Below are positions 1 to 58,729 of a DNA stretch of 58,729 nt, one piece after another. How positions within the stretch are numbered: position 1 is the stretch's first letter; every line of letters starts with the position of its first letter. Both the position numbers and the translations under genes were made by a program. The notes beneath the pieces are model-generated. The model had not been told where the DNA came from, did no database searches, and saw only the letters and a program-made list of their open reading frames with translations. Source of the DNA: a virus (taxonomy: Duplodnaviria; Caudoviricetes); the IMG/VR virus record IMGVR_UViG_3300035701_000035, positions 1-58,729 of that record, one strand, 5' to 3'.

Positions 1-2
1 TT

Positions 3-200
3 AGGATAAAAAACATATTTACCATCTTTATCTGTTGTAAAATAAATACCCTTGCCGCTATTAGGTTTATTAAAATTAGATAAAAATTTTGCACCAAAAT
101 GATAAACAATATCTTTTACTTTACTATTAGGAAATATACTATCTAAATATTGAGAATAAGCTTGTAACGCTTGTTGTTTTTGTTGTGGGGTTATTTGGTT
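3..200 (-). other. Start of an ADP-ribosyltransferase-like (ART-PolyVal type) domain, truncated by the window
   Basis: ITPQQKQQALQAYSQYLDSIFPNSKVKDIVYHFGAK...SGKGIYFTTDK. VYH and GIYFT resemble the first two strands of the ART fold. Confidence 0.55.
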
Positions 201-3200
201 ACTTAACGGAGGTATAATTAATTCATCATTATTTTCTAACCATTTTTTTATATCATTATCTGTTTTTAAACCAGTTAATTTGTTACCTTTTTTATCTGTA
301 ACACCATCTATTTTTAAAGATTGTTTTACTATAATAGGATTATGTATCATAGTCCTATGAATAGGTAAATTAGGATATAACTCTCTAACTCTATTTAAAA
401 GTAATTTAGAAATACCTTTACCTCTTAAATCTGATTTTACTTCTGTATATCTAATATACACACCAGTAGCATCAATTCTATCTATAAACATATAAGCATC
501 ATACTTATAGTTTCCTTTAGAATCTTTAAGGGGCATTGTGCCGTTTTCTTGGTACGCTACCGCAGTTTGTATTCCAGAACTACCATATAAATCATTTAAT
601 AAACCTCCATTAACTGTTCTAATTACATATCCTTTGTTTTTAGGAGCTATAAATTCTTTATTTAATTGTTTGTATTTGTCAAATTCATATAAATCATAAT
701 CAGATTGTATTTCACTTTTTGTTCTATTAATACCTTCTTGAGATTTCCATAAATCTAAAATACCTAAATCATCTTTTAGTATTTTATTATTTGCTTCAGT
801 TAACTGTTTAAAAATTTCAGATTCTGCAACTTTATTAAATCCTAATCTATTACCTACTTTACCAGTAACTTTATCAAATTTTGCAGGTTTAAATCCTTCA
901 TCTACATTTTCTTCATCACCTTCTATTTCTTCTGTTACAAAACTATTAAGTTCTTTATCATATTTAAACTGACCATTAAAAGTATTTCTAATAATATTAG
1001 TTAGAAAATCATCTCCCCAATCTTTTCTCTTTCCTGACTTAAAATCTTCAATTAATTGAGGAATAGCATTTTTTCTCTTTTTAAAATTATCATTATATTC
1101 TTTTTTAGCTTTATTGTAAGCTTCTTTATCTACTATTACATCAAAAGTACCATCAGAATATTGGGTAATAATTTTATTATTAGTTTTTACTTGAGTTATT
1201 TGAGTTTTGTTATTACCAAACCCTAAAGATTCATATACTTGATTAGCTAATTCAGGATTATAATCAAATAGTTCTTCAACTCCTGATTTAACACTAGTAG
1301 ATGGTTGAGTAGATACAATAGATCTTTTTACAGTTGGAGTAATTGTTGGACTAATCCTTTGTGGATTTGCATAGTCCATACCTGATAGATAATCTTTAAA
1401 TCTGGTCTTGTTAAAATTCTCAACTGAGTTCTGTCTAATAAACTGATCATAAAAATTATCTAATACAGTAAACCCATGTGTATCTAATGCATCAGTAAAT
1501 TTATCAACTTCATCTTCTACAATTGTTAAGAACTCTGAATTATCAACAATGTTTGTAAAGCTTAATTTAGTTTTATTCAAACCTGTCTGTAAGAATGCAA
1601 AAGTATTTAAGTACTTGAACATTTCACTAATTCTAGTATTCTCTTCTGGATCACTAACTTTAATTACTGTTGAATCAGCTAATCTTTTAAGATCATTACT
1701 GTAAAGATTTGATTTATCAGTATCAAAACTTTTCTCAGCTAATAAAATATTAAATGCAGTTTCACTTTTATCTGAATCAATTTTTAATCTACTTAATACT
1801 GGATAGTCTTTTGCTAATAAAGGATGGTTTTGTAATAACTTGGCCATTCTTACAGCAAATGAATTATCACTATCTTGGAATAAATGATAGAAATTATATG
1901 AATTATCTAGAGCTTTAACAGCTAATAGTTTTTCATAAGTATATCTTACAGATTTTTCATTAGATAAATCTGGAAACAACTCATATGTATTTTTTAATTC
2001 TTCTTGAAATTCTGCTGAATTAGAGTAAGTAGTTGTAAGTGGGTATACTGACCTCAAATATTCACGTTCTGAAACAAATTTTTGGTATTCATTAAAGTTT
2101 GTCTCCTCATTATTCATAAATGTAGCAGGATGTAATGGATACAATCCTCTTTCTTCATAACTATTCTCTACATCTGATCCTTGTATCCATGATTCATCAG
2201 CAAATTCTTTTTTAAGTTGCTTAATATCTATATACAAAGTACCATTTTTAACAAATGCACCTCTCTTAAGTTCTTTTGCTAATGAAGTAGGTATTTTAGT
2301 CTCCATATCTAAAGACATGAATCCTTCTTCCTCTTTATATTTTCTAACTGCATTTTGAAGTATGAAACTTACTATATCATTTCTAAAAACATTACTAAAC
2401 ATTTCAATGTTTTTACCAGGAAAAGTACTTTCAAGATCTCTTCTGATTTGATTTTTTCTAGCAATTAAATAATCACTAACAGCTTTATGATATCTTAATT
2501 TAAACAATGGTCTACTTACAGCTAGTGCTAAAGGACCGTTAAAGAAAGAACTAATTATTGAGTCATTTTTTAATGAATCTAAAACTTCTGTTGGTATTCT
2601 TGAATCATATTGTAATTCATCAATATTAGCTTCTGTTTGTTCTACATCAGAAAGTGTTGACTCAGTACTTGTATCTGGATTAAATGACATCTTAAGTGCA
2701 GTGTATCCTGAAATTTGTTGTTCAAGTTCAAGATAGTGTAAGAACATAGCTTTTGCAATATCACTGTCTTTATCATTACTAACAATAAGATCCATCATTT
2801 CTTTTTCAGTAAATTCTTTTTCTTTTTTGTCTTTAAAATGTTTATCTAACAACTCTTGTCCTTTATCATATCTATCATCATTTTTAGAATTTTGAGCTAA
2901 TTCATTTTTAGTAAAATGGTTCTTGATAACTTCAGATGCCGCTTTGTATTTTGCAAGTCCTGGACTTTTAGGTTTTTTATTTAGTACTTCTGCATATGTA
3001 GATTTTGCAAGACGTTGCTCATCTACATATTCTCTAACCAGTGGATTAGATACAAAGTAAATTGCTTCTTTAACAGGTACACCAGCTTTAATAAGATATA
3101 ACAATGTTGGAGCAACTTCATAATTACCCTGGATAAAGAAGATCCATGCATCTTTCTCAACATCTACCCAACCATTTATCATTTGAGAAATAACATCAGA

Positions 3201-6200
3201 TATTTTATAGACACCGTCTACATCATTTAAATCTGACATAGAGATAACTTCAGTACCATTTTTTGATTTCATCTTATTATGTCTCAATCTCATATTACTA
3301 GTTCTTGTTACTTTACTAGTCACATATTCTGCAGGCATATAAGCACCTACTGAATTCATAATAATATTGAATGTATTTTCAATAGCACCCAGACCTAAAG
3401 TTTTCTTACCTACAATGTTAGACTCATGTTTGTATACGTTATACAATGCTTCTAATACTCTTGTAGGACTGATCTCTCCTGTATCCTCAGTCATTTTATT
3501 CTTCTTAGGATTATATTCCATAACATGCTTTGATAACTCTTCTGCAATGTCTTTAAGAATAAATGTACCATTCGGCATGATTAAAGAAGAATAGTTATCA
3601 GGAAGCTCAAGTATGTTTTTGATATCATCTATAAGTTCATTTTCCAATGCAGCTTTTTGTAATTTAATAGCTTTAGCAAATTCATCTGTACCTCTAAGAT
3701 CTTTTATTTCTTGATTATTTTTATAACTTCTTTTGACTACATTACCATTTTCATCAAGTGTATTCATGAACATAGTCATCTTATCAATATCAAAATCCCC
3801 TCCAGACTTAGCTACAATTTCTGCTGGAGCAATAATAATATTACCTGCTTGTGGTGGTAAGAACTCAAACACTTCAGCAAATTCCATAGAGTTAAGACCC
3901 TGAACTGGAATCCTTACACCTACTAATGTAATTGCTTTTCTATTTGCATTATCATTTGCATCTAACCAAACATCATCTTTGATTTTCTCATTTAATCTAT
4001 CTAATGATGCATTCATATCAAGATTTTCCATAGAAAATGTAACATTTCCAATTCCTGTAAATTGCTTTGCTCCACCTTTTACATAGGCATCATATTGTTT
4101 TTGAGCATCTTCTTTAGACTTAACAACAATTATGTCTAATGCATCACGATCTGAAGACTTTAAAGTTTTATGTGAATAAAAGTCTCCTAATACTTTAATT
4201 CCTTGATAAGTACTTCCTTTAACTCGTTTTCCATTTTTATTATCTAATACAAGATCAGCTTTAATTTCTGGAGTAAGGTCAGATTCTAAAATAAAAAGTT
4301 TAGTGTCTCCTTTTGTACTTTTTAATTCAGAAAAAGCTATATCATATATAGGATCTGTATTATAAACTCCAACAGTCTCATTATTATTATATTCTAGATT
4401 GAAAAGATTGTAATAAGTTCCTTGCATAGCAATCATAACTTTGGTTGCTGCAGTAAAGCCATTAGATTTTTTATGATAAGTTGGTAATAAATAAGTTTTA
4501 GAAGCCCATTTTTTAATCTCATCTTTAGTTGCTTTTCTTAAATCAGGTTCAGTAAATTGACCAGAATACAAACCAACTGATACTTGTACCAGTGCTTCTC
4601 CTGAAACTTTCTGTTTGATTATTCTTTTGTTAATCATAGAAAGTAACAACTTCTCTATTTTAGCAGCTTCAGGATGGAAAGAAAGATCATGAACCAATTC
4701 TCCACTATTATCAAATACATCAATAAAATCAATAAGATCATCACTTAGAACATCTTCTCTCTCAAGATTAGTTCTAATCATGTTTACAAGTTTAGCTATA
4801 CTTGATTTATCTTTAGCTTTATATTCTCCTGGACTAGTTTCGTCATAACCCATTTCTTCAAGAAGGTCAATCTTTAAAAGATTAGTATACTCCTCTACAC
4901 GATCAACATATTTTTTTACTCTTTCATCTGTAATATCTTGATATTTTGCAGATTTTACTTTACCTTGTACATAAAGACCATCAAGAATTAACTTTCTTAA
5001 CTGTGTAGAGAAGATTGATTTACCTTTGTAACTTGCATTTACTTCTGTCTGATTTTTAAGATACTCAGCATAGATAGTATTTACAGTAAAGTTTGAGTCT
5101 TTATTAAAAGTTCCATCAGGATTCAATATAACATCACCAGTTCCAATATGACTTGTTTTAGATCCTGACTCAAATAAAACATAATCTACTTGATCTTTCA
5201 TCATTTTCTCATGCAAATCATACATTGGTGTACCCTCTTTTGCTACCCCAGGGATAACAGGAGCAAGTGAAAACTTATGGAAAGAGTTTACAGGAAGACC
5301 TTGTGAGTCTATGTTTCCAAAATACTGTAACTTATATGGAGGAAAAAATTCTACTACATCTTCTGCAGTAACATTTTCTCCCAGAGCAACTTTTCTATAT
5401 AGTAACTCTTGTGGATCACTCCAGTTACCTTCAAGCTTTTTAAGAATTCTATATGATTCAAAAGATATAATACCTTGACCATCAGCAATTTTCATCTGTG
5501 GTTTATCAGTTGAAAAGTATTCAGATGCTGCTTTATCAGCTAAGTCTTTTGCTTTTTTTCTATCTTTAGTTCTTGCATAAATTGTTTCCTCAATTTCATC
5601 TCTGTACTCTTTGTACATAACAGAATTGAATTGCATTTCTTTTACAATAGCAGTTTTTAAAGTACCATCATAATTTCTTACTTCATATCCTCTTTTTTCT
5701 GCATAGTAATTTTTTAAAGAACTAACATAAATTTGTGCTCTTTTATCTGACCTAAATCCTCTACCACCAGATGCAAGACCTGCATTACGTTTATGGAATT
5801 CTTCTTTAGCATGATTGTATTGTACTAAATCTCCATATGCAATGATTACAGTCTCCATTTTATGAATGAAAGAGTTATAAGTATATGCTTTCATTAATGC
5901 AGTTTCTATATCTTTTTCAGTAAGACTTTCATTAGTTAATTGTATTCTTTCAATAAGACCTTTATCTACGTATTTAGCTTTTTGTAGTCTATTAAAATTT
6001 GCAGTAGTATCAAGATCAAAATATGTTTCAATATCTTTTCTAATTTTATTTCTTAAAGTAGGATTTTTATCCAACTCTGTCATTAGATTAAAATCAGCAA
6101 GTTTATTAGCAGAAGCTTTGTCAATTATAGCATATAATTCTTTTTGTATAGGTTGAGTAAGCATGTCATCAAATGCAGTAAATGCTTGTCCAGCCATTAC

Positions 6201-9200
6201 TGCAGTTTTTTGACCATCTTTTCTTTTTACTTTTCTATTATATCCTGCATAGTTTTTAAACTTATCTATGTCCTGTTGGAATCTAAAAATTCTATTTGCT
6301 TCTCCAGTTAAGTAACCCTCAAGAATATCATATGATTTAATAACTCCATCTGCATAAGGTAAGAAAGACACCATGTCTACATAAAGTTTTGTATCTTTTT
6401 TACCATTGTATGTTTTTATATCTCCATCAATAGTAAGACCCATTGCTGTATTCTTAGAAGCATGTCTCATGAATTCTTCAACACCACTTAATAACATTGT
6501 ATGAAATTCTTGAAGATATTTACTAGTAGCATCCATTGATGCTGTAGAAGTACCTCCTTCATTTCTATTACTAACCATTTGAGTTCCAGCTACATTCTGT
6601 AATACAAGTTTTGTATCTGATATCTTTTGACCATATGTAGGAGACATCTGATTTAAATCAAATATAGAACCTAAAATTTTTGAAAATGGACTAAATGTAT
6701 TATTAGCTTCATTTAACCATCTCATATGTTTAAACTTACCATTAGGATCTGCAGCATCTGTAGTTAATTCTAGCCAGTTCTCTGCAAAGTTAATTGCAGT
6801 CACAAGTCTTGTAATAGTACTGTCTACCATGTGTTCCCAAACTCTGTTTCCTTCAGGAGTTTGAACACTAAAGTTAGAATAACCATCTGAGAATGCATTT
6901 TGAATACCTGCTAAAACTCTAAGTCTACCTCTCACATCCTCAAGTTCTAAGTCTTTATCTTTAAGTAACTCTGGATTTAATAAATATGTTAAAGGATCTC
7001 TTTTAAATTTAAATGTATCTGATGATGAACTTTTGTCTACTTTTTTAATTATCTCATACATTCTATCAATACCAAATGTAGTACTGAATGGTTCATTTCT
7101 ATTATTGATTATTTCTTTAATAGCAGAACTAGATTGATCTAAGACAACACCAATAGCTTGTAAAAATTCATTAGCTTTTCTATAATTAAATTTACCATTT
7201 ACTCCAAAATCTTTTACAATTTTAGCAGTATTAAGCATATTGTAACCTAACTTAGTATGTTTTTCAACATAAGGATTAATTGTAGTATCAGCCGTCATAA
7301 AATTAGACTTCCAATCTTGCATCACTTGATATACATCAAAATTTGCTTTTGCAACTCTAGCTTCAAATACTTTAACACCATCCTCAGATTTACTATCTTC
7401 TTTGTTTAAGTTAAGTTGTACAAATGGTATTCTTGGTTTTTTAAAATCTTGCCAAAAATTTGTCTCTACATCAAACTCCATTGGATTATATAGACCCAAA
7501 GAATTTTTAGCACTAAAGAATGGGTTTGGCAATAATGTCTGTAATTGTTGTAGCTCTGGATAGTTTTCAGAATTTTCATAAATTCTACTATACATATCTA
7601 TTTCATCAAATGAACCTTCTAAGATTTTAGCAAGTCTATTCCATGTAATATCAATGTCTTGTAGAACAGGAAGACCAAAAAGACCATCCCTGTTATTTAC
7701 AACGTCTCCATCTTCTCTTGTAACTTTAAAGATACTTGCTAATAACATCATAGTATCTTCACTTGCTAATTGTTTAGAAGAAATACTATTACCACCATCA
7801 TTTAATTTAAACAAATTACTTTTCTCAATATTAGTTGGATCTTCAATCTCAATATATTGATCTCTTAGTACACGGTACCGTGATTTCTCAACGTGATATG
7901 CAATGACATTATCTTTATCAGTACCATCTAGTGTTCCAGTAAGATTACCAAAGTTGTTTGTGATTTTATCTAGTAACTCATATTCTTCATTAAACTTAGG
8001 ATCAAGAATTAAATCAAAATCTTTCTCTACTGCATCAACATAAGCAAGCCTCATTCTTTCAAATCTATCATAGATATCTCTATATAGATCTTTTTTATTC
8101 TCTGGATCTTTAAGTAATTTTAATGCTGCAGCTGTTGTATTAAAGTCTCTATTGTAATTTTGGAATATAAGAGCCATCATACTATCCATTGCATCAGATA
8201 TTTTCTTAGACTCTTCTAATGTAAAATTATCATTGATAGTTTTACTTCTGTTTAGTTTCCCAAGTATTACATTATTCATAGAAGGTTTAAGATGTGATAA
8301 AATCTCTGGAGTTGCTGAAGCTCTGTATAATTTATCAAACATTTCTTTAACAGTAGCAATATCTTGCAAGCTTGTAGCAACCTGTTTCTTAGTTGTTTTA
8401 CCAAACATCTTTTGGATGAACTGGTATATTGTATCAAAGATTTTACTTAAAAATCCTTTAGTTGCTTTTTTACCTTTAGATTTAGCATAATCTCTAAACT
8501 CTTCAGCTAAGTCTTCTTCTATATCAAAGTATGCATCTTCTGGTTTAGCATATTTTCTATTTGCATATTTTGGAAGTTTTAATAATTGTTCATACATGTT
8601 TATCTTAGTGTCCTTAGTTAAGAACAATTGAGAAAATCCATGCCATGCTTCATGATAAAGATCTACTGAAGTACCACCATCAGCTTCATACAGAGTAATA
8701 CCATAACCAGACCAAGTTGCAAATGCATCTGAGTTTACTATTTCAGTAATTCTCTCAAGAGAGATAAATTTACTTAAAGGTGAATTTTTCCACCATGTCT
8801 CAGCTTTATCTCTATCAGCTTTAGATGTAAATACTTTATCTAAAAACTTATCACGAAGTTTAGATCTTTGTAATCCTTCCTTTTTATTTTTATATAGAGC
8901 ACTGTTAGATGAACCATTAATAATATCATCTAATAAGTTTACTCTAGTAGAAGGATTGTTTTGTACTCTAATTTCTTTAGCTTTTTCTTCTGTTATAGGA
9001 GCAGTTTTTTCTTTAACTACAGGTTTAACTCTAGCTGTAGGTTGCTCATTAAGTTCTGCTGCAGCAATAGTTCTAAAACCAAGTATTTGTTCTTCAGTTA
9101 AACCAACTAATTCTGCTAGTTTTTCTACTTTTAATCCTTGTTTATATTCTTCACTGTTTCCACCTGCTTCATCTATCTGTGCTTTCATAGAAAGAGTATA

Positions 9201-11189
9201 ATCAGAGTCTTGTCTTACAGCTGGTGTACTAGTAGGTGTTGTTCTTGCTTGTTTCTTTGGAAGAGCTTTTGGTGCTTCTTTATCTGTCTTAGCTTTAGTA
9301 ACAGGTTTTGACTGTGTTGGTTTTGGTCTACCTACAGGAATTATACCTTCAGATTCTACTGTACCTGTTGGAATTGCATATGTAAGATATGCATTTAATC
9401 CATTTTCATAAGCATTTTCTTCATCACTAATTACAATTTTTACATATGGTTTAATAGTATCCCAATAAATTACTGCCATGTCAGTAATTTTATCTCCTTC
9501 AATTGTATAATCAGTAAAAGTTGTTGCTTTATATTTATTATTAAACTGAACATTTGCTGGCCAAAATGCATCTTTTATTATATCTTTTGGTCTAGCATTT
9601 AATAAATGATTAAGAATAAGTTGTCTACCTTCTTCAGTAAATAAAACATCTTCAGAAATCTCTTTACCATTTAACTCTACAACAAAAGTTTTTTCATTAT
9701 TTATTGTAAGTACTTTTGTTACAATTCTGTCTCTGTTGTAGGGAAGATTAGTTTTATATCCTGTTTTAGGATCTTTCATCAATGCATTATTTATAAAGAC
9801 CTCAAAGTATGCTTTTCTTTCATCAGGAGTTAACTGTCTTCCCCTTATTTCTGCAGTAGTAGTTAAAACACTTGCTATCTTTTCTGCTAAAGGTCTATCA
9901 ATATCAGATCTTTGTAAAAATACTTCTTCATCAACTGATAATCCTCCAGCTGTATTCTTATTAATTATAAAATATTGTTTACCTTTATCTTTACCAACTG
10001 TTATAGGAACATATTTTTTAATATCTTCTTCACTAATTCCTGATTCTTCTAATGTTATTGTTTTAACTGCAGTAACAGGAATACCAAATGTTCCTCCTAA
10101 TATTGGAAGAATAACTTGTAAGTTATTATCAGACTCTTCAATTAATTTTCTTAACTGATAAAGATCATTCATTTCATTTTCTTGACGATCTTTTATTGTT
10201 TTCACTAATTGTTTTAACTGAGCATCAGTAACTTTAATTTTACCATTACTTTCTTCTTCTATTATAGTTGCTTGTCTTTTTGCAAGAACTTCAGGATCAA
10301 CAAGATTATAATGACGATTTGCTCTATTAGATAATAGTAATCTACCATCTACCAAATTTACTTTTCTTAAATATTGATATACTATACGACCCTCTTCAGG
10401 ATTATCTGTAATAGTACCATCAGGTTTAAAATAAACAAAATCTCCTTTAGAATCTGTTATAACTGCAGCTATACCAACATCATTTGGTTTATCTATTAAA
10501 TATTTTCTATCTTTTGCAGTCAATATATTTCTAGTTAACTGTGTAGTTAATGCAAGCACTACTCCATTGTATTCAATCTCTTCAGTACCAATTCTTTGTT
10601 TAACTATTTTTACTATAGCTTTAATTACATCAGAAAATAGTTTTTTTTCAGAATCTATTTTATTTCTATCTTCATCAGATACTGTTTCTGGATTAGCTTC
10701 CTCTGCAATTTGAATAGATGTAGTCCATGCACTACTAACTTTTGCTCCATTGTCTTCATTGTAAGACCAGAAACCCTCATCATTTACATCAGGAGAAAAG
10801 TCTTTTTTACTCTTGTTTGTATTTTTAATTTCAGAATCAATCTCTTGTTTACTCTTTTTTTTAGTTGCAATTGCTTTCCCTACTTCAATAAGATCAGCAA
10901 ATCTTTTTCTCATTTTTGCAAGACCATTAAAATCAAAATCATTATCAACCAGATAATCATTAACTTCTTCATCTTGTTTAACTAAATCAAATATATCAGG
11001 AATAGCTTGTGCATACAACATAGCTTTAACTTGATCACCTGTAGCATTTTTTATAACATTATATGTGTCTTGAACAATTTTATTCAAGTCAATTGCAGGT
11101 AATTCTGCATCATCTAATCTATCAATAACTTCTCCGTAAAGTACTTCGTAAAGATCTAATACTTGTTCTTTATTTAAACTACATGCCAT
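3..11189 (-). CDS. Giant virion-packaged two-barrel RNA polymerase (crAss-like, phi14:2 gp66 type) with accessory domains; at least 3729 aa, 3' end outside the window
   Basis: ATG at 11189 overlaps the upstream stop (TAATG) and reads MACSLNKEQVLDLYEVLYGEVIDRL. The same frame gives HEAWH (8640-8654), ADGQG (about 5472-5486), GVRIPVQG...AKSGGDFDIDKM (DFDID at 3783-3797), RGKG (414-425) and SKVKDIVYH (about 99-125). The track lists no closed minus-strand ORF in 1-11188, consistent with a frame lacking a stop before the window edge. Confidence 0.93.
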   Translation of the reverse strand, partial: MACSLNKEQVLDLYEVLYGEVIDRLDDAELPAIDLNKIVQDTYNVIKNATGDQVKAMLYAQAIPDIFDLVKQDEEVNDYLVDNDFDFNGLAKMRKRFADLIEVGKAIATKKKSKQEIDSEIKNTNKSKKDFSPDVNDEGFWSYNEDNGAKVSSAWTTSIQIAEEANPETVSDEDRNKIDSEKKLFSDVIKAIVKIVKQRIGTEEIEYNGVVLALTTQLTRNILTAKDRKYLIDKPNDVGIAAVITDSKGDFVYFKPDGTITDNPEEGRIVYQYLRKVNLVDGRLLLSNRANRHYNLVDPEVLAKRQATIIEEESNGKIKVTDAQLKQLVKTIKDRQENEMNDLYQLRKLIEESDNNLQVILPILGGTFGIPVTAVKTITLEESGISEEDIKKYVPITVGKDKGKQYFIINKNTAGGLSVDEEVFLQRSDIDRPLAEKIASVLTTTAEIRGRQLTPDERKAYFEVFINNALMKDPKTGYKTNLPYNRDRIVTKVLTINNEKTFVVELNGKEISEDVLFTEEGRQLILNHLLNARPKDIIKDAFWPANVQFNNKYKATTFTDYTIEGDKITDMAVIYWDTIKPYVKIVISDEENAYENGLNAYLTYAIPTGTVESEGIIPVGRPKPTQSKPVTKAKTDKEAPKALPKKQARTTPTSTPAVRQDSDYTLSMKAQIDEAGGNSEEYKQGLKVEKLAELVGLTEEQILGFRTIAAAELNEQPTARVKPVVKEKTAPITEEKAKEIRVQNNPSTRVNLLDDIINGSSNSALYKNKKEGLQRSKLRDKFLDKVFTSKADRDKAETWWKNSPLSKFISLERITEIVNSDAFATWSGYGITLYEADGGTSVDLYHEAWHGFSQLFLTKDTKINMYEQLLKLPKYANRKYAKPEDAYFDIEEDLAEEFRDYAKSKGKKATKGFLSKIFDTIYQFIQKMFGKTTKKQVATSLQDIATVKEMFDKLYRASATPEILSHLKPSMNNVILGKLNRSKTINDNFTLEESKKISDAMDSMMALIFQNYNRDFNTTAAALKLLKDPENKKDLYRDIYDRFERMRLAYVDAVEKDFDLILDPKFNEEYELLDKITNNFGNLTGTLDGTDKDNVIAYHVEKSRYRVLRDQYIEIEDPTNIEKSNLFKLNDGGNSISSKQLASEDTMMLLASIFKVTREDGDVVNNRDGLFGLPVLQDIDITWNRLAKILEGSFDEIDMYSRIYENSENYPELQQLQTLLPNPFFSAKNSLGLYNPMEFDVETNFWQDFKKPRIPFVQLNLNKEDSKSEDGVKVFEARVAKANFDVYQVMQDWKSNFMTADTTINPYVEKHTKLGYNMLNTAKIVKDFGVNGKFNYRKANEFLQAIGVVLDQSSSAIKEIINNRNEPFSTTFGIDRMYEIIKKVDKSSSSDTFKFKRDPLTYLLNPELLKDKDLELEDVRGRLRVLAGIQNAFSDGYSNFSVQTPEGNRVWEHMVDSTITRLVTAINFAENWLELTTDAADPNGKFKHMRWLNEANNTFSPFSKILGSIFDLNQMSPTYGQKISDTKLVLQNVAGTQMVSNRNEGGTSTASMDATSKYLQEFHTMLLSGVEEFMRHASKNTAMGLTIDGDIKTYNGKKDTKLYVDMVSFLPYADGVIKSYDILEGYLTGEANRIFRFQQDIDKFKNYAGYNRKVKRKDGQKTAVMAGQAFTAFDDMLTQPIQKELYAIIDKASANKLADFNLMTELDKNPTLRNKIRKDIETYFDLDTTANFNRLQKAKYVDKGLIERIQLTNESLTEKDIETALMKAYTYNSFIHKMETVIIAYGDLVQYNHAKEEFHKRNAGLASGGRGFRSDKRAQIYVSSLKNYYAEKRGYEVRNYDGTLKTAIVKEMQFNSVMYKEYRDEIEETIYARTKDRKKAKDLADKAASEYFSTDKPQMKIADGQGIISFESYRILKKLEGNWSDPQELLYRKVALGENVTAEDVVEFFPPYKLQYFGNIDSQGLPVNSFHKFSLAPVIPGVAKEGTPMYDLHEKMMKDQVDYVLFESGSKTSHIGTGDVILNPDGTFNKDSNFTVNTIYAEYLKNQTEVNASYKGKSIFSTQLRKLILDGLYVQGKVKSAKYQDITDERVKKYVDRVEEYTNLLKIDLLEEMGYDETSPGEYKAKDKSSIAKLVNMIRTNLEREDVLSDDLIDFIDVFDNSGELVHDLSFHPEAAKIEKLLLSMINKRIIKQKVSGEALVQVSVGLYSGQFTEPDLRKATKDEIKKWASKTYLLPTYHKKSNGFTAATKVMIAMQGTYYNLFNLEYNNNETVGVYNTDPIYDIAFSELKSTKGDTKLFILESDLTPEIKADLVLDNKNGKRVKGSTYQGIKVLGDFYSHKTLKSSDRDALDIIVVKSKEDAQKQYDAYVKGGAKQFTGIGNVTFSMENLDMNASLDRLNEKIKDDVWLDANDNANRKAITLVGVRIPVQGLNSMEFAEVFEFLPPQAGNIIIAPAEIVAKSGGDFDIDKMTMFMNTLDENGNVVKRSYKNNQEIKDLRGTDEFAKAIKLQKAALENELIDDIKNILELPDNYSSLIMPNGTFILKDIAEELSKHVMEYNPKKNKMTEDTGEISPTRVLEALYNVYKHESNIVGKKTLGLGAIENTFNIIMNSVGAYMPAEYVTSKVTRTSNMRLRHNKMKSKNGTEVISMSDLNDVDGVYKISDVISQMINGWVDVEKDAWIFFIQGNYEVAPTLLYLIKAGVPVKEAIYFVSNPLVREYVDEQRLAKSTYAEVLNKKPKSPGLAKYKAASEVIKNHFTKNELAQNSKNDDRYDKGQELLDKHFKDKKEKEFTEKEMMDLIVSNDKDSDIAKAMFLHYLELEQQISGYTALKMSFNPDTSTESTLSDVEQTEANIDELQYDSRIPTEVLDSLKNDSIISSFFNGPLALAVSRPLFKLRYHKAVSDYLIARKNQIRRDLESTFPGKNIEMFSNVFRNDIVSFILQNAVRKYKEEEGFMSLDMETKIPTSLAKELKRGAFVKNGTLYIDIKQLKKEFADESWIQGSDVENSYEERGLYPLHPATFMNNEETNFNEYQKFVSEREYLRSVYPLTTTYSNSAEFQEELKNTYELFPDLSNEKSVRYTYEKLLAVKALDNSYNFYHLFQDSDNSFAVRMAKLLQNHPLLAKDYPVLSRLKIDSDKSETAFNILLAEKSFDTDKSNLYSNDLKRLADSTVIKVSDPEENTRISEMFKYLNTFAFLQTGLNKTKLSFTNIVDNSEFLTIVEDEVDKFTDALDTHGFTVLDNFYDQFIRQNSVENFNKTRFKDYLSGMDYANPQRISPTITPTVKRSIVSTQPSTSVKSGVEELFDYNPELANQVYESLGFGNNKTQITQVKTNNKIITQYSDGTFDVIVDKEAYNKAKKEYNDNFKKRKNAIPQLIEDFKSGKRKDWGDDFLTNIIRNTFNGQFKYDKELNSFVTEEIEGDEENVDEGFKPAKFDKVTGKVGNRLGFNKVAESEIFKQLTEANNKILKDDLGILDLWKSQEGINRTKSEIQSDYDLYEFDKYKQLNKEFIAPKNKGYVIRTVNGGLLNDLYGSSGIQTAVAYQENGTMPLKDSKGNYKYDAYMFIDRIDATGVYIRYTEVKSDLRGKGISKLLLNRVRELYPNLPIHRTMIHNPIIVKQSLKIDGVTDKKGNKLTGLKTDNDIKKWLENNDELIIPPLSNQITPQQKQQALQAYSQYLDSIFPNSKVKDIVYHFGAKFLSNFNKPNSGKGIYFTTDKDGKYVFYP
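330..620 (-). other. GNAT-like acetyltransferase domain in the RNAP C-terminal extension
   Basis: GVYIRYTEVKSDLRGKGISKLLLNRVRE matches GNAT motif A (beta strand, V-x3-4-R-G-x-G-x-[GAS], helix). Confidence 0.72.
3760..3925 (-). other. RNAP catalytic region, R-I-P ... G-G-DFDID-K (DxDxD Mg-binding loop)
   Basis: Manual translation: GVRIPVQGLNSMEFAEVFEFLPPQAGNIIIAPAEIVAKSGGDFDIDKMTMF. DFDID is the variant known from crAss-like virion RNAPs. Confidence 0.92.
8400..8760 (-). other. Zincin-like metallopeptidase domain in the RNAP protein
   Basis: Translation DLYHEAWHGFSQLFLT...IEEDLAEEFRDY gives HExxH plus a downstream EExxAE helix. Confidence 0.75.
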
Positions 11190-14100
11190 TATTTACAAAT
11201 TTTTGAATTTTCTCCTAATTTATCTAATCTTGATTTTTTATCAGATGCTTTTGATTGCTCTTTTGCTTTTGCAATATCTTCAGCACCATTATCTCTTAAA
11301 TCTTTAATAGTATTTTTAGATTCATTAAAATCTTCAATATCTACTGGTGTAATCTCTACTGGTACTTCTGGTTCTCTTGCTTCCATAGTTGTTTTTTCAA
11401 AATTATCTATAAGTTCATCCTCTGTAAAGTCTCTAGACTCCTCTGTTTTAATATTCTTTAAAGTAATCAAACCTTTTTTCTTTTTAACTACAATTACTAC
11501 TTCATCAGAGATATCTGTAAAGATAGGATTTTTACTGATAAGATATTCATCTACAGCAACATTTTGAATAGAAACAATAGTTTTTAATTCTTCTAGTTTA
11601 GTCTTATATGCTGCAACTATTTGAGATGCATTTGTACCATTTTTCTGAGCATCTAAAAATGCTTTTTCATAAACTTCATTAATTGTATCTAAGGTAGCAT
11701 TATTTATTTCAGTAATAGCATCTGATACATCTTCTGTTTCAACTGGTTCTGTAAATGTTTCACCTAAGCCTTCTTCTCTTGATTGTTTGACAAGTTCTTG
11801 GAGTTCCGTTCTTGTAGCTGGTCTAGAAACTCCCTTTGTTGTTGTTCCGGTAGTCCCTTCATTCTTAGGTACACTAGACCTGTTCTGTACTTCTTTGTTG
11901 CCTGGTCCGAAGAGTTGGTCTGCTGTTTCTTGTTTTTTGCTGATTCTTCCATTTTTAGTTAAATTAATTGATGCTAAATCATTTAATAATTCATTCAAAG
12001 CATTAATTTGATTAGTAATATCATCTACTATGTCTCCACGATTAATTACTGAATAACCTAATGATTCTAGTTTTGTAATACTTTCCTTTGCCCAGTTAGT
12101 AATAGTTTTAAGATCTGCTCTCTTTACAGCTTGAACTCCATCCTCTATTAAAGTATCTAATACTTCAGGATAGTTTTCACTTAATATTTCTGTAATTGTG
12201 GTAGCAATAGCTCTTGACAAAGATAGATTTTCTATAGATTTTAAATCTTGTGTCTCATTTGCTTTTGTTGCTTTTGCAGTAGCTCTTTGGAAACCATTTG
12301 GTAATCTGTTTAATGCAAAGATATAATCATTTGCATTCTCACCATAGATATACATTTTGTTATTTGCTTCTGCTAAAGAAACTCTTTTATTATTTAGTTG
12401 TTTAATCTGTTCTTGTAGATCTGCTATTCTAGAAATGATATCATCTTTTGTAGTAGACTCTATGTCTTCTGTAGAAAGACTATTACGGAGACTACCTATT
12501 TTTTGAGCATAGTCACCAATCTGTTTATCAATTTTACTTATCTCTTCATCTTTAGAAAAGTAACTTAGTACTGTTATATTTCCAGTAGCATCCCGTAGTA
12601 CATCATATCTAACACCATTGATACTTGCAATGCTTTCATCTTTATTTGAAAAAGAAGCATTGATAACCTCTCCGTTTATAGTAGATACTTGACCAACAGA
12701 GTCAGTTGCTATTACTAAACTTACTCCAGCATCACTTAGTTTTAATAAACCATTTGAAACATTTTTACCAGCAATTTGTAATGGGAAAACTTGAGTAAAT
12801 CCTTTAGCTGATTTTATAGCTTCAGAAATTCTTTTAACATTCTTCTCTAATTCAGAAATAGTTTCTTCAGTTCCATACTGTTTCTCTAAAGTAAGATTAG
12901 CATCTAATGTATCTAATGTAAGTTGTAATGTAGATATATCATCATTAATAACAATTTCAACTCCAAATTCAGCACTTGGCATAAGTACTAACTTACCAAC
13001 ACGACCATTATAAATAACAGGTTGGTTTACATTTTCTCCAATTTTATTTTTAACAGGATCTGATTCTTTTATACCTCCCTCTACAGTAGTTTCTGTACTA
13101 GTTTCAGCAGCAACTTCCTTTTTAATAGGAGCTTTGATCTCAGGAGTAGTTTTTATAATTCCAAAGTCTGCAACTTCTGGTAAGTACTCTAAGTCAATAG
13201 TATCCTGACCATCAGGTACTATACTAGCTAATTCAATATCTTCAATATAACCTATTTTATCTTCACTTAGTGTAACACTAAAAGGCATCAACTTAAGATC
13301 AGGAGTTATAGCAGTGTTATTATGGAACATAGTACCATAGATAGACTGTTGAGCACGGAAGTAAGTAGACTTATCATATTGTGTTCCTTTACCAAATTCT
13401 TTCCATTTATACTCAGTAGATGTCTTAATATCTACAATAGCTACAGAACCATCTTCTCTTACTAATAGTAAATCAAGTTCTCCAGTTACTCCATTTCCGT
13501 CTCTTAGATTTCTATCAAATAATTTTACATTCTCCGATAGGATAGTATATGTACCATCAACTATTCCAAGTCTAAACTTAGTAACAATACCTCCAGGATT
13601 TGTAATACTAACAGGAGCAAATAATTTATCAAAAACTTTTCTTGACATCATATCTGATATCTTCATCATACGACCTTTTACTTCTACTGCATCGTCATAA
13701 GTAAATTCATTAAAGTTAGATTTAGAAGATGCATTAAGAGTTAAGAATTGTCTAATTAAAGTATCTACATAATCTCCTGCATCTGATGATTCTTTAAATG
13801 CATACTTTTGTATTGTTCTTTTTAAATCATCAAGTGTACCTACAGTGTCTAATGACTTCTGTACTGCATCAAGTTTTTCTTGATAACGGAATTGTTTCCA
13901 TCCACCTTTACCAGCTTGATATGCTTTCTTTTTAAAAGCTTCCATAAACAACCTGATTTTATCTTCAGCTTGAACTTCAGGATCATTAAAGAATTGGTTA
14001 TACAAATTTTCAACTGGAGAAGGAACAACATCTCCATCATCATTTACAGTATCTTTTATTGCATTATACTCAAAAGGATCTTTATTTAAAAGAGTTGTTT

Positions 14101-17100
14101 CTACTTCTTCTGCAACTTGAGTAGAACGAGCTGGCATAGGATCATTAGGACCTCTATCTTTAAAAGTTCTGCCAATTACATTCCCGTCTTCATCTGTAAC
14201 ATCAACAAGTTCATCTTGTTTATTGATTACATACTCTTGAATGATCTCAATAGTTTGCTCTGCTATGTTTCTTGGTCCAGCTGCACTTACTCTTGCATTA
14301 AGATATCCATTTAAACCTTCTATATCATCTTTAATATTTGAAATATCTTCTGGAGTAAGTTGTACTTGCTTTCCTTTAGTATTTGGATATGATCCATTTT
14401 CTAAAAACTTTTGAAATCTTTTTATAATACTAGAAATAACATATGTAGTTGTTTGAGCATTAATTTTTGTATTAATAAACTTAAGAACAGGAGGTTGAGA
14501 TAATTTATTAGCTCTATCTAATGAATTTTGTTTTGCAATATTGTTAAAAGATTCTACTAATGGACTTTGTCTTTCTAACCAATTAGCTCTAAGTCTATCA
14601 TATTCTACAGGATTAGTTGTTTTAATACTTAATGGTTCTTGTAAAACATCAACTAAATATGTATCAAACAAATCTGTAATTTCAGTTTGGAATGGTAAAT
14701 CAAAATCTTCAAAGTCTGTTTTAGTAGTATATACATCTGCAGTATTTTCATCAATACCTTTCTTTTTAAAATCATCTTTTATTTCTGCAGCAAGTTCATC
14801 ATACTGATCATTAATTTGATCTACAATTTCTTGATATGTCAAATACTCTTTTGTATTTTTTATATCAATTACTGGAGCTGTAGCTTTTTTACTTAATTCT
14901 GTTTCAATTTCTGCAAGTCTTACATTAGCATACTCAGTATAAATTGTAGCTTTAAGTGCTGCATCAATTCTAGTACCAAATGCTTCTTGTTCATCTTCTA
15001 TATCAGAAGTATCATACTTTTGAGATAAATTAAAAATTGCTTTATTTTTTTCTTTATCAGCTTTTTGTACTTCTTCCTGTTCACTAAAGAACTCTAATGC
15101 ATTAATACCTTGTTTTTCTAAAACTTCTGTAGACAAAACTTCAGCAGCAGCTTGAACATCAACATAATTATCTGATGCTAATTTATCAATTGCTTTTGTA
15201 ATAAGTTCTTTTTCTTTTTCAAATGCTTTTCTATCTTCATCACTAAGTTCTTCACTAGCAACACGTTCTGATTCTTGTTGTGTATACTCAGCTTCAGACA
15301 TTCCATATTTATCTCTAAACTTAGTTTCATATTTAATACGTTCTGCTTCTAATTTTTCACCTCTTTCATTTTCTAAATCTTGAAGTCTTTTATCAAGAAC
15401 TTGTTTTTGTGATAAAGGATCTCCTGCTGGTTTTTTTTCAGCAAGTTGTGCAGCTTTCATAAATACTCCAATGTACTCTTCATACAATAAAGAACCTTTA
15501 TTGATCATTCTGTTATTTGTAACATCTATAAAATACTCAGGAAAATATCGTGGATCTTCTATAAATTTATTAAACTCCTCTAGATCAACAAATATTCCTT
15601 GGTCAGCTAATGTATTTAGTAATGTATTTCTTTCAATTGCACTTATCTCTTGATTTACAATATCTTTAACAATTTCTTCTCTATTGTTATAAAGATCCTT
15701 CATAAATTTAAAGTTTCTCATAACGTGCTCATAGAAATCTCTTGGGTTAGAAAGTAAATTTACATACTGTGCAAGTTTTGCAGACTCATTTCTTAATACA
15801 TGTGTATCAAGTAAAGAATCAAATAATTCATCTATACCACCTGCTTCTTGTAATTCTTGTTCTAATTGCATTCTTTTTTTAGAATCACCAGCTAGACCCA
15901 TTAATAAATCTGAAAATGATTCTTTATAATCTAAAAACTCATTACTATTACCATTATCATATTGCTCAATAATAGTATCAATAGCTTTTAATGATACATC
16001 ATCTAAACTCATTTCTGGATTTTCTTTTAAAATCTCAGCTTTTACATTATCAAGTAATGATTTATTTATAAATAAATCTACAAGTTTTTCTTGTCTATCT
16101 TGGAAATTTGAATATAATTCAAGAAGTTCTCTTTTTCTAGTTGCAAGATCTAATGATTCTCCAGTACCAAAACTTTCTAAGTTTTCTACTTCAGTTTTCA
16201 TCATTTCAATTTCTCTTTGCAATCTATTAGGATCAGTTAATCCTGTAAAATCAGCAAAAGGAGATTCTTTTATAACAGACAATGAAGCTAATTGATCATA
16301 TAGTTTTTGTTCTCTTGTAATGTTCTTATCAAAATTCTCATGTAGAAATACATAATTATATAATGCTTGATTGTATGCTATATTATATACTTCTGCCATT
16401 TTATATTGCTCAGTATCTTTTTCATAGTCATCTAAGTTGGCCATGAATTTCATTTTATCTTTAGCAGTATCCCATCTATTAGATATTTTTTTTGCATTTT
16501 CTAATGACTTGTCAAATCTTTCAAGTGCTTTAACACCTTGACCTGGAGCTAATCCCCATGCTTCCTCTAGATCAGTAGGAGAAGCTTGTTTATATCCTTC
16601 ATAGTGTTTCAAGAACATGTTGAATGTTCCATTTTGTAATGAACTTAATACAGCTGAATTAAATGTAGCAAACTCTGCATCTCTAATTTCTTTTGTAGTA
16701 TGTTCATCTGAGTTATCAATTACTTTATTCAACAAAGCTATATTAGCATAGTTGTTTACTTTTGGATCAAAGAAATATTTTGCATTCTTATTTATAGTAT
16801 TTAATTGCTCTACAACAGTATCTGCTAATTCTTCTCTACCATCTAAATATGATTTATAGTTAGCATCTTTTTTTAAGTAATCATTGTATCCAATAGTAGC
16901 ATATTTTTTCATAACACCTGGAGCCTGTAATACAGTCCCCATTAAGAAACCAGATAAGAATGTTTCAAGTCCTTGAGCACCTATTTGTTTACCTATTGCA
17001 TCTCCAAGTAATCCAGAAGCATATCTATAATTTCTTGCATCTGAATTTTTAAAAGTATCTACATAATAGTTTTGTGTTGTTTCTTGAAGTACATCCTGTA

Positions 17101-18601
17101 GTACCTCTTGTGCACCTTCTACTACGTTTGCTTTAAAATAGTTAAGACCTACTTTACCATATGTAGCAGGTTTTACTAAAGATTTAATTGCATTGACAAA
17201 ATTAATTCTTTGTTTTACAAAAGTACCTTCTAATGCAGTTTTTCCTGGTTTAAAGAGAACTTGAAATTCTTTTCCTACATTAGTAACCACTTTACCAAAA
17301 CCAAATTTTGGAATACCTTTTAAGAAACTAGCATTTGTAAGTGATGGAAATACAAGTTTATTAGAATAAAATATTAAACCTGTATTATTAAGAGTATTCC
17401 AAAAAGAACCTTTTGATGCTTGTCTCATCATAGCCTCTTGTTCCTCAAGACCTGGACCTCTACCATTATTTTCTTCTACAAATTTATTATACAATTTATC
17501 ATATGTTTGATATCTTGTAAAACCTCCTTCAAGTTTACCCTCAGAAAGTGCCATGTTCATAGACATAACATCATGCCACAATGCACCAGCAGTAGTTGCA
17601 CTTCTTGCTAAGTTTGTAAGATTATCTGTATCTTTTAATTGCTTTAAAGCTGTTGTAGTATTATGTAAAGGATTCATAAAAGTTTTAAATCCTTGACCTG
17701 CAGATTTATATAGTTCTTTTGCTTTACTTAAATTACTAAAGTTTTTTACATCAGATAATAACAGACCTGTTGCTCTACTAGTTTCTACTAATGCTTTAGG
17801 AAGACTTCCTAACTTATTTAAGAATGTACTTCCTCCTTCAATAGCTCCAGTTGCAACATTTCCACCACCAAATAAACCTCCAATCAATGTGCCTTCAACA
17901 GCACCTTCAAGTAAAATACCCATAGAATAAGAGGCAGAGTTAAACATATTAACTGTAAATCCTCCTAGTCCACCTTTAGTAGATGCACCAAGTGCATTAT
18001 AGTATTCATAGTCTCTTGCACTTTGAGGATCTGCATCAAATAAACCATTTCCATCTATTATACTTTTGTAAGATTTAATAGGATCCATAAATCCTTTAGA
18101 TAACATTGGCCATGCAGAATGTGTTGCCCATCTTTGTAAGTCATCACCAAATGTTGTATTCTGATTGAAGAATGTTTCATTATCAATTAACGGATGAAAA
18201 CCAATTTTATTAAAAGTATCCTGACCATAAGCTTTATATCTTGCTCTAAATGTTCCTTTAGGACCTGCATCATAAGCATAAGGTTCAGCATAATTACTTA
18301 CATCTGATTTATTATTTATTTCTGCAAAACCTTTATCAAGTATAGCACCAAATCCACCATCAGTAACTCCGTTTACCCTATTTTCTTTTACATGTGACGG
18401 AGGATAATTAGGAGAAATACCAGATGTATTATCCTTAATATAATTTGTAGTATTAACAAAATTATCCTGCCAATTAATTTTTGGAGCAAGAGGTTGCTCT
18501 ATAGTTGCTTGATTTAAAAAATCACTTTTTGATAGTAATTGATTAATAGGACTAGATTCAGTTTCTAGATTATCTGGATTATTTAATATTTCTTCAGCCA
18601 T
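11189..18601 (-). CDS. Large virion ejection/cargo protein (2470 aa) with a PD-(D/E)xK nuclease domain
   Basis: Lies immediately upstream of the vRNAP as in crAss-like phages. Gly/Ala-rich hydrophobic N-terminal segments, long coiled coils, and GELDLLLVREDGSVAIVDIKTS...AQQSIY (D...DxK plus QxxxY). Confidence 0.85.
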   Translation of the reverse strand: MAEEILNNPDNLETESSPINQLLSKSDFLNQATIEQPLAPKINWQDNFVNTTNYIKDNTSGISPNYPPSHVKENRVNGVTDGGFGAILDKGFAEINNKSDVSNYAEPYAYDAGPKGTFRARYKAYGQDTFNKIGFHPLIDNETFFNQNTTFGDDLQRWATHSAWPMLSKGFMDPIKSYKSIIDGNGLFDADPQSARDYEYYNALGASTKGGLGGFTVNMFNSASYSMGILLEGAVEGTLIGGLFGGGNVATGAIEGGSTFLNKLGSLPKALVETSRATGLLLSDVKNFSNLSKAKELYKSAGQGFKTFMNPLHNTTTALKQLKDTDNLTNLARSATTAGALWHDVMSMNMALSEGKLEGGFTRYQTYDKLYNKFVEENNGRGPGLEEQEAMMRQASKGSFWNTLNNTGLIFYSNKLVFPSLTNASFLKGIPKFGFGKVVTNVGKEFQVLFKPGKTALEGTFVKQRINFVNAIKSLVKPATYGKVGLNYFKANVVEGAQEVLQDVLQETTQNYYVDTFKNSDARNYRYASGLLGDAIGKQIGAQGLETFLSGFLMGTVLQAPGVMKKYATIGYNDYLKKDANYKSYLDGREELADTVVEQLNTINKNAKYFFDPKVNNYANIALLNKVIDNSDEHTTKEIRDAEFATFNSAVLSSLQNGTFNMFLKHYEGYKQASPTDLEEAWGLAPGQGVKALERFDKSLENAKKISNRWDTAKDKMKFMANLDDYEKDTEQYKMAEVYNIAYNQALYNYVFLHENFDKNITREQKLYDQLASLSVIKESPFADFTGLTDPNRLQREIEMMKTEVENLESFGTGESLDLATRKRELLELYSNFQDRQEKLVDLFINKSLLDNVKAEILKENPEMSLDDVSLKAIDTIIEQYDNGNSNEFLDYKESFSDLLMGLAGDSKKRMQLEQELQEAGGIDELFDSLLDTHVLRNESAKLAQYVNLLSNPRDFYEHVMRNFKFMKDLYNNREEIVKDIVNQEISAIERNTLLNTLADQGIFVDLEEFNKFIEDPRYFPEYFIDVTNNRMINKGSLLYEEYIGVFMKAAQLAEKKPAGDPLSQKQVLDKRLQDLENERGEKLEAERIKYETKFRDKYGMSEAEYTQQESERVASEELSDEDRKAFEKEKELITKAIDKLASDNYVDVQAAAEVLSTEVLEKQGINALEFFSEQEEVQKADKEKNKAIFNLSQKYDTSDIEDEQEAFGTRIDAALKATIYTEYANVRLAEIETELSKKATAPVIDIKNTKEYLTYQEIVDQINDQYDELAAEIKDDFKKKGIDENTADVYTTKTDFEDFDLPFQTEITDLFDTYLVDVLQEPLSIKTTNPVEYDRLRANWLERQSPLVESFNNIAKQNSLDRANKLSQPPVLKFINTKINAQTTTYVISSIIKRFQKFLENGSYPNTKGKQVQLTPEDISNIKDDIEGLNGYLNARVSAAGPRNIAEQTIEIIQEYVINKQDELVDVTDEDGNVIGRTFKDRGPNDPMPARSTQVAEEVETTLLNKDPFEYNAIKDTVNDDGDVVPSPVENLYNQFFNDPEVQAEDKIRLFMEAFKKKAYQAGKGGWKQFRYQEKLDAVQKSLDTVGTLDDLKRTIQKYAFKESSDAGDYVDTLIRQFLTLNASSKSNFNEFTYDDAVEVKGRMMKISDMMSRKVFDKLFAPVSITNPGGIVTKFRLGIVDGTYTILSENVKLFDRNLRDGNGVTGELDLLLVREDGSVAIVDIKTSTEYKWKEFGKGTQYDKSTYFRAQQSIYGTMFHNNTAITPDLKLMPFSVTLSEDKIGYIEDIELASIVPDGQDTIDLEYLPEVADFGIIKTTPEIKAPIKKEVAAETSTETTVEGGIKESDPVKNKIGENVNQPVIYNGRVGKLVLMPSAEFGVEIVINDDISTLQLTLDTLDANLTLEKQYGTEETISELEKNVKRISEAIKSAKGFTQVFPLQIAGKNVSNGLLKLSDAGVSLVIATDSVGQVSTINGEVINASFSNKDESIASINGVRYDVLRDATGNITVLSYFSKDEEISKIDKQIGDYAQKIGSLRNSLSTEDIESTTKDDIISRIADLQEQIKQLNNKRVSLAEANNKMYIYGENANDYIFALNRLPNGFQRATAKATKANETQDLKSIENLSLSRAIATTITEILSENYPEVLDTLIEDGVQAVKRADLKTITNWAKESITKLESLGYSVINRGDIVDDITNQINALNELLNDLASINLTKNGRISKKQETADQLFGPGNKEVQNRSSVPKNEGTTGTTTKGVSRPATRTELQELVKQSREEGLGETFTEPVETEDVSDAITEINNATLDTINEVYEKAFLDAQKNGTNASQIVAAYKTKLEELKTIVSIQNVAVDEYLISKNPIFTDISDEVVIVVKKKKGLITLKNIKTEESRDFTEDELIDNFEKTTMEAREPEVPVEITPVDIEDFNESKNTIKDLRDNGAEDIAKAKEQSKASDKKSRLDKLGENSKICK

Positions 18602-18606
18602 TTCTA

Positions 18607-21600
18607 TTACTTATTATATTGCCAAAAAGGATTTGTAGTTGTAATACCAAAATTTGATACAGCCTTTTGAATTGCTTCTTGATTACCAGATTCATGAATC
18701 CGTTTAAACATATTAAAATTTATTACAGATACTTGACTTATTAATGAATTCATACCTTGTTCTTTTTCTTCAATTGTTCTTCCACTTCTAACATCAGTAT
18801 CAAGATATTTATAATGTGTTTCCTTAGAACCATCAGGTTTCATTTCATAGTATTCTGCTACACCAACATAATCAGATGTACCTGGAGTTTGCTCAATATA
18901 ATATTTACCATTTTTATTAGGATTTTCATATTTAATTGGTCCCTGTCTTAGAAGAATCTCTGTAGGAGTTGGGAACTGATTTGAAAATAATTTATTACTT
19001 TCCCATACATTTTTAGGTGCAATAAAATAAATACCCTTTTGGTAAATAGCATCAACTTTATTTTTAAGAGCTTTTTCATCCCCACCGTCTGACATACCTT
19101 TAATGACTTGTTCAATAACATCTCTTGGTGCCATTAGTTTCATAGAACCTAAATTATTACTTTCCATTGACATTCTGGTTGCACCAACCATAAAGGGTTT
19201 CATTGTTTTATCACTATTTAATCTAGTTTGCATTTCTCTAATGATAGCAGTTGCTTCATTTTGAGTAACACCCATATCTTCATCAAAAGATCCTGGAAGT
19301 TTATTACCTTCAGTTGTAATTCTAAATTTATTTTCATCTTGATTCCAGTTTGTACTTAAAATAGTATTAAACATTTGTGAAGCAGCTTGATTTCCTGGAT
19401 CAAATACAACACCTGGAGCAACCATCATATTACCTGTTTCAGCAGCAAATGCAACTTTATTACCAGATCTTTTAGTTCCATTAACAGCATACATTTGCAA
19501 ACCAGTTTTAGGATTCATATCTTTTGCAAGTTCTTCAAATGACATATCAAATACATCTGTTACCCAAGAAGCTTCATCTTTAACATTTTCTCTACCATCT
19601 CCTAACATTCTAGGTACATTTGTTAAAGGAAAAACATAGTTATACCATTTTGCATCAGCTTTTTGATTTGTAGTTTTACCTATACTAAAACCAAGAATAG
19701 ATGCTATTTGTCTATCTATTTCAGGAGCCATTTCTTTAAACTCATCTAAATTACCATGAGCATCATGAGTATATCTATTCATCATTAAATTAACAGCTTT
19801 ATCAATTTTAGCAGCATAAACTTTATCATATGATTCAGGATGTGCACTACGAAAATAGTCTTCAGTATCTTTACTTTTTATTTTGTCAACAATAACAGTT
19901 AAATCTTGTGTAAATTTATTTCGGATTTTATCATAATTATTATTTCTAACTACATTTAAAGCATCAGTTGTTCTAGAAAGTTGATCTAACTGAAGCATAG
20001 AAGGATCATTAAAAAATTCTTTTGATAATTCACTTCCTGAATGATGTGCAGTCCAACTTTGCATTACTTTATTTAATTGAAATATTGAACCTGCCTGAGT
20101 ATGTTTATTTGTAAATTCATTAGGATTACTTTTATACTCATCCCAAAGTTGATTCCATACTTTTGTAATATCTGGTTTATAATTTTTACTACCTTCTTTT
20201 AATATTGTTTTTGCTAAAGTATTACTTGGATTTAACATAATAACCATTTTTGCTAATTGAGCAGCTGTAAATGATTCACCTTTAACACCATTATTTATAT
20301 ACTTCATTAAGTTATTTACAGGTTCTGTAGCATATTGAGATATCATTTGATCTTTCATAAGCTTATTTGCACCATCAATTGACATCTCTTCTCCACTGGT
20401 AGTACCATCAGGAGTAGTAAGAGTAACTCCAAAACCTTGTGCTTGAGGATTAGTATTTAATCTTCCATTCTTATCAAAACTCCAGTAACCTTTTTCTATA
20501 TTAAAATCAACAGCTTTTTGTTGCATCTTAGCTTCAGTTTGCATTGCTATTTCACTTTGTCTATCTTGATGAGATTGACTTTGTCTTTCTCTAGCATGCT
20601 TATCTCTTAAAAACTCTAGACCTACAGGATTAGCTTTGTACTCAACTTCCATGTTAAGTGTAGCATAGTTATTTGCAGCTTTCATTATATCTTGTTCTGC
20701 TGCAACAGATGCAAATCCAGCATCTACTTTTAGTCTTGCTAATTCAATATCACTTAGAATATCTTCATCATAACCTTGAACAGTAGTTGTAGCTTGTTTA
20801 TCATTAATCTGATTGTTTAATTTCTCAGCATCATCTGCAACAGCACCATTTATTTTTAAAGCATCATTAAGTCTATCAGCATATGATGATTGTAGAGGAT
20901 TTACATTACCTTGATTTATTTCTTTTTGAAGATTACCTTGTAACTGTTTAGTAGTCTTTAATTCATCTTGAGCTTTAACATTTTTATCAGAAGCATAACT
21001 TTTTAACCAATCATATTTATCTTTAATATATTCTTTCTCAGCTTCAAGTTTATTACCTCCAAATTTTTCAGCATTTTGATTAGCATAGTTCATTCTTTCT
21101 ACAAATGCTTCTTCTCTATACCTATCCTGAATATCAGGTCTGTTTGCATACTCAGCTAAAAATGTATTTTGAAGAGTTGGTAATATTAAATCTCCATTTT
21201 TCTTTTTTATTAGATACAACCCAGATTGATCTGGTACTGTTTGAACTGCACCAATATCATATTTCTTAGCAAGATCCATATATTCTTTGTTAGCATTAAC
21301 AAACGGAGTATAAGTAGCATTACCCATATTTAAAGTCTCATCTAATGTAGCATCTTTAAACATTTGTCTTCTAAGTTCTAAACCTTGAACACCAGTTCCC
21401 CACCATTGACTTCTCTGTTTTTCATCTTGAGAATTCTTTAATGCATTTGCTGAACCATATGTATTTTTCCAATTTTTAGTCCAAGCCATATCTTTCATTA
21501 GATATCTATCTTCATAGAAAGGTTTGAATACTTGAGTTGCTTGAGTTACATTCTGCTCTAGAGAAAGATCTAAACCTGAAACTCTTTTCAAATTAAAATC

Positions 21601-21813
21601 AATATGTTTTAAAAGTTCATCTTTCTTTTCAATATTTTTATCATGTGTAAGATCAGCTCCATATAATTGACCATATAGATTGTTTAATGATTGCCAATTA
21701 GTATCATATTGACTTTGTTTAGTTTGTAATAAATTTCCATAGAAATTTAAGTCAGGCTGAAACGGCTGATAATCCGGTATATAATCTGTTACTCCTTGTA
21801 AGTACGTTGCCAT
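18607..21813 (-). CDS. Putative virion ejection/cargo protein (1068 aa)
   Basis: Long helical ORF; N-terminus YQPFQPDLNFYGNLLQTKQSQYD; first of the three large genes ending in the vRNAP. Confidence 0.75.
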   Translation of the reverse strand: MATYLQGVTDYIPDYQPFQPDLNFYGNLLQTKQSQYDTNWQSLNNLYGQLYGADLTHDKNIEKKDELLKHIDFNLKRVSGLDLSLEQNVTQATQVFKPFYEDRYLMKDMAWTKNWKNTYGSANALKNSQDEKQRSQWWGTGVQGLELRRQMFKDATLDETLNMGNATYTPFVNANKEYMDLAKKYDIGAVQTVPDQSGLYLIKKKNGDLILPTLQNTFLAEYANRPDIQDRYREEAFVERMNYANQNAEKFGGNKLEAEKEYIKDKYDWLKSYASDKNVKAQDELKTTKQLQGNLQKEINQGNVNPLQSSYADRLNDALKINGAVADDAEKLNNQINDKQATTTVQGYDEDILSDIELARLKVDAGFASVAAEQDIMKAANNYATLNMEVEYKANPVGLEFLRDKHARERQSQSHQDRQSEIAMQTEAKMQQKAVDFNIEKGYWSFDKNGRLNTNPQAQGFGVTLTTPDGTTSGEEMSIDGANKLMKDQMISQYATEPVNNLMKYINNGVKGESFTAAQLAKMVIMLNPSNTLAKTILKEGSKNYKPDITKVWNQLWDEYKSNPNEFTNKHTQAGSIFQLNKVMQSWTAHHSGSELSKEFFNDPSMLQLDQLSRTTDALNVVRNNNYDKIRNKFTQDLTVIVDKIKSKDTEDYFRSAHPESYDKVYAAKIDKAVNLMMNRYTHDAHGNLDEFKEMAPEIDRQIASILGFSIGKTTNQKADAKWYNYVFPLTNVPRMLGDGRENVKDEASWVTDVFDMSFEELAKDMNPKTGLQMYAVNGTKRSGNKVAFAAETGNMMVAPGVVFDPGNQAASQMFNTILSTNWNQDENKFRITTEGNKLPGSFDEDMGVTQNEATAIIREMQTRLNSDKTMKPFMVGATRMSMESNNLGSMKLMAPRDVIEQVIKGMSDGGDEKALKNKVDAIYQKGIYFIAPKNVWESNKLFSNQFPTPTEILLRQGPIKYENPNKNGKYYIEQTPGTSDYVGVAEYYEMKPDGSKETHYKYLDTDVRSGRTIEEKEQGMNSLISQVSVINFNMFKRIHESGNQEAIQKAVSNFGITTTNPFWQYNK

Positions 21814-21856
21814 AATCTATCTTTGTTGTAAAAATATTAAAATTTTTTAAGTTTAA

Positions 21857-21873
21857 TAAACTTATAAAGTTTA
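21857..21873. promoter_or_regulatory. 17-bp palindrome TAAACTT-N3-AAGTTTA (copy 1)
   Basis: taaacttataaagttta overlaps the stop of the 1143-aa gene, with an extra half-site at 21849-21855. The same palindrome recurs at 29545. Confidence 0.5.
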
Positions 21874-24800
21874 TAGTATAAATGGAAGCCATGAGTTTAT
21901 ATGAACATACCCATTATCATTATGTGTTGCACCTCCTTTTTTTACTTTTTTTGTTGCTCCATACATAGTATTAATAATATCAGAATTTTTACTATTACTT
22001 TTAAGTCCTTGAGATTTTGATCCACCATTTGCACAAGCTATTAGATCATCAGCACTCATATTTGGATTGTTTTCTTTACAGTCATCATATGCTGTTTGCC
22101 AAACAGTTTTACCACTACCAGCACCTTGACCTGTAACTGTTTTTGGAGTAGGTCTATATGCCATTTCTCCACCATTACCTGGAGTTACCTTATAGTTTTC
22201 ATACATTTGATTTAATGCATCTGTTCTCCATTTATTTGTAATTCCATTTGCATAATAATTTCTAACTTGATTTTTTAATGCTAATTTAGAATTATCAAAC
22301 TGTTGATTAGCAACTGTATTTTGATCATACATTCTTTGAGTAGTAGCCTGATTTAATAAACCATTTTGATTTCTAATATCATTTGCTTTTAACTCAAATT
22401 GATTTGCTATATTACTATTAGCATTATTATACTTAGCAAGTACATCAGCTGCATTCTTAGATGCTTGACCTTGTATACCTGCAGATCTTGAAGACAATCC
22501 TTGAGCTCCAGCAAATTGTGCTGCACCTTGAGTTTGTATGTTTGCTTGTTCTGAATTAGCAGCTAGTTCTCTTGTAGGATCTAAATAAGTAGGTCTTGGA
22601 GTTCCAAGATTTGCATATTGTCCATAAGGCATATATTTCTTAATACCCATTAGATCTGAAAATGCTCCAGTAGTTTTAATAGTATCTTGTAACCATGTTT
22701 GTGCACGACTACCTGGTACAGGATATTCTTGATCTTCTGTACATGGGCAACTACCATCTGGATTAACAGCTATCTCTATTTCAGTACCATCAGAGTTATG
22801 ACAAGGACATGTTTTTTTAGCATCTTCTTCTGTAAGTTCATCAGCAGGTATATCTTCATATACTAAGTTTCTTTTACCTACCATATATTTATGACCAGCT
22901 GTTGTATCACCATATGTAGTAGACTTTCCTGCACCATGTCCATACCAAGTATTATTAGTATAATCATAAGTATCATCTAAAGGAGAAATTTTATTACCAA
23001 TTGCACCATATAATTTTCCCATTGATGATTCATCGGCTGCTCCTGAATGTACAAGACTAACATTACCTAAGAAATTATCCATTGCATATTTTACATCAGG
23101 ATTATCATTATATGCACCTTTTTCATAATCTTGATATGCTTTTGCATATCCGTGCATTGTAGATTGTTGTAATACTCTGTCTCTTCCACTAGGATCTAAA
23201 GGAACACCAAGATTAGTTGACATTGCAGCTACTGTTGTAAAACCTTTATCATTCATACTTTTTATTGCAGCTGTAGCTTCAGGTAAAGTATATAGTTGAC
23301 CTGTTTTTGGATTTACATATTTTTTACTTATAACATCACTTGGTTTATCTAATCTATTACCTATATCAGAAAATAATTGTGGATCTACATCATTAGCTTC
23401 AAACATCAAGTTTCTTTTTTGATGCATTAAAGCTGCCTTTATAATTTCATCATCCTCTGGTAAATTACCATATTTAACAGACCATTTTCTATTTAGATCA
23501 GTAGTTGTTGCATTTTTACCTCTCCAAGCTTCAGGATTATCAACAATTTCTTTTGTATTTTTTATAATCTCAGCTCTAACAGTTGGATTTTCTAAATTAC
23601 TTTTAATTAACAAATATTGAGAAGCTGCAACTCTTCCTGATGCTGTATTAGGAAAACCTTCTAATCCATCATTTGCAATATCTTCTCCACTAGGAATTGT
23701 AAAACCAGAACTTTTTAATCTTTGAGTTGTAATTTTACCATCAGTACCTTTATGTTTTACATTAAGTTGTGGTTCTTTATAACCAGATGTTTTTGGATCT
23801 TTATTTGGATTTTTAGCTTTCCATTCTTCTAAGTGTTTTTGTTTTGCATTCCATATTGCTCTTTCTAATTCTTGATCAGTCATGTTAGAACCATCTACAA
23901 TTATACCAGTTTGAGCTTTTACCATACGTGTAATAGGACCTGATGCAGGAACTCTTTCAGATCTACCTTGATAGTTTTGAGACATACCAGCTCCCATAGA
24001 CATACCATACTCTGCTTGTGGTATATCAAAGAAAGGCATATCATAACCACCCATAGACATTCCATACTCTGCCATTGGAGGAGCTTGTTGTTGCATTTGT
24101 TGTTGTTGCATCATCATTGCTTCTTCTTCTGACATAGGTTGACCTTCTTGACCCATTTGTTCTTGTCCACCTCCTTGACCTTGTTGCATAACTTGTTGTA
24201 CAAGTCCAGTAGCTTCTTCTTGAGAAGCACCCAACTGAGTAAATACTTGTACTATCTCTTCAGGTTGAACACCATTTTCTAATAAACTCATAACAACTTC
24301 AGCAGGTTCAGCACCTCTTTGTAAAGCAGATTGAACTTCTTGTATAACTTGCATCATCTCATCTTCTCCACCACCTTGTTCTTGTGGTGCTCCTTGTTGT
24401 TGCTGTTGTTGCATCATTGCCATTTCTTCAGGAGATGGTTGTTGCATACCTTCTTGTGCTCTTCTTAGTCTTCTCATACCACCACCATACATCATCATCA
24501 TCTCTTCTTGAGACATCTGTGGTTGTTCTTGACTTTGTGCAACTGGTTGACCCTGATTCATTTCCTGAGCTTCTTCTTGTGGGTTTTGCTCATTCTCTGA
24601 TTCCATTGTCTCTTCTGAATTTTCCTGTTGTGACATTTGTTTTTTCAACTGGTCATTCAGTGTGCTGATTTCTTTAGCAGGTAGTATTTGTTCTTCAGTA
24701 ATACCACGTGCTTCCATACATGGTTTTGCTACAGCAGGTATACCTTGTGGGAATCCTTTCATTGACTCTTGTGCTAATGCAAGACATCCAAGTTTGATTA

Positions 24801-25302
24801 CATATTTTTTCATCATCAACTCAGCAGACTTTCTCTCTATTGCATCTGAGTCAGGATCTTCTAATATTTTTCTATACTTTTGAATATCATATTGTTTAGC
24901 AAGTTCTGCAGGAGTAAATGATTTGTTTGTACCACCTTTACCAAACATTGCAAGAACTTTAGGATCTTTAATCATCATACCTCTAGTATCACTAAAGATA
25001 AATGTATCTTCAGGAAGACTTAAAGGTACACCACCACTATGATGTCTTGGTCCTTTAATGATTTGATGTTCTGGTATTCCATCTCCATTTATGTCACCAT
25101 ATACAGTTTCACCTCCTTCTGCTTCTAAGTTAGCTTCTTCTCTAGGGACAGCAGTAATATACTTACTTTCTCTAAGTTTTGGCTTACCAATGTAAGCATT
25201 ATAATCTGCACCACCCATTGAAGGAACATCATTTACTAATGCACCTTGGACTTGATATCCTGTTCTTGCTTGTGGTAATTTTTTAATTCTAACTTTTATC
25301 AT
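21871..25302 (-). CDS. Modular virion cargo-like protein (1143 aa)
   Basis: EAEGGE...GPRHHSGGV region, Q/M/E-rich low-complexity tract, several AQxG and YGG motifs, C-terminal N/Q/A-rich coiled coil. Confidence 0.75.
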   Translation of the reverse strand: MIKVRIKKLPQARTGYQVQGALVNDVPSMGGADYNAYIGKPKLRESKYITAVPREEANLEAEGGETVYGDINGDGIPEHQIIKGPRHHSGGVPLSLPEDTFIFSDTRGMMIKDPKVLAMFGKGGTNKSFTPAELAKQYDIQKYRKILEDPDSDAIERKSAELMMKKYVIKLGCLALAQESMKGFPQGIPAVAKPCMEARGITEEQILPAKEISTLNDQLKKQMSQQENSEETMESENEQNPQEEAQEMNQGQPVAQSQEQPQMSQEEMMMMYGGGMRRLRRAQEGMQQPSPEEMAMMQQQQQQGAPQEQGGGEDEMMQVIQEVQSALQRGAEPAEVVMSLLENGVQPEEIVQVFTQLGASQEEATGLVQQVMQQGQGGGQEQMGQEGQPMSEEEAMMMQQQQMQQQAPPMAEYGMSMGGYDMPFFDIPQAEYGMSMGAGMSQNYQGRSERVPASGPITRMVKAQTGIIVDGSNMTDQELERAIWNAKQKHLEEWKAKNPNKDPKTSGYKEPQLNVKHKGTDGKITTQRLKSSGFTIPSGEDIANDGLEGFPNTASGRVAASQYLLIKSNLENPTVRAEIIKNTKEIVDNPEAWRGKNATTTDLNRKWSVKYGNLPEDDEIIKAALMHQKRNLMFEANDVDPQLFSDIGNRLDKPSDVISKKYVNPKTGQLYTLPEATAAIKSMNDKGFTTVAAMSTNLGVPLDPSGRDRVLQQSTMHGYAKAYQDYEKGAYNDNPDVKYAMDNFLGNVSLVHSGAADESSMGKLYGAIGNKISPLDDTYDYTNNTWYGHGAGKSTTYGDTTAGHKYMVGKRNLVYEDIPADELTEEDAKKTCPCHNSDGTEIEIAVNPDGSCPCTEDQEYPVPGSRAQTWLQDTIKTTGAFSDLMGIKKYMPYGQYANLGTPRPTYLDPTRELAANSEQANIQTQGAAQFAGAQGLSSRSAGIQGQASKNAADVLAKYNNANSNIANQFELKANDIRNQNGLLNQATTQRMYDQNTVANQQFDNSKLALKNQVRNYYANGITNKWRTDALNQMYENYKVTPGNGGEMAYRPTPKTVTGQGAGSGKTVWQTAYDDCKENNPNMSADDLIACANGGSKSQGLKSNSKNSDIINTMYGATKKVKKGGATHNDNGYVHINSWLPFIL
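23993..24072. repeat. 23-bp direct repeat encoding AEYGMSMG twice
   Basis: cccatagacataccatactctgc (23993-24015) and cccatagacattccatactctgc (24050-24072) differ by one base. Confidence 0.8.
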
Positions 25303-25310
25303 TGGTATAA

Positions 25311-28300
25311 TTATAAATATTCAACTTGTCCTCCTGCTGCTAGATACTGTTGTAGTTCATAGGGAGTCATTTCAACTTCATCATCTTCTTCATAGAATGG
25401 ATTAGCATATCCACCATCTTGCATATAACCTCCGTATCTTCCACGATTTGTGTTTGCTGAATTACCACTAGATGAAATACTGTTTTCATTAGAACCAGTA
25501 TTGTTATAATCATACAAACCTGTTTTAGAACCAAAATCTTGCCACCACCCTTTATTAGTGTTACTAGCCATACCTTGATTCTGCATTGGATCAACAGAAT
25601 TTAATGTGTTGTTATACTCCATTGGAGCTTGTTTCATTCTATTCCATGCACCTAATATACCATTACTAATTGCATTACCTGCAGCTAATGATGCTTCTGG
25701 ATCAACACCTATTACATTCTTACGTTTTCTTTTAATACCAACATATTGACTTTCTTGATTTCCAGAAACATCAGTTACGGGTTTACTATTTGGTTGAATA
25801 GGGCTATTTGTATAATTATAAGATTGCATACTTTCAGGTAGAGATGCTTCTTCAACATCTTCTGCACCAAAAAAGTTTTGCATATTATTTAAACTCATAC
25901 TATTAGCACTAGGATCAAAATCTACTTTTTTAGCTCCTGCTGGTGGTGTTTCTAATCCTATTTGAGCTCTATATAATTCTGGTATAGCAATATCTCCTCC
26001 ATAAGCATAATCAGTATAGTTTATTGGACCACCATATTCTTTTTCTTCTGTCCAATCTTTTTCTTCACCTCCAACATAGTCTCTAGAATTTATTTCTTGT
26101 TTTACTAATTGTCCTTTTCTATTTATACCTCTTCTTTCTTTTCCATCTTCTGATTTTTTAGTCTGCAAATATTCTCCTCTATTCATTGTACGTTGACCTT
26201 TACGGTGACTTAACATTTCTTGTAGTTTTCCTAAATCTTGCATAGGAACTCCATTACCGGCACCAGCACCATTTACATCATAAATATCAATCCATTTTTT
26301 ACGACCTCCTAATAAACCTTTTTTAGTAGTATAACTTGCTACAGGATTACCAGATACAAGACCATTATAAGATCTACCATCATTTAAATAGTATGGAGTA
26401 CCTTTTTGTTTAACCCATGAACCTTGTGATTGAACTAATGGATTCCAAGGCATTAAGTCTCTCCAACCACTTTGTGGTCTTACTTCTTTAGGAATGTAAT
26501 TTATTTTAGAATTTTGAATACATCTGTTGTAAGTTGCACTCCATGTAGTTCCAGGTCCACAGTTTGTTTGTGTAACAACATTACTTGAGCCAACATCATT
26601 ATAAGTATCTTGTAATGCTTGATCATAAAAATTTTGATAATCAATATAACCTTGTTCTTCATTATCATAATCAGTATCAAAGTTTCTATTTGGATTAGCA
26701 GCTTCCCAATCTTCTCTTTCCCCTTCTTTCCAGTCTTCCTTAGTCATCTTATCTTGCATACCTCTTCTATTTCCAGATTTGGTATTAACAGTTATACCAG
26801 TCTGAGCTTCTTCAAGACCATATTGTTGGTAATAGTCTTCATCATCTCCACCATAGATAAATTTAGTAAGTGGTTCTTCAGCATCCATATCAATGAATCC
26901 TCCAAATGCAGCTGTAGGATCTGTATTAGATGGTGATGTTTTAAATGCATCTTCAGCAAGATTTGGTTTATAACCATCTTGTGTTAATAAGTTTAAGATT
27001 TGTGGATTCCCTTGTGCATTTTTATATATTTCTTTTGATATAGCTGTATTAGAATTATTTTTTAAAGTATCAAAGAAAGAATTTTTTGTATTAGATATAT
27101 CATTAGTTAAAGTATCATCTCTTTTACCTTGTCCTGGAATACCTTCATTAGAAGGACCTCCATCTGCATACATGGATACCATTTTTTTAATAAACCTATT
27201 TTGAGCTGCACCACCTTTTTTGAATTCATCATCAGGATCTGAATAATTACCTTGATATAAAGTATCAGGTGTCTCTTGTAATAATGCAGGATCAATGGTT
27301 GGTTTTTCAATTTTATCAGGATCAAGAATTTTACTTGGACCTACATCAGTACCACATGGACAATTACCCATAATATCTGGAGCCATATAGTTTAATGCCA
27401 GAGGATCAGTACATTGACATGGATTTGCATATGCATCATATGTTTTATATCCTAAATAACCTAAACCTCCTCCAATTAAACTTGTTTTTAAACCGAGTCT
27501 ATATTTATAATTTATAGCATTTCTTATATCTGAACCATAAGAACCTTCATTAGCAGGGTTAAGTATATTAGGTCCTAAAGCACTATTTGCATAACCATAT
27601 GTTGGTAATGATATTTCATCAACATTTTTAGCAGATGTTCTAAATAATTGATTTAGACCAGTAGTTCCAAGTGTTTCTAAAGTTCTACCAATTTTACCTT
27701 TCCAACCTAGTTTATCAAAAGTATTAGGAGCTACATCAGATATTTCATTAAGTCTTCCTACACTCTTTCCTAACACACCATTAGTATTCCACATACCATT
27801 CATGTAATTAGGAAATGGTGTACCATACTTACCAGTTCTTCCATATATTGGATTTATATCAATTGGTAGATTACCATTAGGACTATCAAGATAATCATCA
27901 TAAAATTCTCCATCGAAATTTTTTGGAGGATAACTACCTTCATAACCTGTTCTAATATTCTTTAATTTATTAGTTTCTAATAATCCTTGATCAGTAGTTA
28001 AGTATTTACCAAATCTACTTGCAGTAGTACCCAATGGTCTATTTATATCATACTTAGTTTTAGCACCAGTTGTAAGAGGATTACCAAGTGGATCAAATAC
28101 TTTTAATTCACCTGTTGCAGGATCTTGATTATAATAAAATCTATTTTTAAATGTAACTTCTTTAGCTTTAGCAGGAGTTGTACCAAAAGGTAATGGTTGA
28201 TTTGGTCCAAATGTATGTTTTAATTCAAAAAAGTTATTACCTTCATCATCTGTACCACCAACAATTTTTGAATCTAATGGATATATTCCACTAACTAAAC

Positions 28301-29501
28301 CATCTTGTTCTGCAAGTGGTTCTATATCACCAAGAGAAAAATTATTATTCCCTTCAGTAAGTTTTAGAATAATATTTTTTACATCATCTTGATATAACAA
28401 TAATCTATCTGCTTGTAAACTACCATCAGTTCCACCAGCATAAGTTCCATTTTGACTAAATATTCCTGTTTTTGGAGTAGCACCATTAAGTACATTCCAT
28501 AATTCATTTCTATTCTGAGTAAATGATGTTGCAAGTTTAGGTGCAAATTTAGGTCCCACATATGGTATCTTAGTCATTGCATGTCCTATTGCTGAAAATC
28601 CTGGTACAGCTTTTCTTATTTTAGAAAAGTTAGTCATAGGAGTATTAATCTTTGGTATATACTTAATAAGTGCGTCATATGCCTTACCAATACCACTACC
28701 ACCTAACTGAGCTCTAGGTAAATAATCTTGAGGTTCAAATGAATCAGATGCACTTCTATAATCTCCTATATAAGATGCTAGATCTGGAAATGCTCCTTGG
28801 TTCTGCATACCTGGAGTAATAGCAATTAAATCTTCTATAGAGTAAGGTTTTGTAAAGTTAGGGTTTCCTGGATTATCAAATTGACCCATTACAGCTTCTT
28901 CTCTTCCTAACTGTTGATTTGGATCTTGATCTTCATAATCATATCCTTGTTCTTCTCCACCATCTGCAAAATAACCACCATATCTAAATGCTTGTTCTTG
29001 CTCATCTTGTTCATTCTCTAGATGAGAAGTATCATTATTAAGAGCTTCTTCATCATCATAGTATCCCTGATCTGACATTGCAAGTTGTTCTTGTTCAGCA
29101 TCTGATGCTGCTCTTTCTGCATCTTCATTTGATTGTTGTTGTGGATCTTGTTGTGGATCTTGTGCTTCTTGTGGTTGACCAGACTCATTTCCTTCTATTA
29201 AATCTGGATCTTCATAACCTTCTTCAGCAAGTTTTGAAAGTGCAGATTTAATAAGCATCACAGATGTATTTTCATCTAATGCATACTCATTAATAAGTTG
29301 GTTATATATAAGATCTGGAGTAGCATCATTTTTTAATGAGATATAAACATCCTCATATATTTGATTTATTCTAGCTGGATCCATACTAGGAGAGGATACT
29401 TCCATACCCATTGCTGCTTTTTTCAAAAACTTTGCAGTTTTGTTATAGTACCCTGGAGTCTCTCCTGGAAGTGCTTTTCTTATCCTTACTTGTTTTTTCA
29501 T
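25311..29501 (-). CDS. Modular virion cargo-like protein (1396 aa)
   Basis: Acidic/Q-rich N-terminus, many xxGG and AQxG motifs, one hydrophobic segment (SLIGGGLGYLGY), small Cys motifs. Confidence 0.75.
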   Translation of the reverse strand: MKKQVRIRKALPGETPGYYNKTAKFLKKAAMGMEVSSPSMDPARINQIYEDVYISLKNDATPDLIYNQLINEYALDENTSVMLIKSALSKLAEEGYEDPDLIEGNESGQPQEAQDPQQDPQQQSNEDAERAASDAEQEQLAMSDQGYYDDEEALNNDTSHLENEQDEQEQAFRYGGYFADGGEEQGYDYEDQDPNQQLGREEAVMGQFDNPGNPNFTKPYSIEDLIAITPGMQNQGAFPDLASYIGDYRSASDSFEPQDYLPRAQLGGSGIGKAYDALIKYIPKINTPMTNFSKIRKAVPGFSAIGHAMTKIPYVGPKFAPKLATSFTQNRNELWNVLNGATPKTGIFSQNGTYAGGTDGSLQADRLLLYQDDVKNIILKLTEGNNNFSLGDIEPLAEQDGLVSGIYPLDSKIVGGTDDEGNNFFELKHTFGPNQPLPFGTTPAKAKEVTFKNRFYYNQDPATGELKVFDPLGNPLTTGAKTKYDINRPLGTTASRFGKYLTTDQGLLETNKLKNIRTGYEGSYPPKNFDGEFYDDYLDSPNGNLPIDINPIYGRTGKYGTPFPNYMNGMWNTNGVLGKSVGRLNEISDVAPNTFDKLGWKGKIGRTLETLGTTGLNQLFRTSAKNVDEISLPTYGYANSALGPNILNPANEGSYGSDIRNAINYKYRLGLKTSLIGGGLGYLGYKTYDAYANPCQCTDPLALNYMAPDIMGNCPCGTDVGPSKILDPDKIEKPTIDPALLQETPDTLYQGNYSDPDDEFKKGGAAQNRFIKKMVSMYADGGPSNEGIPGQGKRDDTLTNDISNTKNSFFDTLKNNSNTAISKEIYKNAQGNPQILNLLTQDGYKPNLAEDAFKTSPSNTDPTAAFGGFIDMDAEEPLTKFIYGGDDEDYYQQYGLEEAQTGITVNTKSGNRRGMQDKMTKEDWKEGEREDWEAANPNRNFDTDYDNEEQGYIDYQNFYDQALQDTYNDVGSSNVVTQTNCGPGTTWSATYNRCIQNSKINYIPKEVRPQSGWRDLMPWNPLVQSQGSWVKQKGTPYYLNDGRSYNGLVSGNPVASYTTKKGLLGGRKKWIDIYDVNGAGAGNGVPMQDLGKLQEMLSHRKGQRTMNRGEYLQTKKSEDGKERRGINRKGQLVKQEINSRDYVGGEEKDWTEEKEYGGPINYTDYAYGGDIAIPELYRAQIGLETPPAGAKKVDFDPSANSMSLNNMQNFFGAEDVEEASLPESMQSYNYTNSPIQPNSKPVTDVSGNQESQYVGIKRKRKNVIGVDPEASLAAGNAISNGILGAWNRMKQAPMEYNNTLNSVDPMQNQGMASNTNKGWWQDFGSKTGLYDYNNTGSNENSISSSGNSANTNRGRYGGYMQDGGYANPFYEEDDEVEMTPYELQQYLAAGGQVEYL

Positions 29502-29518
29502 AACATATTATATATATA

Positions 29519-29529
29519 AATATACTAAA
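29519..29529 (-). promoter_or_regulatory. Candidate late-promoter box TTTAGTATATT
   Basis: Identical 11-mer at 46132-46142, variants at 48483-48492 and 52516-52537; always intergenic, just upstream of a start codon. Confidence 0.5.
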
Positions 29530-29544
29530 TTTTAATTTAATGCA

Positions 29545-29561
29545 TAAACTTTAAAAGTTTA
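29545..29561. promoter_or_regulatory. 17-bp palindrome TAAACTT-N3-AAGTTTA (copy 2)
   Basis: taaactttaaaagttta overlaps the stop of the 1529-aa gene, 15 nt upstream of the GTATATT box. Confidence 0.5.
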
Positions 29562-32500
29562 ATGATCTTCAATGATATATCCATCTTTAACATACTCATC
29601 AATTTCTTTTTTTGATAGACGAGTTACAACTCCACCTTTTTTATTTTTATAACCAGGTGTATCACTTATTTGTTTATATGCATTACCTCCTGTAAATGGA
29701 ATTGATATGTCCCTATTCCATTTATCAAATGTTTGTTTATTCATTTTTTTAACAATCTGTTGTCTCCATTTTTCAAGTTGTTCTGGTTTAGCATTTTGTA
29801 TATCTTCTATTTTTAAATCAAGACCTGCTCTCATTTCCATTACAACATGTAGAGCTGGAGCAGTAGAAAAATAATCATTTTTTTGTGCGTTTAACAATTC
29901 CTGATAAGTATTTGGTAATCTATCTTCAGTATTATTTATAGTTTTTAAATTCCTACGATTTAACATTTGATTATTATCTAAGTTTGTAGTATGAGATATG
30001 TTATCATATAAATTTCTACCTTTTTCATCTGGAGTTGTCTTTTTCATAAGATCAATAAGTTCAGGATCATAAAACTTTTGTTTAAAGTTTTGTATACTTG
30101 AATTAGGAAATAAATTAGAAAATAATTGATCTCTTTCATATGTACCACGTAAAGTTCTAAACAAAGCCGTTGCAGGATCTTCAGGATACATTTTATCAAA
30201 GGTAGCTCTATTATCTAAATATTCAAGTTGTTTATTACCTAAATCAGACAACTCATCTATTGTATAAAAATCACTTTCACCTAACATTTTTTGAGGATCT
30301 GATGCCATATTCATCATAGCATTTCTTGCTGCCCATCCATCTGAAAAATCTTTAAATTTAAAATCACCTACTCCTTTAAATAAATCTGGACCATGTTCTG
30401 GAATATTTAATAAATAATTTTTAAGAGAATTACCTGCATCTATTAAACCTTCTTCTTTCCAATTTGTATCATAATCAGCAGGATCAATATTATACCATTC
30501 TTCACCACGATGAGGGTCATCACCATATTTTATTGCTGAATTTCCACCTGGACTATTTCTATATTTTGTTAAATCAACTTTAGGAACATCAGTTTTTATA
30601 ACTGGACTTTTTGGTTTAGACATACTCCTCATAATTGGAGTTATACCAGGTAAAATATCATCTACATTATGTAAACTGTTTATTGTATTTCTAAATGCAT
30701 TGGTTGGTTTTAACAGTTTACCAATAGATTCCAAACCATATTGAGCTTTAGGAAGTTCTCCTCCTTTGTTAAATTTTGGTTCAGCAGAACCATATACTTT
30801 TCTAGTAAAATCAAAGTTTCCTGTTTTTAATCTTTGTAACTCCTCATTTTGTTTTTTACTTGCAAAATTATCTTGTTGTTTAATTTGTCTAATTAAATCT
30901 TTATAAAACTTTTTATGTTTAGGTGGAAGTAAATAACTAGTATATGTATCTATAAGTTGTGTATACTGATCAGGATTTTTAATTTCATGTTCAAACATAT
31001 TTGTTTTTCCAAGACCAGTGTTTGATGCTTCTTCAACATAAGCTCTAAGTATATCATTTTCTTTATTTTTTGTTATGCTTGTTAGAAAATCACCATCTTG
31101 ATTAGTTTCATATATAAACTTCTTAGGTTTTCCAATTTGTTTTTCTAAATCAAATCCTACAGTATTATTTACTACTGGCATTGTTTGCCCTACAACAGGT
31201 ACATTAAAGTTTGCAATTCGTGCAGATTGAGCAACAGGAATGATATTAGTAAAATCATCTGCACCAAATAAAGAAAGTTGATTAGAAATAGTTTTTGCTT
31301 CTGGTACTATTGGTTTTAATTCTTGTAAAGCTTTAATTACTTGACCTACACCACCACCTCCTTGTAATCTTTGAAGAGCACCTCCATTTTTTCTATTAAA
31401 TTTAGTTGGTAGTCTACCAATTGAATGATTGTGTCGTTGTGTATTAAGTCCTGGATTTTGTTTTAATACAGAAAATTCTCCAAAACCTAAACCTTTACCT
31501 AACTTATTTAAAGGATTAGTTATAGATTCAAAAACAGGTTCTGCTGTATGTAAACCAGGATGACCTAGTGCAATACCAGAACCTGGAGTTGCAGCATCAT
31601 AAAGTCCTGTATATTGAGTATTAAAATTAGGATTACTTAATACAGTACCAGGTTTACGTAAAGCATTTAAACTTTTAAATGTATTAAGTGCAGGCTTTGT
31701 ACCCCAATAAGCAAATAAAGCATTTAATGCAGCAGATCCATAATTTCCTGCTTGAAACTCATCCTTAACATCTTTAATATTTTCTGGTACTTCTAGTAAA
31801 AGACCAGAAGTCATTAATGGATTATCAAAACCTGAAAGAATAGTTCCTAAACCTTTTTTTAAACCAATAGTATTTTTAACTCCTGAACCAAGTAAATTAT
31901 TTCCTGCAGCCATTCTATTAGCATACTTAAGATTACCTAATGCATTAAAACCTTTACCTAATCCATATGATGTACCCATATCTACTAACTCATGACCAAG
32001 AGCATTTGTAAGATTTCCTTGATCATAACCTCTTCTTAAATTCATTCCAATTTTAAATGGATTAAATGCTTGTAGTGGTGTAAAATTTCTTAATATTGAA
32101 AGAGGATTATCATTACCCATTACACCCAGATCAACACCTTTTTCTTTTTGAATACCAAGTTTAGTGTCATAACTTAAATTACTATCTCCCCACATTTCTT
32201 CTTTAGGGTTTGCTGCAAAATATAAAGCATCTAATGGATATTTAAGTACATCTCTAAGTTTGTTACCTGAAGTATTTTCATTAATACCATTCCAATTTTT
32301 GATATTCTCTTTGTTATGCTTTTTTGCCATACCAAATGATGTATTTGCTACATCATTATATAAATCACTATAAGTTTGTGTTTTACCATTTACTTTTTCA
32401 TCTGACTCTAACTCTAATAGTGTTTTATAAATTCTTTCAGGATGATTTTGTACTGTATTTAATATATCAAGTTTACCTGCTTGAGTAGTTCCTGCTTTAG

Positions 32501-34148
32501 TTAATGCTTGGTTTATAAAGTATTTTAAGTCATTTGCAGATAAATTAGAAATATATTTACCTGCTGCATCATTAAACTCTTTTAACTCTCCTTCTTTTCT
32601 AGCTTCTTGAGCACCTACTTCATAGTCTACACGTTTTTTTGCTGCTACTTGTGATCTCATATCTGCAAACTGATCATCTATATTTGCATATGTATAGTTT
32701 GGATCGTAATTATTTTTTGGATCTTTTTTATATTTATTATATTCTTTATCTCCTCTTTCATATTTATTTTTAATATAACCAAGATATTCTTCAGGATTTG
32801 TCATACTAGTTTTGTTCTTTTCAAAAGCAGATACTGGATCATCTGACAAAAATGTATTATCATCTAGCCAACTACTTTTAGTTGGTCCTGATAAACTATT
32901 AACTAACTCCTCTTGTACTTGAGCATATACATCATCAATAATTTTTTTAGTAGGTTCTGCAAACTTAGTTTTTAAACCAGTTTTAGTTCCTACTTTAGGA
33001 GAAAGTTCTGAAATAACTTGGTCTGTAGTTTTTCCTTCATTAACTGCTTTTTTAACTACACTTTGAGTTACCTCACTTGTATAGTTTTCCATAGCACCTT
33101 TCATAAGAGGTCCCATTTGTTCTTCAACTTGTTTACGATCTAATCCCCAAGTGTTTACAAACTGATCTGCTTGAAATCCATTTTTTAAAATTCTATTACG
33201 TACAATATCTAGTGGATATAAATCAGTAAATCCTCTATCATTTTTAATCACAAGATATTTATTTTTTAACTGATTTTCAAGAGATTCCATTAAAGGTTGT
33301 CCATCTTCACCTAATACGGGATTACCTTCTCCATCTATTACAGGAGTTTTACTATCTGTCACATGTGTTGGTAAAGATTGAAATGGTTTTATTTTATCTC
33401 CTTTTTTAGATTTATTAAAAGTTTCATAATATGTCTTGGCACTTTCATCATAGTCATTACTCCTTCTTTTACTGTCTTCTATTCTTGCTTCTTCTCGTCT
33501 AAGATTATAATCTTCTTGTTTTTTTTGTTTAGTATAATCTTCTTGAGCTATTTCTTCTTGATTAATAAGTTGAAAAGCTTCTTCAGTAATACATTGTCCT
33601 TTATATGGAATCTTACCTTCACCACATACTAAAGGCTCTCCTGTCTCAGTAAAAGGTGCATGATAATCTGGAATAAATTGTTCAGGTATTTTAATAGTTT
33701 TTTCTTCTCTTTGATTACCTGCATATGGAAGACCTAACTTTTTTTCTAAACTGTATCTATATGCATTTTCTGCAATTGGATTTCTTAAATAATTACGAGA
33801 CTTGTATGTAAAGTCATGTTCAGGAATAGTTTCCCCTTGTGTCCAATTATTTATTTGACTAAATGTATTAGCTTCTTCTGGTGTTCTTGGTCTACTATAG
33901 TCTTGTGCACCTATGTCATAAGTAGGAACTTGTTCTACTGTAGGAAGATCTTGAGAATTAAAATTATATCCAAAATTATTTTGTACTCCTGTCATAGGTT
34001 CATTAACAACAGGTGCAGTTTTTTCAATATCCCGTGGATGTAATCTTGGATAAACAAAATTTCTTATATTATTACTTAGTTTTTTTAATCCACCACGTTG
34101 TGCCTTTGGTAATGATTGTGGAATACTTGTTATTCTATATTTTGCCAT
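29559..34148 (-). CDS. Modular virion cargo-like protein (1529 aa)
   Basis: Segments bounded by LPKAQRGG, RKNGGALQRLQGGG, NKGGELPKAQYG and KKGG; no catalytic motif recognised. Confidence 0.75.
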   Translation of the reverse strand: MAKYRITSIPQSLPKAQRGGLKKLSNNIRNFVYPRLHPRDIEKTAPVVNEPMTGVQNNFGYNFNSQDLPTVEQVPTYDIGAQDYSRPRTPEEANTFSQINNWTQGETIPEHDFTYKSRNYLRNPIAENAYRYSLEKKLGLPYAGNQREEKTIKIPEQFIPDYHAPFTETGEPLVCGEGKIPYKGQCITEEAFQLINQEEIAQEDYTKQKKQEDYNLRREEARIEDSKRRSNDYDESAKTYYETFNKSKKGDKIKPFQSLPTHVTDSKTPVIDGEGNPVLGEDGQPLMESLENQLKNKYLVIKNDRGFTDLYPLDIVRNRILKNGFQADQFVNTWGLDRKQVEEQMGPLMKGAMENYTSEVTQSVVKKAVNEGKTTDQVISELSPKVGTKTGLKTKFAEPTKKIIDDVYAQVQEELVNSLSGPTKSSWLDDNTFLSDDPVSAFEKNKTSMTNPEEYLGYIKNKYERGDKEYNKYKKDPKNNYDPNYTYANIDDQFADMRSQVAAKKRVDYEVGAQEARKEGELKEFNDAAGKYISNLSANDLKYFINQALTKAGTTQAGKLDILNTVQNHPERIYKTLLELESDEKVNGKTQTYSDLYNDVANTSFGMAKKHNKENIKNWNGINENTSGNKLRDVLKYPLDALYFAANPKEEMWGDSNLSYDTKLGIQKEKGVDLGVMGNDNPLSILRNFTPLQAFNPFKIGMNLRRGYDQGNLTNALGHELVDMGTSYGLGKGFNALGNLKYANRMAAGNNLLGSGVKNTIGLKKGLGTILSGFDNPLMTSGLLLEVPENIKDVKDEFQAGNYGSAALNALFAYWGTKPALNTFKSLNALRKPGTVLSNPNFNTQYTGLYDAATPGSGIALGHPGLHTAEPVFESITNPLNKLGKGLGFGEFSVLKQNPGLNTQRHNHSIGRLPTKFNRKNGGALQRLQGGGGVGQVIKALQELKPIVPEAKTISNQLSLFGADDFTNIIPVAQSARIANFNVPVVGQTMPVVNNTVGFDLEKQIGKPKKFIYETNQDGDFLTSITKNKENDILRAYVEEASNTGLGKTNMFEHEIKNPDQYTQLIDTYTSYLLPPKHKKFYKDLIRQIKQQDNFASKKQNEELQRLKTGNFDFTRKVYGSAEPKFNKGGELPKAQYGLESIGKLLKPTNAFRNTINSLHNVDDILPGITPIMRSMSKPKSPVIKTDVPKVDLTKYRNSPGGNSAIKYGDDPHRGEEWYNIDPADYDTNWKEEGLIDAGNSLKNYLLNIPEHGPDLFKGVGDFKFKDFSDGWAARNAMMNMASDPQKMLGESDFYTIDELSDLGNKQLEYLDNRATFDKMYPEDPATALFRTLRGTYERDQLFSNLFPNSSIQNFKQKFYDPELIDLMKKTTPDEKGRNLYDNISHTTNLDNNQMLNRRNLKTINNTEDRLPNTYQELLNAQKNDYFSTAPALHVVMEMRAGLDLKIEDIQNAKPEQLEKWRQQIVKKMNKQTFDKWNRDISIPFTGGNAYKQISDTPGYKNKKGGVVTRLSKKEIDEYVKDGYIIEDH

Positions 34149-34150
34149 GA

Positions 34151-37100
34151 CTAAATTATTTCAAATGTATAACCTAATTTTTCTAATTTTCTTTTAGTAG
34201 CTTCATCTATTTCATCTCCTAATTCATATTCCATTTCTCCACCTTTTTCCCATTGCTTAATAGTTTTAAAAGTTTTAGGATCTACTAGAAAATTGTTTTC
34301 AATATTAAACGGCTTACCTCCTATTAAACCAAGAGCTTCTACATTTTGTAATGGTTTAAAAAAAGTTTCTCCTAAATAATATTTAGCAGCATCACTTTGA
34401 TTTATTATTCCTGAACTTCTTTTTTCCCATGGATGTAAATCCCAAACATCATTAGCTTGCCAATGCATACCTTCTGGTGTATCTTTCATATCCCATCTAT
34501 AACCACCTCTAACACCATAAGTATCATTGTCATAAATTGAATGTATAAAGTCAGATTTAGGACTTGATTGAACATGATATGTTTGTTGCCATGGTTTATG
34601 ATATTCAGTCTCTTTTTTTGTTAAAGGATGTTTTGATAAATCATAATGTTGTTTTGATAAATTAATTAATTGATCTTTTATATCATCATACTTTTGATCT
34701 TTAAGACCATGAAATATTATATCATTATTTCTTTCAGAGAAAAAATCTGGAGTATGCTCAATACCTAACATTTTATAAGTATTCTCACCTGTTTGTTCTA
34801 ATGTATTATACTCTTGTTGTTGACCTAAACCAACAGCCCATGCATCTAATCTTCTTTGTCCAATATCTTCTAACGTTTTCATAAGAAGAGGGTCATATGC
34901 ATCAAGAGCACCCATTTTATCTTTTGTAGAAAGTTTATTCCATGAAGCTTTAGATGTATTTAATTGAGTAAGTAACTGATCTAATAATTCATTTCTAGGT
35001 CCATATCTTAAACTCATACCAGTTCTAAATGGTCTATTAGAATTATTAACTGTATTATTATATAACTCTCCAGGCATTTCAGTAATTTTATCTTTGATAT
35101 GATAACTAGCAGGATTAATTCCTTTATATGCAAGTAATCTCAATAAATCACCTTCATTATAATTAACAATATTTTTTATTATATTCTTACCTGCAACTTG
35201 TAAACCTGTTTGAGCTTTAACTAGTTCTCCTCCTTGTTCTGCTTTAACAATATTAGAATTTTGATTTGGTTTTTTTTCAACAAAATCATTAAATAATCTA
35301 AGTTTATCTTTTGTTTCATAAGGAAGCATTAAATCTATAAGTTGAGGTGCTATGTCAGAATCTCTAAAATTCATTGATTCTTGCAATTTTTTAAGATGTT
35401 CTTCTGTAAAGTTTTCATTAACAGGATCATACAACCCTTTGCTTTCTAAATATTTTCTTGCTACATCTACTCTTGCTTTTTGTTCATCAGGATTTTCTAG
35501 ATAAGGTTTATTAGTTACCATTATATCTTCAATCAATTTATTAAATTGATCTTTTGGTGGTGTTTCATAAGGTTTAAACTTAATAGGATCTGCAAATATT
35601 TTATCTACACTACCCATTACTGAAGCATGTGATAATTCATGTGTTCTTGTCCATGGATTATCTGTATTTAAATATACACTATGTTTATCTTTATTAAAAT
35701 CATTTAATATTTCATCAAATTGTTCAGAATAATATTTTTTTTCCTTTTTATTTAAAGATGTGTTATTGACAGAATCATAATATGGTTTAAATAATTCTGA
35801 TTCTTTGGATAGTGGAGGGGAATAAAAACCTTTAGCTTTTAGTTCTTCAAATGAAATTTGATCTTTAGGTAACACACCAATATCATTAATCTTTACAGTT
35901 TCAATATTGTTTAATATTTGCTGTCTGTAAGCTTCAGCTTCTTCACCAACTTGGTCAATAGGTTTACCTACCATACGTGCATATCTCTCTTTAAAAAGAG
36001 GACTGTTAGCCATTCTTATTAAGTAATCTTTATCTGTATCTGTAACAGTTTGTTCTCCACCTTCTTGTGCTTTATCTAATTCAGGTACTGAAATATCTTC
36101 TATAATATAACCTCCTTTAGCATACTCTTGTATTTCTTCTGGACTAAGTTTTGCATTAATAAAACCTGGAGCAACATCTTTATAATGTTCTGCAAAATAT
36201 CGTGCATCTTCATCTGAATCAAATCTCATTGCTTCTCTAGAAGAAGGATCATAGTCTCCTAATACTAACTGACCATTTTCATCTTGTATTTGTGGTACAG
36301 CATAGTTATCCATACTTGCCATATAATGAGTACCCGTATCACCATTATCAAACTGATATGGATTGTCTGGTAAATTAATCATTCTTTTAGCAGCAGGATT
36401 ACCAAACTCATTAGCATATGCAAGTTTGGATTTCATCATTGCATTTGTATAGTCTTGCAAATGCTCAGGAAGAGGTATATTATATTCTCCTTCTTCATTA
36501 TGTGAATCAATTACGGCTTGACCTTCAGGAGTATTTTCTCTCCAATCTCTATATGCATTAAGTTTATCTTGTAATGAATAATAGTCATTCATTGTCCAGT
36601 CAGTTGGGTTTCCTATTTGACCTTCTATACCTCTAATTTCTTGTTCCCATTTTTCTGGAGAAGAAGCTCCCCCATCTTGATAGTACTTTGCATGAGGATC
36701 ATAAATCTTATTCTTTCTAGATGAAGGTTTTTCAAATAAATAATTCTCAGCAAAGAATTTATTAGTAGCATCAAGACTTCTTGAATATGATCTAGAGTTT
36801 TTATTTTTTGTTTTATGTACTCCTCCTTTTTTAAATGTAATAGGATTAGTTTGTGTTAAAATAAATGGTTTACCAAAGGCATCCATCAACTGAGTTTGTT
36901 TTTGTCTAAATTTATCAGACATATTCCATTTAGGATCATAGTTTTTAGGAAAAAATCCCCATGAATCTCTTGTAGTTAATTGAAATTCATTTTGAGCAGT
37001 TCTTTGTAAAAGCCCCATATGACCTGCTACATTATCTATTGGATTTACAGGACTATATTCAAAACTAAATAATGGGGGTGGTTTTGATGTGTCAGGTTGT

Positions 37101-38362
37101 ATATCAAAAGGAATTGTTTCTTTACCATATGAATCAAATAGTTTATGAAAATTTTCTTTTGTTTCATCAGCATCATAATCTTGCCAAGTATATTTCAAAA
37201 AATTTTTAGATAAAGCATGATCACGTATTTTTATATTAGGGTAGTCATAGTCTGAGTGAGGATAAGATTTATTAAAACGATGATACATCAAGTCTCTTGC
37301 ACTTAATGGTTCTTCATTTTGAACTTGAGAGTTCATTAAATAAGCTTTTAATGGTCCATACTCATTTATTAAAGCTTCTAGTCCAGCATCACTATCAAAA
37401 TCATAATCAGTAGGTTCAAATCCAGTATCTATTCCTCTAAAATAATTTGCTATTAAATCTCTTTTACCAAAACCATACATATTTTTTGAAGCCGCTGTTG
37501 TATTACCATCTCCAAAATATTTTGCTTTATAATCTTTTTTAAATAAAGAATCTATTATATCTTGTTTACTTCTATATGGCATAGCATTTAATCTAGCAAT
37601 TCTTTCACCTGCTAGTTTAACAGGATATGTAAGTAGATTATTTGAACGAGTACCTTGTTTTACTAAACTAGCAAGCCATCTATCACCAGGACCTCCTCCT
37701 TTTTTAAAAGATTGTTTTTCTAAATCTATAGGAATTTCTCTTATAACACTAGCTCCTGGAATCTTATGTAAACCAGTATTTTTTTGTACATTTTTTGTAA
37801 CACCATTATTTGCTACTAACTGTAAATCATATACTATATTGTCTGTATCAATAGTATCAGTATCTATATTAATATATGGAAGATTTTTATATGGTGAATA
37901 AGTTCTATAACCATCTTTCTGTGGAGTCATTCCTCCATTTCTCATAAAGTCTTCAGGTTGTTCTAACTCTGGTTGTAATCTATAATTAGTAGTAATTTCA
38001 GTACCAGCAGGTAAATCTTTTGCAGCTACTAAGTATCTTTTATTTCCTTGAGATATATTTACTGCTGTAGGATTATTTTCTGAATGATTATGATTTTTAC
38101 CTACTATTGGAGTAGCTTGATTATTAATATGTGCTAAACCAATTACGTCTCCTTTTCTAATTGGTTCATTAATAAATAAACCATTACCTTGTATATTAGA
38201 TTTTTTTACACTTAGTTGTTTATCTACTGAAGATCCACCTTGTTTCATAGATGACATTTGTGTAGGATTATTTAAACCCACAACTACATCTTTCTTCTGA
38301 GTAGGAGCTTTTGCACTTCCTAACTTCTTAAGAGATTCTATAAGTACTTTTTTATTATACAT
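34151..38362 (-). CDS. Modular cargo-like protein (1403 aa) with SET domain and zincin metallopeptidase domain
   Basis: SET motifs GNGLF, NHNHS, AAKDLPAGTEITTNY; zincin motif THELSH...NPDEQKAR; two related DxW..P...GKPF domains. Confidence 0.85.
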   Translation of the reverse strand: MYNKKVLIESLKKLGSAKAPTQKKDVVVGLNNPTQMSSMKQGGSSVDKQLSVKKSNIQGNGLFINEPIRKGDVIGLAHINNQATPIVGKNHNHSENNPTAVNISQGNKRYLVAAKDLPAGTEITTNYRLQPELEQPEDFMRNGGMTPQKDGYRTYSPYKNLPYINIDTDTIDTDNIVYDLQLVANNGVTKNVQKNTGLHKIPGASVIREIPIDLEKQSFKKGGGPGDRWLASLVKQGTRSNNLLTYPVKLAGERIARLNAMPYRSKQDIIDSLFKKDYKAKYFGDGNTTAASKNMYGFGKRDLIANYFRGIDTGFEPTDYDFDSDAGLEALINEYGPLKAYLMNSQVQNEEPLSARDLMYHRFNKSYPHSDYDYPNIKIRDHALSKNFLKYTWQDYDADETKENFHKLFDSYGKETIPFDIQPDTSKPPPLFSFEYSPVNPIDNVAGHMGLLQRTAQNEFQLTTRDSWGFFPKNYDPKWNMSDKFRQKQTQLMDAFGKPFILTQTNPITFKKGGVHKTKNKNSRSYSRSLDATNKFFAENYLFEKPSSRKNKIYDPHAKYYQDGGASSPEKWEQEIRGIEGQIGNPTDWTMNDYYSLQDKLNAYRDWRENTPEGQAVIDSHNEEGEYNIPLPEHLQDYTNAMMKSKLAYANEFGNPAAKRMINLPDNPYQFDNGDTGTHYMASMDNYAVPQIQDENGQLVLGDYDPSSREAMRFDSDEDARYFAEHYKDVAPGFINAKLSPEEIQEYAKGGYIIEDISVPELDKAQEGGEQTVTDTDKDYLIRMANSPLFKERYARMVGKPIDQVGEEAEAYRQQILNNIETVKINDIGVLPKDQISFEELKAKGFYSPPLSKESELFKPYYDSVNNTSLNKKEKKYYSEQFDEILNDFNKDKHSVYLNTDNPWTRTHELSHASVMGSVDKIFADPIKFKPYETPPKDQFNKLIEDIMVTNKPYLENPDEQKARVDVARKYLESKGLYDPVNENFTEEHLKKLQESMNFRDSDIAPQLIDLMLPYETKDKLRLFNDFVEKKPNQNSNIVKAEQGGELVKAQTGLQVAGKNIIKNIVNYNEGDLLRLLAYKGINPASYHIKDKITEMPGELYNNTVNNSNRPFRTGMSLRYGPRNELLDQLLTQLNTSKASWNKLSTKDKMGALDAYDPLLMKTLEDIGQRRLDAWAVGLGQQQEYNTLEQTGENTYKMLGIEHTPDFFSERNNDIIFHGLKDQKYDDIKDQLINLSKQHYDLSKHPLTKKETEYHKPWQQTYHVQSSPKSDFIHSIYDNDTYGVRGGYRWDMKDTPEGMHWQANDVWDLHPWEKRSSGIINQSDAAKYYLGETFFKPLQNVEALGLIGGKPFNIENNFLVDPKTFKTIKQWEKGGEMEYELGDEIDEATKRKLEKLGYTFEII
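35230..36075 (-). other. Zincin-like metallopeptidase module
   Basis: HELSH at 35627-35641 followed by YLENPDEQKAR (candidate third ligand Glu). Confidence 0.7.
37945..38215 (-). other. Minimal SET-domain lysine methyltransferase
   Basis: LSVKKSNIQGNGLFINEPIRKGDVI...KNHNHSENNPTA...LVAAKDLPAGTEITTNY contains GxGLF, NHS and ExxxxY motifs in canonical order. Confidence 0.88.
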
Positions 38363-41300
38363 TATCTAGGAGAATATTGATTCTTACTACTTGACATTTT
38401 GAATATGATATTAACATCATCACATTGATTTTTTCTCAAATTTATAAAATTTAAGTAATGTCTGAACTTTTTTCTTTGTAATTCTACTTTATCATAATTC
38501 ATATTGTTGGGATTCAGCACTCTAGTAAAACCATCTGGTGAAGTAATCCATGTATTTTCAGAGGCATAACTTCCTAGTAGTACAGTTGTACCAGGAATAA
38601 GAGGACCAGTAGGTGGGTAATTAGAACCTATTGGGAATTCATCTCTGTCACGTGTTATGTCCCAGAATTGATTAAACCTGTATTTGTTTTCTTCTTTAGA
38701 GAAAAGTATATCATATGAAGAAAGGTCTGTACCTAGTCTCGGGAATTGTAATGAAAGATTTACATCATTCTTTGGATACAAATTAAGATTCAAATATCCA
38801 GAAACTTGTTCTGAATTATATACTATAGCTTGATCAAAATTATAATCTAGCACATGATGTTGATCAATACAACTATTTCCATTTCTTCTATAACATTCTA
38901 ATATATACTCTATAGATTTAGTTGTCATTACTGATTGACCAGATACAACTGGAAACTCTAATTCAAAACCATATTGCTTACCATAATAGTTACAGAAGCC
39001 ATCACAGATGTAGTTATGTTTCCAAAGAGTATTTCTCTTACTACTTACAAATATATCTTTAGTAGGAATAAGTAAATCAGGATGCCAGTCATGGAATGAA
39101 ATCCAGTATTGATTCTTAGGGTCATAACTTATTGTCCATGATGCATCATCAAACAAATAAGAGTTACCTAATTCAAATCTTAAGTTTACATTATCATCTA
39201 GTATAAAGTCATCTCCTGTTCCATCTGGATTCAAAGGTCTGTAAGTAACACGTCCTTTAAATTCTTCTTTTAAATGAAAGTCTTTTTTAGCAAAATAAAG
39301 TATAGTACTTGAACTATCATATGTTGCTTGACATCCAATACCAGCTACAGGATTATCTTGCCATGGATAAGTTGGAAAGTCTTGTGTAAGTTTATATGGC
39401 ATATATAAAATAAACCACCATTTTAAACCTGCTTGAGAAATTTCTTCTAAACCTTTTCCATAAGAAAATATTCTTCCTTGGTTTTGTGACATATAATATA
39501 TTCCTACAGGAGTATTTATAATTGATAACCTATTCTGTGAAGATCCATATTCATATGAATTGTCTGCATTAATTACTGATTGTGTTGGTTGAGAAAATAA
39601 TCCTCCATCACCAATAGTAATTTTTGTATTAAGATCTGTCTCAAGAGTATCAACCCCTTGATACATTAATGGACTTTCATTTTTAAATGTAATAAAGATA
39701 CCTGATTTGTTAATTGCTTTAACTCCAGATATTTGACCTTTAAATTCTTTATAGTTGTTAACCAAATACATAAACCAACTATCCTTAATTGCCTCATCTT
39801 GTTGTGGTAAAGAATAAATAATTCTATCAGGATAATATGTATAACAAAGTTTAGCAACTTTAGGATCATAGTATCTACTTTGTAAGTTACCTTGTGAAAA
39901 ATATTGATTATAAAGCTTAGATACACTTAATGAATAATCATAAAGATATTCACTAAGCATTCCCATTATATTTGGATTCATATTAAACATAGCCTGGTAA
40001 TCAGTATATCTGTATGGATCATAATGTTTACCACCTTCTATTGGACTTTGTTGTCTAAAATCTATTAATACTTCAGACTCTACAAAGAAGTCTCTAATAC
40101 CTGAATTTGCTAAATAAAAATAAGCATCTCTTACTGACCATAGACCAGCATATCTATCACCTATCCAACTACCTTCCTCTACATCAGTCTTATAGTTATA
40201 AAATCTAGATGATGTTACATAGTAATCCATGTTATAGAAAGCACCAGGAAATGCACCAGTACCTGGCATTGCAGGTGAACCAAAATTAAATACTTCTGAT
40301 AAGAATGACGTATCATAATTAATACTATTTACTTTAAACCTAGCTAAAGGAATCATGCTGTGTAAATAGTAGTTATATTCAAAACCATCAGGTTGTCCAT
40401 ATAACCAATCATTAAACATCATCATATTATTTTTTTCTGTATACCTATTTATATAAGTATCACCTCCAAATAATATTGGTGTTCTTGTAATAGTACTAAA
40501 AGTATATAAAATATTGTTAGTAGGACATGTCCATTGAGTTACTGGTATGTTGTAATATTGTAACTGTTGCTCACATGGAGTTATTACAATTTCATTTTCA
40601 CTACCAAGTTGTCCGTATTGATTTCTTACTCTTCCTTTTAAAGCTCCATAATGACTTGCAACTGGTAAACTAAAAGGAGTGTCTTTAGCATCTTCATTAA
40701 AATCAGGAAGATTATTATCAATAAATGCAGGGTCAGTACTGTTTTGTACAATAGTTCCAATTGTAACTAATGACTTATCTGCAAGTCCACTAGTAATTAA
40801 GTTTGGTCCAATAGTAACTCCATTAGGATATAGACCATTATAATAAGGTCCTGATTTAGTTCTTACTACAACAGCATCTGATCTCTTTAAATTATTAATT
40901 GCATAACTATGATAAACACCAAGATAATCTTGATACTTTGGAACTTCTTGAACATTGTCTCGTATATAGAAACCATCTTCCATTCTAAACCTACTTAAAT
41001 TAGAAGTTGACAATTTAATCATGTTACTATAAAAACCATGACTAACTTGTTGTAATGCATATTGTCTGTATGGTGTAATTGCATAAAATACTTTTATTGC
41101 TAGATCTGCACCTTCAGCAAAATAATAAGCTAATTGATTAAGTGCACCAAGAGCTCTTGTTAATGGATCTAAGTATGTCCATTTAGGAAATTCAATTGTT
41201 CCATCTATTGTTATTGCAGATGTTACTCCTGGTATTGAAGCAGTAGTAACTGCTGCTGCTAAAGCTGTATCTGCAACACTCATTGATGTTGCTGGATATC

Positions 41301-43842
41301 CTCCAATAATTGCATACAAAGCATCAGCAAGAGGACTTGCTATAGGATTAGTAGAAGAATAGTATGTATTAAAAAATGTATTATATGTTGTAGCTGATGC
41401 TGCAAGAGGAGCAGCTGCTGCAATTTGTGCTGCTAATGCAGCATCAGATGGACCAGGTGTAGCAGCACTTGTAAATCCACCAGCAATAACTTTAGGTTGA
41501 TTGATAGTTCTTTTACCAATCATAGATATAATAGCTTCAGCAACTCCAGAAACTATCATAGCAGCTACTATAGAGTTAGCTAATAGTTTAAATTTAGGAT
41601 GTCCTGCAGGTTCTTGGAATGCCATATTAGCATAACCATTTAAAATACCATAAGACTTAAATTCTGTAGTAGAAAGATAAGGAGTTCTAAACATTGTATC
41701 CGGAGAATGGAATGTAAATATATCCGTAGGTATAGTTTGGTTATTTATAATTTTTACACTACCAGTTCCAGTTTCATTTAATATATAAGGATCATTAAAA
41801 TTATAATTGTGATCAGTTGGTAGAGGTGAGTACCCTATAGGAAGAATAGTATTATATGGATAGTTTGCATATAGTCCTGTTCTGTTTTCAGTAACTGCTC
41901 CTCTTAATGCAAAAGTTCGAAAGTTATTTACCATTCCTTTTGCAATGATAGTTTTATTTCCTTCACGTGATCCACGTAGAATTTCATAACCTACAATACC
42001 AGGTATATCATTTCCATCTTGATCTTTTGGTAACATAATATTTTCAAATACTACACCCATTAATCTTATTCTAAAATCAGAACCAACTGTAGTTGTATTT
42101 GGATTAGGTCTAAAGTGTACTGCATCTGTTGATGCACTATTATTTATAAACCCTTCAGGAAACTTATGATGTCTAATTGGTTTACCACATAAATCAAATC
42201 GACCTGGAGTTTGTCCATTAGGAATTTGAGCAGCAGGACCTGTCCAACAGTAAGTACTTGAATTCCATAAATCTGGTCTATTATTTGGATATCTTTCTGT
42301 AGACTCCCAATAACCCATTTCTCCTATTGCAAGTAATATACCACCATCACTCATTACCCACTGACCACTTGCATTCAAAGTTGCATCTGGTAAAGTAGAT
42401 GGATATGAAAGTTGAGTTGCTGTATTGTATACTTCAAATACTTTATCATCTGTTGCTAAAGTATTTTTTTCATTTAGATCTGCTGTTTCAAATAAAGTAG
42501 CTCCTCCTGGTATAGAGAAGTTTTTTGGTGCTCTTCCAGGAATATGATATGCAGAAGTTTTATCTCCAGTATTATATACCCATCTTATATAGAAAGTATA
42601 AACCTCATCTCTTAGATAATTGGTTTTATTACCTCCTTTCATATATGTATCTGCCTTATACTCAACACTTGCCCATCTTGTTCTAATCATATTAGCAAGT
42701 GGTTGGTAATTGAAATCAAATTTAGATCTAGGACCAACTCTTAATAAATATCCATTTACATCAGTAATCTGATCTGATGTTTCAAATACAGGTGTTGTTA
42801 TTGGTATTTGTTCTAATGGAATTTTAATATTACTTATATTAATTTGATCAATAGCTATCCTTGATGTTTTTGTAGAATAAAATCCCATTTGTGTAGCAAC
42901 TGTCTGTTGATTTGTTGCTTCTACTATTGCTAAAACAAACTCATCAAAGTTTTCTGAATCTGCAGTTACATCAAGTGTGAGTGATCCCTCTAAATCATTT
43001 ACCGTATATATAAACTGAAAGTTACTTTGTGAAAACCAATCAGTAACTTTTTGTCCTTTAATAGTATATGCAATAACTGCAAAGTATGTACCATTTGCCA
43101 TTGTACCACCAGACTGTCCTAATGTTAAATTAAGACATGGTGTCTCCATTAGTCTTGCTAATCTAATATGTTCACAGTCTAAGTAATTTATTTTAGTTAT
43201 AAAATCACAATCATTAAGGGGAGTAGATAATTCAGTCCATGTTACTCCTGGCCATAAAAAAGTTGTGTCAACTCCATTAGAATAAAAGTTCATACTGGTA
43301 GTTCCACCACCAACCCAAGCATAATCTAAAGATGGCCAAGTTTTAGGATCACCTACATTTAAATATCTATCTGGATTAAATGCATCAGCAAAATATACTT
43401 GCCATGAACAATCTTCTTTTTCTCTAGATGAACCAGATATAAGATATCGTTTATCAAAATTTAAACATGCATCTTGTACTATCTCTCTATATCTACAAGA
43501 GTCTTCTTCATATAAACCAATCTCAGATGTAATTCTTGTTCCTGTAATAGAATGACCTGCAGTAAAAATTATCCATTTATCTGAATAAAGATATATAGCT
43601 CCAATAATATATTTATCAGTTACTGTTATGGGCATGCTTGCTCCAGTAGTACCACATAGAATATTTGATATTTCATTTGATAATGTACCTACGTCACCTT
43701 CAATAGTATTATTTACTACATTGATGGCATGTGTCCACATTCCTTCAGAAACAAATGATGGATCAGAATCTTTGTTTAACCCTTTTGTAAAAGAGTTACT
43801 TATGATTTTATTAGTATCTTGTAAACCTTTATCTTTTGCCAT
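38362..43842 (-). CDS. Tail stabilisation / muzzle protein (P22 gp10-like, crAss-type), 1826 aa
   Basis: N-terminal FTKGLNKDSDP...AINV, beta-rich body, FGGDTYINRY and WTISYDP...WISFHDW motifs; directly follows the ring-protein genes. Confidence 0.8.
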   Translation of the reverse strand: MAKDKGLQDTNKIISNSFTKGLNKDSDPSFVSEGMWTHAINVVNNTIEGDVGTLSNEISNILCGTTGASMPITVTDKYIIGAIYLYSDKWIIFTAGHSITGTRITSEIGLYEEDSCRYREIVQDACLNFDKRYLISGSSREKEDCSWQVYFADAFNPDRYLNVGDPKTWPSLDYAWVGGGTTSMNFYSNGVDTTFLWPGVTWTELSTPLNDCDFITKINYLDCEHIRLARLMETPCLNLTLGQSGGTMANGTYFAVIAYTIKGQKVTDWFSQSNFQFIYTVNDLEGSLTLDVTADSENFDEFVLAIVEATNQQTVATQMGFYSTKTSRIAIDQINISNIKIPLEQIPITTPVFETSDQITDVNGYLLRVGPRSKFDFNYQPLANMIRTRWASVEYKADTYMKGGNKTNYLRDEVYTFYIRWVYNTGDKTSAYHIPGRAPKNFSIPGGATLFETADLNEKNTLATDDKVFEVYNTATQLSYPSTLPDATLNASGQWVMSDGGILLAIGEMGYWESTERYPNNRPDLWNSSTYCWTGPAAQIPNGQTPGRFDLCGKPIRHHKFPEGFINNSASTDAVHFRPNPNTTTVGSDFRIRLMGVVFENIMLPKDQDGNDIPGIVGYEILRGSREGNKTIIAKGMVNNFRTFALRGAVTENRTGLYANYPYNTILPIGYSPLPTDHNYNFNDPYILNETGTGSVKIINNQTIPTDIFTFHSPDTMFRTPYLSTTEFKSYGILNGYANMAFQEPAGHPKFKLLANSIVAAMIVSGVAEAIISMIGKRTINQPKVIAGGFTSAATPGPSDAALAAQIAAAAPLAASATTYNTFFNTYYSSTNPIASPLADALYAIIGGYPATSMSVADTALAAAVTTASIPGVTSAITIDGTIEFPKWTYLDPLTRALGALNQLAYYFAEGADLAIKVFYAITPYRQYALQQVSHGFYSNMIKLSTSNLSRFRMEDGFYIRDNVQEVPKYQDYLGVYHSYAINNLKRSDAVVVRTKSGPYYNGLYPNGVTIGPNLITSGLADKSLVTIGTIVQNSTDPAFIDNNLPDFNEDAKDTPFSLPVASHYGALKGRVRNQYGQLGSENEIVITPCEQQLQYYNIPVTQWTCPTNNILYTFSTITRTPILFGGDTYINRYTEKNNMMMFNDWLYGQPDGFEYNYYLHSMIPLARFKVNSINYDTSFLSEVFNFGSPAMPGTGAFPGAFYNMDYYVTSSRFYNYKTDVEEGSWIGDRYAGLWSVRDAYFYLANSGIRDFFVESEVLIDFRQQSPIEGGKHYDPYRYTDYQAMFNMNPNIMGMLSEYLYDYSLSVSKLYNQYFSQGNLQSRYYDPKVAKLCYTYYPDRIIYSLPQQDEAIKDSWFMYLVNNYKEFKGQISGVKAINKSGIFITFKNESPLMYQGVDTLETDLNTKITIGDGGLFSQPTQSVINADNSYEYGSSQNRLSIINTPVGIYYMSQNQGRIFSYGKGLEEISQAGLKWWFILYMPYKLTQDFPTYPWQDNPVAGIGCQATYDSSSTILYFAKKDFHLKEEFKGRVTYRPLNPDGTGDDFILDDNVNLRFELGNSYLFDDASWTISYDPKNQYWISFHDWHPDLLIPTKDIFVSSKRNTLWKHNYICDGFCNYYGKQYGFELEFPVVSGQSVMTTKSIEYILECYRRNGNSCIDQHHVLDYNFDQAIVYNSEQVSGYLNLNLYPKNDVNLSLQFPRLGTDLSSYDILFSKEENKYRFNQFWDITRDRDEFPIGSNYPPTGPLIPGTTVLLGSYASENTWITSPDGFTRVLNPNNMNYDKVELQRKKFRHYLNFINLRKNQCDDVNIIFKMSSSKNQYSPR

Positions 43843-43844
43843 AA

Positions 43845-44888
43845 CTAGATAACTCTATTATTGATATTTCTTCTGTTGTATGGAGTATTAGGTGAATGAC
43901 TCATAAACATAGAATAGTATTTACCATACATTGCTCTTCTATTTGTCCACCACATATCTTCCATTTCTTTGAAGTTTGGTGTATTAACAAGACTAATTGC
44001 TTGATTTCTAGCTGGTCTTAGTTTTGCTTCAATCAGTTGAATTCTTTGAGATACATCTTCTCCATTTAAAAATAAATTCTCAAGTATTCTTGCTTTAAGT
44101 GCATACTCATAATATTCATTTAAAAGTTCATGATCAGGTACAAGTAAGTTACCATTATCATCAGACATATCTCCTTGATAATTTAAATATACTTTACCAG
44201 TTTCAAATGTTGTATTTAAAAAACCATATTTAATCCATCCTTGATCAGCTGTATTGTAATATAAATTAGGACAGTCACATTCAATTTCTTGACTTGTTTT
44301 CATCCTTAATGGTTTCAGTGCTTTGTATGAACGAGTTACACTTGAATTAACAACTTGAATCAATTCATACTTTTCTCCTTTACAGTTCATGAATACTCTT
44401 GGAGCAATACATGTATTACCTGTAGGATTCAATGGATCAAATGCAGTTGGTATTGGATCTACTATAGGGCAGTTAAGTTCACATGCAGCTGTATGATTAC
44501 ATGGATTTGAGTTACATGTTCTACAATTAACTGTTGCAGGTGCACAGGTGTCTACGGTAGCAGGGAACTCTCTATAAGGTACTTCTTGTATGTTTGTACC
44601 ACCAGCTATTCCATCATACCCTACAATCTCTTTAAAATCCCCACAGATCATTCCAAAATTAAATGTATAGAAATCATCAGGTAACTTTACCTTATGATGT
44701 GTTACATCTAGTATAGCTTCTTTAGTTTGATTTAGTCTTAACCCAAGTTCATAATTAAGTTTCCTTGCCAACTTAATAAGTTGTTGAGGCTCAATCATAT
44801 TCTCTAAAGCAAAAGTATGTAAATCAATAGTGACATCTTCCAGTAACTGGTCAAATGTACGGTACTTGAGTGTATAATTAAAGTCCAT
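43845..44888 (-). CDS. Tail tubular / ring protein (crAss-type), with a Cys-rich segment
   Basis: VKLPDDF and GKVYLNYQG...GNLLVPD...YYEYAL motifs; immediately upstream of the muzzle gene. Confidence 0.7.
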   Translation of the reverse strand: MDFNYTLKYRTFDQLLEDVTIDLHTFALENMIEPQQLIKLARKLNYELGLRLNQTKEAILDVTHHKVKLPDDFYTFNFGMICGDFKEIVGYDGIAGGTNIQEVPYREFPATVDTCAPATVNCRTCNSNPCNHTAACELNCPIVDPIPTAFDPLNPTGNTCIAPRVFMNCKGEKYELIQVVNSSVTRSYKALKPLRMKTSQEIECDCPNLYYNTADQGWIKYGFLNTTFETGKVYLNYQGDMSDDNGNLLVPDHELLNEYYEYALKARILENLFLNGEDVSQRIQLIEAKLRPARNQAISLVNTPNFKEMEDMWWTNRRAMYGKYYSMFMSHSPNTPYNRRNINNRVI

Positions 44889-45550
44889 TATCTAAGTGCG
44901 TTTTGACTATCATCCGGTCCATCAGTTGGAACTTGCATAGCCATGGTTAATTCTTTTACTACAAATTGCTCTATTTCAGAAAATAAATATTCTGGAAACA
45001 ATAGTGGATCATCTTGTCTAATAAGACATGGATCAGTATCACATGTTTCTATCTGGTCTTGAAAAATAGCTTCCATTCTAATTGCATCCCAATCAACATT
45101 AGGACAATAGATATAACCATTTAAATACCAGAAGTAAGGTCTTTTATTATATTTAAAAGTAGTAGATCTTGTAATTGATACCCAAGTACCAGGATCTGTA
45201 CGAAACATTTCTATAGATCCATCTATAGAAGAAACAGTACGTATAACAGGACCCATTGCACCATCAAATATTGTAGGTAGTTTATCTTTAGATCTTTTAA
45301 AATAACATCCTGAAAATACTCCTACACATCCTGCCTCTACTTTATCTACATCAATCAATTCAATATAGGGGAGAACTTTAAAGATAGAACTTATCTTCAT
45401 TAATCTAAATTGATTGTCTTCTCTTTTTAAAAGAGTTTGTCCATACTTTATTATTGCAAAGTATATTGTTCTATCAGTAAGAAACGGATCTTCCTTTACA
45501 GCTTTCAACGTATTCCTTACTCTTGATATAGCTTCTCCTATTGTTGTCAT
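44888..45550 (-). CDS. Putative tail ring / adaptor protein (220 aa)
   Basis: RSKDKLP, YFWYLNGYIY and terminal PTDGPDD motifs; synteny with tail genes. Confidence 0.65.
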   Translation of the reverse strand: MTTIGEAISRVRNTLKAVKEDPFLTDRTIYFAIIKYGQTLLKREDNQFRLMKISSIFKVLPYIELIDVDKVEAGCVGVFSGCYFKRSKDKLPTIFDGAMGPVIRTVSSIDGSIEMFRTDPGTWVSITRSTTFKYNKRPYFWYLNGYIYCPNVDWDAIRMEAIFQDQIETCDTDPCLIRQDDPLLFPEYLFSEIEQFVVKELTMAMQVPTDGPDDSQNALR

Positions 45551-46128
45551 AAGTCAAATTCATTATAATTTTCTAAAGCTTTTTTATTTACTTTATTTAA
45601 ATGATCTCTATAAATTACACTATTATAAACTTTATCCATCTTTGCCTTTGGTAGTACTTGTATATACATATTCCAATTTTCAGGATATGATTTAGCTACT
45701 GCTCTTTTAAATTCTCTACATGCAGTGAAACCCCAAAATTCTCTATTCTTCATTTTGTGTTTTGGTGCAAAGTTTGTAAAAAATATTTTAGCAAGTTTAC
45801 CATCTGTATCCCAATTATTGTTAGTTACCGTGACTCCATATTTTTTTGATTTAGCAAAATCAATATTATTTTTTTTACTTCTCTGACATGTTCCAATAAA
45901 TAACCAACCAATTTGTTCTGGCAATTGAACTCCATCTCTTGTATCAATTACTGTTTGATATAATACTTGATTAAATCTTTTAATGATCCTTCTCAATATT
46001 TTATCATCCATATCCTTATACTTAGGATGTGTTTTTTTAAAGTTATCAAAGAACACTTTGTTCAAAATAGTGTGTACTTCAGGTCTGTACCTAGAAGATG
46101 TTACATCTGGATTATTAAATTCTCTCAT
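45547..46128 (-). CDS. IHF/HU-like DNA-binding protein of crAss-like phages
   Basis: Basic protein; helix IIKRFNQVLYQTVI followed by GVQLPEQIGWLFI and a later F...REFKRAV helix, the HU/IHF pattern; expected position in the tail module. Confidence 0.6.
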   Translation of the reverse strand: MREFNNPDVTSSRYRPEVHTILNKVFFDNFKKTHPKYKDMDDKILRRIIKRFNQVLYQTVIDTRDGVQLPEQIGWLFIGTCQRSKKNNIDFAKSKKYGVTVTNNNWDTDGKLAKIFFTNFAPKHKMKNREFWGFTACREFKRAVAKSYPENWNMYIQVLPKAKMDKVYNSVIYRDHLNKVNKKALENYNEFDL

Positions 46129-46131
46129 AAT

Positions 46132-46142
46132 AATATACTAAA
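46132..46142 (-). promoter_or_regulatory. Candidate late-promoter box TTTAGTATATT
   Basis: Lies between a terminator and the next ATG; second variant GTGTATATT at 46160-46168. Confidence 0.5.
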
Positions 46143-46170
46143 AATAAATGACATTTACAAATATACACAT

Positions 46171-46201
46171 AAAACAAAACCCCCACAAGTGTGAGGGCTT
46201 T
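46171..46201 (-). terminator. Intrinsic terminator
   Basis: Transcript reads AAAGCCCTCAC-ACTT-GTGGGGGTTTT-GTTTT (stem with G-U pairs, then a U tract). Confidence 0.8.
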
Positions 46202-46239
46202 GCCGTTGTTGCTACAGAAACCAACAAACCTGCAACAAA

Positions 46240-47028
46240 TTATCCTATTACAGTAACTGCATAAGTACCTAAAACTCCAGGAACTAATTCAGTAACTGTT
46301 ATTTGATTTGCATTAGTCAATACATATGAATAGTCAATACCATGAACAAAGGTATTTGCTGGTGGAAATACTGCTTGTGAAACAGAAATAACTAAATTTA
46401 ATGTAGCTAAACTATGTGTAATAACTTGATTACCACTTAATGGTGATGCTACATATTTATTTACATCTGAAACAACTGTTGCTGTTGAAACACTAGCAGC
46501 AGTCACGTGACCAAATGTATCAAATGTAAAAGCAATATCTTGAATAAATGTATTACCAGCATTATTACTAGTTAAATTAGCTACACTAGATGTATCCTCA
46601 TGTGATATTGTAACTTCACTTGTAATTGGATCTACTGAAACGTCAATTCCAGGACCTTCTAAAATAGATGCTGCAATAGTCTCAGCAATGATAATACTAA
46701 AGTATGCATCTAATGCAGGTAAATCAAGTGATACTGTATATGTAGTAGTGTTAGCTAGTACACTTGATACTACATCAATATATTCTGATCCAACAACTAC
46801 TGTGATTGGTGCTTCTACACTACATATATAATTTACAAGTTTAGTAATTACAGTATCAAGATAATCATATCTTGCAATTACAGTGTCTGTATTACACATA
46901 ATATCAGTCCCTGTATAAACAATACATTGTGCATTGAATACTTCAGGACATGCAGGTGGACAAGGTGCCGTTACTACGTAACCATTTGTACATCCACAGT
47001 TTGGTGTTCCACAATTATTAGTTGCCAT
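46240..47028 (-). CDS. Putative tail/head fibre protein (262 aa)
   Basis: Cys-rich N-terminus, ILEGPGIDVS, ISHEDTS and FDTFGHVT fibre-like beta motifs, C-terminal ITHSL domain. Confidence 0.6.
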   Translation of the reverse strand: MATNNCGTPNCGCTNGYVVTAPCPPACPEVFNAQCIVYTGTDIMCNTDTVIARYDYLDTVITKLVNYICSVEAPITVVVGSEYIDVVSSVLANTTTYTVSLDLPALDAYFSIIIAETIAASILEGPGIDVSVDPITSEVTISHEDTSSVANLTSNNAGNTFIQDIAFTFDTFGHVTAASVSTATVVSDVNKYVASPLSGNQVITHSLATLNLVISVSQAVFPPANTFVHGIDYSYVLTNANQITVTELVPGVLGTYAVTVIG

Positions 47029-47061
47029 TTTTATTTATTTTAAGTTTATATATATACATAA

Positions 47062-48465
47062 TTAGTCTACTCTTTGTACTGAAAAACGAACTACATCACC
47101 AACTACAGTATTGTATTTAAAGTTAGTTAAGTTAAGTGCTTTAACACAAAGTTGAGTTCCAGCTGCAAATAGATGTGTCATTGATCCATTGATTGATGCA
47201 TGTTGTTGTATTACTACTGGTGTAAAATTATTAACACAATAAATATTACAACCTGTTGGACTTACTATACCTGTTATCCACATACCAGGTACTGCAGGAT
47301 CATACCAACCGTTTCCTGTTGCTCTTGTAAAAGTTGCAAAAAATGCAATTGTATATCTACCTGTTACTGGTACAGTAAATACTCCTGTAGTTGCATCATA
47401 AGCAGCACCAAAATCATTATACTCAATAGTATTACATACTTGTATTTCACCATAACATATTATTCCTGCAACTAAAGAAGGTGCTACTTTATCTATAGTA
47501 TCAGGTGGTGCAATATAAACAGATAGTCCTGGTTTTGCATTTGCAGATACTTCATATGTTGTTGTTGTACCTACTACAGTTGTTGCAACTGTAATTCCAT
47601 CTCCAGCAGTAACAACAGATGTAGGTGGAGCAAAACTTGCAAATGCAGTATATGTATCACATACTACTAACCATAAATTTGTAATAGTATCTGCTACTGT
47701 TGTAGGGGAGTTTACCCAACTACCTAGATACTCAGTTCCAAATGGGACAGGAGGATTAGATAATGTTTCAGATGTAGCCGTTAGACATGCAGAAGATACT
47801 GCAGAAAATAATTCTGAAGGTAATCCTGTTGAATTTATTAATGAGCAATATCCAATAGTAGGATCATTTAGTAAAGTATCTAAAACAAGATCAATTGTAG
47901 CTGATACAGAACCAGACATGTATGAAGCCAAACAGTTAGTTTCAATACTAGGTAATGTAAATGATGGAGGAGTTGCATTTTCTAATACTGTAACTCTTAT
48001 ATCAAGACTATTAATCTGTATTTGTAAATTGTTTATTTGATCAATTAAAGCACAAACTTTTTCAGCAATCATATTGACATAATCTAATAACTGCATAGTA
48101 GTTTGATTACCTACTCTAAAACATTGAGCAATTGTAACTATACAATCTGGACATGTTCCTTGAGGTGCTCCTGGTGTTTCTACAGTACCCGTATCTTGTA
48201 ACTCACAAATTTTTGTAATAAGCAATTGTATCAATGCTTGAAAATCTTTTGGTCCACATCCTGTAATATTAAGACATGCAAGATCATAATTATTTACATT
48301 AGTTTGATCTAGCAATGTACATAATTCTGTAGCTAAAGCTGCTACCACATCAGAAATTGTATCTCCATGGCATATATTAATGCAAGAAATATCAGGTCCC
48401 TGCCAAACTACACAGTTTGAGGAGATAGGACTACAGGGTCTATTGTCTAAATTTAAAGGCTTCAT
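47062..48465 (-). CDS. Putative fibre / receptor-binding protein with C-terminal C1q/TNF-like domain (467 aa)
   Basis: NDFGAAYDATTGVFTVPVTGRYTIAF is the gC1q-type signature; central coiled coil LIDQINNLQIQINSL; repeated Cys modules. Confidence 0.7.
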   Translation of the reverse strand: MKPLNLDNRPCSPISSNCVVWQGPDISCINICHGDTISDVVAALATELCTLLDQTNVNNYDLACLNITGCGPKDFQALIQLLITKICELQDTGTVETPGAPQGTCPDCIVTIAQCFRVGNQTTMQLLDYVNMIAEKVCALIDQINNLQIQINSLDIRVTVLENATPPSFTLPSIETNCLASYMSGSVSATIDLVLDTLLNDPTIGYCSLINSTGLPSELFSAVSSACLTATSETLSNPPVPFGTEYLGSWVNSPTTVADTITNLWLVVCDTYTAFASFAPPTSVVTAGDGITVATTVVGTTTTYEVSANAKPGLSVYIAPPDTIDKVAPSLVAGIICYGEIQVCNTIEYNDFGAAYDATTGVFTVPVTGRYTIAFFATFTRATGNGWYDPAVPGMWITGIVSPTGCNIYCVNNFTPVVIQQHASINGSMTHLFAAGTQLCVKALNLTNFKYNTVVGDVVRFSVQRVD

Positions 48466-48492
48466 ATTTTTCTTCTATTTATAATATACAAA

Positions 48493-50307
48493 TTAAATTC
48501 CACAATTGCAAGTAGAATGTGTTTTTCCTGAGTTACATGGGCACGGACAAGCTGGACATATGTAATTAGGATCTTTCAATGCTTGCAAATCTATTAGTTC
48601 TTTTTTCATCAACCAATTATCATTTTCCTCAAGACAACAGTTTGTAATACCATATCTTTTTTCAAGAACAATCTTATATATTATATCTGCAAAATGACAT
48701 GTAATATTATCATATTTTTCAGGACTACAGATAGGTGTATTATAACCTGGTCGTACAGTTCTATTATTTACAAATACTGGTTGAGGACATACTCCTTGTT
48801 GACAAATTCCAAAATATTCAATAATGTCTGTAGGCAATTTAACTGGTAAGAAAATCCACTGTAGTACACAGGTCTTAATAGTACTTTCACCTGGTTCAAG
48901 AGTAATTCTTACAAGATTATGGTAACAATCAAGATAGTTATATTTTTGTTGTGTTAGACTTGTATTTGTAAGTATACTACATTGACATACTGTATCTACA
49001 TCACATGTTGCACAATCTTCAAAGTCAAGAGTAATGTTTATGGATCTTGGGTTTATAGGAAAATCAATTGACTCTACTTCCCAACAAGTATCACACCCTT
49101 CTATTTTAATTACGTTTCCTACATAAGCAGCAATATCTGTAAATGTATATATATCTTCAGCAAGACCTGCACAATCTGTTAGTTTCCAATATGGTCTAAC
49201 ACATTCTATACACGTATCAAATGTAAAGTCTACTACAATAGATTGAGGGTTTGGTGGAAGTACATCAAGTTGTTCTACTATGTAGCAACCACAATGGATT
49301 TTAATTACACTATCTAAGTATAAAGATAAATCATCTAATGTATAAATTACATCTTGTCCAATACAACTTGTAAGTTTATATGATGTATATCCAGTACAAG
49401 TTAAACAATCTATATAACTTGATGTTATAATTACATCTACTGGACAGTCACATATTTCTTCAGGATCAAGAAGCATTACTTCCCAACATCCTTCTCTACC
49501 TGCAACTTGCACAAATGTATTTGTACCATATAGATAAGGTAAAACTGAATCTGAGTTAGTATAGATTACTGATTCTGAATTTTCACAATTTACTAATTTA
49601 TAACATTGTTGAGGACATCCTGTTATATCACAAAGACCTAGATCTATTATTACATAATCTACTGAACTTGCATTTACTACAGGATATACTTTTGAACAAA
49701 TTTTTACATATGGGTGAGCATCAATTGCTGAAATTTCTTGAAGAACATTACTTGAATCTACATATAAAACTCCATTACTATTCTGTACATAATAACAGGT
49801 TGTTGGACAAGGATCAACAGGTACTTCAGTAATAACAACATCAATTGCACCAGTACATGTTTGATCATCAAGCAAAACAACATATACAGTTCCCGTATAT
49901 GCAATACTATCTACACTAACAAATGTATTTACAACAATTTCAAAATCAGAATTTTGTGTTAAAAATGATTCAGTACCATCACAAGGAATTAATAGATAAC
50001 ATCTAACACATGGTATACATCTAAGATCTGTACATCTATCTATTGTTTCAATCACATATAAGGTACTAAAAAGAGGAGCTAAAGGATATGTAGGAGGAAG
50101 TTCAGAATTAATAAAAGATACAATATAACATCTACCTGTTAATAGTTCACCTCCTTCTCCTGGAAAAGGAATAAAACTAGTATATACACATACTGTATCA
50201 TCTACTATAGGATATGCTTGACCTTGAAAAAATATTTCTGTACCTAAACAGCAATCTACAAATTTTATAACATTTGTTCTTTTTGGAAAACCTAGTGTTT
50301 CTATCAT
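48493..50307 (-). CDS. Cys-rich repeat structural protein (604 aa)
   Basis: Repeated units beginning CYLLIPC, CYKLVNC, SYKLTSC, YWKLTDC and mostly ending in CxxC; C-terminal KRYGITNCC. Confidence 0.7.
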   Translation of the reverse strand: MIETLGFPKRTNVIKFVDCCLGTEIFFQGQAYPIVDDTVCVYTSFIPFPGEGGELLTGRCYIVSFINSELPPTYPLAPLFSTLYVIETIDRCTDLRCIPCVRCYLLIPCDGTESFLTQNSDFEIVVNTFVSVDSIAYTGTVYVVLLDDQTCTGAIDVVITEVPVDPCPTTCYYVQNSNGVLYVDSSNVLQEISAIDAHPYVKICSKVYPVVNASSVDYVIIDLGLCDITGCPQQCYKLVNCENSESVIYTNSDSVLPYLYGTNTFVQVAGREGCWEVMLLDPEEICDCPVDVIITSSYIDCLTCTGYTSYKLTSCIGQDVIYTLDDLSLYLDSVIKIHCGCYIVEQLDVLPPNPQSIVVDFTFDTCIECVRPYWKLTDCAGLAEDIYTFTDIAAYVGNVIKIEGCDTCWEVESIDFPINPRSINITLDFEDCATCDVDTVCQCSILTNTSLTQQKYNYLDCYHNLVRITLEPGESTIKTCVLQWIFLPVKLPTDIIEYFGICQQGVCPQPVFVNNRTVRPGYNTPICSPEKYDNITCHFADIIYKIVLEKRYGITNCCLEENDNWLMKKELIDLQALKDPNYICPACPCPCNSGKTHSTCNCGI

Positions 50308-50507
50308 GTTTTTATAAACTTTTGTAAGTTTTTATATCTTCCTACATTACTTTGAAAATCTGAATATACAGTTCCTAGTTGAGAACCAGATTTGAGAGCT
50401 TGTTCATATTTGTAAATGCAACTCTTGCATACAAAATTTCCATTTGAAGCTTTCTTTTTTTGACACCCACATGTTAATTGGGTTCCGCAATTTTGACATG
50501 TACTCAT
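50304..50507 (-). CDS. Small Cys-rich, probable metal-binding protein (67 aa)
   Basis: CQNC...CGC...CKSC; tightly packed between neighbours with an A-rich initiation region. Confidence 0.75.
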   Translation of the reverse strand: MSTCQNCGTQLTCGCQKKKASNGNFVCKSCIYKYEQALKSGSQLGTVYSDFQSNVGRYKNLQKFIKT

Positions 50508-50525
50508 TTTGTTGGTTTTTTATGA

Positions 50526-51068
50526 TTAACAATTTTTACATTCAAACTTATTTAACAATTTAACTGCATAATTAAACAATGTCATACCTTCTTGGTTCTC
50601 ATGACATGTTTCTACTTTTGCTTTTGCAGCTTGAAGATACATACTAATCAATTGAAGTTCTTTTAATCTTTGCTGAACTTTAACTGTTGGACTACAATCA
50701 GAAATAGATAAATTACAAAGTATTTTTTCATATGTATTTAATGCACATGTAATTCTTAAATGATTATACTGTACATATACTTGACTCTGTGGATCTACTA
50801 TGTATTTAATTCCATAAATACCATCAGGTAAATTTACATAACTTGTTCCACAATTTTCAGTTTGAAGAGCAAAGTCACATGCTGTTAATGTTGGACTAGA
50901 ATCAGGAACAAAAGTTAATTGTGCAGTATATTGAAATCCAGGAATTACTACTTCTAATCTTGGATTTAGTATCCCTACTAAAGGGGAATATACACTAGTA
51001 TCAAAAATCTTAAGTACACAAGGATTTGTTACAGTTGGTATTTCCAAACTTAATACATGATTTGCCAT
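50526..51068 (-). CDS. Putative structural protein (180 aa)
   Basis: LPDGIYGIKY beta motif plus helical Cys-containing C-terminus; in the structural module. Confidence 0.65.
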   Translation of the reverse strand: MANHVLSLEIPTVTNPCVLKIFDTSVYSPLVGILNPRLEVVIPGFQYTAQLTFVPDSSPTLTACDFALQTENCGTSYVNLPDGIYGIKYIVDPQSQVYVQYNHLRITCALNTYEKILCNLSISDCSPTVKVQQRLKELQLISMYLQAAKAKVETCHENQEGMTLFNYAVKLLNKFECKNC

Positions 51069-51080
51069 ATTAGATATAAT

Positions 51081-51120
51081 AAAAAAAGGAGAGGAAAGAT
51101 AATACTCTCACTCTCCTTTT
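51081..51120 (-). terminator. Intrinsic terminator after the 450-aa gene
   Basis: AAAAGGAGAG-TGAGAG-TATTAT-CTTTC-CTCTCCTTTT-TTT. Confidence 0.8.
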
Positions 51121-51141
51121 ATGAGTTAATAATTATTTATA

Positions 51142-52494
51142 TTAAGGTAATACTGGTGGTACTGGGATAGCATCACCTGGGATTGGAACCAACGGTGTAG
51201 CACAAGGTACACCAGTAGGTGTATCTAATACAGAACACTGAGAACCACAAGCATCTAACCAATCTGCTAATAAAGAAAAGATTCCATCTGGATCTCCTAC
51301 AGGTACAACAATCTCTAACAAGTATTGATCATTATCAAAAGTTCCTGTTGGGTTGTATAATCTTGGAACATTATGTTGCAAGTAAATTCTATCATACAAT
51401 CCTAAACGTGATACACCAGCAGCATTAAGGATATCATATCCTTGAGTGATTTCTCTGATCCTGAAATCAGTAGAGAAATGATTTTGTCTGTAAGATTCTG
51501 ACAAGATTACATCACGTACTACAGTTTCTCCAAGTCCATTTGCTTGTCTACCATAACATTCAACTCCAACACAAAGTGCTTGGAATTCACATGGTGCACC
51601 ATTTAAATCTACTTCAGAAGCATATATTCTCAATGGTTCAACTTCATAGAAGTCAGTAACTTGGAATGTACAGTTGTTAAATTGAGTTTCATAGTAAGCT
51701 CCGTTAAGAACTAAACCACCACAATTTGTATCATATGGTCCAGCTGGAGATGAATAATTATCCCAAGTACCAACACCACCTAATGCAATTACATCAGCAG
51801 CAGGTGTTCCCGGAGGATACCATGCATCTAAGTTATTATCAATAACAACTGGATAAACAAATCCATTCATTAAAGGAGAAGCTAACAATTGATTTGCCCA
51901 TGTAATATAAACTAATACTGGATCAGTTGCAATAGGAGCAATTGCTGGATCTTCTGGAGTATCTGGACAACATCCAGTATATGCTTCAAGAGTTAAGTAA
52001 GAGTTGTGATTTAATAATCTCAATGCAGGTGAACCTTTAACATCTATACGTAAATAGTATGTTTCACCACAAAGAAATTGTTTACAACAGTCACCTCCTG
52101 TTTCACCTGGGTTGCTGCTTGATGGAGGATTTGCATCTGTCCAAGGAGTTAAACCTACGTGAGTAATATATCTTTGTGCAACATTAGATGCAGCATAATA
52201 TAATTTACTTACATATTTTGATCTAACAGTTTTTGATTTGTTAGACTCCAAGTAACCACCTGCAAATGGACCGATCTTGTCTTTTTGCATTAAAGATCCT
52301 CCACCTAGGATTAAATCACAACAAGCAATATCTTGTGGATCTGGATAAACTTGAAAATTAGTTGGATCAATAAAGGTAACTTGTCCAGCTGCCAACATGT
52401 TGGTAGTAGATGTACCTAATTGTACCCCGTTTAAATTAGAAACACCATTTGTAGCTACAAAGGTTTTCTTAAAGGCATGATTAAAATAACTCAT
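51142..52494 (-). CDS. Abundant structural protein, possibly auxiliary capsid/decoration protein (450 aa)
   Basis: Has its own promoter-like box and terminator; follows the ring/adaptor gene as in crAss-like head modules. Function inferred from synteny only. Confidence 0.55.
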   Translation of the reverse strand: MSYFNHAFKKTFVATNGVSNLNGVQLGTSTTNMLAAGQVTFIDPTNFQVYPDPQDIACCDLILGGGSLMQKDKIGPFAGGYLESNKSKTVRSKYVSKLYYAASNVAQRYITHVGLTPWTDANPPSSSNPGETGGDCCKQFLCGETYYLRIDVKGSPALRLLNHNSYLTLEAYTGCCPDTPEDPAIAPIATDPVLVYITWANQLLASPLMNGFVYPVVIDNNLDAWYPPGTPAADVIALGGVGTWDNYSSPAGPYDTNCGGLVLNGAYYETQFNNCTFQVTDFYEVEPLRIYASEVDLNGAPCEFQALCVGVECYGRQANGLGETVVRDVILSESYRQNHFSTDFRIREITQGYDILNAAGVSRLGLYDRIYLQHNVPRLYNPTGTFDNDQYLLEIVVPVGDPDGIFSLLADWLDACGSQCSVLDTPTGVPCATPLVPIPGDAIPVPPVLP

Positions 52495-52515
52495 TTTGTT
52501 TTTTTTTAATTAATA

Positions 52516-52537
52516 AATATACTATAATATAGTAAAA
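52516..52537 (-). promoter_or_regulatory. Candidate late promoter, tandem TATATT boxes
   Basis: Minus strand TTTTACTATATTATAGTATATT, preceded by the inverted repeat TTGAAATAA-N5-TTATTTCAA (52542-52564). Confidence 0.45.
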
Positions 52538-52582
52538 GTTTTTGAAATAACAAAATTATTTCAAGAAAATTGTTTATTTCTT

Positions 52583-53281
52583 TTAGTTATTACGTTCAGC
52601 ACCTTCCTGGTTTCTTGAGAACTGATTACCAGACTCTATATCTCCAGCAATTATACTTACTGCCTCATCTATTATTAGTTCTACTATATCATCTTTGAAT
52701 TCACATTGTACTTCTGTAGTAGAGATAACACCGGTGTAAGGATCTGAACAATCTTGAATCTGAATCTTTCTTGGTTGTCTATAGTATGTAAGATAAGACT
52801 CCTCAATGTCAAATTCATTATTTGTGTACATGTGTACAGTATTGTTTATTAATGTAGCAAATGTTTCTCCCCATTGAAAGTTAGGTTGTTTAGCTTTATC
52901 TCTCAAAAGTACATTAAGATTTCCTTCCTCTGCAAGATACACAGTCATTCTTCTTTTACTACAACAATCTTTGTTTGCATAAATGTCTACTCTTTTCCAC
53001 TGTAGATAATTTTCAGGAATTACTCCTTCATAGTAATCATCTCTTTTTACTGCAGGAATAGGTTCTTGAATTAACAATTTTTGTAAATCATCTTTTCTTC
53101 TAGTGGATTGCTCATCACCTTCTTTAACAAGATTGATACCATGCAATTGTCTTCTAACCCATTCTACCTGAGCTTTATTAAAAGATTCAACAACTTGCCA
53201 GCAGGTTATATTATCATAATCCTGACTGTCAAGTTTGTTCAGTCTTTGCTTCATCTTTATGGTTATAGTACTATTTTGCAT
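52583..53281 (-). CDS. Head-tail connector / ring protein (crAss-type, 232 aa)
   Basis: LNKLDS, FNKAQ, RKDDLQKL, YLTYYRQPRKI and IVELIIDEAV motifs typical of adaptor/ring proteins. Confidence 0.7.
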   Translation of the reverse strand: MQNSTITIKMKQRLNKLDSQDYDNITCWQVVESFNKAQVEWVRRQLHGINLVKEGDEQSTRRKDDLQKLLIQEPIPAVKRDDYYEGVIPENYLQWKRVDIYANKDCCSKRRMTVYLAEEGNLNVLLRDKAKQPNFQWGETFATLINNTVHMYTNNEFDIEESYLTYYRQPRKIQIQDCSDPYTGVISTTEVQCEFKDDIVELIIDEAVSIIAGDIESGNQFSRNQEGAERNN

Positions 53282-53284
53282 GTC

Positions 53285-53779
53285 TTATTTCTTTTTACGT
53301 GCATTCTTCTTTGCACCAGCAATTCTATCAGCAGCAGTTGCTTTGTTAAATGGAGGAGCTAATGCAGCAAACTTAGTTGCTTTAGTTGCACCACCTACTT
53401 TCATTTTAGTTTTTACAGGTCCACCTTTAGCTTTAACTCGTGTAGGAGGAATTGTATCAGAATAAAGATTAGTTTTACTTGTATTAAAAGTTGGACTAGA
53501 TCTAACTCGTTCTATATTATCTTTTTTTAGCAATTCTGGAACAGGACTATATCCTCCTATTGTAGGCATTTTTCCTATACCCATTTTATTTGCTAGATTA
53601 ATATCATTATTATAACGCTCATCTATTCTTTCAGTATCTTCTTCACTTAATGGACCTTGTGTTGTGTTAGTAACTATACCATTTTGAGCTTTTTTTAAAG
53701 ATGACATAACAGTCTTTGTTCTAGTTTCAAAATTCTTTCTGAATGTAGTTATCGGATTTTCTTTAGTAGTCTTTTTCAT
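53285..53779 (-). CDS. Small basic protein (164 aa) with KAQNG, KAKGG and KVGG motifs
   Basis: ORF track; Lys-rich termini; tight operon spacing. Confidence 0.8.
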   Translation of the reverse strand: MKKTTKENPITTFRKNFETRTKTVMSSLKKAQNGIVTNTTQGPLSEEDTERIDERYNNDINLANKMGIGKMPTIGGYSPVPELLKKDNIERVRSSPTFNTSKTNLYSDTIPPTRVKAKGGPVKTKMKVGGATKATKFAALAPPFNKATAADRIAGAKKNARKKK

Positions 53780-53780
53780 T

Positions 53781-53933
53781 TTATCTTTTTTTAGCCATTG
53801 CTTTAAATGTTTTTGCCAAAGCTTTTCTCTTTGGTGTACATGTAGGTTTTGACATAGGAGTACAAAAACCTTTATGTTTTGGATTCACAGCATTTTGAAT
53901 CCAGTCTTTATCTGTCTTCTTTTTAGTTGCCAT
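53781..53933 (-). CDS. Small basic protein (50 aa), absent from the ORF track
   Basis: Manual translation MATKKKTDKDWIQNAVNPKHKGFCTPMSKPTCTPKRKALAKTFKAMAKKR*; fills the gap with 2-nt and 1-nt spacers. Confidence 0.85.
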   Translation of the reverse strand: MATKKKTDKDWIQNAVNPKHKGFCTPMSKPTCTPKRKALAKTFKAMAKKR

Positions 53934-53935
53934 GA

Positions 53936-54217
53936 TTATCCACCATATAATGGTCTTTCACCACAACCACCACTTGCAAGTCTTGCTGTTCCTGGAGGAC
54001 ATCCATGTGATACTGGAGTACTACCACCTGCTGCATATTTAGTTGCAGGATTTACAATACTTCCTCCCATTTCAAATTTTTTAGGTTTTGCAACACCACC
54101 TTTTTTCATGGTATCTGTTCTTGCATTATATCCAGGCATACCAACTATGTCTTGTGTAATACCACCTTTTTTCATCTTCTTTGCTGCTCCTCCACAGCTC
54201 ATGCATTTAGTTGCCAT
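53936..54217 (-). CDS. Small basic protein (93 aa) made of xxGG-delimited peptides
   Basis: SCGG, MKKGG (twice), FEMGG, YAAGG, ASGG, LYGG. Confidence 0.8.
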   Translation of the reverse strand: MATKCMSCGGAAKKMKKGGITQDIVGMPGYNARTDTMKKGGVAKPKKFEMGGSIVNPATKYAAGGSTPVSHGCPPGTARLASGGCGERPLYGG

Positions 54218-54232
54218 AATATATATTTTAAA

Positions 54233-54514
54233 TTAACAGTTCCATTTTCTTAAAGACTTATTGATTCTAGAATCAGGATCATTAGCAGTCTTTGCACTTG
54301 TTAGTTTTTTCTTCATTCCACTCATCCTACTACAGAAACTTTTACGTCTACCTGCAGCAGCACTACCAGGTTTAAGTTTAGAAGGTTTTGTAGTTACAGC
54401 CATTTTTAATTTTGAAGATGGGTTAGCTGCTCTATAAGAAGCTACTCCTTTAGCATTTAATCCTCCGGTTTTATTCTTACCTTCTGATCTTGTCCAAGCT
54501 GGTGTCTTTGCCAT
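54233..54514 (-). CDS. Small basic phage protein (93 aa), resembles DUF6321-type proteins
   Basis: AWTRSEGKN..GGLNAKG...RRKSFCSRM...SRINKSLRKWNC; family name recalled, not searched. Confidence 0.75.
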   Translation of the reverse strand: MAKTPAWTRSEGKNKTGGLNAKGVASYRAANPSSKLKMAVTTKPSKLKPGSAAAGRRKSFCSRMSGMKKKLTSAKTANDPDSRINKSLRKWNC

Positions 54515-54783
54515 TATCCTTTCTTTTTAACAGTTGATTTTTTAATAGGAAATCCATTTTTATCATAACCTGGTTTTCCTTTAAACTTTTGTCTATATCT
54601 ATCTTGTTTTGCTTTGTCCATTAATGCAAATTGTTTATCCATTTCAGGTTTTGTGTTTGCGTTTAATCCTCTAAGCTTAGATTTATATTCTAAATCACCA
54701 TAATAAAATGTACTATCTGCTGTAGATATACCTTTTTGAGCTTTTGGTAAAGCTTTTTTAACCATTGTTTTTTTCTTTACCAT
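54514..54783 (-). CDS. Small basic protein (89 aa) with LPKAQKG motif
   Basis: ORF track; TAATG coupling to the next gene. Confidence 0.8.
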   Translation of the reverse strand: MVKKKTMVKKALPKAQKGISTADSTFYYGDLEYKSKLRGLNANTKPEMDKQFALMDKAKQDRYRQKFKGKPGYDKNGFPIKKSTVKKKG

Positions 54784-54785
54784 GA

Positions 54786-55136
54786 CTATTTCTTTTTAGT
54801 TTTAACAATACCACCTTTTTTCTTTACTCCGGATTTTACTTCTTTTTTTATATTATTTAAAAAAGGTATTACATCCTTTTTTTTAATTATTTTTTTGGTT
54901 GTTGCTAAAGAATTAGTTGTTTTTAAAGTAAAATTTTTTTTACCGCCACTATAACCTGTAGTATCTATAGAGATTTGTGAATTTTTGCCGGTTCCATAAA
55001 CAGTTCCTTCTGGACTTGCATAATAACTTGTACCAGATTTATTATTATTTATAAGTTCAGTATTTAACTTAACACATTTTAATTTGTTTGGATCCCAAGT
55101 TTGTCCTTTAGGACAAGTAGTTTTTTTAATTGCCAT
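54786..55136 (-). CDS. Small basic protein (116 aa) with CPKG...C motif and KKKGG
   Basis: ORF track; TAATG coupling to the previous gene. Confidence 0.8.
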   Translation of the reverse strand: MAIKKTTCPKGQTWDPNKLKCVKLNTELINNNKSGTSYYASPEGTVYGTGKNSQISIDTTGYSGGKKNFTLKTTNSLATTKKIIKKKDVIPFLNNIKKEVKSGVKKKGGIVKTKKK

Positions 55137-55420
55137 TATTTCTTAGTTTTTTTATGTGCACTATTTTTCATAATCTTACCATCTGGCATCATATGAGAGC
55201 CCTTAGGTACTTTAGGATTATTTTTATGCCATTTTTTTTCAGCAGCAACACCTTGTTTAACAGTCTTAGCTTTAGCAACTCTAGTTAAACTAATAGTATC
55301 ATATGATCCTTTATCTTTAGTAGGATGATTTACCATGATATCACCAACTTTACCTTCACCTCTTTTAGTAGTTTTTTTATAAACCCTGTGTTTTTCACCA
55401 CCTGTTGTTACTGTTGCCAT
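55136..55420 (-). CDS. Small basic protein (94 aa) with C-terminal HMMPDGKIM motif
   Basis: ORF track; tight operon spacing. Confidence 0.8.
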   Translation of the reverse strand: MATVTTGGEKHRVYKKTTKRGEGKVGDIMVNHPTKDKGSYDTISLTRVAKAKTVKQGVAAEKKWHKNNPKVPKGSHMMPDGKIMKNSAHKKTKK

Positions 55421-55422
55421 AA

Positions 55423-55647
55423 CTATTTACTAAAAGTACTTAACACATTCATTTGTTCTTGGGCAAGTTTTTTAACATCTGCCATCATTTTAGTATTCTT
55501 ACGGATCTCATCTGCTCTCTTTAATGTACTTAGTGCAGATTCAACTTCCCATTTTCTCATTTCTGCTTTTGGTGTTGCAGATATAGAAACACCTACTGAA
55601 GCTTTTTTCACAGGTGTTTTTGTAGTAGTTGTTTTTTTAATTGCCAT
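55423..55647 (-). CDS. Small basic protein (74 aa)
   Basis: Histone-H1-like N-tail (KKTTTTKTPVKKA) followed by a helical segment. Confidence 0.8.
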   Translation of the reverse strand: MAIKKTTTTKTPVKKASVGVSISATPKAEMRKWEVESALSTLKRADEIRKNTKMMADVKKLAQEQMNVLSTFSK

Positions 55648-55649
55648 AA

Positions 55650-55790
55650 CTATTTCTTTTTAGTAGTTGCTTTAATCTTCTTCTCTTGTTTTAGCATTGC
55701 TGCTGTAGGTTTTTTTCCAGAACCTTTAGCAGTACGGATGTTATTCCATAAAGAGTTTTCAACACCTAATTTATTTAATTTTTTTTTCAT
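55650..55790 (-). CDS. Small basic protein (46 aa), absent from the ORF track
   Basis: Manual translation MKKKLNKLGVENSLWNNIRTAKGSGKKPTAAMLKQEKKIKATTKKK*; ATGA overlap with the endonuclease stop. Confidence 0.85.
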   Translation of the reverse strand: MKKKLNKLGVENSLWNNIRTAKGSGKKPTAAMLKQEKKIKATTKKK

Positions 55791-56407
55791 ACAGTTATAT
55801 TTTTCCAAGTTTTACCTCTATGTATATCTTTAATTGAATGATAACTTAATTTTAATAAATTTGATACTTCTTTAGGTTTATGACCTAGTGCTAATTCTTT
55901 TTTAATATTAATTACCTGTTCTTCATTTAGTTTTGCCATTTTATGTTCTGTTCCTGATTTCCAGTTTTTTGATAGTTTTTCTAAATGATGTTTTTTATAA
56001 TCACTGTTTTGCCAATTAATTTTTTGCAGCAATGCTTTTTGTAATTTAACTTCTTCAGTTCTTTTTATTCCCAGATTACTACCAGCAATTTTTGCTATAT
56101 TATATGTAGGTAAAAAAGTATCTAAATAAAATTGTTCTTTTACAAGTAAATATTGTGGATCACATTCTTCTAAAATTTCTAATTTAAAATTATTTTCTCC
56201 ATATTTATTAACTGCACGTATCAGCTTTGTACAAGATTTTTTATTTACTCTAATATGATTAATATGAGTGTAATATCTTTTTACAAAGTTTTGAGTACTT
56301 CCAATATAAAAATCATCATTGAGGGTGTTACTTATTTTGTAAATAACACCCTGACGACTTTTATTAGTCATATACTTTAAAAACTGTTCTTCTGTTAAAT
56401 TTAACAT
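55787..56407 (-). mobile_element. Free-standing GIY-YIG homing endonuclease (206 aa) with C-terminal HTH
   Basis: GVIYKISN...FYIGST...KRYYTH...EQFYLD...YNI (GIY-YIG motifs with R, E, N); NUMOD-like linker; KLNEEQVINIK...IHRGKTW helix-turn-helix. Confidence 0.92.
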
Positions 56408-56412
56408 AACTT

Positions 56413-56469
56413 TTAGTTTTTATCCCAAAGACCTCTCTGGGACACACTACCGTCTTTTCTTTTTATCAT
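56413..56469 (-). pseudogene. Truncated 5' remnant of the gene interrupted by the endonuclease
   Basis: MIKRKDGSVSQRGLWDKN*; GLWD aligns with SLWN of the 46-aa gene on the other side of the endonuclease. Confidence 0.6.
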
Positions 56470-56478
56470 CTGTTTTTT

Positions 56479-56649
56479 TTAACATGATGATGGTTTTGCT
56501 TTTTTAGGTGCAGTTGATTTTGCAGGTCTACCTTTAGGACTAGTTGTTGCCTTTAAGTTAGGATTAGTTCCTCCTGTTTTACCACTTGGTGTTTTATCTG
56601 CACCCATTATTTTTTTAGACTTTGTTTTAGTTACATTTGCTGCCTTCAT
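56479..56649 (-). CDS. Small histone-H1-like K/A/P/T-rich protein (56 aa), absent from the ORF track
   Basis: Manual translation MKAANVTKTKSKKIMGADKTPSGKTGGTNPNLKATTSPKGRPAKSTAPKKAKPSSC*. Confidence 0.8.
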   Translation of the reverse strand: MKAANVTKTKSKKIMGADKTPSGKTGGTNPNLKATTSPKGRPAKSTAPKKAKPSSC

Positions 56650-56661
56650 TTTATTTTTATT

Positions 56662-57678
56662 TTAAGTGTTCCAATATTTTTCACAGGAAAGTATTAATTC
56701 CTTCAAGATATCCTCATTTAATGGGTTCTTCAAGTGTTCCAATACATCGGCTACATTTCTTCCAAGTAAACTATTTGACTTACCATGGTAAATATAACCA
56801 TCCGGCTTACTTATAATATACTTAAAAAAACTGGAATCACGAACAATTGATTTAATTTTTAATGTTTCCATGTCCATATTAACTGCATCAATAAATGTTT
56901 TTGCAGCTCTTTCTTTGTTGGATTCAGCACCATCTCCAGAAATATATCTATCCATGTTTTCATAGATAAGATCTAATGGTGTTGATTTTCTATATTGTGT
57001 ACTGTTTGTATCTACTACTTTAGCAATGTAGAATAACTTAGTACTGTTTTTATCAAATAATTTTTGAAGTTCAGAGTATGCTTTATTTCTAAGTTTTTTG
57101 TACTCAGTTCTAATCATTACTGTTTCTTCTTCTTTATCAAGATAGAATTTAGGTGGAACTGCTTTTGATCTTGCATCATCAAAACTTTTAGCAATCATTG
57201 CAAATCCTCCTGCTTCTATAGCATGAAGTTTAATTCTATCAAAAGGTTTTATTGGATCTAGATATACTGGATCATTACCACAAGCAATATCTATTTTATT
57301 CCAAAATTCTTTATTATTTGGTTGTAGTAATAATACTTTATTCCAAAAATCTTTATCTTCTGGATCAAGAACATTTGCTGCTAGTTCTTTCTCTAATTCA
57401 GATACTGAATATCTTATTTCTTTAATTCGTGCATCTTTTTCTTCTACACCCAATAATTTAATCTCAGGTGCAAATTCATTTAATCCTGTGATGTATCTAA
57501 TTACACCATTATTTTCTAAACATGCAATTTGTTCAGTATGTGTTACTCCATCAAAAAGACTCATACCGTATTCCTCTAATCCTAGATTAGTAGCTTGTTT
57601 GTCAAAGTAAGGTCTTATGGCAATAGATGTTTTTTTAATACTACCTACTCCTACTTCTACCATTGTGAAATTTTCCAT
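56662..57678 (-). CDS. Conserved crAss-like protein encoded just downstream of the major capsid gene (338 aa)
   Basis: Synteny; YITGL, FW, and LG...VLEHLKNPLNED motifs. Confidence 0.7.
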   Translation of the reverse strand: MENFTMVEVGVGSIKKTSIAIRPYFDKQATNLGLEEYGMSLFDGVTHTEQIACLENNGVIRYITGLNEFAPEIKLLGVEEKDARIKEIRYSVSELEKELAANVLDPEDKDFWNKVLLLQPNNKEFWNKIDIACGNDPVYLDPIKPFDRIKLHAIEAGGFAMIAKSFDDARSKAVPPKFYLDKEEETVMIRTEYKKLRNKAYSELQKLFDKNSTKLFYIAKVVDTNSTQYRKSTPLDLIYENMDRYISGDGAESNKERAAKTFIDAVNMDMETLKIKSIVRDSSFFKYIISKPDGYIYHGKSNSLLGRNVADVLEHLKNPLNEDILKELILSCEKYWNT

Positions 57679-57716
57679 TTTGTTGTTGGTTTTTAATTAT
57701 TGGTTTTTATTTATTT

Positions 57717-57741
57717 AAAAAAGGGAGGGTTGTCCCCTCCC
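57717..57741 (-). terminator. Intrinsic terminator after the major capsid gene
   Basis: GGGAGGG-GACAA-CCCTCCC-TTTTTT. Confidence 0.88.
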
Positions 57742-57761
57742 ATTTATGTTATATGTTAATC

Positions 57762-58729
57762 TTAGAATGAACCTCCAGTAACTGGGTTTCTCATAACAAT
57801 TTTCAAAACTTTAGTTGGATCTTTAACCCAAATAGCTGGCATTGTTTGAGACATCATTACACGGTATCCATTGAATTGTCCAGAAGACTGGAATCCTTGA
57901 GTACGTCCCATGTAATCCATTGTTCCATTTTGGTACCACCATTTCAATTGATTATCCCAAGACAATTTCAATAAGAAGATATTGTCATTAGTATTATCAG
58001 TGATATCAAAGATAATGAATGAATAAGAAGATAATGGGAAACCATCAATGATTGGGTTCTCAATATCATTTGTATGAATGTTGTCAAATGCAGGATTCAA
58101 TACAAATTTCACGTTAGCCAAGAATGGAATAACATAAGAAGTGTAAGCAAATCCAAAGTTCAAGTCCATACCTTTACCAGTGATTGCACCAATATCAGCA
58201 GCTTGAATTAAAAGACCTGAAGCAACAGCTTCTCTTTTAATTGCTTCATTTACCATTCTCATTCCACCCATACCTGTTTGAACTACTAGAGAACGTTTAG
58301 GATCTGGACCTTGGAATTCAACTTTACCATTGAAGAAGTTGTAGATCTCTCCACGGAATAAATCCAATGTGAAGTTATTTTTGTTGTAAACTCTTTTGAA
58401 AGAGTTATCCAATTGTCTCCAAAGACCGACAGATAATCTAATATCATCTGGACCATCTTGACGAACTCTACCCCCTTGTCCCCACATTAAGTAAGTCTCA
58501 ATATCCGTTGCAACTTTTGTTAAGTGTGCAGCTTCCATTTGAGTTAAGAATGTTCTAGATAAGTCACCGTTATCAAATGCACGTTTAACTTTATCTTTAC
58601 CCATTACTTTAACCATGTCATCTAAAGATGATACAGCAGGATCCATTTGTTTGTCAAAGTTTCTCCAGATTTCAGTTACAGGAACTGTACCATCTGCATT
58701 CATTCCACCTTTGATCATTAAGTCAGCAC
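57762..58729 (-). CDS. Major capsid protein (crAss-like, HK97 fold), 5' end outside the window
   Basis: Frame stays open to the window edge (ADL precede the track's Met). Motifs DIETYLMWG, GLWRQL, QTGMGG, LNPAFD, IWVKDPT; followed by a strong terminator. Confidence 0.85.
   Translation of the reverse strand, partial: ADLMIKGGMNADGTVPVTEIWRNFDKQMDPAVSSLDDMVKVMGKDKVKRAFDNGDLSRTFLTQMEAAHLTKVATDIETYLMWGQGGRVRQDGPDDIRLSVGLWRQLDNSFKRVYNKNNFTLDLFRGEIYNFFNGKVEFQGPDPKRSLVVQTGMGGMRMVNEAIKREAVASGLLIQAADIGAITGKGMDLNFGFAYTSYVIPFLANVKFVLNPAFDNIHTNDIENPIIDGFPLSSYSFIIFDITDNTNDNIFLLKLSWDNQLKWWYQNGTMDYMGRTQGFQSSGQFNGYRVMMSQTMPAIWVKDPTKVLKIVMRNPVTGGSF

What the first reader, a model, noticed from the sequence alone, without database searches (positions are those of the whole stretch)
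21871..38362. Candidate new system: cargo polyproteins punctuated by xxGG / KAQxG motifs that bracket individual effector domains
Seen: four consecutive large genes repeat two related motifs at apparent domain borders. One is [F/Y/M]xxGG (MKQGG, MRNGG, FKKGG, YQDGG, WEKGG, FNKGG, FRYGG, YADGG, MQDGG). The other is x-[K/R]-AQ-x-G (LPKAQRG, LPKAQYG, LVKAQTG, LDKAQEG, LPRAQLG, LYRAQIG, LRRAQEG, MVKAQTG). They often occur as a pair, e.g. KGGELPKAQYG and QGGELVKAQTG. The SET domain lies exactly between MKQGG and MRNGG, and the zincin between KAQEGG and KAEQGG. The same motifs occur in the tiny basic proteins (LKKAQNG, LPKAQKG, MKKGG, FEMGG) but are not evident in the tail proteins. Inference: a shared protease-cleavage and/or capsid-loading tag that lets the phage pack swappable effectors and release them as small mature proteins.
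Basis: partly seen in the sequence, partly recalled or inferred. Interest (0 to 1): 0.85.

Follow-up and report, generated by a model that had tools for sequence, protein, structure and literature searches.

The report
Joint and end tags on phage cargo
Four large proteins that this uncultured crAss-like phage probably carries in its particle are strings of swappable modules joined and capped by one short conserved peptide, which looks like an address or connector tag, although nothing yet shows that it is cut.

Summary
In the four genes (5471 aa), [KR]AQxG occurs 8 times against 0.20 in shuffles. [FYWM]xxGG occurs 19 times against 4.5. None of 1000 shuffles reached either count. The other 12,977 aa of window proteins are at chance.

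The motifs are the edges of a longer, family-specific peptide: GG, a short strand, the acidic helix L[TS]xxEIxxY, xxGG, YIVEE, then either (ISVPxL)xKAQxG or xxYQxGG. It sits at module joints. It also ends cargo genes: 38 of 105 copies in 55 related loci, and 114 of 141 database representatives. Basic N-terminal leaders ending in LxKAQxG begin the next cargo gene and two small basic proteins.

Homology breakpoints cluster at the motifs, and modules move between genes. A profile finds 892 protein clusters. Pfam, PDB and the paper searches I ran hold no description of it.

My reading is an uncut packaging/connector tag on crassvirus cargo ("polyvalent") proteins. Cleavage is unproven: no known maturation protease family was found in 5 related genomes.

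The scan has noted the same pattern on other DNA.

The parts
34151..38362 (-). Cargo gene A (1403 aa). Order of parts: leader, SET-like block, variable modules, joint tag, HExxH module, variable module, C-terminal cap.
   Evidence: ORF. 317 homologs with mosaic coverage.
29559..34148 (-). Cargo gene B (1529 aa)
   Evidence: Orthologs in related loci.
25311..29501 (-). Cargo gene C (1396 aa)
21871..25302 (-). Cargo gene D (1143 aa). Marginal similarity to Cellulophaga phage phi4:1 gp040, which its record annotates as a virion protein from MS/MS.
   Evidence: Two collinear BLASTP segments, each E = 0.001.
38249..38362 (-). Basic N-terminal leader of A (MYNKKVL..KLGSAKAP..), conserved in A-type orthologs
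37931..38248 (-). MKQGG, SET-like block, MRNGG
   Evidence: The block is present in 104 of 120 homologs.
36668..36865 (-). Conserved small module bounded by FKKGG and YQDGG
   Evidence: Present in about 87 of 120 homologs. Coordinates.
36056..36166 (-). Internal joint tag of A: GFINAKLSPEEIQEYAKGGYIIEDISVPELDKAQEGG
   Evidence: Core HMM 49.1 bits. Conservation ends at the G of KAQxG.
35246..36055 (-).
   Evidence: HExxH is kept in 8 of 8 homologs of this segment. The segment is in only 8 of 120 homologs of A. No Pfam or PDB match.
35204..35233 (-). Short joint GGELVKAQTG
   Evidence: Homolog coverage rises from 8 to 37 here.
34154..34252 (-). C-terminal cap of A (WEKGG..ELGDEIDEATKRKLEKLGYTFEII)
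34089..34148 (-). N-terminal leader of B, ending LPKAQRGG
30735..30773 (-). Short joint FNKGGELPKAQYG in B. The homology block to L034/L046 starts at residue 1125-1128.
29562..29645 (-). C-terminal cap of B (..KKGGVVTRLSKKEIDEYVKDGYIIEDH)
   Evidence: Core HMM 27.1 bits. Alignment A3.
29400..29501 (-). N-terminal leader of C (MKKQVRIRKALPGETPGYYNKTAKFLKKAAMG)
   Evidence: Alignment A4: conservation ends at the K-A-x-x-G position.
25314..25433 (-). C-terminal cap of C (GGYMQDGG..MTPYELQQYLAAGGQVEYL)
25956..26009 (-). Joint YAYGGDIAIPELYRAQIG in C. Further motif sites in C: LPRAQLGG 28698-28721, FRYGG 28974-28988, FKKGG 27210-27224, YADGG 27156-27170.
25210..25302 (-). N-terminal leader of D (MIKVRIKKLPQARTG..), conserved in all D-type orthologs seen
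23905..24495 (-). D: MMYGGGMRRLRRAQEG (24448-24495) and MVKAQTG (23905-23925), flanking a Met/Gln-rich stretch
54514..54783 (-). Small basic protein (89 aa) with the leader ..KKALPKAQKG. The leader is conserved in orthologs.
53285..53779 (-). Small basic protein (164 aa) with SSLKKAQNG at residue 30. Orthologs carry ALPKAQEG or SIKKAQDG at the same place.
53936..54217 (-). Small Gly-Gly-rich basic ORF (93 aa) holding MKKGG twice and FEMGG
38362..45550 (-). Context: muzzle protein (38362-43842), tail ring protein 1 (43845-44888) and ring protein 2 (44888-45550). No KAQxG in any of them.
   Evidence: Pfam PF25731, PF24228, PF25702. Motif counts.

Best explanation
The four genes encode cargo proteins of an uncultured crAss-like phage, that is, proteins packed in the particle and ejected into the host. 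They are of the 'polyvalent protein' type: strings of exchangeable modules.

The xxGG and LxKAQxG motifs are the conserved edges of one clade-specific peptide of 25-45 residues. Its order is: aromatic-x-x-GG, a short strand, an acidic amphipathic helix (L[TS]xxEIxxY), xxGG, YIVEE, then either (ISVPxL)x[KQ]AQxG or xxYQxGG.

Whole copies lie at joints between modules. The helix-GG-YIVEE part also forms the natural C-terminal cap of separate cargo genes. A basic strand plus LxKAQxG forms the N-terminal leader of the next cargo gene and of small basic proteins.

I think the most likely function is an uncut address and connector tag. On this reading it directs proteins into the capsid or tail lumen. 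It also keeps successive cargo units linked, covalently when the genes are fused and by cap-leader docking when they are split. The link would be an extended joint that unfolds easily for ordered exit through the tail.

Because the tag is the only sequence shared by otherwise unrelated modules, it is also the place where modules are exchanged.

Shown: the anatomy, the specificity, the conservation and the exchange points. Inferred: virion location, tag function and the absence of cleavage.
For: Phage type and gene position:
- Crass_capsid, ring 1, ring 2 and muzzle families match.
- The four genes follow the muzzle gene, as C1 and C2 do in PhicrAss001 (passages of PMC10172136).

Motif specificity:
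- In 55 related loci, cargo ORFs (115,789 aa) hold 69 [KR]AQxG against 5.3 expected, and 449 [FYWM]xxGG against 102 expected.
- Muzzle proteins (69,399 aa) hold 0 against 0.9, and 95 against 57.
- In a complete relative (105 ORFs, 36,622 aa), 5 of 6 [KR]A[QN]xG sites are in cargo or small basic proteins.

One peptide:
- 116 unique seeds show invariant L, E, I, Y, GG, Y and E positions. Information falls below 1 bit right after KAQxG.
- Leu at position -2 is 78% in 203 contexts, although it was not part of the search pattern.

Ends and joints:
- 105 copies lie in 71 ORFs. 38 end within 8 residues of the stop codon and 67 are internal.
- Of 82 unique copies, 31 are C-terminal, 22 are followed by a KAxxG-type tail and 15 by aromatic-xxGG.
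- 114 of 141 database representatives end with the module.
- Caps are conserved only from KxGG onward. Leaders are conserved only up to KAQxG.
- The ends of caps are acidic and the leaders basic: mean charge -0.9 against +3.5 over 80 junctions. The D-to-next-gene junction shows no such contrast.

Exchange points:
- Residues 202-514 of A match B-type ORFs of L009 and L034. Residues 1168-1520 of B match A-type ORFs of L001 and L009.
- Homologs carry SET, Amidase_2, GH24, PG_binding_1, YkuD, VanY, CBM_14 and ART-PolyVal domains.

Selection acts on the protein: codons at 85 unique motif copies follow background usage.

Spread: 892 clusters at E <= 0.001, and the top 150 each have 2-4 copies.

Precedent: T4 capsid targeting sequences are shared by small basic internal proteins and the enzyme Alt, which has propeptides at both ends (passages of PMC9026906 and PMC7411985).

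Against cutting:
- Known protease families were found in 0 of 5 relatives.
- In PhicrAss001 gp45 the modelled portal-bound domain, residues 425-552, begins AFGGW. That aromatic-GG site is therefore continuous in the mature virion.
Against: - Virion location is inferred from gene position alone. No significant sequence similarity to PhicrAss001 gp45, gp46 or gp47 was found (best E = 0.56; no PDB match).
- No partner for the tag is known.
- The tag is not predicted to fold on its own. The 49-residue model has mean pLDDT 64 and shows only two short helices.
- The T4 precedent combines targeting with cleavage, so the analogy supports the cleavage rival just as well.
- Single chains combine cell-wall enzymes with SET or ART-type domains. 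These should act in different compartments, and separation by cleavage would make sense.
- The protease searches cover only known families. The S77 control matched nothing anywhere.
- The gp45 seam is not shown to be homologous to the tag. The core HMM finds no copy in gp45-gp47.
Confidence: 0.45

Rival explanations
1. Polyprotein processing. On this reading the GG and/or KAQxG sites are cut by a phage or host protease, in the prohead or after ejection. Cutting would remove the leaders and release the modules as separate small proteins.
For: - Leaders of 15-35 residues ending in one conserved motif are shared by small basic proteins and large enzyme-bearing cargo. T4 capsid targeting sequences are the same, and gp21 cuts them off.
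- Conservation stops exactly at the G of KAQxG.
- In another subclade the small basic proteins carry a different shared leader motif at the same place (RDYPLAPTP or RPDTPLAPTPEP; L059, L063, L064). That is what a co-evolving recognition site would look like.
- Cell-wall and cytoplasmic enzyme types share one chain.
- An HExxH module is conserved in 8 of 8 homologs of that segment.
- Iyer et al. 2017 predicted processing of polyvalent proteins by zincins (passages of PMC5512222).
- From memory, not from a call: the helix L[TS]xxEIxxYxxGG resembles the double-glycine leader LSxxELxxIxGG, with one extra residue.
Against: - No S78, ClpP, S49, C39 or C48 family was found in 0 of 5 related genomes, 4 of them at least 97% complete. 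The S77 search gave no match, and its control also failed.
- No protease family was found in the window.
- The HExxH module is in only 8 of 120 homologs.
- Natural C-termini run 6-8 residues past the central GG. None of 558 ORFs in the related loci ends in GG.
- Split genes keep both tag halves.
- One aromatic-GG site of PhicrAss001 gp45 lies inside a continuous modelled chain.
- The crAss001 paper contains no words beginning cleav-, proteol- or protease.
Confidence: 0.3
2. Passive linkers. On this reading the peptide is only a flexible spacer inherited from a common ancestor. It is kept because it tolerates recombination, and no partner recognises it.
For: - Every motif site lies in a stretch with pLDDT below 50 in the model of A residues 481-1061.
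- The tag alone is not predicted as a fold.
- Breakpoints cluster at it.
Against: - Near-invariant positions persist across 892 clusters whose flanks cannot be aligned.
- Codon usage shows selection on the residues and not on the DNA.
- The same half-tags sit at natural N- and C-termini and on small basic proteins, where nothing is being linked.
- Cap and leader carry opposite charges.
Confidence: 0.15
3. Chance or composition. On this reading the motifs reflect Gly-, Lys- and Gln-rich composition.
For: GG itself is only mildly enriched in the four genes: 53 observed against 39 expected, and 12 of 1000 shuffles reach it.
Against: - None of 1000 shuffles reaches the observed count of either motif.
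- The motifs are conserved at orthologous sites in relatives of about 34% identity.
- Leu at -2, outside the search pattern, is 78%.
Confidence: 0.01

Closest known systems
Cargo proteins C1 (gp45) and C2 (gp46) of Bacteroides phage PhicrAss001 (Bayfield et al. 2023, PMC10172136; passages read)
   Same: - The genes lie directly after the muzzle gene and before the giant RNA-polymerase-associated genes, in a genome with crassvirus capsid, ring and muzzle proteins.
- gp45 has a basic N-terminus and is rich in aromatic-GG sites: 20 GG in 842 aa. Some of these flank its resolved segments.
   Different: - No significant sequence similarity (best E = 0.56).
- gp45-gp47 have no copy of the tag core and no KAQxG.
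- Here there are four genes of 1143-1529 aa with enzyme modules, against two genes of 842 and 534 aa.
Polyvalent proteins of phages and conjugative elements (Iyer, Burroughs, Anand, de Souza, Aravind 2017, PMC5512222; abstract and passages read)
   Same: - Many unrelated effector domains share one polypeptide encoded next to virion genes, with extensive mosaicism.
- One homolog carries the ART-PolyVal domain of that study.
   Different: - That paper proposes zincin MPTase processing. It has no occurrence of 'linker' or 'crAss'.
- Here no MPTase-PolyVal match was found.
- The defining feature here is a conserved joint and end peptide.
T4 capsid targeting sequences with gp21 processing (PMC9026906, PMC7411985; passages read)
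   Same: - A short leader is shared by small basic internal proteins and by enzyme cargo.
- T4 Alt has propeptides at both ends.
   Different: - The motif is different. The T4 cleavage consensus is recalled from memory, not taken from a call.
- No gp21-like or other known prohead protease was found.
- Tags also occur internally, as joints.
- Cleavage is untested here.
Docking domains of multi-protein PKS/NRPS assembly lines (recalled from memory; suggested by earlier finding e1-5991622)
   Same: A conserved C-terminal peptide of gene n is followed by a conserved N-terminal peptide of gene n+1. Fused versions occur in relatives.
   Different: No homology, and binding is not shown. This is an analogy of logic only.

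Membership tests
Crassvirus cargo proteins (C1/C2 of PhicrAss001) | Encoded between the muzzle gene and the RNA-polymerase-associated giant genes of a crassvirus-type virion module | tested here: met
   Muzzle PF25731 (E = 1.6e-20), ring 1, ring 2 and Crass_capsid match. The order muzzle, A, B, C, D, 1068 aa, 2470 aa, 3729+ aa is and is conserved in relatives.
Crassvirus cargo proteins (C1/C2 of PhicrAss001) | Sequence homology to gp45 or gp46 | tested here: not met
   BLASTP best E = 0.56, and 0.68 for D against gp45. phmmer against PDB chains found none.
Crassvirus cargo proteins (C1/C2 of PhicrAss001) | Physical presence inside the virion | not testable with these tools
   The only indirect support is that D has two collinear segments, each E = 0.001, with phi4:1 gp040. 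That record annotates gp040 as a virion protein from MS/MS.
Polyvalent proteins (Iyer et al. 2017) | Several distinct effector domains in one polypeptide of a phage, with mosaic architectures | tested here: met
   Homologs of A carry SET+GH24+PG_binding_1, SET+VanY, SET+YkuD, Amidase_2 and ART-PolyVal. In the window's own A only a sub-threshold SET (21 bits against 22.4) and an HExxH are recognisable.
Polyvalent proteins (Iyer et al. 2017) | Zincin-like MPTase as processing hub (common in the family, not obligatory) | tested here: not met
   No Pfam match at E <= 0.1 in A-D. The HExxH segment is in 8 of 120 homologs. The ESM Atlas gave only a weak lead to LPD23 at 0.84.
T4-type capsid targeting sequence with prohead protease | Short N-terminal leader shared by small basic internal proteins and larger cargo | tested here: met
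   Leaders ending in LxKAQxG are found on B, on D (as QARTG), on C-type orthologs and on two small basic proteins. They are conserved in relatives.
T4-type capsid targeting sequence with prohead protease | A prohead protease gene (S77, S78, ClpP-like or S49) | tested here: not met
   0 of 5 related genomes for S78, ClpP and S49. S77 also gave no match, but its control failed too. None was found in the window.
T4-type capsid targeting sequence with prohead protease | Leader removed in the mature virion | not testable with these tools
   This needs virion N-terminomics.
Double-glycine leader with C39 peptidase | N-terminal LSxxELxxIxGG leader (consensus recalled from memory) and a C39 peptidase | tested here: not met
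   The helix has one extra residue before GG and lies at C-termini or joints, not at N-termini. PF03412 was found in 0 of 5 genomes.
GG-X polyprotein processing by clan CE proteases (adenovirus or ASFV type; recalled from memory) | A clan CE protease and a hydrophobic-x-G-G site | tested here: inconclusive
   PF02902 (C48) was found in 0 of 5 genomes. Adenain (C5) was not searched. Here the aromatic residue lies three residues before GG, not two.

The most novel reading that the evidence does not exclude
This branch of crAss-like phages may use a two-part peptide code. One part is a basic N-terminal leader ending in LxKAQxG. The other is an acidic C-terminal helix-GG-YIVEE cap. On this reading any module carrying the code is loaded into the particle. 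Successive cargo proteins would be strung head to tail, by fusion or by cap-leader docking, so that they leave through the tail in gene order. Because every unit carries the same ends, effectors could be exchanged between phages as ready-made cassettes. A still unknown protease may trim the code afterwards.
Probability: 0.3. Interest if true: 0.8.

Novelty: new variant of a known kind. Interest (0 to 1): 0.62.

Why it matters
How crassviruses select, load and eject several megadaltons of cargo protein is an open question (PMC10172136). A short, conserved, clade-wide peptide at every cargo end and joint gives a concrete thing to test: mutate it, fuse it to a reporter, or look for its density in maps.

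It also gives a practical rule for cutting giant unannotated phage ORFs into modules for function prediction. It shows how effector domains (cell-wall enzymes, SET, ART and others) are shuffled between phages. If it is a loading tag, it could be used to pack foreign proteins into such phages in laboratory phage-host pairs.

Tried and rejected
- **Cap-leader docking.** Complex prediction on the B-type C-terminal cap (alignment A3, residues 25-60) against the C-type leader (A4, residues 1-40) gave no verdict: score 0.20, mark 0.32. It counts neither way.
- **AlphaFold2 of A residues 481-1061, 25-row alignment.** Mean pLDDT was 43, too weak to define domains. I note only that every motif site lies in a stretch with pLDDT below 50, and that two borders of better-predicted blocks fall just after YQDGG and about 10 residues after KAQEGG.
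- **AlphaFold2 of the 49-residue joint, 48 rows.** Mean pLDDT was 64, with two short helices and no autonomous fold. I ran no fold search on these models because they are too poor.
- **Known family or structure for the tag.** Pfam on all 48 members gave only scattered hits with E >= 0.023. The PDB profile search gave a best E of 0.15.
- **Search in deposited phages.** A gave 1 record covering 5% of the query. The 51-residue joint and D gave no match. The muzzle protein finds Flavobacterium and Cellulophaga phages at about 25% identity. Their downstream genes lack the tag core and KAQxG.
- **DNA-level recombination signal.** Rejected, because codons at the motif follow background usage.
- **HExxH module as the universal processing protease.** Rejected: it is in 8 of 120 homologs.
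- **Idea that GG is a natural C-terminus.** The small ORF 53936-54217 ends ..LYGG, but none of 558 ORFs in related loci ends in GG or GG plus one residue.
- **Alternative leader motif in large cargo.** PL[AS]xTP was found in 0 of the 261 held proteins and locus ORFs. The loci that carry it are too short to include cargo genes.
- **The search for related loci with A alone** found nothing.
- **Paper searches.** 'Crassvirales' with 'polyvalent protein' returned 0 papers. 'crAss-like', 'cargo' and 'SET domain' returned only the crAss001 structure paper. 'crAss-like' with 'prohead protease' returned 11 papers, 9 listed, none on this topic judging by title and abstract.
- **Supplementary files** of papers were not seen. 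The mass-spectrometry tables of the crAss001 paper could bear on whether gp45 is intact.

Full report
**What the window is**

The window is a 58.7 kb virus record with about 30% G+C. All long ORFs are on the minus strand. Pfam identifies four crassvirus virion proteins:
- a major capsid protein, cut by the window edge (57762-58718; E = 2.2e-23);
- tail ring protein 1 (43845-44888) and ring protein 2 (44888-45550);
- the muzzle protein (38362-43842; E = 1.6e-20).

Directly downstream lie the four genes of the finding. I call them A (34151-38362, 1403 aa), B (29559-34148, 1529 aa), C (25311-29501, 1396 aa) and D (21871-25302, 1143 aa). Genes of 1068, 2470 and more than 3729 aa follow them. In PhicrAss001 this position is held by cargo proteins C1 and C2, followed by the RNA-polymerase-associated proteins. 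All of these were detected in virions (passages of PMC10172136).

So the four genes are cargo genes by position. They have no significant sequence similarity to gp45, gp46 or gp47 (best E = 0.56) or to any PDB chain. D has two collinear weak segments, each E = 0.001, with Cellulophaga phage phi4:1 gp040. That record annotates gp040 as a virion protein from MS/MS.

**Check of the observation**

Counts against 1000 shuffles per set:
- Four genes (5471 aa): [KR]AQxG 8 observed against 0.20, and 0 of 1000 shuffles reach it.
- Four genes: [FYWM]xxGG 19 observed against 4.5, and 0 of 1000 reach it.
- The other 12,977 aa of window proteins: 0 against 0.19, and 7 against 5.5.
- Six small basic proteins (630 aa): [KR]AQxG 2 observed against 0.01.

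The pattern repeats in relatives. In 55 related loci the cargo ORFs (115,789 aa) hold 69 [KR]AQxG against 5.3 expected and 449 [FYWM]xxGG against 102. Muzzle proteins (69,399 aa) hold 0 against 0.9 and 95 against 57. The protein that follows D (12,345 aa) holds 0, and 3 against 3.8.

I also examined a complete relative with direct terminal repeats (G003; 105 ORFs; 36,622 aa). There, 5 of 6 [KR]A[QN]xG sites lie in cargo or small basic proteins. The tag core occurs only in the A- and B-type genes.

**What the motifs are**

They are not free-standing. Protein A has 317 homologs, of which the best 120 were held. These align only in blocks, and coverage depth steps sharply at the motif sites. Collecting the contexts shows one recurrent peptide. 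Its order is:
- aromatic-x-x-GG;
- 3-5 residues and a short strand ([YF]IE[AL][ED]);
- L[TS]x[ED]EIxxY;
- x[KR]GG;
- YI[VI]E[DE][IL];
- then either SVPxLx[KQ]AQxG (or directly LPKAQxG), or xxYQxGG.

In 116 unique copies, L, E, I, Y, GG, Y and E are nearly invariant. Information drops below 1 bit immediately after KAQxG. In 203 unique KAQxG contexts, Leu at -2 is 78% although it was not in the search pattern. A GG lies within 10 residues upstream in 84 of the 203.

The window holds one full copy inside A (36056-36166; 49 bits) and one as the C-terminal cap of B (27 bits). It also holds reduced joints: FNKGGELPKAQYG in B, GGELVKAQTG in A and YAYGGDIAIPELYRAQIG in C.

**Ends and joints**

An HMM of the core finds 105 copies in 71 of 544 ORFs in the 55 loci. 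Of these, 38 end within 8 residues of the stop codon and 67 are internal. Among 82 unique copies, 31 are C-terminal, 22 are followed by a KAxxG-type tail, 15 by aromatic-xxGG, 6 by another GG and 8 by none of these.

A profile search of 1.84 billion cluster representatives finds 892 proteins at E <= 0.001 and 483 at E <= 1e-10. Each of the top 150 has 2-4 copies. Of 141 new representatives, 114 end with the module.

Gene order is conserved across relatives: muzzle, A, (B), C, D. Each type has a conserved basic leader:
- B: MAKYRITSIPQxLPKAQxG
- C: MKKxVRIYKAxxGxGxYINKTAxFLxKAQxG
- D: MxKVRIKKLPQARTG

Aligned caps are conserved only from KxGG onward. Aligned leaders are conserved only up to KAQxG. 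An internal joint therefore reads like a cap plus the end of a leader. Across 80 distinct junctions the last 10 residues upstream average -0.9 in charge and the first 12 downstream average +3.5. The junction from D to the next gene shows no such contrast.

Two small basic proteins of the window carry the leader motif, and their orthologs keep it.

**Exchange of modules**

Breakpoints were counted only where the subject protein continues beyond the end of the match. The share within 12 residues of a motif, against the expected share:

| Gene | Observed | Expected |
|---|---|---|
| A | 60% | 15% |
| B | 22% | 2% |
| C | 29% | 13% |
| D | 31% | 10% |

Modules also move between genes. Residues 202-514 of A match B-type ORFs of L009 and L034. 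Residues 1168-1520 of B match A-type ORFs of L001 and L009.

Six homologs scanned with Pfam carry SET, Amidase_2, GH24 lysozyme, PG_binding_1, YkuD, VanY, CBM_14 and ART-PolyVal. This is the architecture of the 'polyvalent proteins' of Iyer et al. 2017. That paper predicts zincin processing but does not mention linkers or crAss phages.

Codons at 85 unique KAQxG copies follow background usage: GCT 46 and GCA 34; CAA 65 and CAG 20. Selection is therefore on the peptide and not on a DNA recombination site.

**Cut or not cut**

Nothing here can show cleavage.

For cleavage:
- The T4 precedent. Short capsid targeting sequences are shared by small basic internal proteins and the enzyme Alt, and gp21 removes them. 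Alt is trimmed at both ends.
- Conservation stops sharply at the motif.
- A different shared leader motif occurs at the same place in the small basic proteins of another subclade.
- Cell-wall enzymes and cytoplasmic-type enzymes share single chains.

Against cleavage:
- No S78, ClpP, S49, C39 or C48 family was found in 5 relatives, 4 of them at least 97% complete. The S77 search is uninformative because its control failed.
- No protease was recognised in the window.
- The HExxH module, although conserved in 8 of 8 homologs of its segment, is in only 8 of 120 homologs of A.
- Natural C-termini run 6-8 residues past the central GG, and split genes keep both half-tags.
- In PhicrAss001 the modelled portal-bound domain of gp45 (residues 425-552) begins AFGGW. 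One aromatic-GG site is therefore continuous in the virion. That site is not shown to be homologous to the tag.

Structure prediction was weak. The docking test gave no verdict.

**Verdict**

The anatomy is solid. The peptide is a clade-wide joint and end tag on crassvirus-position cargo proteins of the polyvalent type, and it marks the points of module exchange. My estimates for its function are:
- uncut address/connector tag: 0.45;
- protease site: 0.30;
- passive linker: 0.15.

I found no description of it in Pfam, PDB or the paper searches named under Tried and rejected. The same pattern was noted earlier by this scan on other genomes, with readings that agree. I reached the tag anatomy and the head-to-tail idea before reading those notes. 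From them I took only the lead to look at PhicrAss001 gp45.

Noticed in passing
L059, L063, L064 (orthologs of window 54514-54783): In another subclade the small basic proteins carry RDYPLAPTP or RPDTPLAPTPEP where this phage has LPKAQxG. Several small paralogs in a row share that alternative leader. I could not check whether the large cargo proteins of those phages switch motif too.
   Followed up: partly
window 53285-55647, minus strand: A cluster of seven small, strongly basic ORFs lies between the capsid gene region and the tail genes. One matches DUF6321 (54233-54514; E = 6.6e-18). They may be DNA-associated internal proteins.
   Followed up: partly
window 53936-54217 (-) and 53874-54236 (+): A 93-residue Gly-Gly-rich basic ORF ending ..LYGG overlaps a 120-residue ORF on the opposite strand. 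Which one is real was not settled.
   Followed up: no
window 55787-56407, minus strand: A GIY-YIG endonuclease gene (E = 1.8e-9) sits among the structural genes, just downstream of the capsid gene region. It looks like a homing endonuclease.
   Followed up: no
window 27354-27419 (C) and 22741-22809 (D): Both C and D contain a CxC..(16-17 residues)..CxC motif (CQC..CPC and CPC..CPC). The L001 ortholog of D has a similar Cys cluster. It may be a metal-binding knuckle.
   Followed up: no
window 24043-24660 (D residues 215-420): A long Met/Gln/Glu-rich low-complexity stretch (runs of Q, MMMM) is flanked by MMYGGGMRRLRRAQEG and the MVKAQTG joint. It is conserved in the L001 ortholog.
   Followed up: no
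L057 28737-31424 (Cellulophaga phage phi4:1 gp040): This virion protein of a cultured, distantly related phage has four [FY]QxGG sites and a stretch YQNGG..KSGGELTQEEV that resembles the start of the tag. It has no full tag.
   Followed up: partly
window 50304-50507, minus strand: A 67-residue ORF with a weak zinc-ribbon match (Elf1-like; E = 5.5e-4, below the cut-off) lies among the tail genes.
   Followed up: no
P0002, P0003 compared with window 35246-36055: The HExxH module sits at residues 770-1045 of A, but at 1071-1345 in P0002 and 1127-1402 in P0003 (96-99% identity). This is a recent relocation of one module within otherwise similar proteins.
   Followed up: partly

Follow-up and report, generated by a model that had tools for sequence, protein, structure and literature searches.

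It is an open question how podovirus-like phages store very large proteins and eject them in order through a narrow tail. The window analysed here, a stretch of 58,729 nucleotides, is the 58.7-kb record of an uncultured crAss-like phage, and it raises this question with four cargo-type genes 3′ of the muzzle gene. According to the accessible text of the crAss001 virion study (PMC10172136), the gene for cargo protein C1 (gp45) comes directly after the muzzle gene, and C1 is a single 90.8-kDa chain, spanning a portal-bound compact domain, the portal and the tail barrel, that is thought to exit N-terminus first. In the same text the authors (Bayfield 2023) expect ejection order to follow from cargo packing and from cargo interactions, the latter not identified there. 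The available part of a 2026 paper on phage N4 describes the crassvirus ejection proteins as yet to be resolved. The original prediction for the window was that consecutive cargo proteins may form a head-to-tail chain, an acidic C-terminal module of one protein pairing with a basic N-terminal peptide of the next, or alternatively that all bind one portal or capsid site.

The cargo-gene block

The muzzle protein gene (1826 aa; 38362..43842, minus strand) matched the Pfam family crAss_MUZ with an E-value of 1.6e-20 (73.4 bits, cut-off 27), and its PHROG match was to virion structural proteins. Because this gene adjoins the cargo genes, the genomic context is fixed. The ORF listing and translations give four cargo genes, all on the minus strand: gene 1 (34151..38362, 1403 aa), gene 2 (29559..34148, 1529 aa), gene 3 (25311..29501, 1396 aa) and gene 4 (21871..25302, 1143 aa), 5471 aa in total. 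The order of encoded proteins, muzzle, 1403, 1529, 1396, 1143, 1068, 2470 and more than 3729 aa, agrees with the phi14:2 order and with that of crAss001 as described in the accessible text of PMC10172136. The block lies between the muzzle gene and giant RNA-polymerase-type genes, the position of crassvirus cargo (ejection) proteins.

A tblastn search against GenBank phages gave no match at all for genes 2 and 4; for gene 1 it matched phi14:2 g070 over a short stretch, one fecal contig and nothing else. A scan of viral contigs using gene 1 as query turned up no relative. Among cultured phages, the closest that have a muzzle homologue were phi4:1, phi17:2 and the FpV group. The pairs of terminal elements described below are absent from the termini of the phi14:2 cargo genes and of Fpv2 gp31-gp33.

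Elements at the gene junctions

The C-terminal module seen by the original prediction on three consecutive proteins was borne out, and the C- and N-terminal peptides quoted there are exact. A profile built from 54 terminal copies (A7) found four sites in the whole record, three of them the C-termini that had been predicted and the fourth an internal copy, with E-values from 2e-14 to 3e-9. Numbering the junctions J1 to J3 in gene order, the J1 module ends gene 1 (..GGEMEYELGDEIDEATKRKLEKLGYTFEII before the stop; 34154..34255, E 4.7e-10), the J2 module ends gene 2 (..KKGGVVTRLSKKEIDEYVKDGYIIEDH; 29565..29651, E 2.3e-12) and the J3 module ends gene 3 (..EEDDEVEMTPYELQQYLAAGGQVEYL; 25314..25427, E 1.8e-14; alignment A4), all on the minus strand. 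When an HMM was run over the window together with 14 loci, true matches scored at least 15.7 bits and lay on the coding strand only, while noise on either strand reached at most 3.7 bits. The modules form three class-specific subtypes (LGDE.DEATM..L.KLGYTFE.I, LS..EID.Y.K.GYI.E. and YMT.EE...F.A.GG..EY[LI]) that stay distinct across deep divergence, and a single consensus profile recognises them all.

A basic peptide likewise opens the following gene at all three junctions, as had been proposed. The corresponding profile (A11, built from 51 copies) matched, with E-values from 1e-12 to 3e-6, only the three N-termini after junctions in the record: the start of gene 2 at J1 (MAKYRITSIPQSLPKAQRGG; 34086..34148, minus strand, E 2.9e-6), of gene 3 at J2 (MKKQVRIRKALPGETPGYYNKTAK..; 29430..29501, minus strand, E 1.8e-7) and of gene 4 at J3 (MIKVRIKKLPQARTGYQVQG..; 25237..25302, minus strand, E 1.3e-12; alignment A5). 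It gave one additional weak partial match, at the internal sequence LVKAQTG (35186-35224, E 0.03). In relatives the peptide follows the pattern M-x-K-x-[VY]-[RK]-I-x-K, and V4, A12 and G15 are invariant in 25/25 sequences of alignment A5.

In the window the module is carried by genes 1-3 only and the N-peptide by genes 2-4 only, so that the two ends of the chain differ. Neither profile matched the N-terminus of gene 1 (MYNKKVLI...), which lacks the N-peptide, or the C-terminus of gene 4 (GG..GYVHINSWLPFIL before the stop), which lacks the module. Translations and both profiles show neither element in the 1068-aa, 2470-aa and more than 3729-aa proteins; the K-x-V-R-I-x-K strand is lacking in gene 1, the 1068-aa protein and the larger proteins encoded downstream.

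The internal module of gene 1 (..KLSPEEIQEYAKGGYIIEDI; 36092..36166, minus strand) was recognised by the A7 profile with an E-value of 3.3e-9 (HMM, 24.9 bits) and is kept in the gene-1 homologues of seven relatives (L001, L008, L013, L015, L027, L031, L042). Its DNA had been reported to resemble that encoding the C-terminus of the 1529-aa protein; this likeness is real but modest, with 75% mean column identity in a two-sequence alignment and the matches concentrated in about 55 nt. The segment that follows it in cis (SVPELDKAQEGG; 36053..36088, minus strand) is like the latter half of the J1 N-peptide (SIPQSLPKAQRGG), and the internal connector has the look of a fused J1 (IIEDI-SVPELDKAQEGG against TFEII-stop-MAKYRIT-SIPQSLPKAQRGG). 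In relatives, internal modules are followed by S[IV]P.L or by an acidic linker and ..Q.GG.

Conservation of the junction elements far exceeds the protein background. The gene 2 protein and its L001 homologue share 34% identity in the best segment and almost identical last 20 residues; good alignment of the J3 module (A4) is confined to the last ~21 columns, with the stop codon directly after E-Y-L in a very constant position. Third codon positions vary beneath conserved residues (GGA/GGT/GGG, TAT/TAC, GAA/GAG), a codon pattern that shows the elements to be under selection at the protein level. Judged from these comparisons, the acidic C-module and the basic N-peptide appear to be the halves of a conserved gene-junction cassette in the cargo proteins of an uncultured crAss-like phage clade, a cassette that is genuine and previously undescribed. 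Literature searches returned no title or abstract describing such junction elements, and no Pfam family covers the window termini at E ≤ 0.01. The idea of a HeH/SAP-like or SHOCT-like module was dropped, since the module falls short of the required length or has its parts in another order, and Pfam gives no match.

Pairing, fusion and loss among relatives

We compared 80 records, 30 of which were read and 50 paired by hand from profile coordinates. At 155 junctions, 71 in the first set and 84 in the second, each terminal module is followed by a gene with an N-peptide start, and no terminal module without a following N-peptide gene was seen among the 80 records. Of the 30 records that were read, 29 carry both J3 elements and one has a fusion there; at J2, 27 carry both, two carry neither and one has the N-peptide alone; and 15 carry both at J1. 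The 50 further records hold 43 paired J3 junctions, four fused ORFs and three that were too short, plus 41 other paired junctions. Pairing also persists where the number of genes differs, since three-gene relatives retain J2 and J3. Both in the window and at the 155 junctions the arrangement is that of docking elements, with one element closing the upstream protein at its very C-terminus, the other opening the downstream protein at its N-terminus, and the proteins in gene order. As gene order is fixed, the fact that a given module class always meets the same peptide class adds no independent support for a code. Every phage has a surplus of modules over N-peptides, since for the internal copies there is no partner in trans.

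Where the flanking proteins are fused, both elements are missing. This holds for five records with a fusion of genes 3 and 4 (L057, L047 and L048, which were read, and G016 and G020, by coordinates only), in which the module and the KVRIKK strand are both absent, and for P0015, a fusion of genes 1 and 2 relative to L015 that has neither J1 element. Independent events are few, perhaps one to three, because the fused forms look related (..IFPT.MGG). Each joint loss, in the fusions and also in L040 and L045, can be a single deletion or replacement.

The co-occurrence of the two termini thus holds in one direction only: the module is always followed by the N-peptide, but in 10 records the N-peptide also occurs where the upstream protein has no terminal module. 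The tails preceding it there are of about five types, including short basic and lysozyme-type tails: GG-DLSKLNKFIH (L029/G004, G005, G010), GG-NVNKLQKFIK (L047), GG-FPKNIGKLKKFTR (L048, G016, G020), ..DLGYVPGQ (L058, L063) and ..MTGKYQ (L089), each ending at the stop. That the N-peptide is retained without an adjacent module argues that it has a function independent of the neighbouring module.

Possible docking and its alternatives

AlphaFold2 modelled gene 4 residues 1-215 with a mean pLDDT of 78. A confidently folded domain at about residues 45-210 (24673..25170, minus strand; alignment A9), with blocks of 84-94 over residues 51 to 200, adjoins the conserved N-peptide (residues 1-38), which was predicted to be unstructured (pLDDT below 50 at residues 1-5 and 7-38). 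A segment that is conserved yet unstructured beside a domain with a pLDDT of about 90 is typical of one that folds on a partner. In BFVD the gene 4 model matched a phi4:1 structural protein (E 6e-5) and, weakly, crAss 'Cargo protein 1 compact domain' proteins (E 0.14-0.42, five of the top 16 rows). Foldseek found no match for the domain in the PDB at E ≤ 0.001, a wide VIA-align search gave only generic helical hairpins (best Z 5.7), and sequence searches of the PDB were empty, matching no solved chain. Complex prediction for J3, with gene 4 residues 1-130 (A5) and the C-terminal 70 residues of gene 3 (A4), gave ipSAE values of 0.15 and 0.13, the mark being 0.32, in a run without controls that weighs neither for nor against binding. 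The AlphaFold2 model of the internal connector in its context, gene 1 residues 640-800 (A10, 11 rows), with a mean pLDDT of 43, was unusable; at the module it had only a strand and a helix of low confidence.

Taken together, head-to-tail docking of the cargo proteins is the best single reading of the sequences, although we put it at somewhat less than even. It is consistent with the one-way co-occurrence, the joint absence from the fusions of genes 3 and 4 and the conserved but unstructured N-peptide; the converse pairing, in which the N-peptide would always follow a module, failed. One type of connector would join domains inside cargo proteins and also span gene boundaries, with the layout GG, short strand, capped helix, G-Y-I-I-E-D strand, S-x-P-x-L and (K)AQxG(G). 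At a gene boundary it would be divided between two polypeptides, and the downstream strand M-x-K-x-V-R-I-x-K would bind the upstream terminal module non-covalently, aided by the opposite charges. Separately encoded proteins would so become a single thread running from gene 1 through genes 2 and 3 to gene 4, to be packed and then expelled N-terminus first via portal and tail in a fixed order. That module and N-peptide touch, and that this contact sets the order of packing or ejection, is what we infer.

Several known systems chain or order proteins in comparable ways. NRPS and PKS docking domains are short, class-specific termini, the C-terminus of the upstream protein pairing with the N-terminus of the downstream one in gene order, and they give way to a plain linker when the proteins are fused. 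The junction elements are similarly terminal, class-specific, in gene order and gone in fusions. They have, however, no sequence or fold relation to docking domains and no Pfam match to a described docking family; the binding here is putative, the module also occurs internally, and the proteins belong to the virion cargo and are not enzymes passing on an intermediate. In chaperone-usher pili, donor-strand complementation builds a head-to-tail chain, an unstructured N-terminal strand completing the fold of the previous subunit, whereas the module here has about 25-30 residues and is no Ig-like domain. The gp14, gp15 and gp16 proteins of T7-like phages form an internal core or pre-ejectosome, a stack of oligomeric rings ordered on the portal, and exit before the DNA. 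They are ejection proteins from consecutive genes as well, but no homology was detected, and we know of no terminal peptide pairs that hold the T7 rings together. To crAss001 C1 there is the likeness of cargo encoded after the muzzle gene, and the gene 4 domain gives weak structural matches to C1 compact domain proteins, but C1 is one chain and the four proteins here would need non-covalent linking.

Among the alternatives, a rather unlikely one that nevertheless fares best holds that the junctions are fission points within a recurrent inter-domain connector and that nothing binds. A break would be tolerated there and genes cut or joined, the module being a hinge or fold-capping unit and the N-peptide being kept for start-site context or as a portal-channel leader. 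Consistent with this, the module is internal or terminal among close relatives, the end of L015 gene 2 being almost identical to an internal module of P0015; in the library search, which found the module in 1081 cluster representatives at E ≤ 1e-3, the best match was internal in 25 of the first 50 rows. Domains are also gained or lost between connectors, the distance from internal to terminal module in gene 1 being 32 residues in L015 and about 610 in the window, and the N-peptide persists without a neighbouring terminal module. Mere tolerance of breaks leaves unexplained, however, why K-x-V-R-I-x-K is restricted to N-termini that follow another cargo gene, why the strand is lost in fusions and why the stop is so constant after E-Y-L.

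It is unlikely, though worth weighing, that modules, N-peptides or both are targeting signals that load the procapsid by binding one receptor, such as the portal, the inner face of the capsid, a scaffold or packaged DNA. In crAss001, by the accessible text of PMC10172136, 12 copies of a C1 domain bind the portal. A common receptor would also suit the single consensus profile for each element and the retention of the N-peptide whatever the upstream tail. A single receptor should, however, give convergence on one form, and the modules are of three subtypes that stay distinct across deep divergence; no one terminal consensus is found on all cargo, the downstream virion proteins have neither signal and the fused proteins manage without either. 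Encapsulin cargo-loading peptides and the T4 capsid-targeting sequence are short terminal peptides that select the contents of HK97-type shells; they bind shell or scaffold rather than the following cargo protein, each system has a single consensus, and unlike the elements here they do not come in pairs on the two sides of a gene junction.

Adenovirus and ASFV polyproteins are cleaved at Gly-Gly, and a phage or host protease might cut [FYM]-x-x-G-G here, making the modules removable propeptides. Each module has a GG 3-12 residues ahead of it, the full motif stands before every module and at many other domain boundaries of genes 1-4 and relatives, and the gene 1 and gene 2 proteins have HExxH motifs in the window and in relatives. 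We nevertheless consider processing very unlikely: Pfam and PHROGs reveal no protease family among the window proteins, the motif alone is short and common, and the word 'proteolytic' does not occur in the accessible text of the crAss001 virion paper (PMC10172136).

Scarcely credible is a nucleotide-level constraint (translational coupling or a regulatory RNA or DNA element with incidental peptides), for which the strikingly conserved J2 spacer, the recurrence of one dyad after two stop codons and the short gaps at J1 and J3 (2 and 8 nt) might speak, but which is largely refuted by synonymous third-position changes under conserved residues, conservative amino-acid replacements across classes and internal module copies far from gene boundaries. 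The J2 spacer (29502..29558, minus strand; 57 nt) has the dyad AAACTTTTAAAGTTT right after the stop and the box AAATTTAGTATATT about 20 nt before the ATG; it is 57-59 nt long in 14/14 aligned relatives and holds many invariant columns of alignment A3. As a repeated promoter motif the box was rejected, with 6 matches at ≤2 mismatches against 6.4 expected. Read-through of the spacer, which keeps the reading frame in the window, was rejected as well, several relatives having 58 or 59 nt.

Docking of the cargo proteins extends to a possible, if doubtful, further picture of a non-covalent 'polyprotein thread', in which cognate pairs would chain the cargo, the last link would be anchored near the portal via the gene 4 domain, and gene order would equal chain order and ejection order. 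The terminal elements themselves exist, are restricted to the junctions, are under selection at the protein level and are both missing where the proteins are fused, and a terminal module always has an N-peptide gene behind it. The module is a feature of a large protein family without a Pfam model and can help to annotate cargo genes in metagenomic genomes of crAss-like phages. A terminal pairing code, if true, would provide a concrete mechanism for ordered storage and ejection and make chain order predictable from sequence; it would be a docking code for the injected proteome of the virion, a divided counterpart of the single crAss001 C1 thread.

Setting of the four cargo-type genes

We assign the window to a crAss-like phage because Pfam places a 1826-aa protein (38362-43842, minus strand) in the crassvirus muzzle family at E 1.6e-20 and a capsid-protein PHROG has a match at 57762-58718. 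It covers an entire linear virus record of 58,729 bases with a completeness estimate of about 48%, and its large genes all lie on the minus strand. The muzzle gene is followed by genes for proteins of 1403, 1529, 1396, 1143, 1068, 2470 and more than 3729 aa. The first four (genes 1-4; 21871-38362, minus strand; 5471 aa combined) sit at the position of cargo proteins C1 and C2, and no Pfam or PHROG family accounts for them except a SET-domain match in the N-terminal 154 residues of the 1403-aa protein (37900-38362, minus strand; Pfam E 6.9e-6, 26.9 bits, cut-off 22.4). From its sequence, this region may be an injected protein methyltransferase; a similar stretch is found mid-protein in the gene 1 homologue of the related record L001.

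Residues 883-997 of the 1403-aa protein (about 35370-35715, minus strand) are similar to the phi14:2 tail protein g070 (33.6% identity, E 3e-4) and include an HExxH motif, HELSH. The relatives L038, L040, L050, L057, L066 and L077 likewise have HExxH in proteins of genes 1 and 2. Pfam and PHROG searches of the window's proteins detected no protease family. The 2470-aa (11189-18601, minus strand) and more than 3729-aa (3-11189, minus strand) proteins are weakly similar along some 500 residues (21% identity, E 3e-4), which could reflect an old duplication or compositional bias.

The terminal elements and their distribution in relatives

The peptides named in the original prediction match the C- and N-termini in the window exactly. 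We refer to the junctions as J1 (1403 to 1529 aa), J2 (1529 to 1396 aa) and J3 (1396 to 1143 aa), to the acidic C-terminal element of genes 1-3 as the C-module and to the basic N-terminal element of genes 2-4 as the N-peptide. The C-module opens with GG and a run of 3-12 residues. A brief hydrophobic segment then leads into L/M-S/T-x-x-E, which resembles a helix cap, and into about 10 helical residues, G, and finally Y/G-x-[IVF]-E-x-x. In the N-peptide, M-x-K-x-[VY]-[RK]-I-x-[KST] precedes [LIV]-P-x-A-x-x-G, and at J2 NKTAKFLKKAQ.G is added.

An HMM built from 34 distinct terminal C-modules of the window and 14 related loci gave true matches of at least 15.7 bits, all in genes 1-3 on the coding strand, with a clean gap above a noise ceiling of 3.7 bits on either strand. 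The C-module profile A7 (54 copies) found exactly four sites in the record, the three C-termini and an internal copy at 36092-36166. The DNA likeness claimed between this copy and the 1529-aa C-terminus is present, though modest (75% mean column identity in a two-sequence alignment), with matches concentrated over about 55 nt. The N-peptide profile A11 (51 copies) matched the three N-termini and nothing else apart from a weak, partial hit at an internal LVKAQTG. The N-terminus of gene 1 differs from the type in genes 2-4, and the C-terminus of gene 4 is of another type, GG..GYVHINSWLPFIL.

Within its own chain, an internal module leads into S-[IV]-P-x-L or an acidic linker and then ..Q-x-G-G; the K-x-V-R-I-x-K strand never follows it, among the HMM-found internal copies and four long library proteins. 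Two short motifs, [FYM]-x-x-G-G and h-P-[KR]-A-Q-x-G, occur in many copies across genes 1-4 and also in a 164-aa protein (53285-53779, minus strand; ..SLKKAQNGIV.. and ..KMKVGGATK..); g069 and g070, cargo proteins of phi14:2, also contain motifs of the XXGG type.

Searches for relatives in IMG/VR returned one record for gene 2 and 13 for gene 4; a search with an alignment of the 1068-aa protein returned 125, of which 80 were kept. Junctions were read directly in 30 records, including the window and three near-duplicate pairs, and in 50 further records both profiles were run and matches paired by hand from coordinates. Among the records read, J3 carries both elements in 29 of 30, with the module on a small separate ORF in L005 and L009; in the remaining record, L057, genes 3 and 4 form one 1475-aa protein whose fusion point has neither the module nor MIKVRIKKLPQARTGYQV. 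J2 carries both in 27 of 30, including the frameshifted L008 and L010; L040 and L045 have neither element and L063 has the N-peptide alone. At J1, both elements occur in 15 records, seven are not judgeable and eight lack such a junction. These eight are three-gene systems, gene 1 running straight to J2. Three-gene relatives keep J2 and J3, so that the pairing persists in relatives with a different gene number.

Of the 50 further records, 43 have a paired J3, three are too short and four have in its place a single ORF of 1712-1865 aa that stands for genes 3 and 4 and lacks the J3 elements (sequence read in L047 and L048, coordinates only in G016 and G020). Another 41 paired junctions beyond J3 bring the total with both elements to 155. 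An apparent lone module in G017 precedes a gene with MKKKVRVYKPGG, slightly under threshold, and none of the 80 records (30 read, 50 profile-paired) has a terminal module without an N-peptide gene after it. The proposed co-occurrence of the two termini therefore holds in one direction, every terminal module being followed by an N-peptide gene; the converse fails in 10 records, L063 and nine of the 50, where the N-peptide follows a protein without a terminal module.

A frameshift interrupts gene 2 in L008 and L010 (4600-5170), and L005 and L009 have gene 3 as two ORFs (9100-10010); the C-module always lies intact in the distal piece, and these interruptions may be real splits or errors of assembly.

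In a library of 1.84 billion cluster representatives, A7 matched 1081 proteins at E <= 0.001 (151 at E <= 1e-10), mostly with two to four matched stretches each; for 25 of the first 50 of the 1081, the best-matching stretch reaches to within three residues of the protein's C-terminal end. In one library protein, P0015, a gene 1 of L015 type continues into the C-terminal half of a gene 2 of that type; neither MAKYRIT nor the J1 module is present, and the terminal module of gene 2 is internal there. Among the closest cultured phages that have a muzzle homologue, those checked lack the junction system.

Alternative tails and spacers

One family of tails found in place of the module is short and basic, running to the stop codon as GG-DLSKLNKFIH in L029 (3840-3879), GG-NVNKLQKFIK in L047 (190-230) and GG-FPKNIGKLKKFTR in L048 (4270-4311). 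Related tails end the upstream proteins of L040 (GG-VIKIRKSKLNKFKH, about 2980-3029) and L045 (GG-DVPKLLRFTR, about 4080-4118), and in both the next gene lacks the strand. In several lineages the consensus, GG-x(1-3)..K[LI]xKF.[HKR] and stop, takes the place of the acidic module ahead of gene 3. It is similar to NKTAKFLKK in the J2 N-peptide, and the three spacers measured behind it (L029, L047, L048) have lengths of 35-37 nt. In L058, L063 and L089 an extra domain is appended behind the module, which thereby becomes internal. In several relatives the protein upstream of gene 3 carries a domain of the form ..GYKNGKWYPH.SVEGG.KTI.YGHKL.. (approximately L045:1-400, L058:3400-3900, L063:2700-3200 and L089:1100-1500), which we take to resemble phage lysozyme or muramidase.

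The 57-nt spacers at 29502-29558 and 21814-21870 (minus strand) share a dyad at their start, where it overlaps the stop codon (TAAACTTTTAAAGTTTAT behind gene 2, TAAACTTTATAAGTTTAT behind gene 4). In all 14 relatives aligned, the J2 spacer is strongly conserved and 57-59 nt long; it might serve as a small hairpin, a site for a protein, or a promoter or terminator of the phage. Behind the 262-aa gene, a GC-rich hairpin with a T run after it (..GCCCTCACACTTGTGGGGGTTTTGTTTT; 46165-46200, minus strand) looks like an intrinsic terminator, and TTTTTAGTATATT comes after it, three bases ahead of the next ATG.

Docking, its alternatives and the start of gene 4

Head-to-tail docking of the C-module and the N-peptide, as originally predicted, is the likeliest single reading, though tentative. 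It is favoured because both elements are strictly placed, the one-way adjacency is without exception, the chain ends differ, fusions lack both elements, the charges are opposite, and the N-peptide is conserved yet unstructured. J1 looks, in sequence, like an internal connector into which a stop, a start and MAKYRIT have been inserted, and this resemblance to a split connector also counts for docking. Several points speak against a strict code: the N-peptide survives beside other tails, modules always outnumber N-peptides and a single event can remove both elements; given the apparent kinship of the fused forms, as few as one to three events may have been independent, and with gene order fixed, class-to-class pairing is not independent evidence.

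That the junctions arose by fission of a connector and involve no binding we consider unlikely, and a common receptor for the elements somewhat less likely again. Gly-Gly processing is improbable. The termini are conserved far better than the protein bodies, and third codon positions vary under conserved residues, so selection acts on the peptides; a nucleotide-level constraint is accordingly the most improbable explanation. The elements belong to no family described in Pfam, and the titles and abstracts listed by full-text searches, together with passages of PMC10172136 and PMC13434306, gave no description of such junction elements for crassviruses or other phages. The junction pattern would work similarly to NRPS/PKS docking domains, and to donor-strand chaining in pili; the sequence observation is solid and the interaction putative.

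From a 25-row alignment of residues 1-215 of gene 4, AlphaFold2 predicted a confident domain at about residues 45-210, and residues 1-5 and 7-38 have pLDDT below 50 despite invariant positions among them. Further along the 1143-aa protein, residues 230-430 (about 24000-24620, minus strand) form a long region of low complexity, rich in Q, E, M and P, in which MMMQQQQ and QEEA recur; relatives share it. Sequence and structure searches of the domain against solved structures gave no clear match; against predicted viral structures it matched a phi4:1 structural protein (E 6e-5) and, weakly, a number of crAss-like proteins whose names refer to the cargo protein 1 compact domain.

In crAss001, the long N-terminal part of cargo protein 1 (C1, gp45) passes through the portal into the tail (PMC10172136). 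If the weak structural lead is right, gene 4 would correspond to the portion of C1 that is bound to the portal, and the fused forms in L047, L048 and L057 would resemble the single C1 of crAss001. The upstream proteins would then supply the counterpart of its long N-terminal part.
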